DNA from: a virus | Direction: 5' to 3' (one strand) | Length of the DNA: 64,000 nucleotides | IMG/VR virus record: IMGVR_UViG_3300032331_002067 | Location: 1 to 64,000 of that record | Part shown: positions 1 to 64,000 of the stretch, in pieces | Position numbering within the stretch: position 1 is the first letter of the stretch | How the letters are laid out: every line of letters begins with the position of its first letter | Notes under the pieces: model-generated | What the model was told of the DNA's origin: nothing | Seen by the model: only the letters and a program-made list of their open reading frames with translations | Database searches by the model: none | Position numbers and translations under genes: made by a program

Positions 1-720
1 ACAGCACCAACAGGGTTTGGTCCAACAGGGTTGACAGAGGCTGGCTTCTTGAGCAAAGCCGGAGTGGACAAATTATTTAAACTGAATGATAGCTCTTCAT
101 ACATTAAAGCAGCAAAAGCTGCTCTCGCTTTCTATGGCTACACAGGGTTCGATGTCAATACAGAAAAGATGGGCGCAGGTACTGTTAAGGCACTAAAGAA
201 TTTCCAGACGAAGTACCCTGTTGCTGGCAATAACGATGGAAATCTTGGTCCAGCTTCTGCTAAAGCACTTGGTATTTTTAGTGCAGTCGGTGTGCAAAAG
301 AAGTTTATGGGTGGAATGATTAAGAGAGCTGTTGGCGGAGTTGTTCCCGGATACTCAACAGAAGGTGTCCCTGCAATCCTTCATGGCGGAGAATATGTAA
401 TTAGCTCTAAGGCTGTTCAGAACCTTGGTCTTGGTCTTCTGACTCAATTGAACGGTCTCAAGCATGGTGTTCCATCATTCAATGTTCCTAAGCCACAGAT
501 GCCAAGTGCATCTGGAATGAACATGAATGTCACAAGCCATAGTTCGTCAGAAACGACTCAGAACTACAACTTCTATGTTGATAATTTCATTGGTGAGGAT
601 CAGTGGTTTGAATCAATGATGAAAGACTACAACATCAAGGTTGTCCCAAATAACCAAAAAGCTGCCGGTCTTGAATCAAGAGTCGTTAGAACTTATAATG
701 GTATAAACAGGGGAATGTAA
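1..720 (+). CDS. Tape measure protein, C-terminal part (begins upstream of window), with peptidoglycan-binding domain
   Basis: Frame open from base 1. PG_binding_1-like TVKALKNFQ...DGNLGPASAKALG, plus the GGVVPG..VPAILHGGEYVI motif typical of TMP C-termini. Followed by tail genes. Confidence 0.75.
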   Translation, partial: TAPTGFGPTGLTEAGFLSKAGVDKLFKLNDSSSYIKAAKAALAFYGYTGFDVNTEKMGAGTVKALKNFQTKYPVAGNNDGNLGPASAKALGIFSAVGVQKKFMGGMIKRAVGGVVPGYSTEGVPAILHGGEYVISSKAVQNLGLGLLTQLNGLKHGVPSFNVPKPQMPSASGMNMNVTSHSSSETTQNYNFYVDNFIGEDQWFESMMKDYNIKVVPNNQKAAGLESRVVRTYNGINRGM

Positions 721-1116
721 ATGAGTATTGTAAAATTATTATCCCTAGACGGGGTTGAGATAACAGAACATAGTCGTAAGTATTCGGGCAGTGAATCTAT
801 TGCTGCATCCGATGTTGAACTTGATTCTGGTATTAACAAAAGATACATCAAGAAGAATAAGAAAACTATGTCCCTCTCATTTTCCTATCTTCCTAGTCTT
901 TCTATTCACACAGTCGATGCTCGTGTTGGGCGTAACTATCTTCAGACGCTTGCGAATAAGCGGGGCAAGGTCGCTGTATATATTCAACTTGGTCCAGAGG
1001 AATCACCTCAGCAATATGATGCTTATGTTACAAGCTACTCAGAGACATTGATTAAAAGAGATGTTGCAAGTCAGTGTGCTTATTATGATGTCTCAATAGC
1101 GTTAGAGGAAGCGTAA
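721..1116 (+). CDS. Minor tail protein (distal-tail-like)
   Basis: Directly after TMP, about 130 aa, beta-rich, paralogous to the C-terminus of the next gene. Confidence 0.6.
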   Translation: MSIVKLLSLDGVEITEHSRKYSGSESIAASDVELDSGINKRYIKKNKKTMSLSFSYLPSLSIHTVDARVGRNYLQTLANKRGKVAVYIQLGPEESPQQYDAYVTSYSETLIKRDVASQCAYYDVSIALEEA

Positions 1117-2174
1117 TGCCCGGTTATATAACTCATATTACCGAGAACTTGAAACTTGGTATTGACTTCTTTGGTATTTCTGTTTCGCAAACTGGTGTTG
1201 CCTTATCTGGAGACCTGTCGGCTTCAGCATCCGGAACAAGAATAAGAACTATTGCTGCAAGTATTAATATAACTTCTGACCTGTTGATTTCCGGTACCGA
1301 GTATCAATATGAAAGAGTTGATATTCATATCTATTCTGATGTCACAACTATTAGCAAAAAAATAGCTTTTACATCATCTGCTTCATCAATCAATCTTTCT
1401 GTAAATCCTTCATCTATAAAGATTGCAAAAGCAGCAACATCTATTTTGTCAACTGCGTCTGTATCTGTTTCGGCTATTGAGATACAGAAGGTACAATCCG
1501 TTGTATCTGGTAATTTATCAACAACAATTTCTGGTCAATCAATCAAAAAAGCATCTACATCGATTAATGCCTCATTAACAGCTTCGGGTGTTGGAACTGA
1601 AATCGTTAAAGCTGCAGTTTCTATTAACGCCATGCTTACAACGGTATTGATACCTACAGAAATCAACTTTGCAACGGCAAGCATCAGTGCTTTAACACCA
1701 AGCCTATTTATTAATATGATAAGGTTTAAAGCAAATGGAGTTATAGATACATCTAACTATCAAACATTATTTGTAATTGATGGGAGTCCATTAACAAATC
1801 AAGGTCGTACATTTAGCAGTGACCTGTCTCAGGTTATTGTTGAAAACAAGAATTGGAATAACGAGAAATCAAGATATTACAAGAGGTCGGGTTCAGCGGG
1901 AAGAAAAACATTCACCTTGGCTTGGACATTTCTCCCTAACTCCAGACAGGACACAGTTGACAGAAGGCACGCTAGAGACTTCCTGAAGGGCATTGCTAAT
2001 GACCCTGATGTTCACACTCTCAAGATGATTAACGATGATTCAAATAACACAACTCCATATACTGAAACTCAATATCAGGTCTTTATAAGAGACTATTCAG
2101 AAACCCTGTTAAGGAGAGATTTGATTAATGGTGTATACTATTGGGACTGTAATATGACATTGGAAGAAGTGTAA
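1116..2174 (+). CDS. Minor tail protein with Ser/Thr/Ile-rich repeats and a C-terminal domain paralogous to 721-1116
   Basis: TAATG coupling; shared YSETL.RRD and LEE end motifs. Confidence 0.6.
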   Translation: MPGYITHITENLKLGIDFFGISVSQTGVALSGDLSASASGTRIRTIAASINITSDLLISGTEYQYERVDIHIYSDVTTISKKIAFTSSASSINLSVNPSSIKIAKAATSILSTASVSVSAIEIQKVQSVVSGNLSTTISGQSIKKASTSINASLTASGVGTEIVKAAVSINAMLTTVLIPTEINFATASISALTPSLFINMIRFKANGVIDTSNYQTLFVIDGSPLTNQGRTFSSDLSQVIVENKNWNNEKSRYYKRSGSAGRKTFTLAWTFLPNSRQDTVDRRHARDFLKGIANDPDVHTLKMINDDSNNTTPYTETQYQVFIRDYSETLLRRDLINGVYYWDCNMTLEEV

Positions 2175-5100
2175 TGCTAACTAAAGACATTTATGGGAAA
2201 ACTCTGTCTGACTCATTCAACACAGCTATTAGTGCATACGCTCAAAAAGTAAAGCCTAGAGTCAAAATTCAATGGCTGGATAGTCGCCATGTTGATAATC
2301 TAACTGTAACCACTAATTCAGCCAATGTTGCCGGTGATAGAAGTTCTAGTTACTACTTTAGTCCACAAAATTCTATGAGTGGAAATGATAGACAAGGTTT
2401 TACTTGGGGTGTATGTGATTCTAAAGATGTTAATGGTCAGGTAATTACTGCTGATGGTACATGGTACACAATGCCGACAAATCTTGATGACCATTATAAG
2501 TACGGATGGTGGTCAACAAATAAAAGTCAATCATCTGCATCTGGAACATATAACGGTTACGGCTTTGTTACCGAGCCATATGTTGAATACACTTTTACTC
2601 AGAGAAAAGTAAATAGAATTAGAGTTGCAACATCTGAATTTAATGGTCGAATTAAGGATTATACTTTGTATGTTTATAACTCAACATTAACATTGATTCT
2701 ACAAGAAGATGGGACAATGCCTGACAATGCATATTATGTTGATCACTGGGTATCAGCAGCTCTTGCCTCACAAGATGTTTATAGAATCAAAGTGGTTGTC
2801 CATTCAACAAAGAATCCTGTAGATAATGCAAGAATTCAAGAAGTGTCCCCAATTTATGAAACAGATTTGACGGAGTATGTGATGTCTCACTCGGTTGAAA
2901 GAACAAGGGATTTACATGAGACAAGTTTGCCGATTGCTGGCACAGGGTCTTCTTCCGCATCCATTACGCTAGATAATACAAATAAAGAATTTAACATGTT
3001 TAGTTCTGGTTCAATGTTTGGACCCTATATGAAAAAAGATTTAAAGATAACAATCGCTAACGGCTGGAGAGTTAAGAAAACCGATGATGTTATTTCAACA
3101 ACTCAGCTTTTAAGCTCTATTTCTAATTCCGCTACAACTATCATGGTCAAGGATGGAGATATTTTCCCTAATGGCGGAGCAGGGAATTCTTTTGTAATCA
3201 TCCTTTCCCCAAACACTCAGAATGAAGAATATGTTCTTGTTTCTAGTAAGTCTGGAACAAGGCAATTAACTGTTGAATCTCGTGGTTATGGTAATACTGT
3301 TGCAAAAGCCCATTCAGCGAATGCTACTGTCACATTTGACCCATACGAGTATGTTCATGCCGGGACATTTTATGTTGATGAATGGTCAGGTTCTTCATCA
3401 ATGCAGGTCTCCATTAAAGCTAATGACGCATCAAAGTTCTTGACAGAAAAGCAAATTACAAAAGGTTTCTTCTTGCAGACCACAACTGCTGGCGATGCTA
3501 TTGGGAATCTATTAATGATGGGTAATTTTCCACAAGCTGACTACAAACAGCTTGTCCGATACATTGATGAGCCAAAGAGGATTGGGGCAATAGCTCAGTA
3601 TTCTTTTAATGAACCAACAATTGATAGATCAGCCAATGTCATTGTTCCATCAACAGGATTGAGAGCAAGGTTTTGGGGTATCCCGAGCGGTAAGGAATAT
3701 CTTGTAACAGATATTGTTGCCGATGCAATGGATAAGCAATTATCCGACATGGATAAGGCTCTTGGTCTCAAAGCGTTTATTTCTCCTAGTTATGTTGCAC
3801 TGTCAAAGAATTTGGTTGAGGCGGGGAATGCTGGTGCAGCCGTAGCCCTTGAGGATTACGAGTTTACATCCTTTGGGGGTGAGGTCAATGATATTTATTA
3901 CAATGGTGTTATTGATGGTTATTACATTCCAAGCGAATCTGGTGTTCAAGAATTATTTATGAAAGTTAAGAATGGCGGTGTTCGCGTATTCTTTGATGAA
4001 AATTTAATTATCAATGAATGGTTTAACCATGTCGGAGTTTTGACCGATGTATCAAGCACTATATCCTCAAATCTTGATTTAGATGCTGGTATTCCTTACA
4101 AGATTAGAATTGAATTCTTTCACACATTTAATACAGATGTATATCCAACATCTGGTGAGATTGTTGCAGCGGGTCTTCCGGCAACACTTTACGCAACATC
4201 CGCTTCGTTACAGACAGCTGGTAATATAACCTTAACCAACAGACCCCTTGTTCGGAATGAGGATGGGACAATAAGCACAATTCGTTCAATAAGTTTTAAT
4301 GATGGGGCTAATGAGGTTGTTATACCAACAGTTGTTAATGGTGTTGTTGTTGACAATCAGACAGCAAAAAATCACTACATTGCAACCGGTTTTCATCTTG
4401 GAAAGTTTGCAACAGGTGCAACAACAGCAGCTTCAATTTACGCTGCAGCCCTTCATACAATCCAAGAAGCTTGGATTGATTTGGTTCAGCCCTCAAAGTT
4501 TGATTTGGAATTCTGGAGATCAATTGGCGGTACTGATGAAATTGTTCCAGCTACAGACTGCGCAACCATCGTAGCCTTTGACGCAATAGGCTCTAGGAAC
4601 GCTTCTCCTGTGATTTCTAACAAGAATGCCAACCATCACAAGAATGACGCAATTTATAACAACCTTCCCCTTCTCGCTCAACCGACAGGGTTGGTCTCTG
4701 AGCCAGATAATAAATCTGTATCTTTGACCGGAACGAGCTATATAAGAATCCCCTACCACTCATCACTTGACATCGTAAATAGTGCTAGTGTGAATTATAC
4801 TGGTCGTTGGTCAATAGAGATTTTTGCAAAGTTTCCTAGCGTATTTGCTAGTGGCGGAGAATACTTGTCAAACTGGAATACGGGAGCTGTCTCCAATGGT
4901 TTTGCTTTCTTTAATACATCATCATCTCATGGGTTTAAGATATACACAGCAACGGGGCTAGTCACTGTTTCTTCATCAACAGCTCTCTCAACTGCAAACT
5001 TCTCTCACCTTTTAGTTACATGCGATGGTTCTCGTGTTTATTACTATGTAGATGGTGTTCTTAAAAACTCTACTGCACTAGCGTCTGCACCGACTACTTG

Positions 5101-6412
5101 GGCTTCAGATGATATTACGATTGGTGGTAGGGGTTCATCTTATATAGAGTATGTTAATAATGTAACACCATATGGAGAGACCGCTCCTTCTTCATATGCA
5201 AACTTTGTAATTGATGAGTTTGCAATTTATAATACATTTTTAAGTCAAGAACAAATAACTAATAGATATATTGCTACTAAGATTCAACCATTAACTGTAT
5301 TCCCATTCCTTTATGGTAATGATAATAGTATTAGAGAAATTATTGACACTATCTCTTTGGCTGATTTTGGTCGTATGTATATTGAAGAAACAGACAATTC
5401 AAGGTATGACCACTTCAATAGATTCTTTGAATCCTCAATTGATCAACACGCAAATGTCCAAGCATCAATTTCTGGCGATACACACATTACATCCGCTGAC
5501 TTCAGTGTTCAGCTTCAAGTTAATAAAGTAACAGTAAATATTGCCGGACTGACATCAATTCTTCAGGGTCGTCAAGGTCTTTGGAACGCAGAAGACCCAA
5601 CAACTCTCGGTGTTGTTACATTGGCTGCAAATGCAACATCATCTTCAACAAGCATTATCGTTGATACAACCGACAATCCCCCATTCCCGAAGAACGGTTA
5701 TTTAAAGATTGATAGTGAGATTGTAAAATACACATCAATTACATCAAATTCTTTCAATGGTCTTGAGAGAGCGCAGTTTGACACAGTTGCTGCTGCACAT
5801 ACCACGGCAGCAAAAGTGCGGGAAGTTAAATATTACGACATCAAATATGATAAAGCTCCCGCTTTTGATATCCAAAGCCCATTTATTAGTGCTATTCGCT
5901 ATGAAGACCCAGACCTTGTGGAAATTCACAGGTTCTTGCCAACAGCTTATGGTGCTGAGTTAATCATGGTCGCTTCAAACTCCGTTGAGGCAAATAGTTT
6001 TGCCTACCTTCAGGGGACAAACCCTCTTACAGGGGAAGTCCAATTGACATCAATTGCTGGTACACCGATTCTGACCACAGAGCAGGCAAGTCAGGTCAAG
6101 ACGCAGAGCGGAACACTTGCCTCAGACATCAGGAAATACGGTTTAAAGGAGATTGTCATAGACAATCCTTACATTACAGACGCAGAACACGCCACAAAAA
6201 TAGCTAATTTCATGATTTCTAAACTTGCAGAACCTGTCCCCATCATCAATATCAACGCAATGGCTATGCCTAAATTGCAATTGGGGGATAAGATTCGTAT
6301 TACATCAATCAATTCACTTGATATAATTAATAGTGATTACTGGGTTGTCTCTCATAGCATGAGTGTTGGGGATTCTTTGGATCATTCAATTACATTAAGG
6401 AAGGTTGTCTAA
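2174..6412 (+). CDS. Large tail/baseplate hub protein with PA14-like and LamG/ConA-like domains
   Basis: 1412 aa. PA14-like GGVRVFFDENLIINEW...LDAGIPYKIRIEF; LamG-like HLLVTCDG..YYVDG..IDEFAIYN..LS..QI; tail-tip-like C-terminal P.LQLGDKIRI. Confidence 0.7.
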   Translation: MLTKDIYGKTLSDSFNTAISAYAQKVKPRVKIQWLDSRHVDNLTVTTNSANVAGDRSSSYYFSPQNSMSGNDRQGFTWGVCDSKDVNGQVITADGTWYTMPTNLDDHYKYGWWSTNKSQSSASGTYNGYGFVTEPYVEYTFTQRKVNRIRVATSEFNGRIKDYTLYVYNSTLTLILQEDGTMPDNAYYVDHWVSAALASQDVYRIKVVVHSTKNPVDNARIQEVSPIYETDLTEYVMSHSVERTRDLHETSLPIAGTGSSSASITLDNTNKEFNMFSSGSMFGPYMKKDLKITIANGWRVKKTDDVISTTQLLSSISNSATTIMVKDGDIFPNGGAGNSFVIILSPNTQNEEYVLVSSKSGTRQLTVESRGYGNTVAKAHSANATVTFDPYEYVHAGTFYVDEWSGSSSMQVSIKANDASKFLTEKQITKGFFLQTTTAGDAIGNLLMMGNFPQADYKQLVRYIDEPKRIGAIAQYSFNEPTIDRSANVIVPSTGLRARFWGIPSGKEYLVTDIVADAMDKQLSDMDKALGLKAFISPSYVALSKNLVEAGNAGAAVALEDYEFTSFGGEVNDIYYNGVIDGYYIPSESGVQELFMKVKNGGVRVFFDENLIINEWFNHVGVLTDVSSTISSNLDLDAGIPYKIRIEFFHTFNTDVYPTSGEIVAAGLPATLYATSASLQTAGNITLTNRPLVRNEDGTISTIRSISFNDGANEVVIPTVVNGVVVDNQTAKNHYIATGFHLGKFATGATTAASIYAAALHTIQEAWIDLVQPSKFDLEFWRSIGGTDEIVPATDCATIVAFDAIGSRNASPVISNKNANHHKNDAIYNNLPLLAQPTGLVSEPDNKSVSLTGTSYIRIPYHSSLDIVNSASVNYTGRWSIEIFAKFPSVFASGGEYLSNWNTGAVSNGFAFFNTSSSHGFKIYTATGLVTVSSSTALSTANFSHLLVTCDGSRVYYYVDGVLKNSTALASAPTTWASDDITIGGRGSSYIEYVNNVTPYGETAPSSYANFVIDEFAIYNTFLSQEQITNRYIATKIQPLTVFPFLYGNDNSIREIIDTISLADFGRMYIEETDNSRYDHFNRFFESSIDQHANVQASISGDTHITSADFSVQLQVNKVTVNIAGLTSILQGRQGLWNAEDPTTLGVVTLAANATSSSTSIIVDTTDNPPFPKNGYLKIDSEIVKYTSITSNSFNGLERAQFDTVAAAHTTAAKVREVKYYDIKYDKAPAFDIQSPFISAIRYEDPDLVEIHRFLPTAYGAELIMVASNSVEANSFAYLQGTNPLTGEVQLTSIAGTPILTTEQASQVKTQSGTLASDIRKYGLKEIVIDNPYITDAEHATKIANFMISKLAEPVPIININAMAMPKLQLGDKIRITSINSLDIINSDYWVVSHSMSVGDSLDHSITLRKVV

Positions 6413-8178
6413 TGGCAAGAGTTAAAATTGCTGGAACATCAGGTGCTTCTGAAAATACAATTGTTTTTTCATCGGCTGGTGGACACTCTCATAACGGTCA
6501 GAACTCATCTTTGATTGATTCAACCGCTTATTCAATGTATGACTTCTCTCCGACCTTTGTTGGAACAGAGGTGAATCCGGATAGAGCTGTTCGCCAAGAA
6601 AATAATAGAATTGCATTCGAGGATGTAATCAAGAGGGTTGTTAATAACTCAGTTCTTGCACCTGCCGGTATTCGTCTAGAGCCGGGTTCGTTGAATGGTT
6701 CATTGATCATTGCTAATACAATTACAGCAAATCAACTCGCTGCGAATACCATTACTGCAGCTGAGATTTCTGCAGGAACAATTACTGCAAATGAGCTTTC
6801 ATCAAATATTGTTTTAATCAATAACAGAATTGTAAGTCAGAACTGGAATGGGACAATCCAAGCAAACGGAACAATATTTTCTAATGGTATTGGAAGCGCT
6901 GGTTGGGCTATTACAAATACACATGCTGTATTTGATTCAACATTGATTCGTGGTTCCATTGCTGCAAACTCCATAGTAACTCCGGGCTTAACAATTTTTG
7001 CAAATGGTGCGATTACTAGCAATAACTTCAGCACAACAACAACTGGTATTGTTACTGCAACTAATGCGATTATCTCTGGATCAATTACATCGGGGTCGGG
7101 ATCTATCGGTGGTTGGACAATTGATACAAACAGAATATATGGCGGTTCAACATATCTTTATTCCAATGGAAGTATGTCAATTGGAGCAACAACGATTGCT
7201 GCCAATGGTCAAATAACCAATGGTGGTTACACACTCTCAGCAGCTGGTTCTCTATCAGCAACAGGTGCTAATATATCTGGAATTATTAACTCAACATCCG
7301 GAACCATTGGTGGTTGGTTAATTGACTCTACTGGGCTTTCAAAAACAGTAAGCGGGTCTTCATCTTATATATATCCATCGCAAATTGTGCTCGGAATTCT
7401 AAATGAAGAAGTTAGTGGTAGCACAGTCCTCTCAGCAGCTCGTATGACTATGAGCGATGATAACTACTTTAGCCGTGTCAAAACGGATGGTATTTCAATT
7501 CAGGAATACGCAGCTGGTACAACATCCTACTTTAAACATTTTGGTGCTCAATTGTATGGAGGTATGAACCTTATTGGAGGTACACTTACTTCAACCGCTG
7601 TAAGTACTACGACCTGCAATGCAACAACTTTTAATGGAACCCTTAACGGCAATGCAAGCTCTGCCACATACGCAACTACTGCTGGGCTGCGTCTTGGTCG
7701 CATTATTGATATAACATCGGCATCATCGGGTCAAGATTTTATCATTGCAAATGGTAACGGCTCAGGCGTATTGAGGGTTGCTTCAGAAGCTGGGGTTTAC
7801 AGCAAAGTTGTTACTGGTAGAGCTGTTCAAGTCAACAGCTCCGACTTAATTGGGACAACAGCATCAACAGCTCGTCTGAAACAGGATATTGAGCCATATA
7901 TTTTCAATGAACAAGCTATTTTGTCCATTGAGCCAAAAAGATTTAAATACAATGAAAAGGTGCAACATGGAGGTGACGACTCAGATTGGCTATATGGTTT
8001 TATAGCGGAAGAAGCTGTTACAGCAGGACTTTCGGAGCTTTGTGGTTTTGATGAGGAAGGCTTGCCTGACTATTTTTCATATGAGAGAATGTGTGTTGCC
8101 CAGCAGCAAATTATCAGAACACTTTGGAATAAAGTTGAATCCTTGGAATCTAGGATTCAAACCCTTGAGGGTGTATAA
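6412..8178 (+). CDS. Tail fibre/spike with C-terminal intramolecular chaperone (Peptidase S74-like)
   Basis: ANTITA repeats, SGSIGGWTI repeats, STARLKQDIE...GFIAEE motif and terminal coiled coil. Confidence 0.8.
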   Translation: MARVKIAGTSGASENTIVFSSAGGHSHNGQNSSLIDSTAYSMYDFSPTFVGTEVNPDRAVRQENNRIAFEDVIKRVVNNSVLAPAGIRLEPGSLNGSLIIANTITANQLAANTITAAEISAGTITANELSSNIVLINNRIVSQNWNGTIQANGTIFSNGIGSAGWAITNTHAVFDSTLIRGSIAANSIVTPGLTIFANGAITSNNFSTTTTGIVTATNAIISGSITSGSGSIGGWTIDTNRIYGGSTYLYSNGSMSIGATTIAANGQITNGGYTLSAAGSLSATGANISGIINSTSGTIGGWLIDSTGLSKTVSGSSSYIYPSQIVLGILNEEVSGSTVLSAARMTMSDDNYFSRVKTDGISIQEYAAGTTSYFKHFGAQLYGGMNLIGGTLTSTAVSTTTCNATTFNGTLNGNASSATYATTAGLRLGRIIDITSASSGQDFIIANGNGSGVLRVASEAGVYSKVVTGRAVQVNSSDLIGTTASTARLKQDIEPYIFNEQAILSIEPKRFKYNEKVQHGGDDSDWLYGFIAEEAVTAGLSELCGFDEEGLPDYFSYERMCVAQQQIIRTLWNKVESLESRIQTLEGV

Positions 8179-8179
8179 T
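8171..8179 (+). promoter_or_regulatory. Extended -10 promoter GTGTATAAT just upstream of ATG (leaderless type)
   Basis: gtgtataat 8 nt before ATG 8188; same motif at 9311 and 29510. Confidence 0.5.
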
Positions 8180-8187
8180 AGGTAGAC

Positions 8188-8850
8188 ATGGCTTACGAAA
8201 ACTATTCATTTGTATCTTGGACAGCAGGGACACCCATCTCAAGTGACCGTCTGGGTCAGATGTCTACCAATATTGGTCAGGTCAAAGATGCTACTGATGA
8301 TAACCCCAAGGGAATCTTGAAACTCAAGACGATTTCTGGCAGTACATTTGGTCCATATTCCGATTGGAATACAGAGCATGAAATTATCTCTCTTGAAAAT
8401 GAGGGCGGTGCTGGTGTTAACAACCTTATTAATGTCGGAGTCAACCGTTATTACAGACTCACTCTTTCATTCCCCGGAATTAGTATTCTCAATGCAGGTG
8501 CAGAAGATTCAACTTACTTAATCACACTAAACGAGGGCACCACTGTTGCCCCAGTAGTTCTATCAACTTGGAAGGTAACAGCTGGTCCATTTACTTTTGT
8601 TGATACAGCAACAGCTAATGCCAACATTGCAAACCATAAGCTCAAGTCTACTTCCTTCCCAACAAGGATTGGTGCAGGAACTTACTCCACAATTTTTGAT
8701 AGTACAGGTTCTGGTATTACAAATAAAAGATATTATATTGGAATCACAAGGGATGATGGCTCCACTCAGAATAATAACCCAACTTTCCAGATCCTCACTA
8801 GCGATGCCAGAATGCAGTTTTATGCAGAAGACATCGGAGGGTCTGTATAA
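8188..8850 (+). CDS. Putative virion structural protein
   Basis: End of tail module; N-terminal W..GTPI.S.RL..M typical of fibre-like proteins. Confidence 0.45.
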   Translation: MAYENYSFVSWTAGTPISSDRLGQMSTNIGQVKDATDDNPKGILKLKTISGSTFGPYSDWNTEHEIISLENEGGAGVNNLINVGVNRYYRLTLSFPGISILNAGAEDSTYLITLNEGTTVAPVVLSTWKVTAGPFTFVDTATANANIANHKLKSTSFPTRIGAGTYSTIFDSTGSGITNKRYYIGITRDDGSTQNNNPTFQILTSDARMQFYAEDIGGSV

Positions 8851-8853
8851 ACG

Positions 8854-9294
8854 ATGTCTTCAAGCCCGCTTGCTTCTCAGCGGAAAGACATTCCTTGGAC
8901 AGATAAATCATCTGTCGGTGATTTAAACCCCAACTATGCTGGTGGAAAATACATAGATGATAAAGGTTATGTCCGGGTTTTAATGCCGGAACATCCTTCC
9001 AATATTAAAGGATATATTTACGAACATCGTGCAGTCATTGAGCACTACCTCCGTAGATTTCTAAACCCTTGGGAGACTGTCCATCACATCAATGAAATAA
9101 AGAGTGATAATCGTGTAGAGAATTTGTTTCTCTGTACGCATCCTGAACATAGTGCAATCCATAGAGAAGGAAAGCGCCCAACTCAAGATCATCGTGATAA
9201 ACTACGAGCCAATATGAAGCAAAGAAAAAAGGTTGTAAAAAAGAGTTTGAAGCCTCGTTTTGATGCCCGATCAAAAAAAACTAATTTTGAGTGA
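8854..9294 (+). CDS. HNH endonuclease (HNH_3 type)
   Basis: YEHRAV...VHHINEIKSDNRVENL. Confidence 0.85.
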   Translation: MSSSPLASQRKDIPWTDKSSVGDLNPNYAGGKYIDDKGYVRVLMPEHPSNIKGYIYEHRAVIEHYLRRFLNPWETVHHINEIKSDNRVENLFLCTHPEHSAIHREGKRPTQDHRDKLRANMKQRKKVVKKSLKPRFDARSKKTNFE

Positions 9295-9326
9295 AAATCG
9301 CATTCCATGCGTGTACAATTATCCTT

Positions 9327-10520
9327 ATGAAAATTTGTGAAACCGAAGGTTGCCCATTGGAGTTTGAACCCAATACGGCAAATCAAAAGTATGCCGACTC
9401 ATCGTGTAGAAAATCTATCGATACGATGGGTCTTTGTAAATATAGAAAAGAGAATGGATTAGTTCCAATGCCTAAAGATGCATTAACAGGGGGAAAACCC
9501 CAAACAGAAACAGAACTGAAGATTAGTTACACAAAGCTTCTTCAGGAATATGAAAAGATTAAGACAAAGGAAAGTCATCTTGCTGATGCTGTCTTTAGAG
9601 CCGTTAAAGACGGATTGTCTGACTACAAGCATGTTCCAATTCCTAAGCCCCCTGCTGACCGTAGAAAGGGTACTGAGGAGGTCGCAGTCGCTGTTATCGC
9701 AGACTGGCAATTGGCTAAAGTCACTCCTGACTATAACACTGAAGTCTGTGAACGCAGAATTGACCAGTACGCAGACAAGATTATTCATCTGACTGAAATC
9801 CAAAGACAAGACCATCCTGTGCGTGAACTTCGCATTTGGGCATTGGGAGATATTGTTGAGGGAGAGCTTATTTTCCCCGGACAAAGCTTTCTTGTAGATG
9901 GCGGTTTGTATCGTCAAATTACTGTTGATGGTCCAAGAATCATGAAGAACTTTATTACAAAGATGCTTGCCAACTTTGAGAAAGTTACATTTGTCGGGGT
10001 CATTGGTAATCATGGTTCCATTGGTGGTCGTGCAAGGCGTGACCATGACCCAGAAACAAATGCGGATAGAATGCTTTATCGCATTGTTGAATTGATGTTT
10101 GATGGAGAGAAGCGCATTTCATTCAATATCCCTGATGGTCGTGGTGAACGACACTGGTATGCAATTGACTCTATTGGAAAATATAAGTCATTACTTATTC
10201 ACGGAGATCAGTTTGGCAGCCTTTCATCTTTCTATTCTTTCCAAAAGAAAGTTTATGGATGGAAGATTGGCGGTATTGAACGCAAAGATAATGATGGAAA
10301 TCTTATTGATGAGTTCAACGATGTTTATTTCGGACATTTTCATACTCCAACAAAGATGACATTCAACACTGTGCAGTGTCGCATCTCTGGTAGCCCAGAA
10401 TCAACTAATACCTATGCTATTGAAGTTTTAGGCGCTGTTGGTCAAGCTTCACAGCCTTTAATGTTTGTTCATCCTGAGAAGGGAATTGTTACAGCAGAAT
10501 ATACTTGTTGGTTGGATTGA
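9327..10520 (+). CDS. Metallophosphoesterase (calcineurin-like) with N-terminal Zn-ribbon
   Basis: DWQ, GDIVEG, GNHG, HGD and GHFH motifs; start reassigned to ATG 9327 after gtgtacaat. Confidence 0.85.
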   Translation: MKICETEGCPLEFEPNTANQKYADSSCRKSIDTMGLCKYRKENGLVPMPKDALTGGKPQTETELKISYTKLLQEYEKIKTKESHLADAVFRAVKDGLSDYKHVPIPKPPADRRKGTEEVAVAVIADWQLAKVTPDYNTEVCERRIDQYADKIIHLTEIQRQDHPVRELRIWALGDIVEGELIFPGQSFLVDGGLYRQITVDGPRIMKNFITKMLANFEKVTFVGVIGNHGSIGGRARRDHDPETNADRMLYRIVELMFDGEKRISFNIPDGRGERHWYAIDSIGKYKSLLIHGDQFGSLSSFYSFQKKVYGWKIGGIERKDNDGNLIDEFNDVYFGHFHTPTKMTFNTVQCRISGSPESTNTYAIEVLGAVGQASQPLMFVHPEKGIVTAEYTCWLD

Positions 10521-10526
10521 TGATCA

Positions 10527-10766
10527 ATGAGCCGATTTGCAACAGTAAAATTTGTTTGTAAATACTGTAAGGGGACAAAGCTTGTTGGAGAACAATATTA
10601 TGCCCTCGGAGAGAATTGGGTTGATATCACCTGTGTTAGGTGTAGTCATTCCAAAGATATTACTGTGGAGGATTTAGAATTGCTAATGCGAAGAATAAAT
10701 AAAGCCAATGCGGTGTCTAAAATACGGGAAGTAAGAGATGCTAACAACAAAACTAATTCAGAATAA
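10527..10766 (+). CDS. Small Zn-finger protein
   Basis: CKYC...CVRC. Confidence 0.5.
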   Translation: MSRFATVKFVCKYCKGTKLVGEQYYALGENWVDITCVRCSHSKDITVEDLELLMRRINKANAVSKIREVRDANNKTNSE

Positions 10767-11199
10767 ATTCTATTTGTATTCTGGAACTATCGTCAAGATC
10801 AAAAAAATCAATAAATCTGTAAACAAGATTTATGTTGAGAAGCTTATTGATGACTCTAGGGTTGTCATTCCATTTCAGCAGAATGAACTTCTTTTGAAGC
10901 GCATTTATACTGTTGGTGAAGTTGCTAAGATTGTTGAGAGAAGACCAGATACAATACGAAAGTATGAAAAAAGAGGATTGATACCAAGTGCAGAAAAATT
11001 TGGTTCTGAATACGGTGCGTATTCCTCTTGGCGGTACTATAATGAAGACGATGTTTATCAGATGGTAGAGTTTTTTAGCTCTAGAAATCCGGGTAGACCA
11101 ACGAACGATGCTGGTATCAGCATTGATAACAAAATAAAAACATTAAACAACAAAGTCAAATTGACTAAAAAGGAGCAAGAATATGTCTCAAGAAAATGA
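10738..11199 (+). CDS. MerR-family HTH DNA-binding protein
   Basis: YTVGEVAKIVERRPDTIRKYEKRGLIP...RYYNEDDV. Confidence 0.85.
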   Translation: MLTTKLIQNKFYLYSGTIVKIKKINKSVNKIYVEKLIDDSRVVIPFQQNELLLKRIYTVGEVAKIVERRPDTIRKYEKRGLIPSAEKFGSEYGAYSSWRYYNEDDVYQMVEFFSSRNPGRPTNDAGISIDNKIKTLNNKVKLTKKEQEYVSRK

Positions 11200-11389
11200 A
11201 ATTGAAATTTGGGCATCAATCGGTGTCACAAAGAACCTTGGTAACTATGAATCGCTTAGGCTAGATGCCGGTGCGAGAACCAAAGCTTCATCCACAGAGG
11301 ATGAGGCAGCTTGGGAGAAACTGTGGGCATCCATTGATGCTCAGATTGAAGCGAAACTCCAAGAATTGGATAATGGCACTAGCAAGTAA
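11183..11389 (+). CDS. Conserved phage hypothetical protein
   Basis: SD aaggag; G.TKNLGNYESLRLD motif. Confidence 0.6.
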   Translation: MSQENEIEIWASIGVTKNLGNYESLRLDAGARTKASSTEDEAAWEKLWASIDAQIEAKLQELDNGTSK

Positions 11390-11672
11390 TTGGCAGAGCA
11401 AAGCACTCTGTGCGAGCGATCCAAAACAACACACTTGGTGGTCTTATGATAAAGACGACATTGCTTATGCAAAACAAGGTTGTTCTCGGTGCTCAGTTCG
11501 TGCAGAGTGTTTTCTCTCAGCTTGGGAATCTGATGAATTCTATGGCATCAATGGTGGAATCTCTGAATACGAGTTCCTACTGATAACATGGAAAAAATCA
11601 AAAAAGGAATCCAATGTTAACTGGAAAAGAACTGATAGAGATCTTCAAAGAATCATGCGAGAAATCACATAA
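11373..11672 (+). CDS. whiB: WhiB-like transcription factor
   Basis: W...ALC...AKQGCSRCSVRAEC...GINGG (four Cys plus a variant GxWGG); start at ATG 11373. Confidence 0.75.
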   Translation: MALASNWQSKALCASDPKQHTWWSYDKDDIAYAKQGCSRCSVRAECFLSAWESDEFYGINGGISEYEFLLITWKKSKKESNVNWKRTDRDLQRIMREIT

Positions 11673-11922
11673 GCTTTTTATACCAGACTCTCCAAGGCAA
11701 GAATCCGTTGCGGATGCCTTGGCAAAACATTATGATAGTGAGATGCTTGAAAAAGCTGTGAACTATTATATTAAAAAAAATCACGGTCCATTTTTAATTT
11801 TTGATTTTGCCATTGAATCACGCACAGTGTTTGATAAGGTAAAGTTTGAAGAAGAAGCGAAAAACCGTTTCCGCAACCTAGTAAGAGAAACCCACGACAG
11901 ATTGGCATCTGATGAACTATGA
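11614..11922 (+). CDS. Hypothetical protein upstream of helicase
   Basis: SD aaggaa; overlaps the dnaB start. Confidence 0.55.
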   Translation: MLTGKELIEIFKESCEKSHKLFIPDSPRQESVADALAKHYDSEMLEKAVNYYIKKNHGPFLIFDFAIESRTVFDKVKFEEEAKNRFRNLVRETHDRLASDEL

Positions 11923-13129
11923 AGTTCGGCTTCTTAATTCCATTATTGACACTAAAGATTTTACATCTGCGGTTAATGGTGGTGTTGAGAACATGTTTAT
12001 TGAATATCGTGATGTATGGAACTTTGTTGTTTCGCATTATGACCAACACAAGAAAGTACCATCCAAAGAAACTGTAAAGCAGCACCATCCGGAGTTTGAA
12101 TTTTTTGCTACTCCAGAGCCATTGTCTTATTATCTTGAGGAAGCTAAAAAGGAATCACTGTCCTATCAGACAAGAGTGATTGTTTCCAAAGCTAACTCAA
12201 TGCTTAACGATGTTGGACCAAAAGAATCCCTCTCCTACTTGATGGAGAGTACATCTAAGCTTTATAAGTATTCAAGTAATCTTAAAGACACAGACCTCGC
12301 TGGTGAGTGGCGGGATAGATACGAGGATTTGAAAGAACGGTCAATCAAAGGCGCTGGAGAACTACAAGGTATTCCTAGTGGTATCGGTGTAATTGATAAA
12401 TCGTTTGGTGGTTGGCAACCCGGAGACTTTATTGTTCTTCTTGGCTGGACAGGTGTTGGTAAGTCATTCATCGCTAGACTGTTCGCAGTTAATGCTTGGA
12501 AAGCTGGCTACAGACCACTAATCATCTCTCTTGAAATGAATAAGCAACAAGAGGGTCAGCGTCTTGACACGCTGTTGAACAATGGCGAAGGTCATTTTAC
12601 AAACACAGACTTGGTTCGTGCTAACCCGAATGTTGTTGATGGTTACGAGAAGTGGGCAGAAGAGACTTTCTCAGGGAAGCACGCTATTCACCTTGTTACA
12701 TCAGAGGGTCTTGAAACAGCTGACCAGAACATGGTTCAAGCAAAGATTGACCAGTATCAACCGGATCTTGTAATTCTTGACTATCACGGTCTATTTGATG
12801 ACTCAAGCGGTGCGAAGAATGAAACAGAGAAGGCTAAGAACCTCTCTAAGGCGTTTAAGCGCATGGCTGTTAAGAACGGAGTGCCAATCATTGATGTGGC
12901 AGCAGTAACTATGAATGATGGTCACTCAGAGCGACCACCAGAATTAGAAGAAGTCGCTTGGAGTAAGCAGTTGGCATATGATGCTGACTTAGTGTTGGCA
13001 ATCCATCGTGATTACAACTCTGACTTATTCCAAGTGGTATCAAGGAAGGTAAGGCGGTCAACTCATTTTGGCTTTCTCCTTCGTTGGAATTTAGACACAG
13101 GAAAGTGGGCAGAAGAATGGGATCTGTAA
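11912..13129 (+). CDS. dnaB: Replicative DNA helicase, DnaB-like
   Basis: Walker A GWTGVGKS, SLEM, LVILDY, LAYDADLVL. Confidence 0.93.
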   Translation: MNYEVRLLNSIIDTKDFTSAVNGGVENMFIEYRDVWNFVVSHYDQHKKVPSKETVKQHHPEFEFFATPEPLSYYLEEAKKESLSYQTRVIVSKANSMLNDVGPKESLSYLMESTSKLYKYSSNLKDTDLAGEWRDRYEDLKERSIKGAGELQGIPSGIGVIDKSFGGWQPGDFIVLLGWTGVGKSFIARLFAVNAWKAGYRPLIISLEMNKQQEGQRLDTLLNNGEGHFTNTDLVRANPNVVDGYEKWAEETFSGKHAIHLVTSEGLETADQNMVQAKIDQYQPDLVILDYHGLFDDSSGAKNETEKAKNLSKAFKRMAVKNGVPIIDVAAVTMNDGHSERPPELEEVAWSKQLAYDADLVLAIHRDYNSDLFQVVSRKVRRSTHFGFLLRWNLDTGKWAEEWDL

Positions 13130-13311
13130 AGAATAAGAAAAAGAATGTTCTCTACGGGGAAGCTCAAGACATTGAAACAATCATTAGGCTAAGACCTTGG
13201 ATTGAGGATGAATGTCGTAAGAAATACGGAGACTTTAGAAAGAGTGATCTTGTAACAGATTATGAACCAAAAACAAACATTTTCAAGTTCAAGCTCTTCT
13301 TTCATAAGTAA
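13117..13311 (+). CDS. Hypothetical protein
   Basis: Fills the gap between dnaB and dnaG. Confidence 0.45.
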   Translation: MGSVKNKKKNVLYGEAQDIETIIRLRPWIEDECRKKYGDFRKSDLVTDYEPKTNIFKFKLFFHK

Positions 13312-14206
13312 GATGGAAGATGAAATTCGTAAGCTATTTGAGAACTATAACATTGATGTAGCCTCAGATAGCGGTAATGAATTCAATATCTACTGTCCAT
13401 TCCATAAGAACCTACACAGTCCAGCTTTTTTTATTAATAGGAAGACTGGGCTGTGGCAGTGTTTCAACCCCTCTTGCGCTAAGCGAGGAAACTTTAGACA
13501 ACTTTATCGTCAGATAACCGGCAAGCCGTATGGAAAGAGCATCACTCTTGATTCGGCTGCCTTAACTAACGAGATTGAAAGAGGTTTTCGGGGGAAGGTA
13601 ATCTCAAATGAGATTGACATTGATTCCGTTGCTGTTGATTATGACAACAATGATGAAACAATGTTATTGTCAAAGTTCCTTGATAGAGGTTTATCCCTTG
13701 AAACAATGGAGTACTTTGAGATTGGCTTCTCCAGAGTTAAGGAGAGGATTGTTATTCCAGTAAGAGACCCCAACTACAAGCTAGTCGGTTTTATTGGAAG
13801 AGCAACAACCGATGAGCAAGAACCAAGATATTTATATAACAAAGGATTTAAGCGTGCTGATGTATTATTTAACATCCAAAACGCAAAAAAACACCCTAGT
13901 TGTATAATTACAGAGGGCAGTGTTGACGCAATGATGGTTTACCAAGCTGGTTATCCAAATGTTGTATCAACACTTGGCGCTCAGGTTAGCAATAACCAGA
14001 TCAAAATGCTGAAAAGATATTTTGACGAATTAATTATATTTTCTGATAACGATGACGCAGGAATCGCCATGAAGAATGATATAATAAATCTCTGCCGAGG
14101 CAAAGTTCTTTCCGAGGCAAAGATAGCTGATGGTTGTAAAGACCCCGGCGAAATGAAAAAAGAACAAATAACAAACAGTATTGAAAATAAAATTTCAATC
14201 ATATAA
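13262..14206 (+). CDS. dnaG: DNA primase, DnaG-like
   Basis: CPFH...CFNPSC Zn finger; Toprim EG..D and DND.AG, KDPGE. Confidence 0.92.
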   Translation: MNQKQTFSSSSSSFISKMEDEIRKLFENYNIDVASDSGNEFNIYCPFHKNLHSPAFFINRKTGLWQCFNPSCAKRGNFRQLYRQITGKPYGKSITLDSAALTNEIERGFRGKVISNEIDIDSVAVDYDNNDETMLLSKFLDRGLSLETMEYFEIGFSRVKERIVIPVRDPNYKLVGFIGRATTDEQEPRYLYNKGFKRADVLFNIQNAKKHPSCIITEGSVDAMMVYQAGYPNVVSTLGAQVSNNQIKMLKRYFDELIIFSDNDDAGIAMKNDIINLCRGKVLSEAKIADGCKDPGEMKKEQITNSIENKISII

Positions 14207-14220
14207 CAAAAGGAATACAC

Positions 14221-14871
14221 ATGACATTTGCAAGTATCAAATCACTTCAAGACCTCGAAAAGAGCGTCACACCTACACAGAACAAACAAGGAACTGGAAT
14301 CAAGAAGTATTTCAGCCTTTCATCAGGAGATTCATTCAAGATTCGTTTCCGTCAGGAACTTACCGAAGATGCAACTTTCTTTGATGAAGAGGTTGGTACA
14401 GGGATCACAGTACCTGTTGTAACATCACCTATTAACTGGAAGTGGCGAGCAGCTTCTACTTCTTCACTTGAGAAGTTCAACTATCGCTGTTGGGCAACCG
14501 AGCAGGCTGTTCACGACAAGGCGTGGAAGCCAAAGCCACATTTGCTTATCAACATTGCTGTTGAAGTAGAAGTCGGAGTCTGGGAGCCTCGTGTTCTTGA
14601 CACAACATTCAACCAGCGTCACATCGGAATGATGCTCATTGAATACGCAAAGGAATTCGGAACAATTACTGACCGCTACTACAAGTACTCACGCACAGGC
14701 TCGTCTGCATCAGACACTAATTACAGTTTGATTCCTCTCTCACAAGGAGAGATGCCAAAGGAAATCACTGAGTTGCCAATGCACCAGCTTGACAGCATGT
14801 ACCTGACTCTCTCCTACGATAAGCAAGAGAAGTTCTTTACTACTGGAGAAATTGCCAAAGATTCTTGGTGA
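14221..14871 (+). CDS. Single-stranded DNA-binding protein (phage gp32-like)
   Basis: KIRF.QEL and R.G....TNY.LIP motifs; position between primase and polymerase. Confidence 0.65.
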   Translation: MTFASIKSLQDLEKSVTPTQNKQGTGIKKYFSLSSGDSFKIRFRQELTEDATFFDEEVGTGITVPVVTSPINWKWRAASTSSLEKFNYRCWATEQAVHDKAWKPKPHLLINIAVEVEVGVWEPRVLDTTFNQRHIGMMLIEYAKEFGTITDRYYKYSRTGSSASDTNYSLIPLSQGEMPKEITELPMHQLDSMYLTLSYDKQEKFFTTGEIAKDSW

Positions 14872-14887
14872 TTGATTAACTGCTACG

Positions 14888-14920
14888 GTGAAGCCCTGCC
14901 TAATAAGCAGGGCTTTATCC
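14888..14920 (+). terminator. Stem-loop, probable terminator
   Basis: aagccctgc-ctaataa-gcagggcttt. Confidence 0.55.
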
Positions 14921-14934
14921 GTGTAAGGACATAA

Positions 14935-15465
14935 ATGAAAAACAAAAATATTGTTCTTGACCTTGATGGTGTAATTGCAGATATCTCAACATCGATTGAT
15001 GAATACATTACATATACTGGTATAAAAGAAAAGTACGACTATACACATTGGTTGACATCTGATCATGATGATGAAGAGGCAATGAAGTTATTTAATGACC
15101 CTTTGTTCTGGAAGAATCTAAAACCATACGAGGATGCTTGGCATCAAGTAAATAAGTGGTTTAGTGATGGATATGATGTTCACATTGTTACAGCAAGAAG
15201 GTGCGATGCTGCAATCCGGAACACCTCTTCTTGGCTAGACGCATGGAGAATTGCAACACTTGAACCTATATTTGCAGGAATCCATAAAAAATACGAAGTT
15301 ATTAAAGAAATTAATCCTCTATTTGTTGTTGAAGATAACCCAAACGAAGTAAAAATTTTAATTGATAACGGAGTGAACGCTTTTCTCAGAAAGCAGTGGT
15401 ACAATGAGCCATACTGGGAAACCTTACCGACCATAGAAACCTTATACGATATAGATTGGAACTAA
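14935..15465 (+). CDS. HAD-family 5'(3')-deoxyribonucleotidase
   Basis: LDLDGVIAD, IVTAR, VEDNP motifs. Confidence 0.8.
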   Translation: MKNKNIVLDLDGVIADISTSIDEYITYTGIKEKYDYTHWLTSDHDDEEAMKLFNDPLFWKNLKPYEDAWHQVNKWFSDGYDVHIVTARRCDAAIRNTSSWLDAWRIATLEPIFAGIHKKYEVIKEINPLFVVEDNPNEVKILIDNGVNAFLRKQWYNEPYWETLPTIETLYDIDWN

Positions 15466-18400
15466 GTGACTGATTTCGTACACTTACACTGTCATTCCGA
15501 GTACTCACTCCTTGATGGAATGTCAACCCCCACAGAGATTGCAAAAATCTCTAGCACGAATGGTCAATATGCTGCTGCAATTACTGACCACGGCACGATG
15601 GGTGGTGTCTTGAAGTTTCAAGATGCTTGCAATAAGCAGAGCGTAAAACCAATCTTTGGTGTTGAAGCTTATTTTGTTCCATCTATTAATACGGATGCTC
15701 AGACAAAGTATGAGCGCTTCCATTTGATTCTTCTTGCGAAGAATAATGCTGGACTGCAAAAGCTTTTTAGAATCTCACAAACTGGTTGGACAGATAACTT
15801 CTACTACAAACCTCGTATTGACTTTAACTTACTAGAAGACATGGTTGATGATGACATCATTGCATTGTCCGGTTGTATGGGTGGTCCAATTTCAAAAGCG
15901 ATTGAGGCTGGCAACCATGCACGAGCAGAAGAATTGTCTGAACGCTTTATTAAAATCTTCAAGGATGACTTCTATTATGAAGTGCAAGCTTGGAATCCCA
16001 AGAACCTCAATGATTCACTTATCAAACTTGCTAGTGCTTATGATAAGAAGGTTGTTGCAACAGCTGATTGTCACTTCCCAACATACGAAGATCGTGGACC
16101 AGAAGAAGTTCTTCTTATGGTTTCTCAATATCCAAGCTTGAACGCTGGAGATATTCGTGTTGCACAACAGAATCTTCATGTCATTCACGATGAGAACGCA
16201 AATGTAATTGACAAGATGAATGCTATGTACCCGGAACGGTTCTTGCGCTTTGATGAAATCAATCCATACATTGCTAAGGCTGATGTTGTCCACTCTTGGT
16301 TTAAAGATGCTGGTTATGACAATGTTGAATATCTTGAGAACACAATGGAAGTTGCTGACAAATGCACAGCGACAATTGCTACTAAGAGAAATCTTCTTCC
16401 AAAGTATTCCAAGGTTCTTGATTCAAACTTCTATCTGAGAGAGATTGCTGAGTTTGCAATTCAGACAAATAAACTTGGTGCGGAATATCAGGAAAGGCTT
16501 AATGAAGAACTAGGAATCATTGAGCAACTTGGTTTCTCTGACTACTTCTTGATTGTATGGGACTTAGTTAAATGGGCTGATGAGAACGATATTGGTCGTG
16601 GTACAGGGCGAGGTTCTGTTGGCGGTTCTGTCCTTGCATACTTGCTTGATATCTCAAAGGTTGACCCATTGAAGTACGGATTGCTTTTCTCACGATTTAT
16701 TAACCCTGAACGAAATGACTATCCGGACATTGACTTGGACTTTGAGGATAAGCGCAGAGGCGAGGTTCGTAATTACCTGCGTGACAGATGGGGTCATGAC
16801 AATGTTGCTGCTATCTCTACTTACGGCGGTTTCAAACCTAAGTCTGTAATTAAAGATATCTCTCGTGTCTATCAGGTTCCATTTGCTGAGATTAACAACA
16901 TCACTCCATACTTTGAGACATTGCAGGAACTTGAAACATCACCTAAAGGTAAGATCTTTTGTAGTAAGTATCCAGACATTATCAAGCTTGCAAAGAAGCT
17001 TGAAGGTCGTATTCGTAACTCAGGAATTCATGCTGCTGGCATGGTTGTTTCATCAATCCCTCTAAGTGATGTTTGCCCTGTTGAGACAAAGAAAGATACA
17101 AGCGGGGAAGGTCGTTCTATTGTTACTGCTTTTGATATGGAAGATGCAGAAGCCGTTGGTCTGATTAAAATCGATGTTCTCGGTCTAAAGACCGTTTCTG
17201 TTATTAAAGATTGCATCGCAAAGATTAAAGAAAATCGGGGCATTGATGTTAGTCAGCTTTCATTGGAATTGGATGACCCAGAAGTATTTAAGAACTTCAA
17301 TGATGGAAATACAGTAGGTATCTTCCAAACAGATGCTGCTGCTTATCGTAACTTGATTGAAAGAATGGGTATTGATAATTTTAATGACCTTGTTGTATCA
17401 AACGCACTTGTAAGACCGGGAGCATTGTTGTCACAGGGTCAGGTTTATATTGATTGTAAGAAGGGTGTGAATGCTCCAAAGTATCCACACCCTATTGTTA
17501 AGGACATTCTTGAAGAAACATACGGAACGGTTATCTTTCAGGAACAGCTAATGCAAATGGCTGTACTCCTCGCTGATTTCACATGGTCAGAGGCTGACAA
17601 ACTTCGTAAGATCATTGGTAAGAAGAGAGATGCTGCTGGATTTGATGAGTATAAAGAGAAGTTTGTTAACAATAAGTATATCAAGAAAGCAGCAGCAGAG
17701 AAAATCTGGGCGGAATTTGAACTAGCAGCCTTGTACATGTTTAACAAGTCTCACGCTGTTGCTTACTCCATGCTCTCTTATCAGACCATGTGGTTGAAGA
17801 TTCATTACCCAATTGAATTCATTTGGTCACTTCTCTTTAATGAATCAGCAGGTGACAAGATTACGGCTTATTTGATGGAAGCGCAAAGGGTGGGCGTAAA
17901 GATACTAGCACCTGATGTGAATCACTCGGATGAATACTTTTCGGTAAGTATCAAGGGTGAGGAGGAGTCAATTCAATTTGGATTGTCCAATGTCGCCGGA
18001 TGTGGTAACTCAGCTATCAAGGAGATTTTTGAAAAGCGACCATTTGACTCGTATGAGGAGTTTACAAACAAATGCAGAAAGTCTGCAGTGAAGGTAACTG
18101 TAAGAGAAAATCTAGAGAAGGTAGGAGCGTTTAAATCTTTGGGTCATGTCTCGGCTTATGATCACGAGAAGTATTATCTTCCTGTATTGGGTTTCTCACT
18201 TAACACTAATGGTGAACAGAATGAAATGGATGAGTTTGTCGGGAAGCTTGCAGACTTCCACGAAATTACCTCTCCATTGACGCTGGTAAAGGCTGTGGTG
18301 CGTTCTACAAAGAAAACGCCTCAATACCTTCGTATTGAGTTTGAAGACCATTCTGGCTCGTCTACGGTGTTTGCTGAGCGTAATACCGAACTTGCCACAC

Positions 18401-18867
18401 GAGACTATATTTATGCTCTTATCGGGGATAGAACGATGCATGACTTCTGTGATGCGTATGAGTATTACGATTCAAGCTTGTATAACTTCATGATGTTACG
18501 GGCAAAGGGGCATGACCACGATTACGGCTGGTTGCATAAGACGGGTCTTGGAACTGCTGAAAAAGAAAAGACCTTAATGTATATCTTCCATATGCGTAAA
18601 TTCATTACATCCACCGAGAAGGAAATGGCGAACCTCTACTGCTGGGATGGGGAGAAGATATTTAAGGTCGTGGTGTTCCCGAACACGCTAAAGAAGATTA
18701 AAGGTCTTCTTCAGACCAAGACATGGTTTGCAGCGAGGTTGGAAAAGATTGAAGACCAAAAGACGCTGACACGATTGGACTCTTACAAAGTTGAGAGCGA
18801 CAGTGGCATCATCTCTATTGAGAATTACATTGAGAGAAAGTCTCTCAAGAAAGAAGATTATGTCTAA
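15466..18867 (+). CDS. dnaE: DNA polymerase III alpha subunit
   Basis: PHP HLHCHSEYSLLDG, GRGS, PDIDLDF, KIDVLGL, FNKSHA; no intein seen. Confidence 0.97.
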   Translation: MTDFVHLHCHSEYSLLDGMSTPTEIAKISSTNGQYAAAITDHGTMGGVLKFQDACNKQSVKPIFGVEAYFVPSINTDAQTKYERFHLILLAKNNAGLQKLFRISQTGWTDNFYYKPRIDFNLLEDMVDDDIIALSGCMGGPISKAIEAGNHARAEELSERFIKIFKDDFYYEVQAWNPKNLNDSLIKLASAYDKKVVATADCHFPTYEDRGPEEVLLMVSQYPSLNAGDIRVAQQNLHVIHDENANVIDKMNAMYPERFLRFDEINPYIAKADVVHSWFKDAGYDNVEYLENTMEVADKCTATIATKRNLLPKYSKVLDSNFYLREIAEFAIQTNKLGAEYQERLNEELGIIEQLGFSDYFLIVWDLVKWADENDIGRGTGRGSVGGSVLAYLLDISKVDPLKYGLLFSRFINPERNDYPDIDLDFEDKRRGEVRNYLRDRWGHDNVAAISTYGGFKPKSVIKDISRVYQVPFAEINNITPYFETLQELETSPKGKIFCSKYPDIIKLAKKLEGRIRNSGIHAAGMVVSSIPLSDVCPVETKKDTSGEGRSIVTAFDMEDAEAVGLIKIDVLGLKTVSVIKDCIAKIKENRGIDVSQLSLELDDPEVFKNFNDGNTVGIFQTDAAAYRNLIERMGIDNFNDLVVSNALVRPGALLSQGQVYIDCKKGVNAPKYPHPIVKDILEETYGTVIFQEQLMQMAVLLADFTWSEADKLRKIIGKKRDAAGFDEYKEKFVNNKYIKKAAAEKIWAEFELAALYMFNKSHAVAYSMLSYQTMWLKIHYPIEFIWSLLFNESAGDKITAYLMEAQRVGVKILAPDVNHSDEYFSVSIKGEEESIQFGLSNVAGCGNSAIKEIFEKRPFDSYEEFTNKCRKSAVKVTVRENLEKVGAFKSLGHVSAYDHEKYYLPVLGFSLNTNGEQNEMDEFVGKLADFHEITSPLTLVKAVVRSTKKTPQYLRIEFEDHSGSSTVFAERNTELATRDYIYALIGDRTMHDFCDAYEYYDSSLYNFMMLRAKGHDHDYGWLHKTGLGTAEKEKTLMYIFHMRKFITSTEKEMANLYCWDGEKIFKVVVFPNTLKKIKGLLQTKTWFAARLEKIEDQKTLTRLDSYKVESDSGIISIENYIERKSLKKEDYV

Positions 18868-19510
18868 TAATATGCAAGAAGAAATGAACGCAATCGGATG
18901 GTGGCATAGGATTCCCATTGGGGATGTGACAACACCCGGACACAATGAGGAATCTCAATCAACACTTGATGCGATGAATCTTGGAGACCTGACGGGGAAG
19001 ACTGTCCTTGATATCGGTTGTTGGGATGGATTCTATTCATTCGCTTGTGAGAAGAAGAATGCTAAAAGAGTCGTAGCGTCTGATCGCTTTGTTTGGGATT
19101 CGCCAGAATTCACTGATGCCGGATTTAATTTTGCCCATAAACATCTGAATTCAAAGGTCGAGAAGCTTCATGCTTCTGTTGAAGAGCTTCCTGAAAAGAA
19201 CCTCGGAAAGTTCGACATTGTTCTCATGCTAGGTGTCTTATACCATGCCAAGAGTCCTATTCAATACATTGAGATTGCAAAAGAACTTTCAAAAGGAATT
19301 GTTATCTTTGAAACAGCAGTTGACTTGATGGACATTCCTGTTCCAGTTGCTCGCTACTATGTCCATGATGAGCTGAACCATGACCCAACAAACTTTTGGG
19401 GTTTCAATGAATTAGCAATGCTTGGAATGATGCATGATGCAGGATATAAAAATATCAAATCAGTTAGGTTGGAAAATCAAAATAGAATGCTTTTCATTGG
19501 AGAGGTCTAA
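18860..19510 (+). CDS. SAM-dependent methyltransferase (DUF1698/CmoB-like)
   Basis: VLDIGCWDGFYSF, FDIVLMLGVLYH; start at ATG 18860. Confidence 0.8.
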   Translation: MSNNMQEEMNAIGWWHRIPIGDVTTPGHNEESQSTLDAMNLGDLTGKTVLDIGCWDGFYSFACEKKNAKRVVASDRFVWDSPEFTDAGFNFAHKHLNSKVEKLHASVEELPEKNLGKFDIVLMLGVLYHAKSPIQYIEIAKELSKGIVIFETAVDLMDIPVPVARYYVHDELNHDPTNFWGFNELAMLGMMHDAGYKNIKSVRLENQNRMLFIGEV

Positions 19511-20548
19511 ATGAAATTATCTTTTCATACAGATCAAGATGTGAAAGATTCAGATGGAACAGCTGGATATTCGTATAGCTACTTCAAGATGATTGAGTAC
19601 TTCTCTAAGTTCACCTATGAGGGTGAACAGATGGAGATACTTGATAACTCAGAAGATGCCAATGTCCAGTTGTTCTATATGGAGCCTGAACGATACAACC
19701 ACAATACTTGGGGAGATTTGCGTAAACCGGATTTCAAGAAATTCCATGACCATCAATATAAGATTCAAGGTACTCATCTAGAGGCTACGAGGGTTTGGAG
19801 TCACTGGGTTGATGCTATGAAGTCCGTTGATGAAATATGGGTTGGCAACTACTTCGCTAGGGATGCAGTATTGAACTCCGGCATTGAAACACCTACTTAT
19901 GTTTTTGAGTTGGGTATTGATTCGATGTGGAAGCCTCACAAGAGAGAACGAGGTCGTAAGATTAAGTTTCTTCATGTTGATTCAGCTAGTCCACGCAAGA
20001 GAGCTGATCTTACATTGAGAGCTTTTAATCAAGCATTTGGTTCTAGAGATGATGTATCACTTACTTTGAAGTACCATCAACATCAGAACCCATTTGGTAT
20101 TAATTTATCAATGAATCAAAATATTGATTATGTTTATGAAACTCTCTCACAAGAAGATTTGGTAAAACTTTATCTAGATCACGATGTTCTTGTTTATCCA
20201 ACAGAGGGTGAAGGGTTTGGGTTTATCCCATTGCAAGCTCTTGCTACCGGAATGCCAGTTATTACAACAGGGAAGTGGTGTTCTTATACCAATCTTCTTG
20301 GGGATAATATTATTGAATCAAAAATAGGAAAAACACAGCACACGCAGTATCACGATGGTGAAGTTGACCTAGCTGAATTTGATTCTTTGGTTGATTTAAT
20401 GAGAAAAGTTGTGGATAACTTTGATGATGAAGTAAATTATTATTTCAATCAAGCACCATCTGTTTATGACAGGTATAATTGGAAAACGAGATGCGATGCA
20501 TTTCTTGAGTCTGTGGTTAAAAGACTTGGCACAAAAACTTTCAACTAA
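19511..20548 (+). CDS. Glycosyltransferase, GT4 family
   Basis: RK, P..GEGFG...LQALATGMPVITT. Confidence 0.85.
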   Translation: MKLSFHTDQDVKDSDGTAGYSYSYFKMIEYFSKFTYEGEQMEILDNSEDANVQLFYMEPERYNHNTWGDLRKPDFKKFHDHQYKIQGTHLEATRVWSHWVDAMKSVDEIWVGNYFARDAVLNSGIETPTYVFELGIDSMWKPHKRERGRKIKFLHVDSASPRKRADLTLRAFNQAFGSRDDVSLTLKYHQHQNPFGINLSMNQNIDYVYETLSQEDLVKLYLDHDVLVYPTEGEGFGFIPLQALATGMPVITTGKWCSYTNLLGDNIIESKIGKTQHTQYHDGEVDLAEFDSLVDLMRKVVDNFDDEVNYYFNQAPSVYDRYNWKTRCDAFLESVVKRLGTKTFN

Positions 20549-20573
20549 GAAAAAACTATATTAAAGGAGAAAA

Positions 20574-21506
20574 ATGTTAGTAGTAGATAAAAGAAAAGGC
20601 GATCATATGCCTATTCACGAAGTTATTCCAACACCGAGCATCGGGTTAAATCGTGCTCTTGGAGGAGGGCTTAATTCAGGAGCAACCCATCTATTCTGGG
20701 GAACACCATCAGTTGGTAAAACAACAATGTGTTTCCGGATTCTTGCGGAAGCTCAGAGAAGAGGATACCGACCAGTCATCATTGACTCGGAGTATTCTTA
20801 CAATGATCAGTATGCTGCAAAGTGCGGTATTGACATCGATGATGTTGTTGTAATCCAATCAACAATTGTAGAAGAGATCATGAAGGCTCTCATTGGTTAT
20901 TTGAATAACGATGTTGAGAAGCACATCTTCTTATTTGACTCTCTATCGAATATCATCAAAGAAGAATTTTATGACAAGCCAGAGGGTGGTAAAGCAATGG
21001 GACTTCAATCTCGTTCGCAGGGTTACCTTCTTCAGAAGCTTGTTAATTACCTCCATAAGGAACGGAACATTATGCTATTCGTAGCGCACCAGACCGTTGA
21101 CCTTAGTGGAATGTTCGCTGTAACAAAAGCGAAGATGGGTAACACAGTGCATCACAATATGCACAACATTGTGAAGTTATTCCTTTCAATGTCACAAAAG
21201 GAAATGGAGCGTGATGATACTCACACCATTACTTCACAGAGGGCTGTGTGGACAATTGAAAAGACAAAACAAATCCCAACTATCGGAGCGCAAGGTTATT
21301 ACTATGTTCTCCCACAAGAAGGAAAGATTGACACTGACCGAGAGCTTATTGATATTGCGGTTGAGATGGATATCATTCAACGCAGAGGTGCATGGTATTC
21401 TTATGGCACTGAGAAGTGGAATGGAATGACATCTATTAATTTGTCTGAAGAAGTAAGAGATGAGATTGCAACTCTGATTTTGGGTCGTGAGCTTCAAGAG
21501 GTGTAA
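20574..21506 (+). CDS. recA: RecA/UvsX-like recombinase
   Basis: S.GLN.ALGGG, GTPSVGKTT, DS, GAWYSY. Confidence 0.92.
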   Translation: MLVVDKRKGDHMPIHEVIPTPSIGLNRALGGGLNSGATHLFWGTPSVGKTTMCFRILAEAQRRGYRPVIIDSEYSYNDQYAAKCGIDIDDVVVIQSTIVEEIMKALIGYLNNDVEKHIFLFDSLSNIIKEEFYDKPEGGKAMGLQSRSQGYLLQKLVNYLHKERNIMLFVAHQTVDLSGMFAVTKAKMGNTVHHNMHNIVKLFLSMSQKEMERDDTHTITSQRAVWTIEKTKQIPTIGAQGYYYVLPQEGKIDTDRELIDIAVEMDIIQRRGAWYSYGTEKWNGMTSINLSEEVRDEIATLILGRELQEV

Positions 21507-21507
21507 T

Positions 21508-21624
21508 GTGGTCATCTATCTTCTAGTCATCGCCGGCATTTGTGTTGGAATTGTTTACAATCTAATTAAGTTTTATCAAGAGTTTAAGGAGACAATGGAT
21601 AATACGGATATGGAGATTGATTAA
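21508..21624 (+). CDS. Small membrane protein (38 aa, not in ORF track)
   Basis: GTG start after gaggtg; MVIYLLVIAGICVGIVYNL hydrophobic helix. Confidence 0.4.
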   Translation: MVIYLLVIAGICVGIVYNLIKFYQEFKETMDNTDMEID

Positions 21625-21785
21625 TGAGAAAAGAGCAAAGCACTCTTATCCACTTCCATATCATTACTCGTGGTTTATCAAACTATGAGACACCATGTGG
21701 TAAAACTGGTGGTGATTACTATGTAACTCAAAATAAAAAAGAAGTAACCTGTAAATCTTGTAAGGAATACAATGAAAAGAAATGA
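21624..21785 (+). CDS. Small Zn-binding protein (53 aa, not in ORF track)
   Basis: TAATG coupling; H..CG...VTCKSC. Confidence 0.45.
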   Translation: MRKEQSTLIHFHIITRGLSNYETPCGKTGGDYYVTQNKKEVTCKSCKEYNEKK

Positions 21786-22071
21786 AAAAGAAGAAACAAA
21801 GCGTGACGGAGCTAGACCAGTTAAAAACTCTGGTCGTGGATTCCGGAAGGGAGATGCCACGATGAATGAATTCGTAGTAGATTATAAACACAACGGCAAG
21901 ACATTCACCCTCACAAGGGATGGATGGATCAAATTAAGAAAAGATGCTTGGAAATCAACATATAAGCACCCATGTCTCTCTGTTGTTCTCGGTGAGGATT
22001 CTGATGTCAAAGTCGCTATCATTGAGTGGCATGTCTTTAAAGAATTGATTCAAGATAGTAACTATGAATGA
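21772..22071 (+). CDS. Holliday junction resolvase-like PD-(D/E)xK nuclease
   Basis: E...NSGRG..KGD......D.K motif. Confidence 0.7.
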   Translation: MKRNEKEETKRDGARPVKNSGRGFRKGDATMNEFVVDYKHNGKTFTLTRDGWIKLRKDAWKSTYKHPCLSVVLGEDSDVKVAIIEWHVFKELIQDSNYE

Positions 22072-22236
22072 CGAAAGAAAAAGATTAGTTCAGAATTATG
22101 GACCAGAGATTGTCATTGAGTGTTGCCGTGAGTGGAAAACACACTGGGGCAATGGGTCGTGGGGAAAATGTGGCATCTGCAGAGATGTTCCACGATTAGT
22201 TAAAGGAAAAACATGGGATGAATAGGAGAATAAAAA

Positions 22237-22551
22237 ATGGCTGACATCATAGTAGACCCGGATTGGCTCGCTGAGCAGATGGGTGATAAAGGAAAAGAAT
22301 TTATTGAATGTATGAGGATTGTTCAAGACATTATTGATAATCCTCAGAATTATGTAGGAATGCAAGCTATTAAGTATTTGAATGTACTTTCTGGCTATAG
22401 AACAATGATGATTGTAAAATCACAAGCATTCAAGAGAAGATCTAGTATTATGTCCGAGCAAGACAAGTTTGTTAATGATATCTGGAAAACAATGTACGAA
22501 GCGTTATTAGAAAATATCAATGCGTTAAAGATTGCTGCAAAAGGAGCATAA
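22237..22551 (+). CDS. Hypothetical protein
   Basis: SD aggag; operon context. Confidence 0.6.
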   Translation: MADIIVDPDWLAEQMGDKGKEFIECMRIVQDIIDNPQNYVGMQAIKYLNVLSGYRTMMIVKSQAFKRRSSIMSEQDKFVNDIWKTMYEALLENINALKIAAKGA

Positions 22552-23301
22552 ATGTTAAAAGCACTACAACAACTGAAGACACCAAAGGAACCGATTAATA
22601 AGGAGGACTTGGTTGAGAAGCTTCTTAATGATGCTATTGATGACCATCTTGCTCTAAGGAATAAGCCGGAATTTAAGAAGGTCGGTGGTTTTCACCCAAG
22701 TTATACAAACCAATGTGCTAGATACTGGCATTACCTATTTGAGGGTCAAGAAGTCACACCTTCTTTTAGATCACAGACTTATCGTATCTTTGATAATGGT
22801 CATGCTGTCCATGAGCGTCTGTATAGCTACCTTCGTGAGATGGGTATTCTTGTTGCCGAGGAAATCCCAGTAACTCATACAGACCCTCCTATTGAGGGAA
22901 CAGCTGATGGAATCATCGACTGGTACGGTCATAAACTGATTGAATTGAAGTCAATTAGTGCTGAAGGATTCCAGTATCGCCAGTTTCATAACAAGCCAAA
23001 AGATGATCATTATCGTCAGGCTCAGATTTATATGAGGTGCTTGGACTTACCAAGTGGTTATGTTATCTATGAAAATAAGAATAATCAGGAGATATTACCC
23101 ATCTTTATAGAGCGTGACGATGTTTTTATTGATAAACTGTTTACTAAGTATAATAAAATTTATACTAACTTCCTTGAGGGGGAGCTACCCAAGCAACCGT
23201 ATAAGAGGTCATCAGCGAAATGCGCTCAGTGTGACCTTGCTGCCATGTGTTGGGGTGAAGGAGAATTTAGCAAGACTACTGAGGTTGAAGAGCCTTTCTA
23301 G
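22552..23301 (+). CDS. Cas4-like/RecB-family exonuclease
   Basis: HPS...C.R, G...HE, G.ADG, ELKS, Q.Q.Y, C..C.....C Fe-S ligands. Confidence 0.85.
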   Translation: MLKALQQLKTPKEPINKEDLVEKLLNDAIDDHLALRNKPEFKKVGGFHPSYTNQCARYWHYLFEGQEVTPSFRSQTYRIFDNGHAVHERLYSYLREMGILVAEEIPVTHTDPPIEGTADGIIDWYGHKLIELKSISAEGFQYRQFHNKPKDDHYRQAQIYMRCLDLPSGYVIYENKNNQEILPIFIERDDVFIDKLFTKYNKIYTNFLEGELPKQPYKRSSAKCAQCDLAAMCWGEGEFSKTTEVEEPF

Positions 23302-23321
23302 GGTATTGCTATGAAAAAAAG

Positions 23322-23636
23322 ATGTTCAATGAAGAGAAAAGAGTTTGCTCAAACGGTGATTGCAAAAAACAATTCGTAGCTAAAGTTTATAACGCTACTT
23401 ATTGCAGTCCGGAGTGCAGAAAGATTATAACTAATAAAAAATTATTAGAATCTTATCACACTAAAAAAGCTAATAAACATAAGAAAAGAATCTGTAAAAC
23501 AAAAGACTGTACAACAATACTTTCTTCTTATAACAAAGAAGATATATGTGAAGCGTGTAAGGAAGAAAGATATGTCCAAAGATTAGTGTCGTGGGGTTGG
23601 GATGAAGAAAAGATTCGCAAGGATCAAAAACAATGA
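23322..23636 (+). CDS. Zn-finger protein
   Basis: C....C, YCSPEC, C....C, C..C. Confidence 0.55.
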   Translation: MFNEEKRVCSNGDCKKQFVAKVYNATYCSPECRKIITNKKLLESYHTKKANKHKKRICKTKDCTTILSSYNKEDICEACKEERYVQRLVSWGWDEEKIRKDQKQ

Positions 23637-24217
23637 GTCTCAACTATCTAAAGAAGGAAAAGGTCAATACCGTACTGGCGATTGACCCTGCTTCTCACTC
23701 ACTAGCTTGGTGCATTATGCAAAGAATTGACGGTGAGTTGATTATCGTCAAATCAGACAAACTTTCTTTTATGAAGAATTCTACGATTGAGGATAAGTTC
23801 AGTCAAATTAAATTCGGTATTACAAGTATCTGCGATATGTATAAGCCCGATGTCTGTGTTATTGAACAGTCCGTTTATATTCAGAACTTCCAGACCAGTC
23901 GTCTGCTTTCCTATATTATTGGGTTCACTTGGGGAATGGCATCCTTCACTTGTAAGAGAGTGATGGATGTTAGCCCTCTTGTTTGGAGAAGTGGTGTTGG
24001 ATATAAAAATTTAACAGGAAAAGATAAAGACGCTTTAAGCAAAAACGGACAGAAAAAGAATCTTGAACTGAAAAAGAAAGAGGAAAGAAAGCGTAGAGTC
24101 CGTGTTATAATTGAAGAATATTTCAACGCTGATGATTTGGATCTCGGTGACGATGACATAGTTGACGCTGTTGGAATAGCTATTTGGTATTGGAAAGTAG
24201 TTAACCCGGATGACTGA
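23633..24217 (+). CDS. ruvC: RuvC-like resolvase
   Basis: LAIDP, IEQ, DD..DA.GIA. Confidence 0.85.
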   Translation: MSLNYLKKEKVNTVLAIDPASHSLAWCIMQRIDGELIIVKSDKLSFMKNSTIEDKFSQIKFGITSICDMYKPDVCVIEQSVYIQNFQTSRLLSYIIGFTWGMASFTCKRVMDVSPLVWRSGVGYKNLTGKDKDALSKNGQKKNLELKKKEERKRRVRVIIEEYFNADDLDLGDDDIVDAVGIAIWYWKVVNPDD

Positions 24218-24503
24218 TGTTTATAAAGACAAGGCTTGGTTATACGAGCATTATGTCCAGAAACGAATGAACTTAACAGATATTTGTAAGGTATTAAAAC
24301 AATCTTACAATATTGAAGTAACACCGCAAGCAGTTTATAACTGGTGCAAAAAATATGACCTCCTCAGATTTAGAGGTAAAGGTCGCAATCTATCTTCAAC
24401 AACATTACGGAGACCCAAATCTCCTTTGCAAGAGCAAGTTGAGAAGAGAAGAAGAGAACAACAAAAAGCTAATAAGCTTAGAAAGAAAGGTATGGGGCGA
24501 TGA
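24210..24503 (+). CDS. HTH DNA-binding protein
   Basis: YKDKAWLYEHY...DI......VTPQAVYNW.KKY. Confidence 0.7.
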   Translation: MTDVYKDKAWLYEHYVQKRMNLTDICKVLKQSYNIEVTPQAVYNWCKKYDLLRFRGKGRNLSSTTLRRPKSPLQEQVEKRRREQQKANKLRKKGMGR

Positions 24504-25255
24504 AAAGAAGCGTCACTATTAAAGATATTGTCAATTTTGCTAGATTGGATATGATTTATAATCAAATTCGCATTATTGAAGCAAAACAGAACCAAGCACC
24601 ATCAAAGTGTCTAGGTTCAGGTAAGTGCTGCAAGATTGGTCTTGTCATTCCCATGTTTGAATGTGCGAACATCGCTTACAATCTCACTCAGCAATACTAT
24701 TTAACTCTTGAAGACAAGGGAGAGGCTGCTGCTAAAGCATGGATGGCTGATGTTGTTGAATCCCTCAAGGGAGCGATGTATGACGAAACATGGAAGTCCG
24801 GTGGAGAATCAGAAAGGCATTGTGCTTTTTACAAGGGTGGTTGCACAGTCTATGGTTTTAGACCATTCGTGTGTCGTTCTTTTGGAACAATCACTCCTGT
24901 TGATGATTTCTGTCCACGAGAAAGGAACGCCTATGGGAACATTGACTTCTATGCGGGTAAGCCTGTCCAGAAGATTGTTAAAGAGTTCCAAGACATCATT
25001 AGAGAATATGCATCAGATAAACATGAGAACTACGACATGACACTCTATATGCCTCTAGGTGTCCTTAGCTTCTTGCTTGAACCAGATGAACTTACTGAGC
25101 TTGCTAAAGTTACGGACCCAAGATTCTGGGTCGGAACATCTGGTTGGTATAACTATCGTGTTGAATTTACAAAACAACATGGGTATTCCGTTGAGGAATT
25201 GGAAGTTGCTGCTGCTGAAGGCGGTAAGTTGCTTGCGTTTGACCCTGAAGCTTAA
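24500..25255 (+). CDS. YkgJ/FliB-like Cys-cluster (Zn/Fe-chelating) protein
   Basis: C.G.GKCC, CAF...C.VY..RP..CR.F. Confidence 0.75.
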   Translation: MKRSVTIKDIVNFARLDMIYNQIRIIEAKQNQAPSKCLGSGKCCKIGLVIPMFECANIAYNLTQQYYLTLEDKGEAAAKAWMADVVESLKGAMYDETWKSGGESERHCAFYKGGCTVYGFRPFVCRSFGTITPVDDFCPRERNAYGNIDFYAGKPVQKIVKEFQDIIREYASDKHENYDMTLYMPLGVLSFLLEPDELTELAKVTDPRFWVGTSGWYNYRVEFTKQHGYSVEELEVAAAEGGKLLAFDPEA

Positions 25256-26329
25256 ATGACAATGGAACTCGTATGGAATGGAACGAGCATTGCTCAAGTT
25301 CGTAATGAGGGCTACAAGGTAGCAGAAGACGAAATCTACAACCGTTTGATCTTAATGGGTGTTGAGATAAATCGTGATTGCATTATGCCATCAGAATTAA
25401 AGTCCTTAGCGCAAGTTAACATCGGAATAGAATATCAATCAGAGTGTTATGACGATGTGGGGTGTGATGTATTAATCAACAATCGTCTTCCTATTGATTA
25501 CACAATGTGTAGTGAATACAATATTGGCTTTTCATATTGGGAAACAACACGCTTGCCTGAAGATTGGGTAAGGCGTATGAACATGATGGATGAAATATGG
25601 ACAACATCATCGTGGGCAAAGCATGTATTTGTAAGTTCCGGAGTTAAAGTCCCCACTTATAATTTTGATCTCGGAGTGGATTCAAGATACTTCGCCCCTA
25701 GCCGGAGAACTCTGAAATCTCAACCTTTTACCTTTCTCAGTATCGGTTCTCCTTCTACCAGAAAGAATAGTCAGCTCGCTGTTGATGCGTTTGTAAAGCT
25801 GTTTGGGAATGATGATAGGTATAAGCTTATTTATAAAAGCGTTGACTCCCCTGATGCCCGATTGTGGAATGACAGGGGGGGACCATCTTCCATCTACAAT
25901 CATCCAAATATTGAGGTGATTGAGGCTGATGTTTCTATTGAGGAATTAGCCCGTATTTATGATCGTGCGGATTGTGTCCTTTACCCAACAAGCGGTGAGG
26001 GTTGGGGGATGCTTCCTTTCCAGTCTATTGCAAAAGGTATTCCAACCATCTGCACCAACGCAACAGCGTGTACAGAATACGCTCATCTCTCTGTTCCTCT
26101 TGATTTCAAATGGGGAACAAACAAGATGTCCGGTATCTACGGTGACTGTGGTGAATGGGCAGAGCCAAATTTCGATGATTTATGTGATAAAATGTTATAT
26201 GTAATTTATAATTATGATGATGTTTCTAACTTCACATATAACAACGCAGTTATCAATCAAGATAGATGGTCTTGGGATACTGTTGCGAAAGGCTATTACG
26301 ACAGATTATGTCAGATATTGAACCAGTAA
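25256..26329 (+). CDS. Glycosyltransferase, GT4 family
   Basis: WET, RKN, P..GEGWG....QSIAKGIP.I.T. Confidence 0.85.
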   Translation: MTMELVWNGTSIAQVRNEGYKVAEDEIYNRLILMGVEINRDCIMPSELKSLAQVNIGIEYQSECYDDVGCDVLINNRLPIDYTMCSEYNIGFSYWETTRLPEDWVRRMNMMDEIWTTSSWAKHVFVSSGVKVPTYNFDLGVDSRYFAPSRRTLKSQPFTFLSIGSPSTRKNSQLAVDAFVKLFGNDDRYKLIYKSVDSPDARLWNDRGGPSSIYNHPNIEVIEADVSIEELARIYDRADCVLYPTSGEGWGMLPFQSIAKGIPTICTNATACTEYAHLSVPLDFKWGTNKMSGIYGDCGEWAEPNFDDLCDKMLYVIYNYDDVSNFTYNNAVINQDRWSWDTVAKGYYDRLCQILNQ

Positions 26330-26892
26330 AAGAAAAGACTTTATTCGATAAGATTAAGGATGTTGAAGACGCAGGGTTAATGCATGTTAAGGGCTACTCA
26401 AACCACGAGATAGCTTCATTGATGTCAATTAAGCCAGCTGAAGTTAAGACTTATATTGAAGAATATAAGAAGATTCTTAACAGAAAAGCAGATGATGACC
26501 CCTATTTTCTAGAGCGTGTCCAATTCAATACAATTAAAGCTCTTAAAGAGTTTGATGAGCTAAGCAAAGAGGCTTGGGAGACAATCAATATTGCGACAGA
26601 TCATGGGATGGTCGCAGCAAGAATTCAAGCCATTAAGCTTGCCGGAGAGCTTGCTACAAAGAAGGCTCAGCTTCATAAGCTCATGGGTGGTAATAACTCT
26701 GACGCTGAGTACATCGGTAGAATGCAAAAAGCTGAGAATGTTAACCAGATTCTTTCCAGAGTCCTCCGGGATGTTATCGCAAAGTTTCCTGAAGTTGCTG
26801 AGGAAGTCCGTAAAGAGCTTGCTATCGCATTTGAAATAATGGATGAACCAAAAGAAGAGGAAGTAATTGATGTTGAGTCACACGAACAGTAA
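26308..26892 (+). CDS. Putative terminase small subunit (HTH plus helical domain)
   Basis: GYS..EIA..M.I....V HTH; immediately upstream of terL; start at ATG 26308. Confidence 0.6.
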   Translation: MSDIEPVKEKTLFDKIKDVEDAGLMHVKGYSNHEIASLMSIKPAEVKTYIEEYKKILNRKADDDPYFLERVQFNTIKALKEFDELSKEAWETINIATDHGMVAARIQAIKLAGELATKKAQLHKLMGGNNSDAEYIGRMQKAENVNQILSRVLRDVIAKFPEVAEEVRKELAIAFEIMDEPKEEEVIDVESHEQ

Positions 26893-26897
26893 AAAGG

Positions 26898-27008
26898 GTC
26901 AGATAAAGAGACCTTTTTTTGACCCATTACGGCTCATAATTAGAGACCTTTTTTTGGGGCTTTACCAATATCGTCATAATTTGAGAATGGCTTTTTTGCC
27001 CTTACGGG
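26898..27008 (+). repeat. Three tandem degenerate copies of CATAATTTGA-N14/15-CCTTAC between terS and terL
   Basis: cagataaagagacc..ccattac; cataattagagacc..ctttac; cataatttgagaatgg..ccttac. Confidence 0.7.
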
Positions 27009-27017
27009 GGTTTTTTT

Positions 27018-28757
27018 ATGTCTGATTATCTCGGCATCAACTTAAATTATGATGATTTTGATAAGTTACTTAAACAAGATGAGCTTGTTGAAGTCCCTGT
27101 TTCAATTGAAACTTTTGTAACAGATAAGAAATATCTTGGACTACCTAGCCTATCACCTATTCAACTAGAAATCGTGCGCCATTCCACACAAATTTTAAAA
27201 CTTCCAACACTGATAAAAATGTACGGTGAAGAAGCCGGTACGAAATGGTATACCGATTATACAGATAACGAAGTCATTTGCATGTTAGGTAAAGGATCCG
27301 GAAAGGATCACTGTGCCAGAATATCAATGGCTTACACTGTTTATCTCTTACATTGTCTTAGAGACCCACTGAACTATTATGGTAAAGCTAGAGGTGTCTA
27401 TATTGACTTGTTAAACCTTGCTGTAAACGCTCAGCAAGCTCAGAGAGTGTTCTTTGAACCATTAAAGAACTTATTACTAGGTTCACCTTATTTTAACTCT
27501 GTGGGCTTTGAGCCAAGAGTATCTGAAATCTTTTTCTTTAGTAGACCAGTAAGGTGTTTCTCTGGTCACTCTGAAAGTGAAGGTTGGGAAGGTTATGAAG
27601 TAATGTCAATTATTTTGGATGAAATTTCAGCTTTCAAAACTGATGCTGAAACTAAAGGTGATCATAGATCGAAAGGCTCAGCTTCAGCTATTTATAACAT
27701 GAGTAAATTATCTGTTATGTCTCGTTTCCCAGAAGTAGGTAAAGTTATTCTTTTATCATTCCCCCGGTATAAAGGAGACTTTATTCAGCAGCGATTCTTT
27801 AACTCTAGAGAAAAGAATGAACCTAAAACTTGGTCAATCAAAGCTGCAACTTGGGAAGTAAACCCAACTATCTTTAGAGAACAACTAGAATCTGAGTATA
27901 TTAGAAATCCAATTGAAGCCAGAGCTAGATTTGAATGTGAACCACCAACAATGGAAGATGCATACTTTAGAGATGCGGATTTGGTTAGAAAAGCTTTTAT
28001 GTATAGCGAAGATCCTATTAATGAAGAGGGTGAGTTTAAAGACTGGTTTAATAATAAAGATGGTCATACACGATTCATTCATATTGACCTTGGACTTAAA
28101 CGAGATAGGTCAGCTTTATCTATGGTTCATTGTGCCGGATTTAAAGAAGTTAAAACATCTATGGGTATTGAAACGCTTCCTGTTGTAAATGTTGACTTAG
28201 TACATTCATGGGAAGCTAAACCCGGAGAAGAAATTAACTTCTCATCGGTAAGACAGATGATTGTTGATCTATGTAGAAAGTATGATGTTGGATTAGTCAC
28301 ATTTGACCGTTGGCAATCTGTTGAAATGATTCAGAGCTTAAAAGCTCAAGGAATTAATGCAAACTTTCATAGCGTTAAGAAAACAGATTATGACACTCTT
28401 ATGACAACTATTTACGATACAAGATTAAGAGGTTATTGGAACGAGTTACTTGTTGAAGAAGAACTTCTTAAGTTGAGACTATTTAATAACAATAAGATTG
28501 ACCACCCGAACTCCGGGTCTAAAGATTTAGCTGACGCTCTTGCCGGTTCAGTTTTTAACTGTATTCAGAACATGGTTATGAACACAGAAGTTGACATTGA
28601 AATCATCGGTACAGATAGAGAATATGAATACGATGATGATATGCCTGAATTTGGCACAACTCATCTGTATAATGGTTCTACAAAAGAACTGTCATTAATG
28701 GATCAAAAGAAGTCCATTGGTGCAGACGATATAGAAGGATGGTTAGAAACCCTATGA
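27018..28757 (+). CDS. terL: Terminase large subunit
   Basis: Walker A GKGSGKD, Walker B IILDE, nuclease HIDL..D, FD.WQS, DH..SKD.ADA. Confidence 0.92.
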   Translation: MSDYLGINLNYDDFDKLLKQDELVEVPVSIETFVTDKKYLGLPSLSPIQLEIVRHSTQILKLPTLIKMYGEEAGTKWYTDYTDNEVICMLGKGSGKDHCARISMAYTVYLLHCLRDPLNYYGKARGVYIDLLNLAVNAQQAQRVFFEPLKNLLLGSPYFNSVGFEPRVSEIFFFSRPVRCFSGHSESEGWEGYEVMSIILDEISAFKTDAETKGDHRSKGSASAIYNMSKLSVMSRFPEVGKVILLSFPRYKGDFIQQRFFNSREKNEPKTWSIKAATWEVNPTIFREQLESEYIRNPIEARARFECEPPTMEDAYFRDADLVRKAFMYSEDPINEEGEFKDWFNNKDGHTRFIHIDLGLKRDRSALSMVHCAGFKEVKTSMGIETLPVVNVDLVHSWEAKPGEEINFSSVRQMIVDLCRKYDVGLVTFDRWQSVEMIQSLKAQGINANFHSVKKTDYDTLMTTIYDTRLRGYWNELLVEEELLKLRLFNNNKIDHPNSGSKDLADALAGSVFNCIQNMVMNTEVDIEIIGTDREYEYDDDMPEFGTTHLYNGSTKELSLMDQKKSIGADDIEGWLETL

Positions 28758-28927
28758 CAAATGAAGAAACACCGAACTTTTCTCCAAGCTATGAAGAATT
28801 GTTAAATGAATTGACTGCTATTAATTCAAGGTTGACCCTTGAGAATATTGCTCTTAAGATTACGGTTGAAAAGATGCGTAGCTTTCAAGAATTTCAAGAA
28901 GCTACTGTAACACCTCAGAAGAAGTAA
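28754..28927 (+). CDS. Small coiled-coil hypothetical protein
   Basis: ATGA overlap with terL. Confidence 0.5.
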   Translation: MTNEETPNFSPSYEELLNELTAINSRLTLENIALKITVEKMRSFQEFQEATVTPQKK

Positions 28928-29004
28928 CTTAGACAAGTCCCTTACCCATATTTCTTGGCTTTTAATTATCTAATAAATAAATTTGAAAAAAACTTGGTTC
29001 CGAG

Positions 29005-29033
29005 TTGCAAGAGTGAGTTGGGGCAGATACTAT
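29005..29033 (+). promoter_or_regulatory. Sigma70-type promoter
   Basis: TTGCAA-17-TACTAT upstream of 29098. Confidence 0.6.
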
Positions 29034-29097
29034 TTCTATTCCAAGGGCGCAAGCCATTTAATCAGAACAAACCAAATCAACCTAATAGGAGATTAAA

Positions 29098-29454
29098 ATG
29101 TCAACATTCAACATCAAAAAAGTAGATACCTTTCCAGAAATTACTCGTACAGGAAGAACATCTGCTGAACTTCAAATGATTATCGAAGCTCTTCACTCTT
29201 CAAATAAGAACGGTGAAAACTTCTCTATTCTTAATATTGAAGAAGGAAAGAAGTTTAACACAATGCAACAGCGTATTCGTGCTCAAGCAAAAAAGCTTGA
29301 TTACAAGGTAATGATTCACTTTAGCCGTACAGAGTCTGCTCTTTACTTTAAAGTTATTCCTGCCGGTACAAAGAAGTCAGAGACTTCTGTTGCAGCTAAA
29401 GATGTAAAGTCTGTTAAGACCAATGCAAAGACCACTGTAAAGTCAAACGCATAA
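29098..29454 (+). CDS. Small basic putative DNA-binding protein, distant member of the 54-56 kb paralogue family
   Basis: SD aggag; own promoter and terminator; RTGR...GENF...RIRAQAKKL pattern; Lys-rich tail. Confidence 0.6.
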   Translation: MSTFNIKKVDTFPEITRTGRTSAELQMIIEALHSSNKNGENFSILNIEEGKKFNTMQQRIRAQAKKLDYKVMIHFSRTESALYFKVIPAGTKKSETSVAAKDVKSVKTNAKTTVKSNA

Positions 29455-29485
29455 TCAAAAACTAATAATAAAACAAATTGTTTTT

Positions 29486-29509
29486 CCGCCCTTCGGGGCG
29501 GTTTTTTTT
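29486..29509 (+). terminator. Intrinsic terminator
   Basis: ccgccc-ttcg-gggcgg-T8. Confidence 0.85.
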
Positions 29510-29525
29510 GTGTATAATTACATCT

Positions 29526-30365
29526 ATGACTACTTTTGAAGAACAAGAAATTGAAATTACCCATGAAATGATTGAATCATGGCATCCGCTAATCGCTATG
29601 CCTTGTTATGATCAAATGATTACTGAGCCAACATTTATGTCAATGATGAGAACAGCTATGATGTTTAAAGATATTGGTTTGAAATTCTCAATTGCAACAA
29701 TCTCAGACTCTCTTATTAACAGGGCAAGAAACAATATGGTAGCTAAATTTTTAGCTCATCCGGAGTTTACTCATCTTATGTTTATTGATGTTGATCTTGG
29801 ATTTCAACCAGAGGATATCCTAAAGCTTTTGTGGCATGATAAGGAAATAGTTACTGGCTCTTACCCCATCAAAGATATTCTGTGGGACAGGGTAGTTGAT
29901 AATGTAAATAAGGGAGTGCCATCAAATGAACTCCTTGGAAGAAGTTTAAGATTTGTTGTTAATGCCGTAAAGGATAAGGACAATACAAATGTTGCTGTTG
30001 ATAAAGGTGCAATTGAAATCTACGATGCCGGGACAGGGTTTATGTTAATTAAAAGGTCAGTATTTGAGAAGATGATTGATTCTTACCCTGAGCTTAGATA
30101 TAACGATGATACAGGTTCGTTAGATGATGAAGAAAAGAAATGGACTTATGCTTTCTTTAACTCATATGTAGATTCAGAGAAACAGAGATTCTTATCTGAA
30201 GACTATGGATTCTGTAGATACTGGCAAGAAATCGGTGGTAAAGTTTGGGCTGATCCTTCCTTTAAGTTAACGCACTTAGGTCGCTTAAAGTATGAGGGAA
30301 CGATGATTACATTCTTACAGGATAATATGGTTGACCCTACACCGGAATCTAATCCGGAAACCTGA
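29526..30365 (+). CDS. GT-A fold glycosyltransferase-like protein (leaderless)
   Basis: SLINRARN, HLMFIDVD (DxD), GTGFMLIKR, SEDYGFC; gtgtataat 7 nt before ATG. Confidence 0.75.
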   Translation: MTTFEEQEIEITHEMIESWHPLIAMPCYDQMITEPTFMSMMRTAMMFKDIGLKFSIATISDSLINRARNNMVAKFLAHPEFTHLMFIDVDLGFQPEDILKLLWHDKEIVTGSYPIKDILWDRVVDNVNKGVPSNELLGRSLRFVVNAVKDKDNTNVAVDKGAIEIYDAGTGFMLIKRSVFEKMIDSYPELRYNDDTGSLDDEEKKWTYAFFNSYVDSEKQRFLSEDYGFCRYWQEIGGKVWADPSFKLTHLGRLKYEGTMITFLQDNMVDPTPESNPET

Positions 30366-30593
30366 TTTATTTCAAAAGGCTTGAGCTGCCAAAAAATGTA
30401 TACTAAAATTTGCTGAAAAGTAAATCTAAACAGTGGGGCGTTCAAACTTTATTAAATGATTTAATATCAACCATTCCCGATCCTTGATCGCCGGCTTTAA
30501 TAAACTATTTACAAAGAGCTTAACTATCACGATCTTCTCGATTTATTTTCTGGCGCACAATAAAAGTTTTTTCTAACATTTTCTTGGTGCATG

Positions 30594-30622
30594 TTTGATT
30601 TCATTATTTTTGACGATACACT
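30594..30622 (+). promoter_or_regulatory. Probable early promoter
   Basis: TTGATT-16-TACACT before the early-gene block. Confidence 0.4.
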
Positions 30623-30719
30623 TTGTTCATGGTTTGCGAATACTTTGAATATGAAATTTTATTCATTTGTTTATTCGTAACTATAAGTAAAAATAAATCA
30701 TTTATTATGGGAGGACTTT

Positions 30720-31262
30720 ATGTCTAATCTAAATACAAATCCAGAGCATAATGTAAAGTCAAAGTATGACCTTATTGTTGACCAATTGATGGGCATAGAA
30801 ATATCAGATAATGATAATGATTATGGTTACATTTGTGAAATTGTTGCTGTTGTTACAAATAGCGAAACTTATTACAAATGTATTACTAATCTTGGTAAAA
30901 CATTCAATGCTAATGTTATTCTTCACGCTTTGCGTCAAGTTAGAATGAATCAGAATGTAATTGATAACGAGAACCGTGACGATAATGTTGAAGTTCTCCC
31001 TGTTGGTTATCCTGATGGTACAGCTTATTCTAATGCTGTATTTGGTCCAAAGCGTAAGCGTAATCCAACTCCAATTATGAGCCAAGCTATTAATAATAAT
31101 GCTAAGTTTGACAATGGTGAAGTTATTAGTATTACTTCACATACATCAACAGGTGATAGATTTCCTGAAGAATACCGTAATATTGATCAAATTCTTACCC
31201 CAGAACAAATTGTAAACCTAGAAGAAAAGATTGCTACAAGCAAGGAGAATTCAAATGTCTAA
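30720..31262 (+). CDS. Hypothetical protein
   Basis: SD ggagg. Confidence 0.6.
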   Translation: MSNLNTNPEHNVKSKYDLIVDQLMGIEISDNDNDYGYICEIVAVVTNSETYYKCITNLGKTFNANVILHALRQVRMNQNVIDNENRDDNVEVLPVGYPDGTAYSNAVFGPKRKRNPTPIMSQAINNNAKFDNGEVISITSHTSTGDRFPEEYRNIDQILTPEQIVNLEEKIATSKENSNV

Positions 31263-31617
31263 TGAAAAAGTAAACCTCAACTCAATTCAAAATAAAATTG
31301 TATCTCGTGGTCGAAATGGAGGAAAAAAGAAAACAAAATCTCTTTTTGATACTCCATTAGAAAACAGAACTTATTGGGGAAATGATGACGGTAGTAAACT
31401 TAAAGTTTCACTTGCTCGTAATGCTATTCGTAAAGATATGAAATTCGGAATTCTTTTTGATGTAGATTATGATGACCTTACTCGTGTTCTAAATAAAGAG
31501 TATAAACAAGAACTAATCAAATTTCAACTCGAATTGATGAAAGATTTAGTAATGGATCGTGAAATTATGATTGTAGAAATAGACAATCATAAATGGCAAA
31601 TACAATGGTTAATCTAA
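31255..31617 (+). CDS. Small basic protein sharing the KVNLNSI..K.V.RG N-terminal motif with the 54380/55034 proteins
   Basis: SD aaggag; KVNLNSIQNKIVSRGR vs KVNLNSIKANLVKRGK. Confidence 0.65.
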   Translation: MSNEKVNLNSIQNKIVSRGRNGGKKKTKSLFDTPLENRTYWGNDDGSKLKVSLARNAIRKDMKFGILFDVDYDDLTRVLNKEYKQELIKFQLELMKDLVMDREIMIVEIDNHKWQIQWLI

Positions 31618-31648
31618 ATTAACCAATAAACAAAAACTAAACATTAGC

Positions 31649-31678
31649 AAGGCAATAGGTATTCCTATTGCCTTTTTT
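31649..31678 (+). terminator. Intrinsic terminator
   Basis: aaggcaatagg-tatt-cctattgcctt-T run. Confidence 0.85.
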
Positions 31679-31714
31679 GTGTTTAAAAACAAATAGAAAG
31701 AATGGTGATAACCA

Positions 31715-32116
31715 ATGTCTCAACAAAATACAAACTTAAAACCAAAGATAATTATGAATACTTATCTAAATCTAAACTACGTTCTTCGTAAACAACTAAG
31801 AAGAATCGAATCAGAAATCGAAAGATACTTTAATGATGAAGGACATTATTATGGTGATGGTTTGAATGAAGTATGCGATATTAGAGATTTAGTTATGACA
31901 GAAATTGATTCATTAGGCGAAAAGATAGAAAATCTTGCTTTTTGTACCAATATGTCAAATGAATCATTTGACCATCTGTTAGATAACTATGCTGTTGAAA
32001 TATTAGATGGAATACAAACATACAATCAAGTTGGTGAGTATCTAAGTGAATTTGATTACTCAGATATGAACGAATCCTTCTTGAAAGAATTCAGTAAGCT
32101 ATACGAAAAAGAATAA
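31715..32116 (+). CDS. Acidic hypothetical protein
   Basis: ORF in the early block. Confidence 0.55.
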   Translation: MSQQNTNLKPKIIMNTYLNLNYVLRKQLRRIESEIERYFNDEGHYYGDGLNEVCDIRDLVMTEIDSLGEKIENLAFCTNMSNESFDHLLDNYAVEILDGIQTYNQVGEYLSEFDYSDMNESFLKEFSKLYEKE

Positions 32117-32126
32117 GGAGAAAAAA

Positions 32127-32357
32127 ATGGCAATCTGTAAAATCTGCAATAATGAATTTATTGAAGAAAGATATGAAGCTGGTTATGATTATTGCTTAGA
32201 TGAAGTATGTAATCGAATTGGTTTAGATGAAAGAGAAAGAGAATTCCGGAAAGTTTATACTCCGGCATTATTGCATAAATGCAATTACTTTTGGATAAAG
32301 AAAAGCGAACTGCGAGACTTAAATGTTAGAGCAGACATGTTACAAACAGGAGATTAA
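32127..32357 (+). CDS. Zn-finger hypothetical protein
   Basis: CKIC..ER...GY.YC...C; SD aaggag. Confidence 0.6.
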   Translation: MAICKICNNEFIEERYEAGYDYCLDEVCNRIGLDEREREFRKVYTPALLHKCNYFWIKKSELRDLNVRADMLQTGD

Positions 32358-32360
32358 ACA

Positions 32361-32729
32361 ATGGATTATGAAGAATTTACAAATTATCAATTGTCAATAC
32401 ACCCCGATTTTGTTTCATATCAATTGAAGGAAGACGAAATTAAAGTTTTCCTTTCTGCTGATTATGGAGTTAATTCAAAATCTGGAAATAAAACAATTGG
32501 AAAAGAAATTGTTAAAACAATTAATTCTTTTCATATCAAAAAAGATAGAGAATGTTTTTATGCACAAAGAGTTAAAGACTCTGCAATTAAAAACCTTAGT
32601 CAAAACAAAAGAGTAGGCAGTGCAATAAAAATGGGCATTGCTTCTAACTATGTACATCAAATGATGTTGTATCAGATTAGAACATTTTTGTTTTTTAAAA
32701 AATTCCCTGAGTATTTGGAGGTCAAATAA
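32361..32729 (+). CDS. Hypothetical protein
   Basis: SD aggag. Confidence 0.55.
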   Translation: MDYEEFTNYQLSIHPDFVSYQLKEDEIKVFLSADYGVNSKSGNKTIGKEIVKTINSFHIKKDRECFYAQRVKDSAIKNLSQNKRVGSAIKMGIASNYVHQMMLYQIRTFLFFKKFPEYLEVK

Positions 32730-32986
32730 TGGAAATGGTTACAGTATGTCCTTGTTTTTCTTGTGGAAAACAAATTACTTATTTAACATTTGGAAAGAGT
32801 TCTTTAATGAGTCCAGAAGATGCAATTGAAGTTTTGATTGAAGGTGGTTATGGTTCTAAATTTGATCTTTCTCAAATGCTTATTTGGATTTGTGATGAAT
32901 GTATTCAACAAAAAATGAAAGAAAGAGTCTTTATGATTAATGAAGATATAACAAACGATTACACAATGGAGAATGAAAATGATTGA
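32729..32986 (+). CDS. Zn-finger hypothetical protein
   Basis: CFSC...GYGSKFD....ICDEC. Confidence 0.6.
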   Translation: MEMVTVCPCFSCGKQITYLTFGKSSLMSPEDAIEVLIEGGYGSKFDLSQMLIWICDECIQQKMKERVFMINEDITNDYTMENEND

Positions 32987-33260
32987 TGAAATCCCAGAGG
33001 AATACCTTATGAAAGATACTCCATACGCAACAAGAAATCAAAATGGTGTCGTTACCTTTTTTGATTCAGTAGAAGAAGCTATTGCTGATTTTATTGGATA
33101 TGAAGGATATCGATTAGATATTGAAGTTAATGGTGTAGTTGTTTTTATCTACAGAGATGAATTACCACTTATGTCAAAAGCTCAACCCGGATCTTTAGCA
33201 TATGATAATCCCTCAAAGAGGGTTTCATATGAAGCTAAAGTAATAGTAGAAAGAAAGTAA
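32973..33260 (+). CDS. Hypothetical protein
   Basis: Coupled ORF. Confidence 0.55.
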   Translation: MKMIDEIPEEYLMKDTPYATRNQNGVVTFFDSVEEAIADFIGYEGYRLDIEVNGVVVFIYRDELPLMSKAQPGSLAYDNPSKRVSYEAKVIVERK

Positions 33261-33261
33261 T

Positions 33262-33567
33262 ATGAACAATATTAAAAGAACAGATGAAGCAAACGCAAGT
33301 GGTACTTGTTTACAAGGCTATGTAATAGCCACATATGAAGAATTAGTGAAAACATTTGGTGAACCTGATTATGGACCTAATTCTGTTGATACAGATAAAA
33401 CAACTTGTGAATGGGTATTGGAGTATAACGAAAGTAAATACTGCACCATTTATGATTGGAAACTAGGAGAAACACCATTCTTTAAGTATGAGTGGCACAT
33501 TGGCGGAACTGAAAGCAAATGTGTAGAAGTATTGCAGAATGCTATTGAAGAAATGAGAAAGCAATAA
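33262..33567 (+). CDS. Conserved phage hypothetical protein
   Basis: GT.LQG...TY..LV..FGEP...DK...EW...TIYDWK...WHIGG. Confidence 0.65.
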   Translation: MNNIKRTDEANASGTCLQGYVIATYEELVKTFGEPDYGPNSVDTDKTTCEWVLEYNESKYCTIYDWKLGETPFFKYEWHIGGTESKCVEVLQNAIEEMRKQ

Positions 33568-33833
33568 TGAAAGACAAGCCCAAATATCAATGGATATTAC
33601 ATCATACTAGATCAACTGATAGAGTATTTTTTGGTCCATTTGAAAGCTATGAAGAACTTGATTTGTTTTATGGAACAATTGCAAGAGCAGAGCAAATTCA
33701 TTGCTCTGTTGAATTATTAATCAATCCATTTGTAGCATCATATGATGAATGGTGGTATAACCCATATGATGAGCTACAAAAGAAAAACCCCGAATTATTT
33801 AATAGAAAGAAAGAAGAAGCAAATGTCAACTGA
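33567..33833 (+). CDS. Hypothetical protein
   Basis: TAATG coupling. Confidence 0.55.
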   Translation: MKDKPKYQWILHHTRSTDRVFFGPFESYEELDLFYGTIARAEQIHCSVELLINPFVASYDEWWYNPYDELQKKNPELFNRKKEEANVN

Positions 33834-34110
33834 TATTTATGATTTTACAACTGAACACGAGAAAGCATTATTCTCAATTACAAAACACTGCTCTTGGTGT
33901 GGAAATTGGATTGTCATTAATATGACATATCGTCAACATGAAGCTTATGTTGAAAAAACAGCATATGTGCAAGATATCTTTCCGCATATTTCAAAAGAAG
34001 AGCGTGAAATGTTGATTAGTGGAACACATCCTAAATGCTGGAATGAAATGTTCGGAGATATTGATGAAGATGAAGAAGAGGAAATTGATTCTTATGCTGG
34101 AAATGAATGA
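33823..34110 (+). CDS. Conserved phage hypothetical protein
   Basis: C..CG...QD.FP.....RE.LISG.HP.CW; start reassigned. Confidence 0.6.
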   Translation: MSTDIYDFTTEHEKALFSITKHCSWCGNWIVINMTYRQHEAYVEKTAYVQDIFPHISKEEREMLISGTHPKCWNEMFGDIDEDEEEEIDSYAGNE

Positions 34111-34330
34111 GAAGCTTAGATTCATAGATGAATTTGAAATAAGCGTTCATAAAAAAATCTCTAATATGAAATTTGGAGAGTGCTTGTCAATTGAAACTGT
34201 TGCTAAAACAGAAGAAGAGAGAAAAGCGATCAGAAAAGCAATTGAAAAGTCAGCAAAATATAATTGCATGGTTTTAAGATTGCATTGGTTAAAAGATAAA
34301 AACATTGTTAAAGTAACACACGAAATATAA
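34103..34330 (+). CDS. Small basic protein, possible distant member of the 54-56 kb family
   Basis: MKFGECL...RKAI.KSAK....L.W pattern. Confidence 0.5.
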   Translation: MNEKLRFIDEFEISVHKKISNMKFGECLSIETVAKTEEERKAIRKAIEKSAKYNCMVLRLHWLKDKNIVKVTHEI

Positions 34331-34660
34331 AGGAAATTATGACCCCAGAAAACAAATTAGAAGAATACATTGAGAATCTTTGGTTAAAAGATGGCTTGAT
34401 TGTTTTTCCTAAACGAGAAGAAATTGAAGAAGATGACGAAAGCCTTGACTTGTCAATAAATATTGATTGGTTCTTATGGGAAAAGGAAATGCACTCATGA
34501 AGACATTTAATTATGAATGTAAATCTTGTGGTGAGTTATATCACGAAAAGACAGAGACTGGATATTGCGTAATTTGCGAAGGAAGTTTGGTTGAAGTCAA
34601 TTCACTTGATTATGACGAAGAATATGATAATGATAAAGATTGGAATGGAAGGTATATATA

Positions 34661-34984
34661 ATGAGAGAATATATGGAAATTGGCTCAACGCCATATGATG
34701 AGCCTTGTGCTCAAGTTGGTTCAGATGATTACAGAAATCGTGCTGAAAAAGAAATGGATACTTATGTAAGTCTATTGGAAAGGTTATTTCCAGAAGCTTC
34801 AAGTAAAAATATTAACTTCAAGAAAAAATGGTTTCAACATGATTTTGGAACATATGGTGAAGTTTGTATGTATTGGAATACAGAGGATGAAGAATCTGAT
34901 AGTTATGTTTATGAGATTGAAAAAAGATTACCAGAAAGCTGGGATAAAGTAGCAATGGAAGAGTTAGGAATAGTAAATGATTAA
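34661..34984 (+). CDS. Conserved phage hypothetical protein
   Basis: IG.TP..E.CAQVG...F.HDFGTY.EV. Confidence 0.6.
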   Translation: MREYMEIGSTPYDEPCAQVGSDDYRNRAEKEMDTYVSLLERLFPEASSKNINFKKKWFQHDFGTYGEVCMYWNTEDEESDSYVYEIEKRLPESWDKVAMEELGIVND

Positions 34985-35083
34985 GATATTTAGTTTTGCG
35001 ATTATATTTCTAATCGCAGTACCAACAGTATTGATTGGATTAGCAATGATGATTAGTGAATCAACCGATGAAAGGACATCGAA

Positions 35084-35635
35084 ATGAATAAGGAAAGAAT
35101 GTTACAACTAGCAGATTATATTGAAAATCTGCCGGAACACAAATTTGAAATGCAGTATTGGATTTCAAACAAGATAGAGCAAGGTACATTCAATAATAAA
35201 CCGTATTGGTCAATTGAGTCTTATCCCTTGTGGCATAGCAATCCAGAAACATTAGTAGAACCTTTAAATTGTGGTACTGCTTGCTGTATTGCTGGTTGGG
35301 CTGCTGCAATTGAAAATAATTTTAAACCAATTTCTCTTCTGCAAGATGGAAAATCAATTGAAGATAGAGCAGCAATATGGCTTGATCTAAATCAACAAGA
35401 GGCACATAATCTTTTCTTAATTGGTTTGGATAGTGTATGGGTTGATTATATTGCTAAAACCGATATTGAGCTTGATAATTATGAAGAGACTTTTACAAGT
35501 ATTACAAATAAAACAGCAGCATTAGTTATTAGAGACATTGCTAATGGAGTTATTGATATTGATAGAGAATATGATTCTGATGAATCTAGGGAGTATTTAG
35601 AAGAATTGGGGTACTTTGAAGATGATGAATTCTAA
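35084..35635 (+). CDS. Conserved phage hypothetical protein
   Basis: MN.ERL..LAD.IE...CGTACCIAGWA. Confidence 0.6.
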   Translation: MNKERMLQLADYIENLPEHKFEMQYWISNKIEQGTFNNKPYWSIESYPLWHSNPETLVEPLNCGTACCIAGWAAAIENNFKPISLLQDGKSIEDRAAIWLDLNQQEAHNLFLIGLDSVWVDYIAKTDIELDNYEETFTSITNKTAALVIRDIANGVIDIDREYDSDESREYLEELGYFEDDEF

Positions 35636-36329
35636 TGATATTTTTATTTATTCGGATAATCTTGTTCGTTGTGCAACTGATGCCTTAACTAAACCAGAAG
35701 ATTTTGGTTATTGGGGTCCAGAAGATACTTTTGTAACTTGGGGTTTTTGTGGAATTGATAAAACAAGAGATTCTAGTGTTATGGATATCTCAAACTTTGA
35801 AACAATTTCTCAAGAGCTAATGGATGATTATCCGGATGATTTTAGAATTGAAAACTATAGCCATTGGGCTTGTGGTTCAATTGACCGTTTGATTTGTCGT
35901 ATTCTAAAGCGAGAAACCAATGTTGAGTTAGACAATATTACAGATGCTTTTAAAAAAGCTATGATTTGTAAAGATAAACTTGGTGCTTACCCTGTTTATG
36001 ATGAAGAGGATTATCACAATAGATTATATAAGGAAGCAATTGGTTGTCTTTATGATTTGCCAGATTATCTAGAAAATATGATCGACACTAATGTTCCAAA
36101 TTATGGTGAAGATATCTACTATGAATTGACAGCAAATATGAACATTGAATTCGATGTAGATGGTGAACAATATCCAAAGGATGATGATATTAAGTATGCC
36201 GTTTATAGTTTGCAATATTGGAACGATGAAGCAACTGAAGAATGGAATGAATGGACAGACCAAAACGGTATGGAAAGAATTTCTACAAGAAAGAAAAACC
36301 CTAATCAATTAAAACTATTTGAGGATTAA
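35622..36329 (+). CDS. Acidic phage hypothetical protein
   Basis: RDS....SNF...HWA.G....YPV.DEED. Confidence 0.6.
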   Translation: MMNSNDIFIYSDNLVRCATDALTKPEDFGYWGPEDTFVTWGFCGIDKTRDSSVMDISNFETISQELMDDYPDDFRIENYSHWACGSIDRLICRILKRETNVELDNITDAFKKAMICKDKLGAYPVYDEEDYHNRLYKEAIGCLYDLPDYLENMIDTNVPNYGEDIYYELTANMNIEFDVDGEQYPKDDDIKYAVYSLQYWNDEATEEWNEWTDQNGMERISTRKKNPNQLKLFED

Positions 36330-36535
36330 TGAACGAAATACAAACAAAAGAAGTAAGAACGGAATTACACCGTGTCTTAGAAAATATGGATATACCAAAG
36401 ATGAGGTTTGATGATTTGGGTTGGCTAACCCGGAACATTGGAATTAATAATTCAAATCATCCAAACTTTATCCTAGCAACTTGGTTAATAGAAAAGCTTA
36501 AGGAGAGCAAAAATGAACAAGTGTCCTCAATGTAG
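36329..36535 (+). CDS. Hypothetical protein
   Basis: TAATG coupling. Confidence 0.5.
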   Translation: MNEIQTKEVRTELHRVLENMDIPKMRFDDLGWLTRNIGINNSNHPNFILATWLIEKLKESKNEQVSSM

Positions 36536-36767
36536 ATTGGAAAATCTAACATTTATTGACAGTCATGAAAATGTAATATGCGAAAATCCAGAGGATAAAG
36601 CATTTCTTTCTGATTGGGAACAATATGAATGTCAAAATTGTAATCTCATTTTTGATGTTCAAGATGGAATTATTGAAGTAAAAGAAATCATTGGTCTAAA
36701 TCATTATGCATTTAGATATAAATTAACAACAAATTGGGAGAAGGTTTATAATGAACTTGGAATATGA
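36513..36767 (+). CDS. Zn-ribbon hypothetical protein
   Basis: CPQC...CQNC; SD aaggag. Confidence 0.55.
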   Translation: MNKCPQCRLENLTFIDSHENVICENPEDKAFLSDWEQYECQNCNLIFDVQDGIIEVKEIIGLNHYAFRYKLTTNWEKVYNELGI

Positions 36768-37053
36768 AAACAAAGAGCGTGAGCTAACACATGAAGAATT
36801 AGAAATGGAAGCCGATGCAGCATTGGATATTGAATACCAAGCTCATCTTAAAGGTATTTCGGTTCAAGACTACATGGATTTAATGACATTAAGACTTAAT
36901 CAAGTCCATCAGGCAATTGATGATGATTATGAAATTGGTGATGAATATGATTGGGATAGATCAGATAGAAGCCAATATTGTAAGCATGGTAAATTCATTG
37001 GTTCTTGGTGGGGACCAGACATTCTTTGTGGTTATTGTGAAGCCGGAGAATAA
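36751..37053 (+). CDS. Hypothetical protein
   Basis: C-terminal CKHG...CGYCE. Confidence 0.55.
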   Translation: MNLEYENKERELTHEELEMEADAALDIEYQAHLKGISVQDYMDLMTLRLNQVHQAIDDDYEIGDEYDWDRSDRSQYCKHGKFIGSWWGPDILCGYCEAGE

Positions 37054-37261
37054 ACATAGAATCTTAGCGCATACTAAAATTCACCAAAAAATAAAGATAA
37101 ACAAACGGGCGTAAGCCTAAAAGGAAAGATAATGGAAAATCAAAACACTGCACTATTTAGTGCATCAATGGTATTGACAGCATATGTCGATGAAAATGGA
37201 AATGTTAAATATGTAAAGTCATCTTGGGATGAACTTTTCGAAAAAGAGAAAGAAGAAGAAA

Positions 37262-37840
37262 ATGCCTAACTGGTGTATGAACACATTAGAAATACAAGGT
37301 CCAATTGAAGATGTGGATAAATTCATGGAAAAGATTAAATCTGTTGAACCAGATAAACTTAGTCTTTTCAATGCACTTATCCCAATGCCAACTGAATATA
37401 TTGGTGAACCTGCAAGTATGACCAAAGAAGAAAAAGATTGGTCAGATACTGAAAAGCTTTGCTTTGAAAAGTATGGTCATAAAGATTGGTATGGATGGTC
37501 TATTGCTAACTGGGGAGTTAAATGGGATATTAGCGATGGTTATATTTCAGATGAAACTCTTGTTACTAAATATAACATTGATAAACAAGCAACCGAAGAA
37601 ACAGGTGAGAAACTTGTAATAATGCAATACTCAACTCCTTGGGCACCCGGAGATGAAAGTTTAGCTGAAGCTTTTTGCAGAGATGAATACAAATCACTTT
37701 CTTTTCATATTTATTATGAAGAAGGTGGAATGGGATTTCACGGTGCTTTGACAGTACATAAAGGTGAAATTGTATATCAGGAATCTGATGATATGAGTAC
37801 TATAAGAAAATGTCTAGAAGATTCTCTAGACTGGATTTAA
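37262..37840 (+). CDS. DUF1281/YubB ferredoxin-like protein
   Basis: MPNWC.N.L.I.G, WY.W...NWG.KWD, TPW.P, Y.E.G..F.G. Confidence 0.75.
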   Translation: MPNWCMNTLEIQGPIEDVDKFMEKIKSVEPDKLSLFNALIPMPTEYIGEPASMTKEEKDWSDTEKLCFEKYGHKDWYGWSIANWGVKWDISDGYISDETLVTKYNIDKQATEETGEKLVIMQYSTPWAPGDESLAEAFCRDEYKSLSFHIYYEEGGMGFHGALTVHKGEIVYQESDDMSTIRKCLEDSLDWI

Positions 37841-37871
37841 CAACAAAACAACAATAAAAGGAAAAATAATA

Positions 37872-38303
37872 ATGGAAACAGCACAAGAAAAACTAGAAGC
37901 AATTTTTAATTTGCTTTATGGAAAAGATGATACAAAAGAAGCAATTGCTTATGGTATTACAAAAGATAAAGATAATAATCTTATCAGTAAGATCATTACT
38001 AAAGGAGATGATATCTATGAAATGATTGATACTCTGCACGAAGATAAAACATATCTAGTAAATGATTTTGTATCCGTTAGAACAACTGGTTGGGCAGCCC
38101 CTTTGGGTGCTAATGGTGAAGTTGAAGGTGCGCCAAGTCAGCACCCAAATCGTAGGCGTGTATGTTTGTTTGTAAGTTTAGATATTCTAAACAAAGAAGT
38201 AATCGGAAGCTGCCTTAAATTTGACGATGATGAAGAAGTTATTTATGACTTCAATCAAGCAACTGGTTCATTGGCATTGGCATTGGAAAGTCTGGTCGAA
38301 TAA
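37872..38303 (+). CDS. Hypothetical protein
   Basis: SD aagga. Confidence 0.6.
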   Translation: METAQEKLEAIFNLLYGKDDTKEAIAYGITKDKDNNLISKIITKGDDIYEMIDTLHEDKTYLVNDFVSVRTTGWAAPLGANGEVEGAPSQHPNRRRVCLFVSLDILNKEVIGSCLKFDDDEEVIYDFNQATGSLALALESLVE

Positions 38304-38788
38304 TGGGGTTAGACAATATGCCAAATGTTTATCCTTGCGTAAAGGAAAACACAGCCATTATGAATGATGGTCGGATTGATTGTGAAGCAACTATAAACGC
38401 TAATCAATGTCCATACAAAAGAGAAAAAGAAAGTGATCCATTAACTAAAGACATGCGTTCAATATATGGAATGTTTGGAACTGAATGCTGGTATAGAGGA
38501 AAGTATGGTAATAACCTACTTGCTAAAATGAAGCGTCATAACAATGATTTTCCATATGATGAAGATGGATTTTATGGAAATGGAGAAGATGGCATATCAG
38601 AAGATGAATGCGAAACAATGTCAGAAGTAATGGTTAACTTTACTGAGTCATGGATTCATTATGTAGATACTAAAGGTATCGCAGAAACAGGGGAGGAAAG
38701 AGAAGCTTTAATTAACGACTGGATTTATGCAGCTTGGTGGTTAAAGTTTGTAGGAAATTATGGAGAAGGCTCAGGAGTTTGGTACTAA
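38303..38788 (+). CDS. Hypothetical protein (MGLD N-terminus)
   Basis: TAATG coupling. Confidence 0.6.
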   Translation: MGLDNMPNVYPCVKENTAIMNDGRIDCEATINANQCPYKREKESDPLTKDMRSIYGMFGTECWYRGKYGNNLLAKMKRHNNDFPYDEDGFYGNGEDGISEDECETMSEVMVNFTESWIHYVDTKGIAETGEEREALINDWIYAAWWLKFVGNYGEGSGVWY

Positions 38789-38792
38789 ATAG

Positions 38793-39161
38793 ATGTTCAG
38801 TATGGATGACTTTGACAATATACAAAAACCTAGTGAAAGAAAGGAGGCTCCAGATTATATAATAGAAGACCCGGATTTTCTAAATCAGATGATGACAGTT
38901 GCTCGAATAATTAGAGAAACTGATTTTGATGACCACGAAAGTCGTGCATCTTTCATTATGCATATGATTAATATGTCGATAGATGATCCTAATAATGTTC
39001 ACGAGAAATCGTTAGATGTTGTTAGTGCATTATCATCTCATATTTGTATGATGATGATGGCTATTAATGGTGGAAAAGAAACATATTTATCAAGTTATGA
39101 TAATTCTGTTATTCAACCAATGATAGATGATGGTCCACATATTCCAATCTGGGATAATTAA
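38793..39161 (+). CDS. Hypothetical protein
   Basis: ORF in operon. Confidence 0.55.
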   Translation: MFSMDDFDNIQKPSERKEAPDYIIEDPDFLNQMMTVARIIRETDFDDHESRASFIMHMINMSIDDPNNVHEKSLDVVSALSSHICMMMMAINGGKETYLSSYDNSVIQPMIDDGPHIPIWDN

Positions 39162-39162
39162 A

Positions 39163-39519
39163 ATGTCAACAATTACAATTAATTGGTTAGATGAAGCTGC
39201 TTGTTTAGGTCAAGGAACAGATTTGTTTTATACAGACACTGTTTATACATCAGAAACAAAGAAGATTATTGCCAAAGCTAAAACATTTTGTAATAGTTGT
39301 CCGGTAGTTGCTGATTGCTTACAATATGCAATTAATAATGAAGAAAGGTTTGGGGTTTGGGGTTCTTTTTCATCAAAAGAAAGAGCATCAATCCGAAACC
39401 ATTTGAAAACCAATGACATTACAAAAGATCAAGCAAAGGCAATGGTTAATAAAACAGTATTGCAAGTAAAAGAAACATTCAAAAATACAATATTTGTGGA
39501 GGGTGATAATGCCCGATGA
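39163..39519 (+). CDS. whiB: WhiB-family transcription factor (second copy)
   Basis: W...AAC....LF...AK.FCNSCPVVADCL.YA....GVWG.....ER. Confidence 0.9.
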   Translation: MSTITINWLDEAACLGQGTDLFYTDTVYTSETKKIIAKAKTFCNSCPVVADCLQYAINNEERFGVWGSFSSKERASIRNHLKTNDITKDQAKAMVNKTVLQVKETFKNTIFVEGDNAR

Positions 39520-39632
39520 TATGAATCTTAATTTTGAAGGAAAAATAACAAATAAGGATGTGCGAGAAATATTGCATGTTCCGGTATTTATTACCAAATC
39601 AATAGACAACAAACAAGAGAAAGAAGAAGAAA

Positions 39633-39989
39633 ATGAGTAATCCAACTTGTTCAGAAAGGATTGCAAAGCAAATGCAATCCATGAATGAAACATTAGAAGA
39701 GCTTTATGACAAGATTAATCAATTTGAAGACTCAGAAGTGAATGAGGAAGGAATGGATGAGTATATCAACCTACCTTTGTCAATTGAAACATTCAAGATA
39801 ATCAAAGTTTTATTCTCAACTGGAGGTCCAGCAGATTGGATTGAAATTAAAGTTGATGAAGATGACGGAGAAGTTATTGATGTTGATTACCACTTCTCAG
39901 ATTGGTTTGACCACGCACAGGTTAAAGTAGAAAAAAATAGTTATCTTTGGCAATATGCTGAAGAACGAGCAGAATTAGAAAGAAACTAA
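39633..39989 (+). CDS. Acidic conserved phage hypothetical protein
   Basis: LS.....S.GGPAD....Y.F.DWFD.A. Confidence 0.6.
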   Translation: MSNPTCSERIAKQMQSMNETLEELYDKINQFEDSEVNEEGMDEYINLPLSIETFKIIKVLFSTGGPADWIEIKVDEDDGEVIDVDYHFSDWFDHAQVKVEKNSYLWQYAEERAELERN

Positions 39990-40000
39990 AGGAAAACAAA

Positions 40001-40588
40001 ATGGAAAATATTAATGTAACACTAGGTATTGACGATGAGTCAATGGAGAAACTTTCTTCACTTCTTGAAGAAACACTAAAGGATTCTTTGACAGAATCAA
40101 TCAAGAACGATATTGAAAATGATATCGATGTTGATGACAATATTAGCAATTGGATGGATTATAACTTTGATGTTGAAGATCATCTTCGAAATGTAAACTT
40201 GAATGACTACATTGATGATAAAGATATTGAAGGTTCAGCACTAGAGCTTCTTGGAAGTTATAGTCCACTTAATGATTGCGATACAGCTAATGCTTTTACT
40301 GAAGCAGTAGCAAAAGCAATTCGTTACCTTCTGATGAAGGATCAATTAACTGTTGAAACTATTGAAAAAGCACTCGAAAAGCGTTCTGAAAACAAGAAGC
40401 GTGACGAGATGAAAGCATCTATTATGGAGGAAATTAAACCTCTTATGTTTGATGAGTTCAAAGCTGAACTTGAGCGTTATGCAGCACATGTTGAATATGA
40501 AAAGGCTCAAGAAATCGTAAGACAGACTAATGCTGTTGTTATCCCAGAAGTTACACCGTGGACTCGTGAAAACGATATCGGTTACTAA
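40001..40588 (+). CDS. Highly acidic hypothetical protein
   Basis: SD aagga; Asp/Glu-rich. Confidence 0.6.
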   Translation: MENINVTLGIDDESMEKLSSLLEETLKDSLTESIKNDIENDIDVDDNISNWMDYNFDVEDHLRNVNLNDYIDDKDIEGSALELLGSYSPLNDCDTANAFTEAVAKAIRYLLMKDQLTVETIEKALEKRSENKKRDEMKASIMEEIKPLMFDEFKAELERYAAHVEYEKAQEIVRQTNAVVIPEVTPWTRENDIGY

Positions 40589-40603
40589 ATAAAAAAAGAA
40601 ATC

Positions 40604-40632
40604 AGAGGGGGGAAGAAATTCCCCCCTCTTTT
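40604..40632 (+). terminator. Stem-loop terminator
   Basis: agaggggggaa-gaaa-ttcccccctct-ttt. Confidence 0.7.
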
Positions 40633-40648
40633 ACAAAAGGAAATTAAA

Positions 40649-42334
40649 ATGTTAAAAGATTATATCGTAATCTCAAATAAAGCTGAAACCGTAAGTCGTA
40701 TCTCTTTAGAAAAGCTAGGTTTTTCTACTAAGAGAAATGACGCTAAGACTATTGGTCAATTTGGCTCTGGAATTAAATATGCACCAATTGCTGCACTAAG
40801 GAATGGACTTGAATGGTTCTTTACCGGAAATGATAACAATGGTCCATTCACTCTTGAATACATTGTTCAAGAAGAAGATGGAGTTGAGTGTATTGCTTAT
40901 AAGTATGGAGATCAAATTAAATCATCTTCTTTTACTCTTGAAGCAGGAGTAATGTCTTGGGAAGACCCATTCCAAATTTTACGCGAACCTATTGCTAATG
41001 CAATGGATGGAGCAACAGTAAATGAAGATGGATGGTATAACATTTTTGTTATTACTGTTGATACAGATGACCCAGAATCAATGAAAAAGCTTGAACCTCG
41101 TGAAGGTGTATTCTCTGTTTATATCACAGCATCTCCTAATCTAATGAAGGTTGTTAATAATTATGATGCATACTTCTCTGTAAAGCGTGAAGTATTGTTT
41201 GATAATCATTTTGGTAAACTTCTCGATAAGTTTGATAACACATCTCGATTTTATACATTAAATGTTCTTGTAAAACATGATGAAACAAGTAATTCCATTT
41301 TCGATTACCAATTCGATAGTCTTGAACTAAATGAAGAGCGAAGTGTTAAATCATTATGGGATCTTGACTACAATGTATCCAAAATGATTTGCAGTGTTAC
41401 TAATCCAGATATTGCTGAAGAATATATCTCTGAGTTTGTAGGGGCTAAAGCAGAGGATAGTGGTATTTGGGAACTAAATCGTTTGGCTAGTCAAAACTTC
41501 AAATATCACGGAAGCGATGTTTCTCACGAAGTTTGGCAGAAAACTTGGAATAATCTTTATACAGAAAAAGCTGTGATGCTTAATGGTGATCAGAATTCAG
41601 ATTCTCTTCGTTTGGCTGTTATTAGTCGTGGATATCAACCAATTGTTGTAGCTAATAAAACAGCTTACAATATTTTATCATCAATGGAAATCAAATCTCT
41701 TTTTGACATCTTGGGTGAACAAGTTGATTATGAAATTGATGACGATATTAGTGGATATCCTCGTTTGCTTGAAGCAATTGAAATTGCATCATCTTTTGAG
41801 ACCGGAATCATTCCCCTACAGAATGAAATTGGCGTGTTTGAAAGTAAAAAAGAAGGTGTAATGGGAATGTGCGTGAGTATTGGTGATAACAAAAAGCGTA
41901 TTGTCATTGAGAAATATCACGCCAAGAATGGAACAATTCAGGAACTTGTTGGCACACTGATTCATGAATTTGATCATTACAGCACTAATGTTGGTGATTC
42001 AGCCGATATGATTGGCAGAGAATTTAGGAATATTGCAGACACAAGAATTGGTGGATTGATGGTTGAACATTACAAGCAAAATATCCTCGAAAAGAAGTTT
42101 GGTGGTGCTTATATTGCAATCAGTAAAATGTCTTCAATGTCTAACCTAAACTACAGTTCAGAGTATTCTGAAATTCTTGGTAAAACAATCCTTGGTATTG
42201 GAGGATTGAGTTTCATTATTGAATGTAGCAAATCAGCGATTGAAAAATCAGGAACTTGTTTTGTTGATAATACAGGTAAATATCTGTATGTTCCTATTAA
42301 CGGAGAATTCGAAATCATAAAGGAGATTTTGTAA
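40649..42334 (+). CDS. GHKL-type ATPase (permuted motif order) fused to a C-terminal HExxH metallopeptidase-like domain
   Basis: LG.STK...IGQFGSGIK precedes REPIANAMD; LIHEFDH near the C-terminus. Confidence 0.7.
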   Translation: MLKDYIVISNKAETVSRISLEKLGFSTKRNDAKTIGQFGSGIKYAPIAALRNGLEWFFTGNDNNGPFTLEYIVQEEDGVECIAYKYGDQIKSSSFTLEAGVMSWEDPFQILREPIANAMDGATVNEDGWYNIFVITVDTDDPESMKKLEPREGVFSVYITASPNLMKVVNNYDAYFSVKREVLFDNHFGKLLDKFDNTSRFYTLNVLVKHDETSNSIFDYQFDSLELNEERSVKSLWDLDYNVSKMICSVTNPDIAEEYISEFVGAKAEDSGIWELNRLASQNFKYHGSDVSHEVWQKTWNNLYTEKAVMLNGDQNSDSLRLAVISRGYQPIVVANKTAYNILSSMEIKSLFDILGEQVDYEIDDDISGYPRLLEAIEIASSFETGIIPLQNEIGVFESKKEGVMGMCVSIGDNKKRIVIEKYHAKNGTIQELVGTLIHEFDHYSTNVGDSADMIGREFRNIADTRIGGLMVEHYKQNILEKKFGGAYIAISKMSSMSNLNYSSEYSEILGKTILGIGGLSFIIECSKSAIEKSGTCFVDNTGKYLYVPINGEFEIIKEIL

Positions 42335-42450
42335 TGGGTAAAATGACTTGGGCTATTTGTATCTTATTGGTATTTGTTGCCTTTCCAGTATTGGCAGTAT
42401 TAACATTAGGTTTTCTTTTAGCTATTATGCTAGGAGGAGGTGCTTAAATA

Positions 42451-42831
42451 ATGCCTAAATTTGAAAATTATTTTATTGTTGAATATCGTTATCCGGTAAA
42501 AGTAGAAGATGTTTCTACTGTTCAGGAAGCTATGTCAAAAGCAAACAGGATATGTGAAAGAGTATTTGGTTTCAAACCTGATAATTGGTTTGCAAGAATC
42601 TTTGAGTATTCAACAAGGCAAAAGGATCCCGGATTAGTAAAGGAATACTTTTATAATCCAAACTCATTGACCTATAGAGAGATTACAAAGAATTTTGGAT
42701 ACTTTTCACAACTATTAGCTGACGGTAAAACGCCAGATGATGTTATGAATTATGAAGAAGTCTTTGGTCGTCTTGAATCTGATGGTGAAGTTAAAATTAT
42801 TTATAAGGAAGAAAAAGATGGTGAAGGATAG
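42451..42831 (+). CDS. Hypothetical protein
   Basis: SD ggagg. Confidence 0.55.
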   Translation: MPKFENYFIVEYRYPVKVEDVSTVQEAMSKANRICERVFGFKPDNWFARIFEYSTRQKDPGLVKEYFYNPNSLTYREITKNFGYFSQLLADGKTPDDVMNYEEVFGRLESDGEVKIIYKEEKDGEG

Positions 42832-43255
42832 GATTATCCTTTGCGCTGGCTGTTCAGAAAGATTTAGTTCAAACAAGACCGAGGTTTATCGTAAAAAACG
42901 ATGCTGTGGAAATCAAAATTGTATTCAAGTAATTGATCAAAAAGTAGCCAACGCAAATTATAAAAGACAACAGAAGAAAATTAAGAATGGTAAATTCCGA
43001 CACGGAGTTCCAATTGATTTAAAACAAAAGGTATATGAAAGAGATGGGCATAGCTGCAAGTTGTGTCTTGGTCTTATTAAAGAAAAAGAAAGAGAAGTTC
43101 ATCACATTGTTCCTGTATCTGAAAATGGTGCAGATGATTTGAAGAATCTAATCTTGCTTTGTAATAATTGTCACACAACAGTTCACAAGAAAGGACACAC
43201 TAATTATTATGGCAAATTTAACACCTATATTGGAGACTTGGAAAAGATATCTTGA
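42818..43255 (+). CDS. HNH endonuclease (McrA-like)
   Basis: RDG..CKLC...EVHHIVP...G.....NL..LCNNCH. Confidence 0.85.
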   Translation: MVKDRIILCAGCSERFSSNKTEVYRKKRCCGNQNCIQVIDQKVANANYKRQQKKIKNGKFRHGVPIDLKQKVYERDGHSCKLCLGLIKEKEREVHHIVPVSENGADDLKNLILLCNNCHTTVHKKGHTNYYGKFNTYIGDLEKIS

Positions 43256-43468
43256 TGATAATGATCTTTATAAGTGGTGCGAGTCAATCGTATTTCTATT
43301 AGAGATTTTTTCAACAGATTTTGAATTCAAAGCGACACTTATTGACGAGGCTAATAAAGTTTTCTTACTGAAGCTTGATAATGATGCTAAATCGGATGTA
43401 TTTTTCTTCCTTCTAGGGAAAATGAAGTAATCATACGGATAGGTGATAAAATTGAATAGGTACAGAAA

Positions 43469-43828
43469 ATGAGAATTGACCCTTTTAGAGAACACAGAGA
43501 TAGCCTATTCACAGACTTTGCTTTGCAAATATTTAATGCACATGTATCAGATAACAGTCAAGATAATCTATCTCAATTGATGGATTCTTACCAATCAGAA
43601 GCAATGGATAATCCAGCATTTATGCCGGGAGTTATCTTTGGTTCAATGGTTCATATGTTTATGATGATACAGATGTTGGCAGAAGAAAGAGATATTGAAA
43701 AAGAAGATATGATTAAGGAATATACAGATTATTACAACATCAACAGGGTTAAATTAGCCAAGATGTTAGGTAATAGACCAGAATATGCGAATAAACTTAT
43801 TCGTGAAATGTTTAAAGATCCAGAATAA
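43469..43828 (+). CDS. Hypothetical protein
   Basis: ORF in operon. Confidence 0.55.
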   Translation: MRIDPFREHRDSLFTDFALQIFNAHVSDNSQDNLSQLMDSYQSEAMDNPAFMPGVIFGSMVHMFMMIQMLAEERDIEKEDMIKEYTDYYNINRVKLAKMLGNRPEYANKLIREMFKDPE

Positions 43829-43845
43829 TAGAAAGATAAAATAAA

Positions 43846-44436
43846 ATGGGATACTATATCGGAACAGAAGATGTAAATATCTTCCTAGACAAAGAACACT
43901 TTGATGATGTTTATAAAAGAATGTGCGAAATCAATGACTATGATGACCTAAAGCGTGGAGGTTCTTATGGTGGAGATGAAAAGCAAGTAGAAGGTCAAAG
44001 ATATAATAGCAAGAAATGGTTTTCATGGATGGCTTATGATTATCCTGAAACCTGTCCAGATATGAAATCAATTTTTGATGCATTGGGATTTGAATTAGAG
44101 TTTGATGAAAATGGTAACTTAGTTGGTCTTGGTTATTGGGATAAAGCTGGATCAGAAGATTATTTCTTATCTTGCTTTGCCGGTTATGTTAAAGACGGAA
44201 GCTATATCCAATGGAAAGGTGAAGAGACTGAAGATTATTACAGATATCTTTTCAAGGATGGTAAGATGATTTATCAAAGAGCAGAGATGATTCTTAAATA
44301 CTCAGATGAGAATTCTGAGACTTACGAATTTGGTAAACCATCCTCATCAGATGTGGCAATGATAGAGTGGTCCAGAAAAAGACAAGAAGAAGCAGAAAAA
44401 GCTAAAGCCCTTGCTGCGTCTGAGAATAACCAATAA
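43846..44436 (+). CDS. Conserved phage hypothetical protein
   Basis: MGY start; A.YV..GSYI.W.GE motif. Confidence 0.6.
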   Translation: MGYYIGTEDVNIFLDKEHFDDVYKRMCEINDYDDLKRGGSYGGDEKQVEGQRYNSKKWFSWMAYDYPETCPDMKSIFDALGFELEFDENGNLVGLGYWDKAGSEDYFLSCFAGYVKDGSYIQWKGEETEDYYRYLFKDGKMIYQRAEMILKYSDENSETYEFGKPSSSDVAMIEWSRKRQEEAEKAKALAASENNQ

Positions 44437-44646
44437 GATTATGCCTGTTATTACCTATAAGGTATAATAGATAGATTACTTTTTAAGGAGGTGATGTAGA
44501 TTGACATAAAATTTGTGGAACAAGTAGCATTATAAAATTTGCAGTAATCTTGTTTCGCAACCTTAGCAATACGCTAATACGGCTAATTGATGTGTTTGTA
44601 GATACAATCAATTTCCCGTAAAACCAAAAGTTTTAAGGAGCGAAAA

Positions 44647-45315
44647 ATGAAAACTAAAAATAAAATTAAAAACATGTTGTTATGTACAGCATTAATTACA
44701 GGAATGGTTGCAACTAATGCATCAGCAAAAGTTAATACAGTTCCTACGGAAATACCTCAACTAACTTTCAGTGAACTTGGAAAGCCAAGAGCTTTGGATT
44801 TATATTGGCATAGAATGGCTCAATGTGAAACCGGAGGCGATTGGAAAAACAAAGGTCAATGGTCAGGTGGTTTAGGTATTTATAAACAAACTTGGATTGG
44901 ATATGGCGGAAAAGAATTCGCATCTAAACCAGAATTTGCAACAATAGATGAACAAATTATTATTGCAAATAGGATCTCAACTCAGGGATATCAAACCAAA
45001 AATGAGTTCCGAACATTTGAGGATAGACAAAAGAATAGACCATTCTTTAGAGAACCAGTAGGCTTTAGCGGATGGGGATGTAAAAAGAATGTTGGAAATC
45101 CTGTGTTGTTTAAAAAATTCCCTGCGAAAACATTACTTCATCAATATCATCTTGGTGAAAGAGGTTCTCTTGTTAGTAACCTTCAAAAAATTATTGGTGC
45201 AGTACCAGTAGATGGATATTATGGTCCACATACTGATTCTGTTTATAATAAGTTTATGAACAAATACAGGAAGTATCTCATTGCCGAATACGAGAAATAT
45301 AAACATCTCTCATAA
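44647..45315 (+). CDS. Secreted Rpf-like lytic transglycosylase with C-terminal PG-binding-like domain
   Basis: Signal peptide (ASA); W..MAQCETGG.W...GGL.....W..YGG......A...EQI..A; L..G.RG..V..LQ.....DG.YGP.T. Confidence 0.85.
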   Translation: MKTKNKIKNMLLCTALITGMVATNASAKVNTVPTEIPQLTFSELGKPRALDLYWHRMAQCETGGDWKNKGQWSGGLGIYKQTWIGYGGKEFASKPEFATIDEQIIIANRISTQGYQTKNEFRTFEDRQKNRPFFREPVGFSGWGCKKNVGNPVLFKKFPAKTLLHQYHLGERGSLVSNLQKIIGAVPVDGYYGPHTDSVYNKFMNKYRKYLIAEYEKYKHLS

Positions 45316-45399
45316 GTAAGCAATAAGTAGCGGTTGATTGATACCGTAAAACCTCATGCCTGACATATGTGTGAATAAATTCAATCAATATGTCATTCA

Positions 45400-45471
45400 G
45401 CTTCTATAGTTAAAGGGATATAACTACGGACTTCTAATCCGTTATTTTAGGTTCGAATCCTAATGGAAGCA
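45400..45471 (+). tRNA. tRNA-Arg(TCT)
   Basis: Acceptor gcttcta/tggaagc, anticodon arm acgga-ctTCTaa-tccgt, T-loop ggttcgaatcc; no encoded CCA. Confidence 0.9.
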
Positions 45472-45473
45472 CT

Positions 45474-45529
45474 AAGAGATTAAGTATAGGTCGTTATTGG
45501 ATATTCCTTCCTATACTTAATCTCTTTTT
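45474..45529 (+). terminator. Long-stem terminator after tRNA
   Basis: aagagattaagtatagg...cctatacttaatctctt-ttt. Confidence 0.75.
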
Positions 45530-45633
45530 CTATACCCAAAAACAAGTAAAGAAAGGCATAAAGATTTGAGCGCATACTCAATTTATCCAAAAAGTAAACC
45601 TAAACAAGATGGCGTAAAGCTAAAAGGAAAAAA

Positions 45634-46050
45634 ATGACGAACAATCATATTAAAAGAAAACAGTTTATAGAAGCTGCTCAAAAGTTATGTAATCCAATTG
45701 TGGAATTGACTATTGCTTGGCAAGAGTTATCTAGTGAAGATAATGGAGAGACATCAATTGATTATCCATTTATTGGATCTTTTGATGAATGGGTTTATTC
45801 TTACAATGAATGGCTAGATAAGTTAGAAGAGAAGTTCTCGATAAAAACAGATGATTTCAAACCAACAATTACGGTTAAAGATTTGAAAACAATTTTGGAT
45901 AAATTAGATGATGACATTCAGATAGTTATACGAGATGAAAAATCAGATTGGTGGTTGAACATTGAATCACTTGAATTACCAGATGAAGATAATGGAAGCT
46001 TCACACTTACATTTAATCCAAAAGACAATTTTGATAACAGACAATTCTAA
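45634..46050 (+). CDS. Hypothetical protein
   Basis: SD aagga. Confidence 0.55.
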   Translation: MTNNHIKRKQFIEAAQKLCNPIVELTIAWQELSSEDNGETSIDYPFIGSFDEWVYSYNEWLDKLEEKFSIKTDDFKPTITVKDLKTILDKLDDDIQIVIRDEKSDWWLNIESLELPDEDNGSFTLTFNPKDNFDNRQF

Positions 46051-46670
46051 AGAAAGAAATAAGATGAGAACAAATATGAGCTGGTCAAATGATGATATTG
46101 AAGTACAAGATCATTATATTGAGACAGAGAACTATGAAGCATTAGCAATTTTCCATGCAGATTGTGCAAGTCAATTAATGCTGTCAATGAAACCAAAAGA
46201 AGGTGTATTTTATAACACGACTCCTTTCCCTTTTATTGAAGCACAAATTCATGCACAACTATCAACAACATTTGCAACACTTGCAATTAGTAGAGGAGTA
46301 GAAACCAATGAGAAAAAGTAAAATGGTAAAGCTAATCATTGAAGCAATTCAAAGACCCGGAGAAGATTATACAGATGGAGAATGTATGGATGAAGTTATC
46401 CAAATTGTAGAGAAAGCCGGTTATGACTTTAAATGGGATGAATGGCATAAATCACAAGATAAGAGTGCTGGTTATAGATTAATGCCAGTATCAGAATACA
46501 GGAGAGATTAAATGAGTAATGATGCTTATTTTGAAGCAGCAATGGATAATTATGAAGAGGAAGATGATGAGTATGAATCGGAAGATATTGATGAAGATGA
46601 AGAAGAAGGTTATTGCCCAGCCTGTGGTTTTCCAAATTGCAGCGGATTTTGTTTATAGGAAGGAAACATT

Positions 46671-46877
46671 ATGACTAAGTACAAGATATACGAATTATAC
46701 AATTATACATTGACTTACAATGTTGAAGCAGAAAGCGAAGAACAAGCAATAGAGCTAATGCAAGATGATCCTTATGAATATAGGGATTTTGAATTAGAAG
46801 ATAACGAAGAACACAATATGGTTTATAGGATTATAGAGAAAGTAGTAGAAAATGAAGAAGCTATTCGTAGTAACTAG
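46671..46877 (+). CDS. Small acidic protein, VEA.SE.EAI family
   Basis: Paralogous to 46852, 48847 and 50585. Confidence 0.55.
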   Translation: MTKYKIYELYNYTLTYNVEAESEEQAIELMQDDPYEYRDFELEDNEEHNMVYRIIEKVVENEEAIRSN

Positions 46878-47034
46878 GTTTTATCATTATGCAGAAATGT
46901 ATGATGTTGAAGCTGAAACAGAAAAAGAAGCAATTGAAAAATTAGAAGAAGGATTCTTGAGTGGTGAATTTGATGAGCCAGATGATATCTATCAAGAGTT
47001 TGATTTTTATGAAGCACAGGAGATAACAAAATGA
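46852..47034 (+). CDS. Small acidic protein, VEA.TE.EAI family
   Basis: YDVEAETEKEAIE. Confidence 0.55.
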   Translation: MKKLFVVTRFYHYAEMYDVEAETEKEAIEKLEEGFLSGEFDEPDDIYQEFDFYEAQEITK

Positions 47035-47318
47035 ATTCAATAGAAGCACTAGAAATATACCAAAAGATTGCAAGAGCAGATTGGTATTACAACTATTGTG
47101 ATGATTATGGTGCATTTTTAAAAGGTCAGGCTTCTTGCAGTGCTGTTAAATCTTTTATTGATAAAAGAGAATGGTCACAAGATGATGTTGAAATGATTAG
47201 AAATGAAGCAATGAACGCAATTGCATTAGATACAAGAAGTGATGAAGAATCGAAGAATAAAAGAGTTACTTGGTGGAATGAAAAGATCGACCAATTATTT
47301 AAAGGGAAAGTACAATGA
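47031..47318 (+). CDS. Hypothetical protein (DW.Y.Y.DD family)
   Basis: Paralogue of 47832. Confidence 0.55.
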   Translation: MNSIEALEIYQKIARADWYYNYCDDYGAFLKGQASCSAVKSFIDKREWSQDDVEMIRNEAMNAIALDTRSDEESKNKRVTWWNEKIDQLFKGKVQ

Positions 47319-47827
47319 CATTAATTACAAACGATTATGAAGCATTTGTGTTCATCAAAAATCATTTGCTTACGCAAAATGCAAAATCAATAGAAGACAA
47401 TGGTGATTGTTTATATCGAGGATATTCTCAAGAAAAAATTAATGAATTGAGAGATAGTGCTCATATTCTTGCCAAAGAAGAGTATGACATTGAGGAAGTT
47501 GGTTCATCATATTTTGATGATACTTACAATGATATTTTTCGTGAACTTGTACTTCAAACAGTTCCTGACGCAATGTGTGCAGTGGGTTGTATTGTTTTAG
47601 ATGACTTTTATGATTCCGAAATGGAAGGAAAAACAATTGAGTTTGAAGAATATGTTTGGGACTCTGTTGTTAAATCAAATCCTGCTTGGAAAATGACGGA
47701 ATCATCATATCGTTTGCTACAGAAATTGCAATCTATTCACGATACACATGAAGTAGATAGCTGGGAAGTTAATCTATCTCTATTGAATGTACAATTTGAT
47801 AAATACGGTGACTACACAGGAAGATAA
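47315..47827 (+). CDS. Conserved phage hypothetical protein
   Basis: HLL.Q...S...C.YRG...CAVGC...LQ.IHD. Confidence 0.6.
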   Translation: MTLITNDYEAFVFIKNHLLTQNAKSIEDNGDCLYRGYSQEKINELRDSAHILAKEEYDIEEVGSSYFDDTYNDIFRELVLQTVPDAMCAVGCIVLDDFYDSEMEGKTIEFEEYVWDSVVKSNPAWKMTESSYRLLQKLQSIHDTHEVDSWEVNLSLLNVQFDKYGDYTGR

Positions 47828-47831
47828 TGAA

Positions 47832-48098
47832 ATGATTACAGAAAAACAAGCCATTGATTGGTCAATTAAAATTAGAGATGCAGATTGGAATTATCATTAT
47901 ATTGATGATTATGTATCTTGGAATAGAGGTAGAGAAGAATGTCTTAGTGTCTACAATGACGCAAAAATAGCAAAACTTACTGATGATGATATTCAATTAG
48001 TTGTTGATGTCTTTCTTTCAGCAAGACAAACCAATACAGAAGAATATATCCAGACACAAACACAATTCATTACAGATATTTTTACAAGGAGTAGATAA
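47832..48098 (+). CDS. Hypothetical protein (DW.Y.Y.DD family)
   Basis: KIRDADWNYHYIDD vs KIARADWYYNYCDD. Confidence 0.55.
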   Translation: MITEKQAIDWSIKIRDADWNYHYIDDYVSWNRGREECLSVYNDAKIAKLTDDDIQLVVDVFLSARQTNTEEYIQTQTQFITDIFTRSR

Positions 48099-48236
48099 TG
48101 GAAAACGAACAGTCAAAAAATAAAAATAGTCGGTTCTCAAATAAACTTGATGCCGACCCAGTTGATTTTGGATTTACAAGGTCTGAAATTATGAAAATCC
48201 GTGGCTATGAACCAAAGAAAAAGAAAGCAAAAAAGA

Positions 48237-50108
48237 ATGGAAACTGACGATGAAGTGTTCCCTGAACGAATCAATGTAATGAAAGTTATTACATATGATG
48301 TTGAAGGCATTAGACAACAGATTGTTGCAGATAATGGAGAAGTAACTTTAGAAGAAGTTATGGACAGAATATATCTTTATGCAAAAGATGACTTTAGCTG
48401 TGGCTGGGGTCATGAAGCAAATATAAGAGATCTTATTTTTACAGATGAGAACGGAGAAGAGTACTGATGGAAATTGAAGACATTAGCCAAGATGTTTATT
48501 TTGCATTTGGTGAGGATTGGGCAACTGTTTATTATCAAGATAGAGCTGTTCAAAAGTTTAGCGGAAGCGATTCCTTTGATAAAGCAAAACAACTAGCTGA
48601 CCGTTTTAGTAGGTTAGGTAATACTTTGGAGGTAAGAGATGTTAGTTAAATACACAATTCATAGAATTGATACACCAAAACTTGCAATTAAAAATCACTG
48701 GACTGATGAAGCTAGTGAATACTGGAATAATGAAGATGGTTGGGGTCATAAATCAACTGCAACCGTCTTTGAGGATAAATATTACAATCTTCCATTAGAT
48801 GGAGAATGGGTTGAAATTTATATAAATGAGCCAGTAGGAGAATACAGTGCTTAAAACATACACAGTAACAGCAACCGGAACATATTTTATTCAGGCAGCT
48901 AATGAAATTGAAGCCCAAGACATTATCTACGAAGCAATGTTAGGCAATGGAGATACCAGTATTTTAGGTTGGGGCGAAATTCATTACGACATGAAAACAG
49001 TAGAGGGTTTTCATACAACTATAGAAAGGGTTGATTAGAAATGGCTCATTATTATTACTTGGTTTATTTTGACGAGGAAACAAAAGAATGGATTCACGAT
49101 GTTGATTCAGAAGAAATTCGCCTAGAAGGTAAGACTATTTGGAATACTGAAACGGAAGAATGGGAAAGTGGATACCTTGGAGATGGTATCTGGAATGATA
49201 AACAAGACAAGACTGATGAGATTATGAATGATGGACTTCAATATCTAAATCGTATCTCAGCAGTTTGGCATCTAAAAAAGGAAAAAAATGGAAACTGATT
49301 ATAAAACAGAGTTCAAGTTTGAATATACAAATACATGCACCTGCACATTCTATGACGAAGATAAAGATGAATATCTTGAATCATCAGATTGTTATGGAGA
49401 TTGTTGGGAATTTGTATTAGAAGACTTTAGTAATATCACAAAGAGTTTGTTTGATAAAAATGACACTCTGTGGTGGAAAGTATCTAATTTGAGATTATGG
49501 AATGGAGATACTTCAGGATTTGCTCACGCAGATACGCCGGCAAAGTTAATCCAAGCTATGACAGTAAATAGCTCTTGGACAATTACAGGAATAGTAATGG
49601 ATGATCATATTGAATATTCATTATCTCATCATGATGCCCCAACGGGAAGTAATACTCTATTATCAATTGTTACAGAAGAAGAAAGAGAAGAATGGGGGTT
49701 GTACTGATGAAATTTGATATTGAATGGCTAACCGAGAATGAGCCGAAACAAAGAACTGATGTTTTCTATTGTGAAGGTTATCACCATAGTCCAGTTTGTT
49801 TTATAACCGGGAATAAAAGAAAAGTTTTAATCTCTTGTGATGGTGAAATGACAATTAGATATAAGCATAGTGTCTTGAAAAACTTTTGGGACTTATTAGG
49901 TCATGGTATCAAAACAGATTCAGATTTAAAAAAGTTAGATCATGATAATTATGATGATGAACCTTGGTTTGCAGCCTATGACATTACTAATAATTATGAT
50001 GAAGTAGCAGGACATGAGACTTATGATGATTTAGGAATCATTGAAGGAAATCTTGATGAAATGATCAAGCTAGTAAAAGAATATCTTATAAAAGGAGAAT
50101 ACAGATGA
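48237..50108 (+). other. Run of seven small coupled hypothetical genes (48237, 48467, 48639, 48847, 49041, 49288, 49707)
   Basis: Overlapping start/stop codons and SD sites; no recognisable domains. Confidence 0.55.
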
Positions 50109-50443
50109 AAGCAATATTAATAACACCGGAAAATGAAATTGAAGTCCTTGATGAGGACTTTGATCTCAAGACAATTCAAAGCTATTTGGGAGGCTGGATT
50201 GAAGTTGTAAACTTTGGTCCGGATAATCCACATTTCTTTGCTTATATTAACGAAGAAGGAAAACTCAATGGTTTGCCAGAAAATGAGATTGTAACTACAT
50301 TTTGGTATAACTCAGGACAGCAGATTTTATTGGGAGATGTCATTGTAGGAAATGCATTGTTTTTTGGTCAAGTAGATGATGAGGGGAATGAGACAGATGT
50401 TCCTGATGATTTGATTGAGTTCTTTCGGATGATAAGAAAATGA
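50105..50443 (+). CDS. DUF3846-like protein
   Basis: L...Q..LGGWIE.V.....NEEGKL.GLP.N......D.IVG. Confidence 0.75.
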   Translation: MKAILITPENEIEVLDEDFDLKTIQSYLGGWIEVVNFGPDNPHFFAYINEEGKLNGLPENEIVTTFWYNSGQQILLGDVIVGNALFFGQVDDEGNETDVPDDLIEFFRMIRK

Positions 50444-50743
50444 GTAATAATGAACCATTTGAGTGGGGTATTCTTTGCACAAAATGCGAAGGACAAGCTG
50501 TGCCATTAGGCAAAATTGGCGACCTCAATTATTATAAATGCACAGATTGCGGAATGGATTACGCATACGAACATAGGGAATATAATGAAAAAGTATAGAA
50601 TAAGCGTATGGGCTTGTATTGAAGTTGAAGCTAAAGATTTAGAAGATGCATTAGATCAAGCACACGATGCAGTCATAGGCTGTAATATAAAAACAAACGA
50701 ATTTGAATTCGAAGCAGAAGAAATAGATTAGAAAGAAAATAAA

Positions 50744-51229
50744 ATGTCATTAAATTGGTCAACACAAAAAGTAGAATACTTTAAACAAAACCCAGACGAG
50801 CTTTGGGTAAAGTATCGTAAAGGAACACCTGAAGAATACGAAGATGTAAATGCTGAAACAAAAGCGTTGATTTTTGGCTCAATGGCTCTTGGGCTTGGAA
50901 GTATTACAGAAAAAAATGCTTCCGAATGGTATGCAAGATGGAAAATGTATGAGAAATATGATGGATTTTCATTGTATGCTATGTTCAAAGAAGATGGCAC
51001 ATATGAAGACATCTATTTAACCCCAGAAGTTATCCTAAAGCATATTGGATTAGGTATGAATGTTTCTGACGAAACAACAGCAAATTGGTGCAAGCGTTTT
51101 AGTAAGCCTAGATATAAAGAAGAAACTGACCGACCTACTTTTGTTCAAGCAAAAGCTATGGTTATTGTTTTGAAAATGGAATTTGATTCCTTAATCAAAG
51201 ATCTCAATAAAGAAATGGAGACAGTATAA
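50744..51229 (+). CDS. Conserved phage hypothetical protein
   Basis: MSLNW...ITEKN..E.Y.R....HIGL..NV. Confidence 0.6.
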   Translation: MSLNWSTQKVEYFKQNPDELWVKYRKGTPEEYEDVNAETKALIFGSMALGLGSITEKNASEWYARWKMYEKYDGFSLYAMFKEDGTYEDIYLTPEVILKHIGLGMNVSDETTANWCKRFSKPRYKEETDRPTFVQAKAMVIVLKMEFDSLIKDLNKEMETV

Positions 51230-51997
51230 TGGCGGGTAAGAAACCAGCTAAAGTTAATTCAGCTACACAGAAAGAAAAGGTAACGATACAGCCCGGAAAA
51301 GCTGTAAAGTATCTTAGTTTAGTAAAAGGTGCAAATCCTTTCGTCTGTCCTACTTGTAATCGTAATCTATTTAAAGGGATTCTTTATGAGCACGATAATA
51401 AGACATACTGCAAGCGTACCTGTATCCCAAAAGTGGAGGCATAGTAATGAATTTAGGAAGCCTTAGTATCTTTAGAAACTCTCTTCAAATCAGAGAGTTT
51501 GCTAGAGGATATATTGCAGCAATGCCATTACAAAACAAATACCAAGATGAATATGATGAATGGCATGCATTCTCTGATGATATCGATATTAACTTCTATG
51601 TTATAGATGGATACATTAGGGCAACGGCTTATAAAGTCATTGATTCAATGATAGATACAGATCAAGAAGAATTGATCTACGAAGAAAAACTACTACTCAA
51701 ACAACTAATCAAGAAAGAAACCTATAAATGAGTAAAACAAAGAACCTAAAGACAACGACAGAATTTCCATGTGGTCAAATGATTACAACAGTCAGAACCA
51801 TGACTGATAAAGAAATGTTGGAAGAAGGTTGGGAGCGTAGGCATTATGAAAGCGTGAACCCAACTTGTTTTGTATTATCTGATGGATCTATTCTTTATCC
51901 TTCTTGTGATGAAGAAGGTAACGGACCGGGAATGTTTTTTGGAATAGTTGATGGAAGCCATATTGCTATCTCTTTAACAGAGAAAATTAGCTCATAA
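51229..51997 (+). other. Three small hypothetical genes (51229 Zn-finger, 51447, 51728)
   Basis: Coupled ORFs with SD sites. Confidence 0.55.
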
Positions 51998-52052
51998 AGT
52001 TGAGATTAATTGTCCTAATACAATAGGATAATTGTCATAAGGATTATATAAA

Positions 52053-52091
52053 GAAAGGAGGGGTATGCGTAAATCGTGTACCTCTCCTTTT
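52053..52091 (+). terminator. Stem-loop terminator
   Basis: aaaggaggggtatgcg-taaat-cgtgtacctctccttt-t. Confidence 0.6.
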
Positions 52092-52223
52092 ATAATCCAT
52101 TACAGAGCCTCTGAGTGGGCTATGAAGTAAAGCTGGAAGGAGCTTTAATGAGGATATTAATTCAATACGGACTCATAGGATTAGCTATGTTTCTAATTTA
52201 TACATTTGTCAAAGGAGACTGAC

Positions 52224-53296
52224 ATGAAGAAAAATCCAATGGTGAAGGTAAAACTAAGCCGATTAGATCTCGAAATCTTAGGCGAAGCCTTAGTTGAATC
52301 AGAGAGGGTTGTTCACATACTTGGTGATGAAGAATATATCGCTAGGTATAACCATATTGCCGATGTGATAGCTGACCGAATGGTAAATCTTTATAAAAAG
52401 AGAGAAAAAGCCAAAAAGCGTAGATTCCGGTATCAGAAAGTAAGGTTTGGACTATGGGGCTAGTTATGGAATGGAAAATGACAAAAGACTACAAAATAGA
52501 TAGGGATGTATCAACATCAATTGAACAGATTGAGTTTGTACATAGCCTAATCCAAGAGCTAGAGAATAAAGGGGTCGAATTGCCGATGGGTGATTACAAC
52601 CTTATTTATGACTATATTGAGGGGGCTAGAGATATCCTTATGGAATACGAAGAAACAATGGATTTCGAGGAGGAATCATGACTTATTACGAATGTGAAGA
52701 ATGCAGCAGAACGCTGTCTATAGAAGAAATAAATTATGGGCACGATTGTGAGCCAAAAGAGGAAAGTGGAGTTATTTATGACCCAAGCAAAAGAAGCTAT
52801 TAATATGACCCATAGTCATTATTGGAAATGTACGGATATTCCGGGCTATTTCTTATGTGAATGTGGGGCTATGTCCAGACACAATAGAGAAACCGGATCA
52901 AAAGAGATTTGGAGCCTTGAATCGGAAGGTGGCGAAATATGATACTAATAGACTTTCTATGTCTTATCCTGCTATATACGATTCACCGTTTGGTAGCCCA
53001 AAAGCCAAATGATGCCTTTGGGAATATGATGTTCTTAATCCTTGCGGGGTTCGGGTTCCTATTCTTATTCCTAGATGTAATTGAAAAGATAAAGGGATTG
53101 TTCTGAGATGATAAAGAAGAAGATTGATCCAAGTGATCGGCGGGAATATTTCTATGGAGAAAGTGTACATGAATATATCGGGGTTCTTGTAGAGATGATT
53201 CTAAAGATAGAAGAGTCTAAAGAGATAGGGAATCTAGATAAGGATCGTATAAGAGTTCTATTAACTGATTCTATTTCTATTCTGAACGAGTATTAA
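52224..53296 (+). other. Last small hypothetical genes of the + early block (about 52224, 52466, 52805, 53108)
   Basis: ORF track with start reassignments. Confidence 0.45.
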
Positions 53297-53330
53297 CACA
53301 CAGGTATATACACATATCTGTGGATTACAT

Positions 53331-53339
53331 TGTGGATAA
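53331..53339 (-). promoter_or_regulatory. DnaA box (perfect TTATCCACA); second perfect copy at 53584-53592, near-matches at 53306 and 53319
   Basis: tgtggataa on +. Confidence 0.65.
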
Positions 53340-53432
53340 GCTACCCGTATAGATACCGTATAGTAGCAATCATGTAGTAAGCGCTCAACATGGCGCAAAT
53401 ATATACTAATTAGTAGTTAGTAACATAGCAAT

Positions 53433-53479
53433 TAAAAGCCTTAGAGGTAAGTTAAATCTTATCTTTAGGGCTTTTTTTT
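53433..53479 (+). terminator. Terminator ending the + early block
   Basis: aaaagccttagaggtaag...cttatctttagggc-T8. Confidence 0.75.
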
Positions 53480-53563
53480 GTGCCTAAAATCAGCATAAAG
53501 TAAAGAATAATCGATAAAAAACGATCAAAACATAGCAAAAACATACTATTTTGTATCAAAACA

Positions 53564-53579
53564 TCGAACATTTGTTCGT
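53564..53579. promoter_or_regulatory. LexA/SOS box of Gram-positive/actinobacterial type
   Basis: TCGAAC-ATTT-GTTCGT vs consensus TCGAAC-N4-GTTCGA. Confidence 0.65.
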
Positions 53580-54268
53580 ATGTTGTGGATAACTTCGGAT
53601 ATGTACTAAAATTAAAGGTAAAGTTAAAGAAAAACAGCCTACATTAGAGAGCTGAATGCGTATTCGCCGGCTTTGTTCTATCTATAGCTATCTCTATCCC
53701 TATATATAAGCTAGAAGACTATCTAACCCGGAACTTTGCGGGAAAGCTCATAATTTGAGAATGTATAAGTGCCCCTTACCCTATATATATCCCTAGCTAT
53801 AAAGTAAATAAGAATATTTGAAGGTATTTACCCCGATAGTTAATGTATTAGAGAATGAGGTAGAGAATGTGATAGTAGATATCCCAAATGCCGGCGATAA
53901 TAATGTGAAAGTTACGGGCTTGTAATTTGAGTCATATATTCACCTATATATGTACAGATATACCTAGGGGAATAGATAAACCAATAGCCCCGTCTTATTC
54001 CTCAGACCCCATAATTTGAAAGGGATACTGATCCCTTACCCTTATCTTAAATTGAAATAGAAATTTAAACTTAATAAAAGAAAGATTCATCATGATTAGT
54101 AAATTCATTAAATTAATGAGAAAATTAAAGTTAAATTTAATTGGTGTCCAAAACGCTGAAGCGTTTATGGTACCCCAACCATAATTTGAAAGTTAAGGTG
54201 GTCCCTTACCGTATAGGTATCGTTTGGAGAATGTATTAAATTAATAAGAAAGATAAAGGTAAACGAAA

Positions 54269-54343
54269 CTGGTGTTCAAGTGCTTTAGCACGCCCAGAAC
54301 ACCAGCGATTTTGGGCAAAAAAAAACCACGCCTTTCGGCGTGG
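54269..54343. repeat. Hairpin element type A plus minus-strand terminator (copy 1)
   Basis: ctggtgttc-aagtgctttagcac-gccca-gaacaccag, then cgattttgggc-A9-ccacgcc/ggcgtgg. Confidence 0.8.
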
Positions 54344-54379
54344 AAAAAACTTTCGTTTATTTTTTCGGTTTCACTTTCG

Positions 54380-54730
54380 CTAAGCGTTCGCCTTGCGAGA
54401 GATAACCATTCTGCCATCGTCAAGCCAGTTGATTTGGATTGCAATCCCCAACTTTTCCGAAACACTTTCGGCACGATTTCGGTATTTCATCTTTTCGGCT
54501 TGAATCTTCGTTGAATCTTGGTTGAGATTCACCGTTGCTTCAGACCAAACGAATGCGTCACCGATTTCGTTGGGGTCTAATGACAGAATGTCTGTCGCCA
54601 ATACAGGGTTTTCGTATGGGGGTTTCCCACGCTTGACCAACTTGGATTGGATTTCGGAAAGGTTTACCTTTTGGTTTGCCTTTTTGGGTTTGTCGCCTGC
54701 GTTATCGCTCGGCATGGTTGTTGTAGCCAC
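54380..54730 (-). CDS. Small putative DNA-binding protein, paralogue 1 (leaderless GTG)
   Basis: KRGKPPYENPVLATDILSLDP..GDAF.WSEATVNL..KMKYRNRA; GTG 6 nt after the -10. Confidence 0.75.
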   Translation of the reverse strand: MATTTMPSDNAGDKPKKANQKVNLSEIQSKLVKRGKPPYENPVLATDILSLDPNEIGDAFVWSEATVNLNQDSTKIQAEKMKYRNRAESVSEKLGIAIQINWLDDGRMVISRKANA

Positions 54731-54736
54731 ATCTAC

Positions 54737-54768
54737 ATAATACGAATGGGCTTGGGTTATGTATTCAA
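54737..54768 (-). promoter_or_regulatory. Cassette promoter P1
   Basis: TTGAATACA...TATTAT, 32 bp; same geometry in six copies. Confidence 0.7.
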
Positions 54769-54793
54769 TAATCGTAAATAATAGACCCAGAAC

Positions 54794-54835
54794 GGCGGGC
54801 GCACGAAGTTCGCTGAAGCTCTCCGCACGCCCGTC
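54794..54835. repeat. Hairpin element type B (copy 1)
   Basis: ggcgggcg...gctgaagc...cgca-cgcccgtc. Confidence 0.7.
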
Positions 54836-54926
54836 ATGATTTGAATGGTAATTTGAATCCTTACGGAGATCCTTACCATGATTTGAAAATGTGAATGAAA
54901 TTTTACTCATAGCTACACCGGTAGAA

Positions 54927-55002
54927 GCTGGCGTTCAAGTGCTTTAGCACGACCCGAACGCCAGCGATTTTGGGCAAAAAAAAACTCGCCCCGAGGGGCG
55001 AG
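54927..55002. repeat. Hairpin element type A plus minus-strand terminator (copy 2)
   Basis: gctggcgttc/gaacgccagc, with a compensatory change relative to copy 1. Confidence 0.8.
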
Positions 55003-55033
55003 CCAAAAAAACTTTTTTTGTGTGGGGGGGATG

Positions 55034-55366
55034 TTACTGAGGAGTACCGAGGGAGATAATCATTTTTCCGTCATCCTGCCAGTTGATAGCGATGGTTACG
55101 CCACACTTCTCAGCAACGCTGAGGGCACGATTACGGTACTTCATTTTCTCTGCTTGTACCTTGTCCTGTGGTGCTGTGAGGTTCACAGTCGCTTCCGACC
55201 AGTAGAAGGCATCGCCCTCAACTGTTGGGTCAAGACTGAGAATGTCAGTAGCGAGCACTGGGTTCTCATAGGGGGGCTTGCCTCGCTTCACCAAGTTAGC
55301 CTTGATGCTGTTGAGGTTCACCTTTTTGTTTGGTTCCGCTTTGCGGTCACCTGTGTTATTTGCCAC
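55034..55366 (-). CDS. Small putative DNA-binding protein, paralogue 2 (leaderless GTG)
   Basis: Highly similar to the 54380-54730 protein. Confidence 0.8.
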   Translation of the reverse strand: MANNTGDRKAEPNKKVNLNSIKANLVKRGKPPYENPVLATDILSLDPTVEGDAFYWSEATVNLTAPQDKVQAEKMKYRNRALSVAEKCGVTIAINWQDDGKMIISLGTPQ

Positions 55367-55372
55367 GAGATA

Positions 55373-55589
55373 ACTATACCTATGGGGTTCACCTGTGTAT
55401 CCAATACCTACTAAATACTCTCATAGATTAGACCCAAACTGGCTGGTGCTTAAAAGAGCTGAAGCTCTTCCGCACACCAGACCATCTTGTGTATAGAGAG
55501 AGCGCATACTCAATCTCTCTGACTGTCCGTCTGGGTCGGCTTGGCGTTAGGCACAAAAAAAGGGAGAGAGCCGAAGCCCTCTCCCTTTT
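55373..55589. repeat. Inter-cassette element: promoter P2 (55373-55404), hairpin B (55443-55480), GCGCATACTCAA box, terminator (55555-55589)
   Basis: Aligns with three following copies; UUCG-loop terminator on the minus strand. Confidence 0.8.
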
Positions 55590-55608
55590 CGTCAGCCCGC
55601 AAGTGATT

Positions 55609-55881
55609 CTAGCGGTTTGCTTTGCTTACTACTGGACTTGACTTTGCGCCGACTGTCCATGAGATGGACACGGGCTTACCAAGCCTCATAGAGATGGTAT
55701 GTATGCGGTTGCGATACTTCATCTTTTGAGTGTGATTGCTCTGAGTGACACGAATATCACTCAAGACAATCTCATCAGTTGTCTTTTTGAGAAGGCGTAG
55801 AGCCTGCTCAATGTTTGCGTCAGAGAATGGGGGTCGCCCACGCTTGACGATTGTTGCTGTACCTTTAGGCTGAACTTTCAT
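55609..55881 (-). CDS. Small basic putative DNA-binding protein, paralogue 3
   Basis: IVKRGRPPF...KMKYRNRI...LG..V.ISW; SD gtagga before ATG 55881. Confidence 0.75.
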   Translation of the reverse strand: MKVQPKGTATIVKRGRPPFSDANIEQALRLLKKTTDEIVLSDIRVTQSNHTQKMKYRNRIHTISMRLGKPVSISWTVGAKSSPVVSKANR

Positions 55882-55930
55882 GATTCCTACTTTCGTTGGG
55901 TTTAGGTTCACCGTTGGGCTGACATCTATA

Positions 55931-56134
55931 ACTATACCTATGGGTTGAATATATGTATTCAATATGAGAATATATAGACCCTAGATTCGCTGGCGTTTAA
56001 GAAGTCTGAAGCCCTCTCGCACACCAGCTCGCTTAGGTAGGAAGAGAATGTGTACTCAATTCCAATGGATCGCCTGTCCGGGTCGGAGTGGTGTTAGACA
56101 AAAAAAAGAGGGGGTCTTGCGACCCCCCCTCTTT
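55931..56134. repeat. Inter-cassette element: P3, hairpin B (55989-56028), box, terminator
   Basis: Alignment with the other copies. Confidence 0.8.
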
Positions 56135-56147
56135 CGGAGTGTGTGAC

Positions 56148-56543
56148 CTAGGCGAAGGCTAGGAACTCAACGATTGCCTGTGAGTAAAGGTGACCCTCCA
56201 CTTGCATATTCTCACCCAACAATGCCTCAACCGCTTTCACGGCTGGTAGCAATGTTTCCTGAATGGTGAACAATGTCTCGTAGTAGGTAGCCTTCGTGAC
56301 TGTCTCGCTATCGTCACGGGTCACTGTTCTAATGACTGTCTGAGTAGCGTCTAGGAGTGTCTCACCCGTTGAGCGGGCTTGTTCTAGGAAGAACATATGA
56401 GTATCTCCTGACATATGGTCAGACTGAATCATGACCTTTATAAATGCCTTAGTGAATATCTCCACGAAGGTGTTGAGTGTGCTTGCGAACACATTCAGAC
56501 TAAGTATCTGAAGTGGCTCGCAGGGTTCAAGTAGTGGTTCCAA
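56148..56543 (-). CDS. Hypothetical helical protein (cassette 4)
   Basis: SD gaaagg then TTG; bounded by promoter and terminator. Confidence 0.6.
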   Translation of the reverse strand: MEPLLEPCEPLQILSLNVFASTLNTFVEIFTKAFIKVMIQSDHMSGDTHMFFLEQARSTGETLLDATQTVIRTVTRDDSETVTKATYYETLFTIQETLLPAVKAVEALLGENMQVEGHLYSQAIVEFLAFA

Positions 56544-56587
56544 TGTTACCTTTCCGCAGTTCATTTGTTCACTGCTTCCATACACCT

Positions 56588-56811
56588 ATATTACTATCGG
56601 GTTTAGAATATGTATTCAATATCGGGATATACCTAGACCCACATTGGTTGGTGCTAAAGGAAGCTTAAGCCTCCTCGCACACCAAACGAACATCGGTACG
56701 GGAAGACGATCAGTGTAGAGAGAACGCATACTCAACTCTATAGACTGTCCGTACCGAATGGATTGGAGTAGAGACAAAAAAAAGAACCGTACTGGCTGTA
56801 CGGTTCTCTTT
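56588..56811. repeat. Inter-cassette element: P4, hairpin B (56648-56685), box, terminator
   Basis: Alignment with the other copies. Confidence 0.8.
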
Positions 56812-56820
56812 CTTGGGGGT

Positions 56821-57033
56821 CTAATCGTTTGGTCGGTATGTCTCGTACCCATAGGGGTCGTAGATAGTGGTCGTGGTCTCGCAAGGGTAGTGAAACTCTT
56901 GGCAGTCGGGGATACCCTTTCCCCCCCTCTCACCGATAATGAAGCAGGCGATAAGTATCGCATACGCAAGGCTCACCCAAAAGATGAACCTCACGAATGA
57001 GCGAATACGGTAGTAGGTAGGTGAGTGCCCCAT
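56821..57033 (-). CDS. Small membrane protein (cassette 5, gene 2)
   Basis: TAATG-coupled; FVRFIFWVSLAYAILIACFII TM helix. Confidence 0.6.
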   Translation of the reverse strand: MGHSPTYYRIRSFVRFIFWVSLAYAILIACFIIGERGGKGIPDCQEFHYPCETTTTIYDPYGYETYRPND

Positions 57034-57296
57034 TACAAGCACCTCGGGCACTTGCAGGGGGCAGGCTCGCAACACTCAGTAGCGTTGGTCAGTATCTCAA
57101 ACTTACGCAACCCTTTGAGGATTGCGGGGTTGAGGTAAAGGTTCTCTGTCCAACCTTCGTACTGAGCCTCACACATTGCCTTGCAAGCCTCATAGATAGA
57201 GAACTCATTAGGGTGAGTTCGTAGTGTCCAATACATGTCCCAGTTCTTAGGGAACTGGGTTGCCTCTGCGATAGCAGTCAGCGGGTTTATTCCCAT
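57033..57296 (-). CDS. Hypothetical protein with Cys-rich C-terminus (cassette 5, leaderless ATG)
   Basis: ATG 6 nt after TATAGT; CCEPAPCKCPRC. Confidence 0.6.
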   Translation of the reverse strand: MGINPLTAIAEATQFPKNWDMYWTLRTHPNEFSIYEACKAMCEAQYEGWTENLYLNPAILKGLRKFEILTNATECCEPAPCKCPRCL

Positions 57297-57302
57297 ACAC
57301 AC

Positions 57303-57530
57303 ACTATACCTATGAGGTTAGAATGTGTATACAAAATGAGAGAATACCTACCCCCTTACACGCTGGTGTTTAAGAAGGCTTAAGCCTTCCCGCACTCCAG
57401 CGATTCTAGATCTATCACCGTTCCCCTGAGAGGTCGTGTATAGAGAGAGCGCATACTCAACCCTATGGGCTGTCCGCCTCGGTAGGAATGGTGTTAGGCA
57501 AAAAAAAGAGCCAGCCCGAAGGCTGGCTCT
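57303..57530. repeat. Inter-cassette element: P5, hairpin B (57361-57402), box, terminator
   Basis: Alignment with the other copies. Confidence 0.8.
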
Positions 57531-57555
57531 CTCTCTTGGGGGATTGTTGGGGGTC

Positions 57556-57888
57556 TTAGTAGTTGCGACCATTCGCATCGGTTACCTTGTAGCCCGACTT
57601 GACGAGCAAGGCAATGGCTAGGTCGGCATCGCTTGATACTCGCTCACGAATAGGTGACTTTACCTCGTAGCCTGCCATGAGTAATTCGTTCATTGCGCTT
57701 TCTACGATAGCCTCACGAGCCTTTATGTGGAGTTTGCTTGCTGTCTTGACCATGTAGGCGAGTTGGTCGTCAAACATTTTGGCGTATGCTACGGAGAACT
57801 TTACGCCCTCGCTTGCGACTTCCATGTTGCGTAGTTGAACGCAAGCCTCCTTGAAGGCTTCTTGTATAAGGTTAGTATCGTGTGACAT
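57556..57888 (-). CDS. Hypothetical protein (cassette 6)
   Basis: SD gaaagga; internal repeat A..LL..GY.V. Confidence 0.65.
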   Translation of the reverse strand: MSHDTNLIQEAFKEACVQLRNMEVASEGVKFSVAYAKMFDDQLAYMVKTASKLHIKAREAIVESAMNELLMAGYEVKSPIRERVSSDADLAIALLVKSGYKVTDANGRNY

Positions 57889-57938
57889 GGATTCCTTTCT
57901 CGCCCGTCAGTTGTTCGGGGCGTTGCTTCCATGTCATA

Positions 57939-58034
57939 ACTATACCTATGGGCTGAAAATGTGTATTCAATCTAGGGAATAAACAAACCCCTACCCTGCG
58001 GGCGTAAAGCGAAGCTGAAGCTTAGCACGCCCGC
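57939..58034. repeat. Promoter P6 plus hairpin B (57998-58034)
   Basis: TTGAATACA...TATAGT; gcgggcg...aagctgaagctt..gca-cgcccgc. Confidence 0.75.
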
Positions 58035-58209
58035 CTATTGACTCCCCAAACAGAGGAAAACGAAAAACAAAAAAATAACGCAGTAGCATGCTACGGATAT
58101 ATACTCAAATTTTCTAAAAAACGGGGTCGGCTGCAAGTGCCGGGTTTTGGTTTAGAAAACGGGGGAGATGGGGGGTTGAGTGCGTATTGCTCCCAGAGCT
58201 GAGCTGCTG

Positions 58210-58282
58210 CTCCCAGAGTAGGGCTTGAACCTACGACACACGGATTAACAGTCCGTTGCTCTGCCAACTGAGCTATCTGGGA
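58210..58282 (-). tRNA. tRNA-Asn(GTT)
   Basis: tcccaga acceptor, tagctcagttggcagagc D arm, acgga-ctGTTaa-tccgt, ggttcaagcc. Confidence 0.92.
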
Positions 58283-58322
58283 AAGATCGAATTTAGAAAG
58301 TTTGGGGGATCGAATTTAGAAC

Positions 58323-59093
58323 TCAATTTGTATTCACTTCTACATTTATCTCTAGAATCTTATTGGAGGAATGTTGAGCTACATTATCTTGTCCTATGTT
58401 AGTGATCTCGTATCCGAGAGACTCAATGTAGGAGAATAGATCTTGTCTCCGGGGCTGGAACCATTCCTTGTTTGCCCACGCTTCAAAGAGAATAGGTGGG
58501 AACCCATTTCGCTCAATAGTATTTTTTGCGCCCACGAGAACAGCGAGTTCCAAGCCTTCTACATCGATTTTGATGAGCTTGATATCGTTCATCTCAAGTG
58601 AGTCCAATTTTAAGACAGAAATCAATTCCGTGTTACCACTGGAGGTACACTCATAACCGTTCTCACGCACCTCGTGATCAAGGCTAAAGGCTCCTACATT
58701 CAATTCTGTGGAATAGTCCGGCAACTGAATATAAAACGAATCTGGCTCGTATGACAAACCGAAGTTTTTGGCGAATACATTGTCACACCTGTTGAGTAAG
58801 ATATTTGAACAAAGCTGGTAAAACACGATTCTTTGCGGTTCAAAGGCATGGAACTCAAACTGTGGATACTTCTTTGCTAACGGCACACAAAAGCTTCCTA
58901 CATTGGCTCCGATGTCCAAGACCAAACCCTGCTCACCAATCCTGAGATAGTGATCCAAGAACATTCCTGAGAATGTGAGAATGTGTGGCTCATGCCCAAC
59001 TTTATTCTTTAAGGCATCTGAGATGAGATCATCTTTATCAAACAAGAAAAAGCGACAATCCCCTCCGTCATATATTGAAGATGATGGAATCAT
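58323..59093 (-). CDS. FkbM-family methyltransferase
   Basis: LDIGANVG, AFEPQ, LIKIDVEGLE..VL.GA..TI....P.I.FE. Confidence 0.9.
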   Translation of the reverse strand: MIPSSSIYDGGDCRFFLFDKDDLISDALKNKVGHEPHILTFSGMFLDHYLRIGEQGLVLDIGANVGSFCVPLAKKYPQFEFHAFEPQRIVFYQLCSNILLNRCDNVFAKNFGLSYEPDSFYIQLPDYSTELNVGAFSLDHEVRENGYECTSSGNTELISVLKLDSLEMNDIKLIKIDVEGLELAVLVGAKNTIERNGFPPILFEAWANKEWFQPRRQDLFSYIESLGYEITNIGQDNVAQHSSNKILEINVEVNTN

Positions 59094-59105
59094 ACTTTCC
59101 TTTTG

Positions 59106-59324
59106 CTATTCATTATCTCTATTATACCAATGAGACTCACGATATCTCTGCATGGCGTTGATATTTGAGACTGTTTGTGCAACCTGTCGATGCCGGCGAT
59201 TCCGTGACCACAAGCTATTCTGAAACCACGAGGAAACAGCCACATACCCGGCATAACCCACACACAATATTGCAAACCACCTTGCAATCACTACATAGTA
59301 TCTTTCGGGTGCCACCTTGGTCAT
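59106..59324 (-). CDS. Small membrane protein
   Basis: Hydrophobic helix; ATGA coupling. Confidence 0.5.
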   Translation of the reverse strand: MTKVAPERYYVVIARWFAILCVGYAGYVAVSSWFQNSLWSRNRRHRQVAQTVSNINAMQRYRESHWYNRDNE

Positions 59325-59884
59325 GCCATTCCTCCATCGGGAAGGAAGTTTATGTTTATTGCGAATCTAAAAGGACTCAATACGGGATTGCTTCCCGCAT
59401 GAAGGATGTCTCCATCAAACACAACCGCCGTTCCTTTTTTGGGATATACTTCTTTTACAACATTGAGGTCGTCATCATAGAAGTATGTAGGACCGTCTGA
59501 GTCGTTCACATAGTACAGACAGACAAGATGTGGAACCAAACTGCCATCCTCTAGTTTTAAATCAGTGTGTGGTGTCTGAGGACTACACCGGGATGGGTTT
59601 GGCATCGTGACATTTACCTTTGCTCGATACAACCGGATGTCTCCATGCTTATCCTGAATAGCATTGATTATTGGCAATACAACAGGAAGATTCGGAGACT
59701 GTTTTTCTTCCCCCATCATAAAGAGATGATTGGTTAGTTGTTTACCGGAAGAGGATGAGCTGCCAGTTTCTAATGGATCGTTATGAATATTTTGAAAACG
59801 GTAAGGGAATGCGTTGCTAGAGACAAACTCTTCAATTAGGTTCTGATCCTTAACTGGTATGAAGTTTTCAAAAATATCTATCAT
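59321..59884 (-). CDS. 2OG-Fe(II) oxygenase
   Basis: PHTD (HxD), YYVNDSDG.T, FDG...HAG..P....R..ININF. Confidence 0.85.
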   Translation of the reverse strand: MIDIFENFIPVKDQNLIEEFVSSNAFPYRFQNIHNDPLETGSSSSSGKQLTNHLFMMGEEKQSPNLPVVLPIINAIQDKHGDIRLYRAKVNVTMPNPSRCSPQTPHTDLKLEDGSLVPHLVCLYYVNDSDGPTYFYDDDLNVVKEVYPKKGTAVVFDGDILHAGSNPVLSPFRFAININFLPDGGMA

Positions 59885-60043
59885 TAGTAACGCTGATTCC
59901 GCTCAAGCCTAGATATCTCACATTCTTGATTAATGATGGTGGACATCATTCCTTCAACCTTCTCCTTTAGCTTTAAATTTTCTTCTTCAAACATGGCGCA
60001 CCTATCAATCCACCATTTAATTGTCACTCTGTCCATTTGGGGA

Positions 60044-60451
60044 TCACTTTCCACTCTTGACTCTTCTTTTCTGAAGAAGGTCAAAGTCTTTAATTTTTGT
60101 TTCCCCCATGTACTCCCAAGCAAAGCCATCTTTGATCAATTGTTCATTAACAGAAGTCGGTTGGTCATCAATAAAGATCCATCCAAGAATTCTTCCGTAC
60201 TTTTCAGTGGAGTCGGGTTTCTCTGTTCTAATGACAATCTTTGTTGCAGCCTTTAGAATTTCATCTAGTCTCTTCTTTACCTCAAGACCAAGAACTTTTT
60301 CGTTCTTATCCGTTGTTCTAGATTCTGGTGTGTCAATACCGGCAAGTCTAACCCGCTGGTAATAAGAAATATTGAACCCAAGATCAATATCTACATCAAT
60401 GGTGTCACCATCAACTACTTTGTATAATTTTTTTACGACATATTCGTACAT
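60044..60451 (-). CDS. Thermonuclease (SNase-like)
   Basis: VVDGDTID..IDLGF...RVRLAGIDTPE...KYGRILG. Confidence 0.9.
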   Translation of the reverse strand: MYEYVVKKLYKVVDGDTIDVDIDLGFNISYYQRVRLAGIDTPESRTTDKNEKVLGLEVKKRLDEILKAATKIVIRTEKPDSTEKYGRILGWIFIDDQPTSVNEQLIKDGFAWEYMGETKIKDFDLLQKRRVKSGK

Positions 60452-60462
60452 ATAACCTCTTT

Positions 60463-61689
60463 CTAATTAATTTTTGGTTTTGGTGTGAACACCACTGGTA
60501 GAACTTCTATATTAGTAAATATAGTTGAATTTGGTGAGTGAATACATTCACCATTTATTTTAATATCTGGAAATCTTTTAATAATAGAAATTATAGCTAC
60601 TTCCATTTCAATTTTAGCAAGAATCATTCCAATGCATTGATGAAGTCCTCCACCAAAAGTAAGAATTTGACTTGCGTTATTTTTTCTAAAAGCAATAAGC
60701 TCATTAGGATTAGGAAAAACATCTGGGTCACGATTGCCGGAAGCAACATTAACAGATATAAGAGTTCCTTCTGGAAAGATGACTCCACGATATTCAATAT
60801 CTTCCATTGCCATCCTCAATGTTCCACGAAGAGTTGGTGTCAATCTTGCTAGCTCCTCTACTAAGTGAAGAACACGGTTATCATCCTGCAAAAGAAGATC
60901 GATTTCTTCCTGATGCTCTAGCAAATATGCCATTGATAAACTTAGTTGATTTCTAATTGTATCAATACCTGCTGTAACAATCATTTCAATAACAGCTGCT
61001 ATGTCAAAATCAGAAAGAACCTCTCCATCATCCGCTGGAGAAACAAGCTTGGAAATTACATCATGACCCGGATTCTTTCTTTTTTGTTTAATAATTTGAT
61101 CTGTAAAATTATTTATATCTGATTGTAAATTTTTAATTGTGTCAATAGTTACATCAGTATCAATATTGTATAAATCTAGAAGCGTTTTTGACCATTTATC
61201 TAAAATTTCCCAGTTTTCAATGGGAATATCAAATAAATCACAAAGAACAGCTATTGGATAAAAAGCAAATATATCTGCGGTTAAATTTGATGTACCTTTT
61301 TCTTCAATGCTATCAAGCAAGTCTGACATGATCTTTTCCATTTTTGGTTTCATATGTATTGCATTCATATATGTGAAAGCAGGCATAATCATTTTCTTTA
61401 AACGCCGATGGTCTTCTCCGTTAATTAGTAAAAGCCCTCTTTTTCTTTTTTCACGGTATTCAGGAGTCAACGCTGGATGAAGATCATTGAATACAATTAG
61501 TGGAGATTGCCATCTCTTATCTCTTAAAACAGCAAAACAATCTTGATTACGCAAAACAGCATAACCAATTCTTGTCTTTACTAGCCAAGATTGAGCAGCT
61601 AATTTTTCAGTTTCTTTAAAACCATCATGCCTTGTCAATACATTATTCATATATGGCAAATCTAATTGCTCTGCTAAATATGTCATCAT
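60463..61689 (-). CDS. Cytochrome P450
   Basis: H.RL, I-helix AGIDT, K-helix EELAR, NRDP..FP.P, heme ligand FGGGLHQCIG. Confidence 0.95.
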   Translation of the reverse strand: MMTYLAEQLDLPYMNNVLTRHDGFKETEKLAAQSWLVKTRIGYAVLRNQDCFAVLRDKRWQSPLIVFNDLHPALTPEYREKRKRGLLLINGEDHRRLKKMIMPAFTYMNAIHMKPKMEKIMSDLLDSIEEKGTSNLTADIFAFYPIAVLCDLFDIPIENWEILDKWSKTLLDLYNIDTDVTIDTIKNLQSDINNFTDQIIKQKRKNPGHDVISKLVSPADDGEVLSDFDIAAVIEMIVTAGIDTIRNQLSLSMAYLLEHQEEIDLLLQDDNRVLHLVEELARLTPTLRGTLRMAMEDIEYRGVIFPEGTLISVNVASGNRDPDVFPNPNELIAFRKNNASQILTFGGGLHQCIGMILAKIEMEVAIISIIKRFPDIKINGECIHSPNSTIFTNIEVLPVVFTPKPKIN

Positions 61690-61819
61690 TACCTTTCATT
61701 CAAAAACCCCGGCTATTTACTTTCGTAGGGATAGTTCCGGGGCTTTCGTTGTACTATAACGGTCCCAAGGTAGCCTGCACTTGCGCAACAGACACAAAGG
61801 GTGTCATATACATTATACA

Positions 61820-61993
61820 CTATCGACTGTTTTTGTAAAATCCACTGCCCTTTAATTGCATCAAAGGGGCTGAATAGACTTGTTTTAATTCCCCATTGCA
61901 GTATTCACAATGCGTCTTCTTCTGTTCTTCTTTTATTGAACGAATCTCTGTATAGAGATGATCATTCTCACACTTATAATCGTAAATTGCCAT
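61820..61993 (-). CDS. FmdB-family Zn-ribbon protein
   Basis: MAIYDYKC...H...CEYC.......KGSGFY. Confidence 0.8.
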   Translation of the reverse strand: MAIYDYKCENDHLYTEIRSIKEEQKKTHCEYCNGELKQVYSAPLMQLKGSGFYKNSR

Positions 61994-61994
61994 G

Positions 61995-62807
61995 TTATCT
62001 AAATTTTGGGTTAGGATGATTTGGTTCCGGATAGATTGGACCCTTATAAGTATAGCTTCCGCTAGAAATATTTGCTCCACGAGAGTCGTAAACAGTATAA
62101 TTTGTTACGATTGGTCCATTTGATGTGGTGATAGGAATCTTATTATGTCTATTGATTGGTGATTCATCAATTGAATAGAAGAAATTACCATCCGTTAAGG
62201 CTTTTGGCATAAAGTCGTCATTATTAGACATGGGAAATAGAAAAGTTCCATTTATCCACTTAATTGCGATAATCGAATAACCAATAATATCCAGTAGTGT
62301 ATCCTGTAGGGATTCATTTGATGGATTTGAATCTTTTTTAATCAAATTTTCAAGACGAGCTACCTTGTCATGAATTCTAATCACCAAGCCATTAAGACCA
62401 AACTTCGCAATATTTTCAGAGCCATAGTCTCTTTGTTTTCTTGTAACAGTAAGGAGAGTCCAATCTCTGTATTCGTTCAAATCTAAATCTTTATCTATTT
62501 GTTTTAATGACAAAAATGAAAGAACAGAAAGAATACACCAATAGTTTACAATAGCCGATGCTACTTCAAAGTCATTTGTTTTGTCATGATTCCAAACTTT
62601 TACTGTGATCATATAATCAACAATAGTCCTCATATTCTCAACAAAATCATTCCCAAGAACCTTGTTACACAAAGTAACATCTCTTGTAATATCTGCAAAT
62701 AGTTCCTCATTTTCAGAAATGAATTCGAATAGCTCTTTAACAGTAAATGAAGCTGCTTCTTCCCAAGATTCTGAAAGTTTTGCTGAGAGTAGCTTAGAGA
62801 GTACCAT
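61995..62807 (-). CDS. Protein with DUF1599 (nucleotide-modification-associated domain 1)
   Basis: KQRDYG...G..G...R..DK.ARL.NL...ES..DT..D..GY. Confidence 0.75.
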   Translation of the reverse strand: MVLSKLLSAKLSESWEEAASFTVKELFEFISENEELFADITRDVTLCNKVLGNDFVENMRTIVDYMITVKVWNHDKTNDFEVASAIVNYWCILSVLSFLSLKQIDKDLDLNEYRDWTLLTVTRKQRDYGSENIAKFGLNGLVIRIHDKVARLENLIKKDSNPSNESLQDTLLDIIGYSIIAIKWINGTFLFPMSNNDDFMPKALTDGNFFYSIDESPINRHNKIPITTSNGPIVTNYTVYDSRGANISSGSYTYKGPIYPEPNHPNPKFR

Positions 62808-63220
62808 TACTTGCTTGATTGACGCTCTTTGTTTGGATCAACAATTTCAAACTGACCACGCTTAATCTTCTTGAAGAAGCCTCTGTTTGCATTGTAGTAG
62901 TTATAGAAGGTTGGCATAGAGATACCTGTTGCAGATACTAGGTCTTGAGGGGTAATTGTTTTACCAATATTCTCTTTGATGTATGACTCAATAATTGCAC
63001 TTTTGCGCGAACGCTTTCCTTCTGTAGATACAGAGTTTTTTGAAAGCAAACCATGCTTCTCCCAAACCTCTTTAACAAAAGCGGATGGTACGCTATAGAA
63101 TTTTGCTGTTTCTGAAATGGACATTTGGTTTTTCGCACCAGTAAGAGCTGCAGCAACCTCACGGTAGCTTTCGCTCGGTGTTTTGTCCAAGATCAATTTC
63201 ATTTCTCTTTCAGTAATCAT
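62807..63220 (-). CDS. HTH-type hypothetical protein
   Basis: SD gaaagga; TTGACT-17-TAAACT promoter at about 63245-63273. Confidence 0.55.
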   Translation of the reverse strand: MITEREMKLILDKTPSESYREVAAALTGAKNQMSISETAKFYSVPSAFVKEVWEKHGLLSKNSVSTEGKRSRKSAIIESYIKENIGKTITPQDLVSATGISMPTFYNYYNANRGFFKKIKRGQFEIVDPNKERQSSK

Positions 63221-63285
63221 TTGATTCCTTTCGTAGAGTAGATAGTTTACACCTCGTGAATAGAAAGTCAACTCGGTTTTATAAA

Positions 63286-63891
63286 TTATCTTTGTTGAAC
63301 AAAAGTCTGGAATGGAGCACCTGTGTATGGATCAAATTTAGATGCTACAGAGAGAGCTTTGTTGATAGCAGTCTTGGCTTTGGCTAGAGGGAGTTCCTTG
63401 CCATTGCTAAGGGCGTGCAGAGCGCCTAGGGCGTAGGATGAGCCACTGCCAATGGCGTAGATACCGGCTTTATCTGAAGTCCAAGAGTAGTCTCCATCAA
63501 TAATATAGATCGTTCCGTTAATAACGACAACTATTTGTGATGAATGTTCAGCGATATGATCTTTCGCATCATTGTCAGGCATGGCATATCCGGTACTCTC
63601 AAAGCATTCACGCAAGGATGGAACAAATTTTTGAGTTATGAACTGATCAAGTTTTGGACCAGATGTTACAAAACTTGGAACTGGGGGAATAAAGGCGTGG
63701 TGCAATATGTTGATAGCTCTTACATCGCCAGCAGCTCCGAGAAGGTATCTGCCATTTTGAGCAACTTTGCTACTACCTGTCCCTAGAGTTGTTATCTGAT
63801 AAGCCATTCCTGATTCATCAAAAGATGAAACTCTGGAGTCAGTACAGATAACTGCATAATCATCGCCTTGAATTCCTACAATTGTTGTCAT
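63286..63891 (-). CDS. Ntn-hydrolase, proteasome-beta/HslV-like protease
   Basis: N-terminal MTTIVG, DS, K, AIGSGS..ALGAL, D..T. Confidence 0.85.
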   Translation of the reverse strand: MTTIVGIQGDDYAVICTDSRVSSFDESGMAYQITTLGTGSSKVAQNGRYLLGAAGDVRAINILHHAFIPPVPSFVTSGPKLDQFITQKFVPSLRECFESTGYAMPDNDAKDHIAEHSSQIVVVINGTIYIIDGDYSWTSDKAGIYAIGSGSSYALGALHALSNGKELPLAKAKTAINKALSVASKFDPYTGAPFQTFVQQR

Positions 63892-64000
63892 TTCTGCCTT
63901 TAGATACTGATGGGGCACCCCAAGATATCAGGTCTAATCTTTCGAAATAGTACCCGCCAAAGAGTGCCCCAAACTTAGTATAGCGTAGTTTGTTAAATAT

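Follow-up and report, generated by a model that had tools for sequence, protein, structure and literature searches.

A two-part motif with rigid spacing in an uncultured freshwater actinophage is a candidate skeleton of factor-dependent promoters

The window analysed here is a stretch of 64,000 nucleotides from the genome of an uncultured freshwater phage of actinobacteria; we take the host to be actinobacterial because the phage has two WhiB-like genes and leaderless genes. Phages of this group infect abundant freshwater actinobacteria, most of them uncultured, and to our knowledge almost nothing is known about the timing of gene expression in these phages. Recurring in this DNA is a signal made of a box of 10-13 bases, followed 29-30 bases on by GGYGT. 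A preliminary description had listed 13 copies, and all 13 coordinates proved correct. Seven of these, all on the plus strand, fit the strict form YGYRTAYTMAA-N29/30-GGYGY (30397, 37068, 45571, 55503, 56049, 57450 and 57960), and the remaining six deviate in the first three letters of the box or in one letter of the second element, which at 56765, for example, is GGAGT. Two further copies were missing from that list: a degenerate box at 54891-54900 with GGCGT at 54930, and ACCTACTAAA at 55406-55415 with GGTGC at 55445, each after 29 nt. The genome thus carries about 15 copies.

The lone copies lie in a block of small plus-strand genes between 30 and 53 kb. They are intergenic, point in the same direction as the genes that follow, and are 6.7-8.7 kb apart, in agreement with the spacing first proposed. 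Lone copy 1 (30397-30441, plus strand) consists of the box TGTATACTAAA, a 29-nt A-rich spacer containing TAAAC, and GGCGT, and it opens the block. This post-terminase site is conserved in relatives with 76-99% terminase identity, where it lies about 1.6 kb past the terminase gene and its spacer sequence has been rewritten. Lone copy 2 (37068-37112, plus strand) has a box, 29 nt and a GGCGT that starts a GGC-GTAA-GCC mini-hairpin, with a Shine-Dalgarno (SD) sequence and an ATG at 37132 downstream; its orthologue is found in contig L107. Lone copy 3 (45571-45615, plus strand) has a box, 29 nt and GGCGT, then an SD sequence and an ATG at 45634, and has orthologues in L008, L022 and L068. The SD sequence and ATG come 20-24 nt further on in both. 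Forty nucleotides upstream of lone copy 3, after the tRNA-Arg gene, a long hairpin with a T-run (45476-45530, plus strand) looks terminator-like by eye, but it is absent from the list returned by the terminator scan. The lone copies also share an A-rich TAAA element 18 nt past the box and 4-7 nt ahead of the G, with A above 90% at -13, -9 and -8 and mostly without T at -7. A mini-hairpin of the type GGC-GUAA-GCC, beginning at the G, is kept in their orthologues, and the changes seen there preserve pairing, including a G.U pair in the plus sense.

The other copies fall in an array of minus-strand gene cassettes at 54-58 kb, in modules that all read on the plus strand. At the array edge, module B0 (54230-54306) has the box AATGTATTAAA, a 30-nt A-rich spacer and a GGTGT opening a hairpin at 54268-54306, and faces the terminator of cassette gene c1 (54380-54718, minus strand), a member of a paralogue family found in every related array. 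Beyond c1 lies module A1 (54758-54835; box, 29 nt, GGCGC opening a hairpin), the reverse complement of whose box, TTGAAT, is 20 nt from TATTAT, the -10 of c1. Module B1 (54891-54967) has the degenerate box GTGAATGAAA, 29 nt and a GGCGT opening a hairpin, after which come an A-run and the terminator of c2 (55034-55366, minus strand), a paralogue of the same family with a GTG start 6 nt after TATAGT. In module A2 (55393-55481) two roles are split between two boxes: GTGTATCCAA (reverse complement TTGGAT) keeps the 20 nt to TATAGT, and the second box, the newly recognised copy at 55406-55415, keeps the 29 nt to GGTGC and its hairpin and is the true partner in cassette 2. Module B2 (55503-55547) consists of CGCATACTCAA, 29 nt containing CTGTCCG, and GGCGT, then TAGGCA, an A-run and the terminator of c3 (55609-55884, minus strand), a divergent paralogue.

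The remaining modules repeat this plan. A3 (55952-56028; 29 nt, GGCGT), A4 (56609-56686; 30 nt, GGTGC), A5 (57324-57401; box GTGTATACAA, 30 nt, GGTGT) and A6 (57960-58034; 30 nt, GGCGT), the last at the head of the minus-strand array, each have a box and a second element that opens a hairpin. B3 (56049-56094; box, 30 nt, GGTGT) and B5 (57450-57494; box, 29 nt, GGTGT) run into an A-run and a terminator, and B4 (56725-56769) has a box and 29 nt before its off-consensus GGAGT. Another box, ATATACTCAA, stands at 58099-58108 without a second element, and the same copy occurs at the same array boundary in the relative G006. Genes c4-c6 are unique to the studied genome, and c1-c3 have relatives in all arrays compared.

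The layout of two copies per cassette is as originally described: copies are paired and face the 3' ends of minus-strand genes, with -10 elements and terminators present on the gene strand. The box had also been said to overlap the cassette -35 regions, and this holds for one copy of each pair, the gene-proximal one, only. There the reverse complement of the box supplies the cassette's own -35, and all six gene-proximal copies show a TTGAAT-type hexamer, exactly 20 nt, TAnnnT, and either a start codon 5-6 nt later or a start preceded by an SD sequence. The outer stem of the hairpins begins 3 nt ahead of the G. As minus-sense RNA, the gene-proximal hairpins are more stable by 6-12 kcal/mol, and they contain minus-sense G.U pairs (Wilcoxon p = 0.002).

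We compared the motif with background and with relatives. In the 100-kb genome, the core pattern RYRTAYTMAA-N28-31-GGYGY has 11 exact matches on the plus strand and 0 on the minus strand, where 60 block shuffles predict 0.08 for the two strands together, so its frequency lies well above background; with one mismatch allowed there are 18 and 1, against 3.9 expected. It occurs 1-13 times per contig in 14 of 17 related contigs, on one strand only in 13 of these 14, the exception being G009 with one match per strand. The reversed pattern, used as a control, gave 0-1 matches per strand per contig and five in total. Spacing-matched copies all lie on the terminase strand (80 terminase-oriented loci), and in seven related arrays (L185-L189, L191 and G000) the motif opposes the minus-strand cassette genes. 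The claim of a single orientation is therefore sustained. Among 251 distinct boxes from the genome and its relatives, 73 have GGYGY 28-30 nt on (7 at 28 nt, 47 at 29 nt and 19 at 30 nt), and every other distance from 0 to 75 nt scores 0-3; the tolerance is only 28-31 nt. The sharp peak at 29-30 nt is kept in relatives whose spacer sequence has changed. Neither outcome that the preliminary description named as refuting it, a spacing lost in related phages or a background-level frequency, was thus observed. Clear variants longer or shorter by one helical turn were not seen in this set save for four boxes at 38-40 nt, one of which is accounted for by a second box. The motif was not found in Streptomyces phage Coruscant, among the closest cultured relatives (~41% terminase identity), and a DNA similarity search against 50,697 phage records matched only at a tRNA-Asn. 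The two-part signal, rigidly spaced and conserved in relatives, is real, and its single orientation and its positions relative to genes can be read directly from these genomes.

In a sigma-70-type promoter, 17-18 + 6 + 6 nt separate the last base of the -35 hexamer from the start site. If the start site is assumed to lie at the G, the 29-30 nt gap equals this distance. We propose, with a probability of roughly 45%, that the motif is the skeleton of a phage-specific, factor-dependent promoter class read on the plus strand. Host RNA polymerase with a putative phage factor would read it; the asymmetric box (core RTAYTMAA, extended to ~13 nt) would stand in for the -35, transcription would begin no more than a few bases from the G that opens GGYGT, and the transcript would open with a stem-loop. 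Lone copies would start the plus-strand operons of the 30-53 kb block, and the cassette modules, pointing against minus-strand genes, would give transcripts antisense to the cassettes. Because the gene-proximal box occupies the cassette -35, its binder could switch cassettes off and plus-strand units on. We infer, rather than map, the start site, the factor and the switch. Besides the geometry, the lone copies ahead of co-oriented plus-strand genes, the post-terminase site kept despite rewritten spacers, the single orientation and the like arrangement of the seven related arrays speak for such promoters. The early-gene control suggested in the preliminary description fits the promoter-like spacing and positions. 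Its two-site protein-binding signal about four helical turns apart stands as far as the rigid two-part spacing goes; the match to the -35-to-start distance and the lack of helical-turn variants favour a promoter over two sites bridged by a looping protein. Cassette 2, where separate boxes keep the box-to-GGYGY and the -35/-10 spacings, indicates that the coupling of box to G is constrained in its own right.

Some observations weigh against a promoter class, among them the T at -7 that the lone copies mostly lack, the outer stem that begins ahead of the G, and the searches that returned no phage sigma factor, RNA polymerase, MotA or AsiA. The plus-strand hexamer at the -35 position is ACTMAA or ATTCAA, unlike the sigma-A consensus TTGACA, and no -10-like signal emerged between box and G in 61 non-redundant cassette copies; most cassette copies lack a -10 in the studied genome and in G003, G004 and G006. 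Distant relatives speak in favour: in three of five G013 copies and one G012 copy, the box is followed by 18 nt, TAATAT or TAATGT, 6-8 nt and the G, which, judged by sequence, reads as a full sigma-A layout on the motif strand. The main weakness is the missing cassette -10s together with hairpins that fold better as minus-sense RNA, which is not expected if they are only 5' stems of plus-strand RNAs. Three other assignments of the box were rejected. A -10 element should carry an invariant A where the box has A or C (R if the register is shifted); a palindromic operator would need a left half-site, which is either missing or sits at varying distances (N6, N8, N10); and the gap is much longer than that of an ECF-type -35/-10 pair.

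T4 middle promoters combine a MotA box with sigma appropriation and require an excellent -10 (PMC2988021). Here too a phage-specific, asymmetric box of about 10 nt would replace the -35 at a fixed distance from the start, with host polymerase used and the class spread over many transcription units. However, Pfam models PF09114 and PF09010 (MotA/AsiA) had no match in the 100-kb genome, the strong -10 is missing from most cassette copies, the box lies farther upstream by ~5 nt, the presumed start carries a conserved GGYGT with a hairpin, and many copies oppose their neighbouring genes. PeSL cassettes of T4-type phages, with five subclasses defined by varying stem-loop position (Arbiol et al., 2010; PMC2839356), likewise have repeated promoter and stem-loop modules flanking small variable genes in a plastic region whose content is shuffled between relatives. 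Their promoters conform to the host consensus and are directed towards the gene, whereas our box is not host-like, the module faces away from the adjoining gene, and the spacing is fixed. Stoperators of Cluster A mycobacteriophages are asymmetric ~13 bp sites with many intergenic copies, an orientation rule and one copy overlapping a -35 (PMC9283540), all features shared with this actinophage motif. But stoperator orientation follows transcription in each genome arm, in contrast to the opposition to cassette genes in 7/7 arrays here, and stoperators have no second element at fixed spacing; the studied phage also has no recognisable integrase. The antitermination sites lambda nut and rrn boxA/boxB work at the RNA level, on the strand that is transcribed. 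They resemble the motif as a linear box with a hairpin at a set distance at the start of terminator-containing operons, but because the cassette copies and the cassette genes are on opposite strands, no single RNA reading can fit lone and cassette copies alike.

A serious rival, which we nonetheless consider somewhat unlikely, is that the box and the GGYGT at the foot of the hairpin are two duplex DNA sites of one phage DNA-binding protein, which represses or organises neighbouring promoters in either direction, with no plus-strand starts at cassette copies. Such a two-site operator explains why box and spacing are strictly conserved where the -10 is missing; an asymmetric 10-13 nt box is typical of a transcription factor, and it sits at a promoter -35 position in both lone (plus) and gene-proximal cassette (minus) copies. 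The candidate protein would be the small c1-c3 paralogue family, present in 2-3 copies each in L185-L188, at least one in L189 and two in L191. The cassette proteins matched no Pfam or PHROG family. The c1-c3 model folds well (pLDDT 87), but it gave only weak, mixed matches in the PDB (best Z 5.4) with no clear DNA-binding relative, and no Foldseek hit. Terminator-proximal copies, moreover, are 100-130 nt from any promoter, the helical-turn variants usually tolerated by loop-forming proteins are not seen, and an operator does not account for the motif keeping one orientation across gene blocks of opposite direction.

It is improbable, in our view, that the motif is a scaffold of the cassettes in the minus sense. 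The gene-strand unit would then be an insulating hairpin (a read-through attenuator), 29 nt, -35, 20 nt and -10, and the other copies would be remnants or spare parts that recombination between cassettes has scattered, in the manner of PeSLs, which similarly join promoter and stem-loop (PMC2839356). The minus-sense G.U pairs, the promoter order in 6/6 gene-proximal copies and the variable gene content of the cassettes suit this idea. Yet it covers only six of about 15 copies, and the lone copies are kept at orthologous sites before plus-strand genes, with spacing kept and spacers rewritten. The hairpin-linked box of cassette 2 is not the -35, and G013-type arrays carry only terminator-side copies. 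We also know of no mechanism by which a hairpin would be kept 29 nt ahead of a -35.

A directional signal in the DNA itself, whether for nicking at a specific site, pausing of ejection or entry, priming or recombination, would account for an orientation indifferent to gene direction and for imperfect hairpins that fold better on one strand, but it is very improbable: the motif falls at gene starts and has the geometry of a promoter, nothing in the analysis supports the staged DNA ejection, nicking or recombination once suggested, and neither the integrase nor the Y1 (HUH) transposase (PF00589 and PF01797, both positive in control genomes) nor another recognisable nicking enzyme was found in the genome, which also sets the motif apart from integron attC and IS200/IS605-type hairpin sites with their cognate enzymes.

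A bolder form of the promoter reading is that a single box works for two promoters facing opposite ways. It would amount to a built-in switch that flips expression from early to middle with shut-off by antisense, and it would be conserved in a large group of freshwater actinophages. We think this unlikely as a whole. Leftward, the box complement TTGAAT would be the -35 of host-type, often leaderless, early cassette promoters; rightward, the box would form the upstream part of a factor-dependent promoter without need of a -10, from which transcription would begin at the palindrome's foot and run back into the cassettes. Region 4 of sigma-A may be the target of the factor, for which the phage WhiB proteins or the c1-c3 family are candidates. 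If true, it would be a compact way to turn early genes off and the next class on, with recognition unlike that of T4 MotA/AsiA. The conserved, easily recognised signal marks transcription units and the early and middle regions in hundreds of metagenomic contigs, and it offers a defined piece of DNA with which to look for the protein behind it.

WhiB proteins bind sigma-A region 4, and those of the phage are only a lead for the factor. A search of the genome for sigma region 2 found no phage sigma factor, and the one for T7-type RNA polymerase gave no match, a weak blank since control genomes were also silent. A scan with the sigma-70 consensus found no more sites than in shuffles, and Rfam at gathering score returned only the two tRNAs. 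An ORF immediately upstream of the large terminase has a sigma-r4-like HTH match at 26380-26457 and is homologous (28% identity) to a Coruscant 'putative sigma factor'; PHROG assigns it no function. We do not regard it as a sigma factor; its position and size suggest a small terminase.

The motif, a box of about 10-13 nt (core RYRTAYTMAA) followed after 28-31 nt by GGYGY or GGYGT, is strongly enriched in the viral genome and confined to one strand. RYRTAYTMAA-N28-31-GGYGY has 11 matches on the + strand and none on the - strand, versus 0.08 for both strands together in 60 block shuffles. All 13 copies of a preliminary description lie where it had placed them, while its strict consensus fits only 7; the remainder deviate in letters 1-3 of the box, one of them having GGAGT as second element. 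Copies absent from that description are a degenerate box at 54891-54900 with GGCGT 29 nt on, and ACCTACTAAA at 55406-55415 with GGTGC 29 nt on.

The IMG/VR record is 100,001 bp long and rated 96% complete, the window being its first 64 kb. A DNA-level similarity search against 50,697 phage records found no match except one tRNA, and IMG/VR holds 380 related contigs. The motif occurs in 14 of 17 larger related contigs (1-13 copies each), on a single strand in 13 of these 14; G009 has one match per strand. A reversed-pattern control gave 0-1 matches per strand per contig, five in total across the 17. Around related terminase genes (80 loci), GGYGY lay 29 nt (19), 30 nt (4) or 28 nt (3) from the box, always on the terminase strand, so the constant spacing claimed for the window extends to relatives. 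Measured over 251 distinct boxes, the gap before the following GGYGY was 29 nt in 47 cases, 30 nt in 19 and 28 nt in 7; all remaining distances within 0-75 nt occurred 0-3 times each, and variants one helical turn off were essentially absent. A site about 1.6 kb past the terminase gene persists in relatives whose terminase identity is as low as 76%, with its inter-element 29 nt almost wholly rewritten; the spacing is therefore under selection and not just inherited.

Genes run on the + strand over 0-53.3 kb, followed by a gene-free zone (53.3-54.2 kb), six minus-strand cassettes (54.2-58.0 kb) and further minus-strand genes up to 67.5 kb. The cassettes have 45-49% G+C, versus 32-35% in the adjacent small-gene block. 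Each cassette spacer contains two modules. Module A adjoins the start of the left-hand gene; in 6/6 cassettes the reverse complement of its box, TTGAAT, stands exactly 20 nt from TAnnnT. On its other side, the box lies 29-30 nt from GGYGY, which opens an imperfect hairpin of 35-45 nt whose outer stem starts 3 nt before GGYGY. Module B adjoins the terminator of the right-hand gene and comprises the box, 29-30 nt, GGYGT, an almost perfect hairpin or, in its place, a short remnant (TAGGCA), an A-run and the minus-strand terminator stem. Cassette 2 has two box copies 12 nt apart, one holding the 20-nt distance to the -10 and the other the 29-nt distance to GGTGC; the box is thus tied to GGYGY by a constraint that does not stem from the cassette promoter. 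In the arrays of G003, G004, G006, G008, G013 and G016, too, the motif lies on the strand opposite to that of the cassette genes and terminators.

A short stem, AGAGAGA/TCTCTCT or a variant of it, has the terminator-side box in its loop (55462-55552, 56684-56776, 57400-57500) and is enclosed by longer stems that are cassette-specific in sequence yet pair, such as CGGTACGG/CCGTACCG; these nested stems have similar energies on either strand. Two phages keep a box-only copy, ATATACTCAAATTTT, without GGYGT at the upstream edge of the array (window 58099-58108; 7702-7711 of L186, the G006 locus). The complement of the G006 copy, TTGAGT, 17 nt, TACTTT, resembles an ordinary minus-strand promoter heading the array.

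In sigma-70-type promoters, 29-30 nt separate the end of the -35 hexamer from +1, and the box-to-G distance, taken to the first G of GGYGT, is the same. Three of five copies in G013 and one in G012 read box, 18 nt, TAATAT or TAATGT, 6-8 nt, G; the sigma-A layout is thus complete on the strand of the motif, yet these copies still face the 3' ends of minus-strand genes. Together with the lone copies, these features favour a + strand promoter over any other single reading of the motif. Counting against it, no -10 signal was found in 61 non-redundant cassette copies, the box is dissimilar to a sigma-A -35, and a search of the genome for sigma region 2, a T7-type polymerase, MotA and AsiA recognised none; an additional factor would therefore be needed. 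We accordingly propose, with a probability of roughly 0.45, a class of factor-dependent promoters in which the box would take the place of the -35 and transcription would start at GGYGT or a few bases away. Lone copies would drive + strand operons, and cassette copies would direct transcripts backwards through the cassettes. Because the gene-proximal copy also overlies the cassette -35, occupancy of its box could shut the cassette promoter.

The two-site binding signal put forward in the preliminary description, that is, an operator contacted at box and GGYGY, is possible but rather doubtful. A minus-sense cassette scaffold, with some copies as relics, seems improbable; the hairpins count in its favour. 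When both strands of 68 non-redundant copies were folded, gene-proximal hairpins were 6-12 kcal/mol stabler as minus-sense RNA (Wilcoxon p = 0.002), because A.C mismatches on the + strand turn into G.U on the - strand. A purine/pyrimidine fold treating both wobble types alike gave 94 minus-type versus 48 plus-type wobbles. Selection has therefore probably acted on the gene-proximal hairpins in the cassette-gene sense, and an attenuator of read-through resembling PeSL (PMC2839356) would fit them; folding of the terminator-side hairpins revealed no significant strand bias. A DNA-level signal for nicking, ejection or recombination, also suggested earlier, is very unlikely, having no positive evidence in its favour and no integrase or Y1 transposase found in the genome. 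The nearest known systems include T4 middle promoters (PMC2988021), PeSL cassettes (PMC2839356) and actinophage stoperators (PMC9283540), and each has one or more defining features that the motif lacks.

For the factor-dependent promoter, there are two candidate factors. Streptomyces phages such as Coruscant and NootNoot have a DnaE-type polymerase and a large terminase about 37-41% identical to those of this virus, two WhiB-family genes of the virus lie at 39184-39390 and 11391-11573, and several cassette genes have their start codon 5-6 nt past the TAnnnT hexamer; the host is therefore an actinobacterium. WhiB proteins bind region 4 of sigma-A, and the two WhiB-like proteins are one candidate. 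The other is the paralogue family of cassette genes c1-c3, of which the related arrays L185-L188 have 2-3 copies each, L189 at least one and L191 two, opposed to the motif in every case. Its structural model is confident (pLDDT 87), and structure comparison gave no clear relative. The sole, weak match to a sigma region 4-like HTH was an ORF at 26266-26892 (+), directly upstream of the large terminase, whose Coruscant homologue (28% identity) bears the annotation 'putative RNA polymerase sigma factor'. We did not count this ORF as a sigma factor, since its location and length point to a small terminase subunit instead, and the public annotation of the Coruscant homologue may thus be wrong.

The lone copies at 30397, 37068 and 45571, and the one at the array edge (54230), are intergenic, on the + strand and in the same direction as the genes downstream. 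Their spacer is A-rich, with TAAA about 18 nt past the box and 4-7 nt ahead of the G; across 11 non-redundant lone sites, A exceeds 90% at -13, -9 and -8. The copies at 37068 and 45571 continue with GGC-GTAA-GCC or a variant, then a Shine-Dalgarno sequence (SD), with ATG 20-24 nt past the G, and orthologues keep this small GNRA-type hairpin through pairing-preserving changes. The copy at 45571 lies 40 nt after a long hairpin and T-run, itself behind a tRNA-Arg; read by eye, this is a putative terminator, missing from the terminator-scan list. After the copy at 37068, a 45-codon ORF with a good SD (37132-37269, +) overlaps a 203-codon ORF (37229-37840, +) by 41 nt in another frame, an arrangement compatible with two genes or with a frameshift site. 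Between the copy at 30397 and the first gene of its block runs a non-coding leader of about 280 nt (30441-30720), conserved in close relatives and holding an ATTAAAT/ATTTAAT palindrome.

A second repeated motif, CATAATTTGA(R)A, often with CCCTTACC about 14 nt on, fills the gene-free zone separating the + block from the array. It occurs at 53740-54200 and 54835-54890 and around motif copies in L190 (G012), and directly abuts the box in several places (CATAATTTGAGAATGTATTAAA in L186). Distant relatives are rich in lineage-specific 10-12-bp palindromes (L191, from G013, 1380-3520; L192, from G011): TGTAA-N2-4-TTACA in G013 and TAACGTTAG in G011. One copy coincides exactly with the -10 position in the spacer from box to GGYGT, as though the site of a lineage-specific regulator had been written into a shared promoter frame. 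Finally, the early block encodes a 561-aa protein with no Pfam family (40649-42334, +), whose N-terminus, GQFGSGIKYA, we take by eye to recall the glycine-rich ATP lid of GHKL ATPases.

Follow-up and report, generated by a model that had tools for sequence, protein, structure and literature searches.

The minus-strand block at 54.1-58.1 kb of the window (the 64,000-nucleotide stretch of DNA analysed here) raises the question of how an array of small genes, each with its own promoter and terminator, came to be punctuated by conserved hairpins, and what these hairpins might do. The DNA belongs to the 100-kb record, judged 96% complete, of an uncultured freshwater phage. A first-pass annotation had described six minus-strand units of identical promoter geometry, each closed by a strong terminator, in a block richer in GC than its flanks. 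This anatomy was borne out: six promoter-gene-terminator cassettes (g6, g5a/g5b, g4, g3, g2 and g1) were located, all with the same promoter geometry and a strong terminator in which a hairpin precedes a T-run (8-10 bp GC-rich stems plus T8), and the GC content of the block is 0.42-0.50 vs. 0.30-0.38 in the plus-strand flank. The same layout recurs in six further arrays. As a whole, the observations of that annotation were partly confirmed and its interpretation was partly supported.

Read in gene sense, the array begins with g6 (57556-57888, on the minus strand like all features listed below), a 110-aa protein without assigned family whose homologues head four other arrays, followed by its intrinsic terminator (57499-57538; stem, then T8). 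A single cassette (56821-57296; terminator 56775-56815) holds both g5a (87 aa, Cys-rich) and g5b (70 aa, one membrane helix). The g4 protein (56148-56564; terminator 56099-56136), of about 131-138 aa and found in six of six close arrays, is very acidic (pI 4.5), and several cassette proteins have a pI of 4.1-4.5. The last three genes belong to one family: g3 (55609-55881, 90 aa; terminator 55553-55592), a divergent, basic paralogue (pI 11.4) with an AT-hook-like KRGRPP motif, g2 (55034-55366, 110 aa; terminator 54975-55020) and g1 (54380-54727, about 112-115 aa; terminator 54316-54355). A fold search with the AF2 model of g2 (pLDDT 84) gave no match.

The putative promoters lie at 57939-57970 (g6; box, 16-nt gap, -10 hexamer), 57303-57334 (g5), 56588-56619 (g4), 55931-55962 (g3), 55373-55404 (g2) and 54737-54768 (g1). 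The class is confined to the array (5 matches vs. 0.5 expected), and the 20 nt that separate the box's TTG from the -10 are unusual for a sigma-70-type promoter; no sigma factor was found in the record. More than 15 cassettes have the -10 hexamer 6-7 nt ahead of an ATG or GTG. Messages from g5 (start codon 6 nt past the -10) and from g2 and g1 (both GTG) would thus be leaderless, while g6 would have a leader of about 45 nt with an SD.

Ahead of each promoter lies a hairpin, hereafter H, of about 17-18 pairs in two stems with a small internal loop and without a U-tract behind it; the internal loop is conserved and the inner stem variable. H0 (57996-58035; 46.6 bits with the covariance model, fold z -4.18), the first of the array, is of the GC-rich outer stem type and lies behind the terminator that comes after tRNA-Asn. 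It is followed by H1 (57360-57402; 55.0 bits, z -5.60), H2 (56645-56687; 55.0 bits, z -5.54), H3 (55987-56029; 51.0 bits, z -4.38), H4 (55440-55482; 54.2 bits, z -4.06) and H5 (54793-54835; 39.5 bits, z -3.43), the last with a GC-rich outer stem and a longer continuous stem. Weaker covariance-model matches lie at 54925-54966, 54266-54307 and 54138-54180. All nine copies first proposed are therefore present, but they are not uniform: six are canonical, two (54266 and 54925) form a sub-class directly behind terminators, and one (54138) is degenerate. The class-A hairpin at 54925-54966 starts 11 nt past the T-run of the g2 terminator (z -6.08); the other, together with a degenerate box (54230-54240) and the weak H-like hairpin at 54138-54180, makes up a decayed last unit (54138-54307). 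Each of the nine folds better than its dinucleotide shuffles (z -3.4 to -6.1), at most 1 in 200 of which is equally good. Within the 100-kb record H is confined to the array. A covariance model built and searched in relatives, as the annotation had suggested, recovered it in six related freshwater arrays, its orientation always matching that of the genes; a search of 185,579 species genomes for exact matches to one hairpin sub-type found none.

The proposal that the stems change while pairing is kept also held up. In 21 distinct main-type copies from six arrays, 87.3% of cells pair (vs. 39-50% when the partner is slid) and changes on both sides occur at 7 of 17 pairs; covariation was also examined on a 13-copy set. 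Three Watson-Crick pair types are seen at one stem position and GC/AT swaps at four inner-stem pairs, while an A-A mismatch occurs at one stem position in 5 of the 21 copies. RNAalifold returned H as the sole conserved structure from H to the start site. The claim that wobble pairs favour neither strand, however, proved wrong: the gene-sense strand folds better in 39 of 43 distinct copies (by a mean of -4.1 kcal/mol) and holds 88 G-U pairs vs. 16 on the opposite strand, counts that are not independent, the copies being paralogues. Three positions next to the internal loop account for most of this bias; they toggle between Watson-Crick and G-U pairs and almost never to A-C. Elsewhere there are 8 G-T vs. 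4 A-C. Because the wobbles favour the gene-sense strand, part of the loops described as conserved and unpaired in fact pairs by G-U, and a 2x2 internal loop stays. A bias of this kind is easier to reconcile with RNA, or with one strand of DNA, than with a duplex bound by protein, and a mismatched internal loop makes cruciform extrusion costly; both observations count against the reading of H proposed below.

The position originally given for H, between a terminator and the next promoter, holds, but H is tied to the promoter and not to the terminator. In 38 of 41 units, among them those of the distant array L143 with its diverged spacer, H and the box are 27-28 nt apart (the g6 box starts 28 nt past H0), whereas the distance from terminator to H varies from 12 to 142 nt. 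The constancy of the H-to-box gap could partly stem from shared ancestry of a short module. The gap has one large exception, with about 10 extra nt; the g2 unit, at 38 nt, is the sole such unit here. A GGG tract occupies spacer nt 8-10 in 27 of 39 copies (shuffled mean 1.9), and the spacer is then 73% AT. Since the spacing to the promoter is fixed, folding at the DNA level is still plausible, although the strand-neutral wobble argument first offered for it fails. We propose that H, neither a terminator nor an RNA gene, marks a boundary coupled to the promoter and needs to be foldable. It would most likely act as DNA: as a hairpin, or a site able to form a cruciform, it would be bound by some factor of the host or the phage, which may activate or shield the promoter.

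H could instead act as RNA, insulating each unit against read-through at a set distance ahead of its promoter; a read-through transcript of H and the G-tract 8-10 nt behind it would then cause pausing, release or RNase III-like cleavage. The more stable gene-sense strand with its excess of G-U pairs, the toggling at three positions, the constant orientation and the conserved GGG would all be accounted for, and the shape of H, with two stems and a small internal loop, recalls the RNase III sites of phage T7. We nevertheless consider this explanation doubtful. H sits behind strong terminators, so that little RNA containing it is expected, it has no U-tract, and no RNase III is encoded in the record, though a host enzyme is possible; outside the three wobble positions, moreover, the bias is small and drawn from paralogous copies.

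Cassette turnover bears on a further explanation. The comparison of relatives that had been advised revealed seven related arrays with common punctuation and different cassette number and content (5-8 cassettes each, with 12 cassette protein families over six arrays). Single cassettes are skipped or replaced in contigs from four lake metagenomes; in a contig of metagenome run X3, for example, g3 is swapped for 465 other letters. The contig joints fall partly at H (56644, 57988 and 58037) and partly in terminators (54326/55013, 55562 and 57532) or promoters (55931 and 55965). An identical copy of H1 occurs in the related array L140, where the DNA upstream is unrelated. These differences support the suggested recombination-shuffled array, and the pattern fits homologous shuffling, as with the PeSLs (promoter-early stem-loops) of T4, and not an integron. 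The integron-like geometry proposed at first did not survive, given the scattered joints, the cassettes' own promoters and terminators, and the lack of a tyrosine recombinase or integrase in the 96%-complete record.

For the same reasons, it is improbable that a dedicated, structure-specific recombination system (integron-like or working on single-stranded hairpins) uses H as its crossover site to move whole cassettes. Joints at H, the identical H between unrelated flanks and the differing cassette content would suit such a site, as would the two-tier shape of H, in which the internal loop is conserved and the inner stem varies. Like integron attC sites, the H copies fold as imperfect palindromes that stay unpaired at the centre, are conserved in structure above sequence and occur once per cassette in a one-way array. 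Unlike attC, however, H precedes its gene on the 5′ side, keeps its place relative to the promoter rather than the gene end, lacks conserved R-box-like triplets and does not mark a single joint point. The REP/BIME elements of RAYT transposases are likewise imperfect palindromes of about 40 nt, of several sub-types, intergenic or post-terminator and in set orientation; H differs from them in being confined to one 4-kb array and not scattered, in its fixed distance to a promoter, and in that no Y1 transposase occurs in the record.

That H has no function of its own, as a quasi-palindrome riding with the promoter module and owing its symmetry to templated repair or gene conversion, is very improbable. 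The copies are indeed paralogues moving as blocks, the A-A mismatch is common, and modules resemble their orthologues more than their paralogues (0.55 vs. 0.44). Against this, H is kept in L143, whose proteins are only 41-47% identical, its stems show the three pair types and the swaps described above, and there is one H per promoter at a fixed distance.

The array also contains four X elements, at 57403-57498 (a degraded unit with a hairpin 3′ half, about 29 nt and a box variant, without a -10), 56688-56774, 56030-56098 and 55483-55552. By analogy, these are degraded half-units such as PeSLs are described to have (PMC4122927). The X box is kept in every lineage, also where the promoter box is altered, it precedes three plus-strand genes together with the same 29-nt partner (an arrangement kept in a relative), and on the plus strand it holds a -10-like hexamer, with pyrimidine-rich terminator tails on that side. 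Even so, the notion of an array of small-RNA genes, either H or X read on the plus strand from the box to the two-way terminator, is hardly credible: Rfam yielded no match, X lacks a conserved fold (3 invariant pairs, no compensatory change) and is absent from the majority of units in L009 and in other arrays, and H folds worse on the plus strand and, lying between a terminator and the next promoter, has no gene-sense promoter upstream.

Among known systems, the closest parallels are with the PeSL cassettes of T4-type phages (Arbiol et al. 2010, PMC2839356; Comeau et al. 2014, PMC4122927). Both are hyperplastic regions in which small orphan genes have a terminator and a strong early-type promoter of their own and are separated by conserved composite modules with an AT-rich part ahead of the promoter; in both, relatives differ by insertions, deletions and replacements at the modules, degraded half-modules occur and no dedicated recombinase is known. 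The PeSL stem-loop just upstream of the promoter, however, is the terminator itself, whereas here a canonical terminator is accompanied by a separate, covarying hairpin at a fixed distance from the promoter; many genes here would be leaderless with an unusual box, and the phage, with its DnaE-type polymerase and Streptomyces-phage-like capsid, is not T4-like. The shuffling principle is thus known from T4-like phages, while the separate hairpin is not known from there. A DNA hairpin is part of the early promoters of phage N4, where conserved bases are needed and other stem bases are free if paired (PMC4496689), so that pairing is kept over sequence in both cases. The N4 hairpin, a 5-7 bp stem closed by a 3-nt loop, has its centre at -11, lies on the template strand and serves a giant virion RNA polymerase (PMC4496689); H, in contrast, is far longer, has its centre near -87, folds more stably as the non-template strand and has an ordinary -10 hexamer downstream. 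Among ORFs of at least 250 aa, none exceeds about 1,470 aa.

The suggestion of a first-injected, pre-early module gained indirect support. The capsid protein is 50% identical to those of Streptomyces phages and, together with synteny, points to a distant relative of the 130-kb Streptomyces siphophages. In Streptomyces phage Moab, a syntenic minus-strand block abuts a 712-bp terminal repeat; the array therefore probably adjoins a physical genome end, a position taken from synteny with a phage that shares only 50% identity in the capsid protein, and no end repeat was found in the record itself. The observed/expected ratio of 4-bp palindromes in the array is 0.46 vs. 0.80 ± 0.08, the lowest of all 3.5-kb windows of the genome. 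This avoidance, the position and the low pI of several cassette proteins fit an early or anti-defence module, without proving one. The SPO1 host-takeover module is a terminal early cluster of small genes with strong promoters, and the T5 pre-early (first-step-transfer) region similarly groups such genes at a genome end. As there, a gene-free, repeat-rich zone lies nearby, and a shortage of restriction-type palindromes would suit DNA exposed first; unlike there, the terminal position here comes from synteny only, and no homology of the array to T5 or SPO1 genes was found. The T5 stop signal, moreover, consists of a single large repeat region containing DnaA boxes (bioRxiv 10.1101/866236), and not one hairpin ahead of each promoter.

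On balance, we think it likely that the block represents a hyperplastic array in which autonomous cassettes of small genes undergo PeSL-type shuffling and carry a promoter-coupled H, a probable early or anti-defence module near a genome end. Each unit would consist of a composite promoter module of about 110 bp, with the two-tier H (about -108 to -66), G-tract, AT-rich stretch, 11-nt box in the -35 region and -10 hexamer in that order, leading to a start codon 6-7 nt on or to the SD-bearing leader, then to one or two small ORFs and a strong intrinsic terminator. The repeated modules would insulate each gene and at the same time supply homology for the deletion, replacement and duplication of cassettes and for their movement between related phages, following the shuffling logic of T4, for which a dedicated recombinase would be unnecessary. 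Judging from its position and composition, the array would probably provide the phage with an early, host-takeover or anti-defence module.

The array consists of six units on the minus strand of the window. Read in gene sense, the intergenic order is a terminator, the X element or a class-A hairpin, the two-tier hairpin H, a spacer, an 11-nt promoter box and a -10 hexamer. The terminators are GC-rich stems followed by a T-run (T8), and the position between terminator and H is taken by X (~70 nt) in four cases and by the class-A hairpin in two. A covariance model for H, built from 13 copies, matched all nine places at which the first-pass annotation had put a hairpin and had zero further matches elsewhere in the 100 kb. 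All nine hairpins fold at z-scores of -3.4 to -6.1 relative to dinucleotide shuffles, and the block is indeed GC-richer than its flanks, as had been noticed. Even at a permissive E-value, only a tRNA-Asn passed in an Rfam search, all other matches scoring less than half their family's gathering score; a match to a known family, which would have spoken against an undescribed element, did not arise. The array is real and exceeds chance.

Pairing in H is conserved. Of the cells in 21 distinct main-type copies, 87% are paired, compared to 39-50% with shifted partners, and both-sided changes occur at 7 of the 17 pairs. One outer-stem pair is U-A, A-U or C-G depending on the copy type, and G-C/A-U swaps are found at four inner-stem pairs. 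This covariation, combined with the free sequence of the inner stem, implies that H has to fold at some stage. In most copies (e.g. window 55474-55481), 7 of 8 positions of the 5′ arm agree with the Chi octamer of E. coli, and the T/A alternative is that of the Haemophilus Chi variants. The GC-rich H types do not fit Chi, and a proteobacterium is an improbable host.

H comprises 17-18 pairs with a 4-nt loop, its end lying about 66 nt before the predicted start. For 38 of 41 units, drawn from all seven arrays considered below, the distance from its 3′ end to the box is 27-28 nt; the single large exception has ~10 extra nt, and the most distant array (L143) keeps the gap despite a changed spacer sequence. 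The spacer has GGG at nt 8-10 and an AT-rich end, and no conserved structure other than H was detected by RNAalifold between H and the start site. Since the gap to the box is fixed while the terminator lies anywhere from 12 to 142 nt upstream, we assign H to the predicted promoter module (about -108 to -66) and not to the terminator. A role as a canonical terminator was rejected, H having no T-run and the terminator being a separate element.

The remainder of the promoter module is equally regular, with a constant distance from box to -10 in every unit. An ATG or GTG lies 6-7 nt past the -10 hexamer in more than 15 cassettes of different families, which is strong evidence for a genuine -10 and for leaderless translation of many of the array mRNAs. 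An actinobacterial host would be in keeping with such mRNAs, and the kinship to Streptomyces phages described below would also be consistent with one. The other cassettes have a conserved ~45-nt leader with a Shine-Dalgarno (SD) sequence at its end. In cassettes with this leader (window 57932 and 56574, and the matching places in L009, a close viral contig), the predicted transcript starts with AUGG and would open a leaderless mini-ORF, which is out of frame in g6, very short in g4 and in frame with the main ORF in an L009 gene of 105 aa. The predicted promoter class is confined to the array. Box variants are genome-specific, with one in all eight units of the metagenome locus L140 and another in all four of L143. 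Modules are nevertheless more alike between orthologues (0.55) than between paralogues within one array (0.44), and a general concerted evolution of promoters within an array was rejected on these grounds.

The X element has no conserved fold, and we rejected the idea that it is a structured domain. Instead, it looks like a decayed unit, made up of the 3′ half of H, a gap of ~29 nt and a box variant without a -10. The X box is conserved in all lineages, and the two-part motif also occurs before three plus-strand genes and is kept in a relative, for which reasons X may be a protein-binding site in its own right. These solo motifs (H 3′ half, ~29 nt, X-type box), at 45537-45581, 37034-37078 and ~30396-30437 in minus sense, lie just upstream of the plus-strand genes and point the opposite way; the relative retains two of the three at syntenic positions, though their spacers have changed. 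On the plus strand, the three copies contain a -10-like hexamer and have a leader in common, so that they may be plus-strand promoters or sites for a common regulator.

Related arrays were recovered by three routes: a g2 protein search yielded L009, a search with the g1-g3 family yielded metagenome loci (L133-L141) that reduce to four distinct arrays, and a scan for the H pattern yielded L143, a more distant viral contig. An initial scan of viral contigs for the promoter box plus GTAT had given single chance matches only. Protein relatives number 40, and the punctuation is common to all related arrays. The six closer arrays have 5-8 cassettes each, drawn from 12 protein families, in a roughly kept order (g6-like, g5, g4, variable cassettes, g2, g1), with the middle positions filled differently in each. 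The g1-g3 family forms a constant, expanding core; L143 carries three tandem paralogues (1141-2749), each in its own cassette.

Turnover of single cassettes is also visible in natural populations. Contigs of four lake metagenomes skip or replace individual cassettes, with joints in terminators (54326/55013, 55562, 57532), in promoters (55931, 55965) and at H (56644, 57988, 58037). Finer mosaics occur, such as one gene pair separated by different versions of terminator, X and H, or an identical H between unrelated flanks. These data lend support to the earlier suggestion of a recombination-shuffled cassette array.

The picture that emerges from the sequence is that of the promoter-early stem-loop (PeSL) cassettes of T4-type phages, and not of an integron. 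T4-type PeSLs show module-based cassette turnover, including degraded half-modules (PMC2839356, PMC4122927). A further PeSL trait is the mini-circle, which arises when neighbouring modules exchange; for the array, the population data consist of contigs. Here too, a strong predicted promoter precedes each small ORF, with the start codon or SD close behind, close relatives differ by insertions, deletions and replacements at the modules, and X would correspond to a degraded half-module. However, the stem-loop before a PeSL promoter is the terminator of the preceding gene, whereas H is separate from the terminator and has no T-run. A separate, covarying, promoter-locked hairpin is, by this comparison, the unusual aspect of the array. 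The integron analogy drawn initially did not hold up: integron cassettes are promoterless and end in attC, whereas the array cassettes have their own promoter and terminator, with H 5′ of the gene. The H alignment has no conserved AAC/GTT R boxes, and the 100-kb record has no IntI-type tyrosine recombinase (PF00589), although the control genomes all matched. A REP/RAYT system is similarly not indicated, the record having no Y1 transposase (PF01797) and H being confined to the array rather than scattered genome-wide.

The record itself (100,001 bp, from an uncultured virus), of which the window makes up the initial 64 kb, is rated 96% complete and has no end repeat. It encodes a DnaE-type polymerase, helicase, terminase, portal, protease and capsid, along with ThyX, ribonucleotide reductase, P450, oxygenases and a halogenase. 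The capsid protein and the polymerase are 50% and 38% identical, respectively, to those of ~130-kb Streptomyces phages (Stanwilliamsviridae). The set of auxiliary genes in window 58323-62807 and record 64-92 kb is unusual for a phage, with an FkbM-type methyltransferase, a 2OG-Fe(II) oxygenase, an intact cytochrome P450 and a tryptophan halogenase. Neither RNase III nor a sigma factor was found in the record; in a search for T7-like RNA polymerase (PF00940), the control was silent. Related DNA is present in lake and freshwater metagenomes from many studies. The array region had zero megablast matches in 50,697 phage records. In a scan of 185,579 species genomes, the exact H pattern was not found, and nor was the g1-g3 family.

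The array lies at the far end of a minus-strand block of 14 kb (54-67.5 kb); this block and a long plus-strand block converge at a gene-free zone (53.3-54.2 kb). The zone (window 53297-54260) has a family of 32-nt repeats in four copies, of which two lie in the last spacers of the array. Several independent metagenome contigs end 0.3-1.1 kb beyond the array. In Streptomyces phage Moab, a syntenic minus-strand block (small genes, methyltransferase, ThyX, tRNAs) begins directly after the 712-bp terminal repeat and diverges on its other side from the glycosyltransferase, ribonucleotide reductase, portal, protease and capsid genes; the right arm ends in many small plus-strand genes. H is absent from both ends of Moab. 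Because of this synteny, the convergence zone is likely to be the physical genome end; the array would then sit outermost in the left arm, its transcription running towards that end. By comparison, the first-step-transfer region of T5 lies inside the terminal repeat that enters first, while the terminal position of the array rests on the synteny with Moab.

The array is also depleted in 4-bp palindromes, with an observed/expected ratio of 0.46, the lowest of all 3.5-kb windows (against 0.80 ± 0.08), and 8 of the 16 palindromic words are missing from its coding parts. ACGT, CGCG and GGCC are nearly absent genome-wide (0.0-0.05 per kb); the array coding DNA (window 54380-57888) also lacks AGCT, CCGG, GATC, TCGA and TTAA. 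The seven AGCT and five TTAA sites of the array are all in intergenic modules, several in H loops. PHROGs and Pfam gave zero families for all seven cassette proteins; for homologues of the T5 pre-early genes A1, A2 and dmp, the comparison covers these family searches. Several cassette proteins are very acidic, and the g1-g3 family has an AT-hook-like motif. The AF2 model of g2 is confident (pLDDT 84) and had no convincing fold match (best Foldseek E-value 0.19; best VIA Z-score 5.4). Palindrome depletion, acidic proteins, the AT-hook-like motif and position would together fit an early, host-takeover or anti-defence module; the pre-early module proposed in the first-pass annotation is plausible.

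What might H do? We favor an action on DNA, in which H would be a protein-bound, hairpin-capable upstream site of the promoter, because its distance to the promoter is fixed. We rank second the possibility that H acts as read-through RNA, which would signal pausing, release or cleavage shortly before the next promoter is reached and so serve as an RNA insulator. The strand bias of H points in this direction. Wobble pairs had been said to favor neither strand, but the strands do differ: 39 of 43 distinct copies are stabler as the gene-sense strand, which has 88 G-U pairs vs. 16. Three positions next to the internal loop, which toggle between Watson-Crick and G-U pairs, account for most of this bias (8 vs. 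4 elsewhere). The bias is moderate evidence, the H copies also being paralogues. Well behind these two readings we place a dedicated recombination site, a gene for an ncRNA and a palindrome devoid of function; the array of ncRNAs envisaged earlier drew no support from Rfam, with zero matches beyond the tRNA.

An N4-type promoter was rejected, both position and strand being wrong. N4 does offer a precedent, its promoter hairpins having non-conserved bases that need only pair (PMC4496689). The N4 hairpin has 5-7 bp and a 3-nt loop and is centred at -11 on the template strand, whereas H is larger, further upstream and stabler on the non-template strand. The N4 virion RNA polymerase has ~3,500 aa. 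ORFs here reach ~1,470 aa at most (among those of at least 250 aa in the window and at least 150 aa in the remaining record). A similar logic, upstream of ordinary host-type promoters, would nonetheless apply in a bolder proposal that we consider rather unlikely: that H represents a novel type of cis-element, in which a hairpin folded in DNA or nascent RNA, placed three helical turns before the promoter core, would be recognized by a structure-specific factor. The factor would thereby fire or shield whichever genes are expressed first from the entering end of a genome resembling that of an actinophage, and H would also mark the units exchanged between phages.

Globally, our data carry PeSL-type shuffling beyond the T4-like myoviruses into a lineage of freshwater phages that has kinship with Streptomyces siphophages, and provide natural-population evidence for single-cassette turnover. 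As a structured element tied to a promoter, H provides a clean case open to testing: compensatory variants are numerous in nature, and the distance rule is strict. For roles in host takeover or anti-defence in abundant lake bacteria, the twelve small orphan families make reasonable candidates.

Follow-up and report, generated by a model that had tools for sequence, protein, structure and literature searches.

Restriction-type palindromes are purged from the expression units of a small-gene array in a probable terminal repeat of an uncultured phage

Introduction

Restriction avoidance is usually read genome-wide. An array of small genes in a virus record raises the question of whether it can be confined to one part of a genome, and to which part. 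The locus lies in IMG/VR record IMGVR_UViG_3300032331_002067 (100,001 nt, about 96% of the genome, with about 4% missing), of which positions 1-64,000 form the window, the whole 64,000-nt stretch of DNA considered here; coordinates on the contig are arbitrary relative to the genome ends. The original prediction held that the seven genes at 54380-57888 lack GATC, AGCT, CCGG, TCGA, GGCC, ACGT and CGCG as a signature of first-injected DNA, and that sites remaining between the genes are protected by folding or bound protein. Our comparison set consisted of six arrays, that of the window and five from relatives that differ in gene content, which together hold 38 cassette CDS. Sequencing runs, including the source run X1, were analysed as Logan contigs, which do not show read starts or termini; uncovered stretches in runs X2 and X4 carry no evidential weight.

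Results

Seven small genes form six units with their own promoters and terminators

The array comprises seven small genes in six minus-strand units, each with its own promoter box and terminator. Unit A (54344-54768) contains the CDS 54380-54715, encoding a 111-aa protein of the KRGKPP..KMKYRNR family; the longer ORF 54380-54910 (176 aa) overruns its own promoter box, and 54380-54715 is the refined gene. Unit B (55005-55406; CDS 55034-55366, 110 aa) encodes a paralog of the unit A protein and unit C (55555-55962; CDS 55609-55881, 90 aa) a distant paralog with a pI of 11.4. A unit at 56100-56619 encodes a 138-aa acidic helical bundle (CDS 56148-56564), whose gene is found in all six arrays. The remaining units are a two-gene unit at 56776-57341, encoding a Cys-rich protein of 87 aa (CDS 57033-57296) and a hydrophobic protein of 71 aa (CDS 56821-57036), and unit X at 57500-57970 (CDS 57556-57888, 110 aa). 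The promoter box is a poor match to E. coli sigma-70. GTTRRRY-like words were seen, by eye only, 3' of the terminators. In RNA run X20, only four 151-nt contigs were recovered, on genes A and B at a depth of 2, and these may be DNA carry-over.

Homology searches yielded little about function. None of the cassette proteins matched Pfam or PHROGs, and no homolog of the T5 pre-early proteins A1, A2 and Dmp was found among them with these two collections. The model of the unit B protein (pLDDT 87.5) had no PDB match; fold searches with the A/B/C model and the 138-aa model gave no PDB match and one uncharacterised BFVD match, and ESM Atlas provided no lead for the 138-aa protein. Roughly 80 metagenomic homologs were found. 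A search of IMG/VR with the promoter pattern found nothing, and P0047 and P0060, distantly homologous to the A/B/C family, yielded no IMG/VR locus. The array had no nucleotide or protein match in a collection of phage records, and the only Rfam family at the array region was the neighbouring tRNA. Since no function can be assigned to any of the cassette proteins, it is a guess that they serve in anti-restriction or takeover.

An integron array was considered and rejected. The hallmark of such arrays is a tyrosine recombinase, IntI, beside promoterless cassettes ending in attC, whereas no Phage_integrase family gene occurs in the 100 kb and every one of the units here carries a promoter box and a terminator.

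Some words are purged genome-wide and others only at this locus

All seven palindromes are indeed absent from the seven CDS, with a count of 0 for each in 2,172 nt (48.8% GC); TTAA is also absent and AATT occurs once. In 1,000 synonymous-codon shuffles, GATC, AGCT, CCGG and TCGA together gave a mean of 25.1 sites and a minimum of 12, against 0 observed, and the same shuffles gave a mean of 41 and a minimum of 25 for all seven words, again against 0. Among reverse-complement 4-mer classes, 8 of the 16 palindromes and 0 of the 120 non-palindromes are absent from the CDS (Fisher P = 5e-9). The depletion therefore persists after correction for composition and codon usage, as the synonymous differences described below also indicate. 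CCGG taken alone is not significant in the window (shuffle mean 1.8) and is significant over the six arrays, in whose 38 CDS ACGT, AGCT, CCGG, CGCG, GATC and GGCC are all at 0. TCGA, TTAA and AATT are present in the cassettes of the relatives, TCGA still being rare (5 sites in the 38 CDS).

The whole record contains no GGCC, one ACGT and five CGCG, so the lack of these words is not specific to the cassettes. CCSGG, GCWGC and GGWCC are absent from all units, and the latter two are missing from the entire array, linkers included, compared with 204 GCWGC and 59 GGWCC elsewhere in the genome; the absence of these two words extends to the five related arrays. No other stretch of the genome goes as long without GCWGC as 52703-58130, which spans the 4.7-kb block described below. 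Two sets of words are thus seen. GGCC, ACGT, CGCG, CCWGG, CGWCG, GCSGC and GGSCC are purged genome-wide, and the second set at this locus alone, with AGCT, GATC and CCGG (plus CCSGG) purged from the units and GCWGC and GGWCC from the whole array. Accordingly, the cassette signature claimed for seven words holds for AGCT, GATC and CCGG, the only ones of the seven that are specific to the gene units, and not for GGCC, ACGT and CGCG.

Over 381 synonymous differences counted on ortholog spanning trees, about 48 new sites would be expected, about 25 of them AGCT, CCGG or GATC, and none was seen, indicating that the purge reflects selection that is still acting. The same observation bears on a foreign legacy, in which cassettes of higher GC were imported from a donor lacking these words and have not yet been ameliorated. 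Cassette GC, at 48% where the remaining genome has 37%, would fit such an origin, but the import should by now have regained sites through these synonymous changes, the purge is common to non-homologous cassettes, no donor was found, and GC is likewise raised in the terminal repeat of the related phage Coruscant. We regard a foreign legacy as hardly tenable.

Sites are retained between the units

The site-free element is the whole module from promoter to terminator, extending beyond the CDS; in the window, none of the six units holds AGCT, GATC or CCGG, and units A and B lack every avoided word. Across the six arrays, 16.3 kb of units contain 0 sites, compared with 74 in 4.6 kb of linkers, where the density of 16 sites per kb is about twice that of the genome. 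In the window, GATC, AGCT and CCGG do occur inside the inter-cassette elements, as originally noted: the linkers between units hold 13 sites (AGCT 7, GATC 4, CCGG 2), and the probability that all 13 would fall in linkers is 5e-9 for the window alone. The A/B linker (54769-55004), with two hairpins, carries AGCT at 54817, 54911 and 54926, GATC at 54868 and CCGG at 54918, and the B/C linker (55407-55554) carries AGCT at 55457 and 55463, at a hairpin apex. The next three linkers contain AGCT 56026, GATC 56068 and CCGG 56078 (55963-56099), AGCT 56662, at a hairpin apex, and GATC 56708 (56620-56775), and GATC 57409 (57342-57499). The leader linker (57971-58064), which has a hairpin and forms the right border of the 4.7-kb block, adds AGCT at 58013 and 58019.

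On the other side of the array lies a gene-free, AT-rich zone of 865 nt (53366-54230, 33% GC), which has no ORF and contains repeats, a plus-strand terminator (53434-53485) and a DnaA box. The genome has four perfect TTATCCACA (DnaA) boxes, of which one at 53584 is inside this zone and one at 53331 is about 35 nt outside its left border. Restriction words occur at normal density in the zone (10 AGCT, GATC or CCGG and one GGWCC), as they do in both flanks of the array. Together, the 13 linker, 2 leader and 10 gene-free-zone sites leave about 25 AGCT, GATC and CCGG in the block outside the units. Since sites are kept in the linkers and the gene-free zone, selection seems to keep each expression unit intact and not the DNA tract.

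These positions do not fit the idea of site-free first-injected DNA, which is further weakened by the genome-wide avoidance of three of its seven words. Taken literally, that model makes the whole stretch first-injected and uncuttable, with the leftover sites in hairpins shielded by folding or protein. The hairpins themselves are real, with covarying stems and an apex conserved as GCTT[AC]AGC, and they include 7 of the 15 array sites; moreover, a terminal position is probable and GCWGC is missing from units and linkers alike. However, no hairpin encloses the other 8 sites (among them GATC 57409, 56708, 56068 and 54868, and CCGG 56078 and 54918), 10 more are in the gene-free zone, and the site density of the linkers exceeds the genome mean. 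Since hairpins take in no more than about half of the linker sites, folding cannot shield the rest, and short imperfect hairpins are not extruded from duplex DNA without supercoiling stress. The literal model is therefore quite improbable.

The density of sites in linkers, about twice that of the genome, could also mean that they serve a host or phage enzyme as desired sites of methylation, nicking or binding, with the units avoiding modification or binding in transcribed DNA. Against this, site positions differ from linker to linker, many of the AGCT simply arise from the sequence of the hairpin apex, and no gene of the methyltransferase families named below was found in the 100,001-nt record (about 96% of the genome). 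We consider wanted targets highly improbable.

The array lies in a probable direct terminal repeat

The array and the gene-free zone together make up a block at 53366-58064. In source run X1, the block forms a single 4,699-nt unitig with a k-mer depth of 18.1, against 8.05 in the left flank and 10 in the right flank, and in the unrelated run X4 its depth is 15 against 4.9, the depth borders being sharp in both of these independent runs. A 5,314-nt contig from another sample (L010) spans about 58079 to 53345 and nothing beyond. The layout is also that of the mapped direct terminal repeat of Coruscant (12,244 nt; PMC7650747), in which small genes reading rightward are followed by 1 kb free of genes, then by small, spaced genes reading leftward and finally by leftward genes with a tRNA; here, tRNA-Asn (58209-58282, minus strand) is just outside the block, and it neighbours the array in relatives too. 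Taken together, these data suggest that the block is probably a 4.7-kb direct terminal repeat. The approximately twofold depth could instead stem from a block common to two co-occurring genomes. A collapsed direct terminal repeat alone should not break the de Bruijn graph at its borders. As to the expectation that the genes lie near the genome ends, no result places the block at a distance from them, and it behaves like a collapsed terminal repeat in depth, in contig L010 and in layout.

The phage is related to actinophages

TerL and DnaE are 41% and 38% identical, respectively, to those of Coruscant and the BE cluster phages over more than 90% of their length, and the module order is the same. 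These Stanwilliamsviridae are the nearest cultured relatives, and the identities are too low to claim membership of that family. Two WhiB genes in the genome, a gene type also present in those phages, point to Actinobacteria as the host. A cyanophage host, considered in view of 2OG oxygenases and of the avoidance of AvaII/AsuI-type words, was dropped on the basis of WhiB and the actinophage TerL and DnaE. Most likely, then, the record is from an uncultured freshwater (lake) phage of Actinobacteria, distantly akin to the Streptomyces phages with long terminal repeats.

In the 100 kb, no gene of the C5, N4/N6, D12, N6_Mtase or phage Dam families was found, and hence no phage DNA methyltransferase able to explain protection of the remaining genome; the missing 4% or so could hold one. 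A Tet/JBP search was uninformative, its control lacking a match anywhere.

Discussion

Early-transcribed units as the proposed target of selection

Which process keeps the units, and not the DNA between them, free of sites? We put at about even the chance that the array lies in a 4.7-kb terminal repeat and that its units are purged by ongoing purifying selection as early-transcribed, unprotected DNA. In that case the array and the 0.87-kb gene-free zone would lie closest to both physical ends, and the array would probably be an early or host-takeover module. Purifying selection would keep many Type II-like palindromes out of its six units, each autonomous from promoter through ORF to terminator, as these units would be transcribed from unprotected DNA while the enzymes recognising the second word set are still active; the unit products, or later functions, may then shield the site-rich remainder. 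A cut between units would be survivable, for example through redundancy of the terminal copy. There are precedents for only the sites in early-entering DNA mattering (PMC10644984; bioRxiv 10.1101/866236; PMC12455610). The roughly 25 AGCT, GATC and CCGG outside the units in the putative repeat run counter to this explanation, since a T5-type phage is sensitised by any site in the DNA that it transfers first (PMC10644984). The earlier idea of terminal, early-exposed DNA has partial support; that of a site-free, first-injected tract with protected hairpins is not supported.

A different strategy from that of T5 would be to protect the genes and sacrifice the molecule. The units would be restriction-proof and self-contained in an expendable terminal repeat, cutting in linkers would be tolerated or used, a chopped end would still yield each product, and freed units could recombine into other genomes via the conserved linkers. 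We regard this as possible but rather doubtful.

Selection may also act at the level of the cassette, with site-free units circulating among related phages, surviving restriction of a doomed genome in intact pieces and being rescued into co-infecting genomes by recombination at the conserved linkers, so that the purge serves the cassette and not phage entry. Several observations are in line with this: close relatives differ in the set of units that their arrays hold at this locus, the source sample contains a minor variant that fuses the promoter boxes of two units (55965 to 57977) and deletes three units, the promoter box and hairpins are found only in the array, restriction sites fall exactly between units, and T4-type PeSL cassettes shuffle likewise (PMC2839356). 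The benefit would, however, be only second-order, and such selfish selection leaves unexplained why only this variable region is purged and why the array sits in a block of twofold depth. In addition, no homolog was found beyond the phage lineage (0 in 185,579 species genomes, and one other IMG/VR contig only). We therefore judge it unlikely.

If selection on early-transcribed units is the correct explanation, it can target the integrity of an expression unit rather than that of the DNA molecule. Three layers are legible from the sequence alone, as some words are purged throughout the genome, others from a single 4.7-kb block and others again only from the transcription units in that block, and these layers would separate host enzymes that the phage cannot neutralise from those neutralised after early expression. 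The seven cassette proteins would then be candidates for a role in anti-restriction or takeover in freshwater Actinobacteria, hosts that are hard to culture.

Comparison with known systems

The nearest precedent for such an arrangement is first-step transfer in the Tequintavirus phages T5 and BF23, where sites matter only in the pre-early region and the site-rich rest is protected after pre-early expression (PMC10644984; bioRxiv 10.1101/866236). As in these phages, whose long (about 10-kb) direct terminal repeat carries small early genes and is bordered by a large non-coding zone containing repeats and DnaA boxes, the array adjoins an 865-nt gene-free zone in a probable repeat. Unlike them, it shows no homology to A1, A2 or dmp, its repeat is about half as long, and its host is an actinobacterium. 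The purge here is confined to expression units, with about 25 sites left in the block and region-wide absence only for GCWGC, and it concerns many 4-5-bp words instead of a few 6-bp or Type I sites. In Autographiviridae, the position of a motif in the leading, highly variable region rich in anti-defence genes decides how sensitive the phages are to Type I restriction-modification, and motifs elsewhere are tolerated (PMC12455610). That case differs in phage group and entry mechanics, and it was shown by experiment for one Type I motif, compared with many Type II-like words inferred here from sequence statistics.

Coruscant shares with the present phage, besides relatedness and layout, a raised GC in its terminal repeat (54% vs 47%). 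Its repeat is nevertheless longer (12.2 kb vs 4.7 kb), has no cassette homologs and does not avoid 4-bp palindromes, indicating that the purge does not characterise the lineage at large.

The closest match in architecture is the promoter-early stem-loop (PeSL) cassettes of T4-type phages, small ORFans bracketed by a conserved promoter and a stem-loop or terminator, with units gained and lost by recombination (PMC2839356, PMC4122927). They are unrelated in sequence and phage group and are scattered over hyperplastic regions outside a terminal repeat, and we found no description in the literature of a partition of restriction words in them. By analogy, and not homology, the same modular architecture is seen here in the flanking motifs, in the different unit sets of the six arrays and in the variant that fuses two promoter boxes.

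The cassette genes are purged of a specific set of palindromes

The array at 54.3-58.0 kb consists of six promoter-to-terminator units with seven small genes, all on the minus strand. Each unit starts with the box TTGAATACA..ATAGGTATAGT, which has no copy elsewhere in the 100 kb, and ends with a GC-rich stem followed by a T-run. The linkers between a terminator and the next promoter are 137-236 nt long, each with a second box (TTGAGTATGCG) plus a ~40-nt hairpin. Hairpins were found upstream of every promoter box (54798-54835, 54924-54965, 55441-55481, 55988-56028, 56646-56686, 57361-57402 and 58000-58030). Across 36 copies from six arrays, their outer and inner stems covary, with an internal loop and a conserved apex, GCTT[AC]AGC; a search against Rfam returned no match. 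Since they lie in a probably untranscribed gap, the hairpins may be a binding site for a protein at the DNA level. In architecture, the array resembles the PeSL cassettes of T4-type phages; an integron was excluded.

As first read by eye, GATC, AGCT, CCGG, TCGA, GGCC, ACGT and CGCG are all missing from the 2,172 coding nt of the cassettes (gene starts corrected), where TTAA is also absent and AATT occurs once. When synonymous codons were permuted with the proteins and codon pool kept (n = 1,000), the shuffled sequences contained on average 25 sites (minimum 12) for GATC, AGCT, CCGG and TCGA, and 41 for all seven palindromes, compared to none observed. Among the 4-mer reverse-complement classes, 8 of the 16 palindromes but none of the 120 non-palindromes are absent from the cassette coding sequences (P = 5e-9), while CATG, CTAG, GTAC, TGCA and ATAT are at normal levels. 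As the absent classes are all palindromes and other palindromes are normal, the purge is specific, and its pattern is of the kind expected of dimeric Type II enzymes.

The promoter-to-terminator unit is the site-free entity

In the whole 100-kb record (G000), GGCC (0), ACGT (1), CGCG (5), CCWGG, CGWCG, GCSGC, GGSCC (0 each) and ACTAGT (1) are missing or nearly so, although 31-138 of each would be expected from composition. These words are thus uninformative on the cassettes, and GGCC, ACGT and CGCG drop out of the proposed seven-word signature. A genome-wide purge of eight words is unusually heavy for a phage of 37% GC. The purge specific to this array affects AGCT, GATC, CCGG/CCSGG, GCWGC and GGWCC, and the remaining genome contains 435 AGCT, 224 GATC and 172 CCGG sites, which agrees with the earlier reading that these three are common elsewhere, together with 204 GCWGC and 59 GGWCC sites. 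TCGA, TTAA and AATT are less strictly avoided, with a few in relatives' cassettes.

All 13 AGCT, GATC and CCGG sites of the array are located in linkers (P = 5e-9), as had been noticed by eye for the inter-cassette elements, and the densities of these words are normal in both flanks and in the gene-free zone beside the array. What is site-free is therefore neither the coding DNA as such nor the DNA tract, as first described, but the promoter-to-terminator unit.

The array occurs at the same place, between tRNA-Asn and the AT-rich zone, in contigs of relatives, one from IMG/VR and nine from metagenomes. ACGT, AGCT, CCGG, CGCG, GATC and GGCC are absent from 38 of 38 cassette coding sequences in six arrays, and the array-specific set has 0 sites in 16.3 kb of units versus 74 in 4.6 kb of linkers (16 per kb). 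That the linkers serve as methylation targets is a less likely explanation of this distribution. GCWGC and GGWCC are found in neither units nor linkers, and the longest GCWGC-free interval genome-wide (52703-58130) coincides with the block formed by the gene-free AT-rich zone and the array (53366-58064).

Spanning trees of the ortholog families were used to count synonymous differences, which were compared with random placement among synonymous options. With 381 such differences, ~48 forbidden sites were expected (~25 for the array-specific 4-mers) and none was observed, so selection still upholds the purge today, and it is no relic of a foreign donor; a foreign legacy of the cassettes is thus less likely.

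The block as a probable direct terminal repeat

All sequencing runs were used as Logan contigs, with depths read from assembled unitigs. In the source run (X1), a single 4,699-nt unitig spans 53366-58064 at a depth of 18.1, versus 8.05 and 10 in the left and right flanks. An unrelated lake run with a ~90% similar strain gave 15 versus 4.9, with a border at 53378. In another JGI sample, a complete contig of 5,314 nt contains the block only (~58079 to ~53345), and in a sister sample the assembly is continuous across both borders. In Streptomyces phage Coruscant, whose ends are identical over 12,244 nt, the 12-kb direct terminal repeat (DTR) was recognised through twofold coverage too (PMC7650747). 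Coruscant has the same layout, with small rightward genes, a gene-free stretch of ~1 kb, small leftward genes at intervals and then leftward genes with a tRNA, and, as in the block, GC is raised in its repeat (54% vs 47%). Depth, the block-sized contig and the Coruscant layout together favor reading 53366-58064 as a probable 4.7-kb DTR. Alternatively, the block could be common to two co-occurring genomes with unrelated flanks. A weakness of the repeat reading is that a collapsed repeat alone should not break the assembly graph at the borders.

Four perfect DnaA boxes (TTATCCACA) occur in the 100 kb, two of them at 53331, at the left border of the block, and 53584, 220 nt inside, recalling the DnaA-box zone at the injection-stop region of T5. 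In Coruscant, CTGCAG (0), CAGCTG (2) and GAGCTC (1) are avoided genome-wide, and GAATTC is absent from the 12.2-kb DTR (6.6 expected at the outside rate) versus 48 in the rest, which might be a counterpart of the array effect at the 6-bp level.

Early exposure and unit integrity

Avoidance of restriction sites by early-exposed DNA is already known. In T5-like phages, recognition sites are harmful only within the first-transferred terminal repeat, the remainder being shielded by a pre-early function, and next to this region lies non-coding DNA containing repeats and DnaA boxes; a similar rule applies to the leading region of some Autographiviridae. The proposal that the cassettes are first-injected DNA fits the probable terminal position, the small genes under independent promoters, the non-coding DnaA-box zone and the extra word avoidance, but the block keeps ~25 sites of three avoided words outside units. 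The proposed shielding of linker sites by hairpins would cover only about half of the array sites, the other half lying outside, and is less likely. Together, these data suggest that the block DNA can be cut.

In the simplest reading that would fit all the data, each expression unit is what selection keeps intact. The unit genes would need to be transcribed while the array-specific enzymes are still active, and a break between units would not be fatal, possibly because the second terminal copy remains whole or because the products alone matter. Not exclusive of this unit-integrity reading, units may survive restriction as intact fragments and be rescued by recombination through linkers. In support of such rescue, unit sets differ among the relatives' arrays, and a minor variant in X1 joins the promoter boxes of unit C and unit X (55965 to 57977; depth 4.4 vs 18.1), deleting three units, which is direct evidence of unit gain or loss via box-to-box recombination. 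The literature searched contained no report of site-free transcription units versus site-rich linkers, nor of the three-layer word structure or its uncultured lake actinophage setting.

Cassette proteins, genome and host

Paralogs A, B and C (54380-54715, 55034-55366 and 55609-55881, minus strand), with KRGKPP and KMKYRNR motifs, always occupy the array's inner end. Their family has ~80 metagenomic cluster representatives and was not found in 185,579 species genomes. The structure, predicted with confidence (pLDDT 87.5), has two short N-terminal helices followed by a strand-helix-strand-strand core, without a match among solved structures; Pfam and PHROG searches assigned no family to any cassette protein. 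Four 151-nt contigs of depth 2 from a freshwater metatranscriptome (X20) fall on genes A and B (54432-54708 and 55026-55350), a weak hint of expression, with DNA carry-over possible.

The window covers the initial 64 kb of an IMG/VR virus record of 100,001 nt, which is classified as linear (CheckV completeness 96%), and many lake-water metagenomes contain the same sequence or close strains. The plus strand encodes tail-fibre-like proteins, a DnaB-type helicase, a DnaE-type polymerase, glycosyltransferases and a large terminase, followed by ~23 kb of small plus-strand genes of 31-35% GC; genes switch to the minus strand from 54.4 kb onward. The nearest polymerase (38% identity) and terminase (41% identity), over >90% of their length, are from Streptomyces BE cluster phages and Coruscant, and two WhiB-family genes (39184-39390 and 11391-11573) indicate an actinobacterial host. 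No DNA methyltransferase able to protect the remaining genome was found in the 100-kb record; the encoded glycosyltransferases and oxygenases might be DNA modifiers. Just beyond the block, the minus strand carries an FkbM-type methyltransferase (58323-59093), a 2OG-Fe(II) oxygenase (59321-59884) and a cytochrome P450 (60463-61689; Pfam E = 3e-33), a set uncommon in phages.
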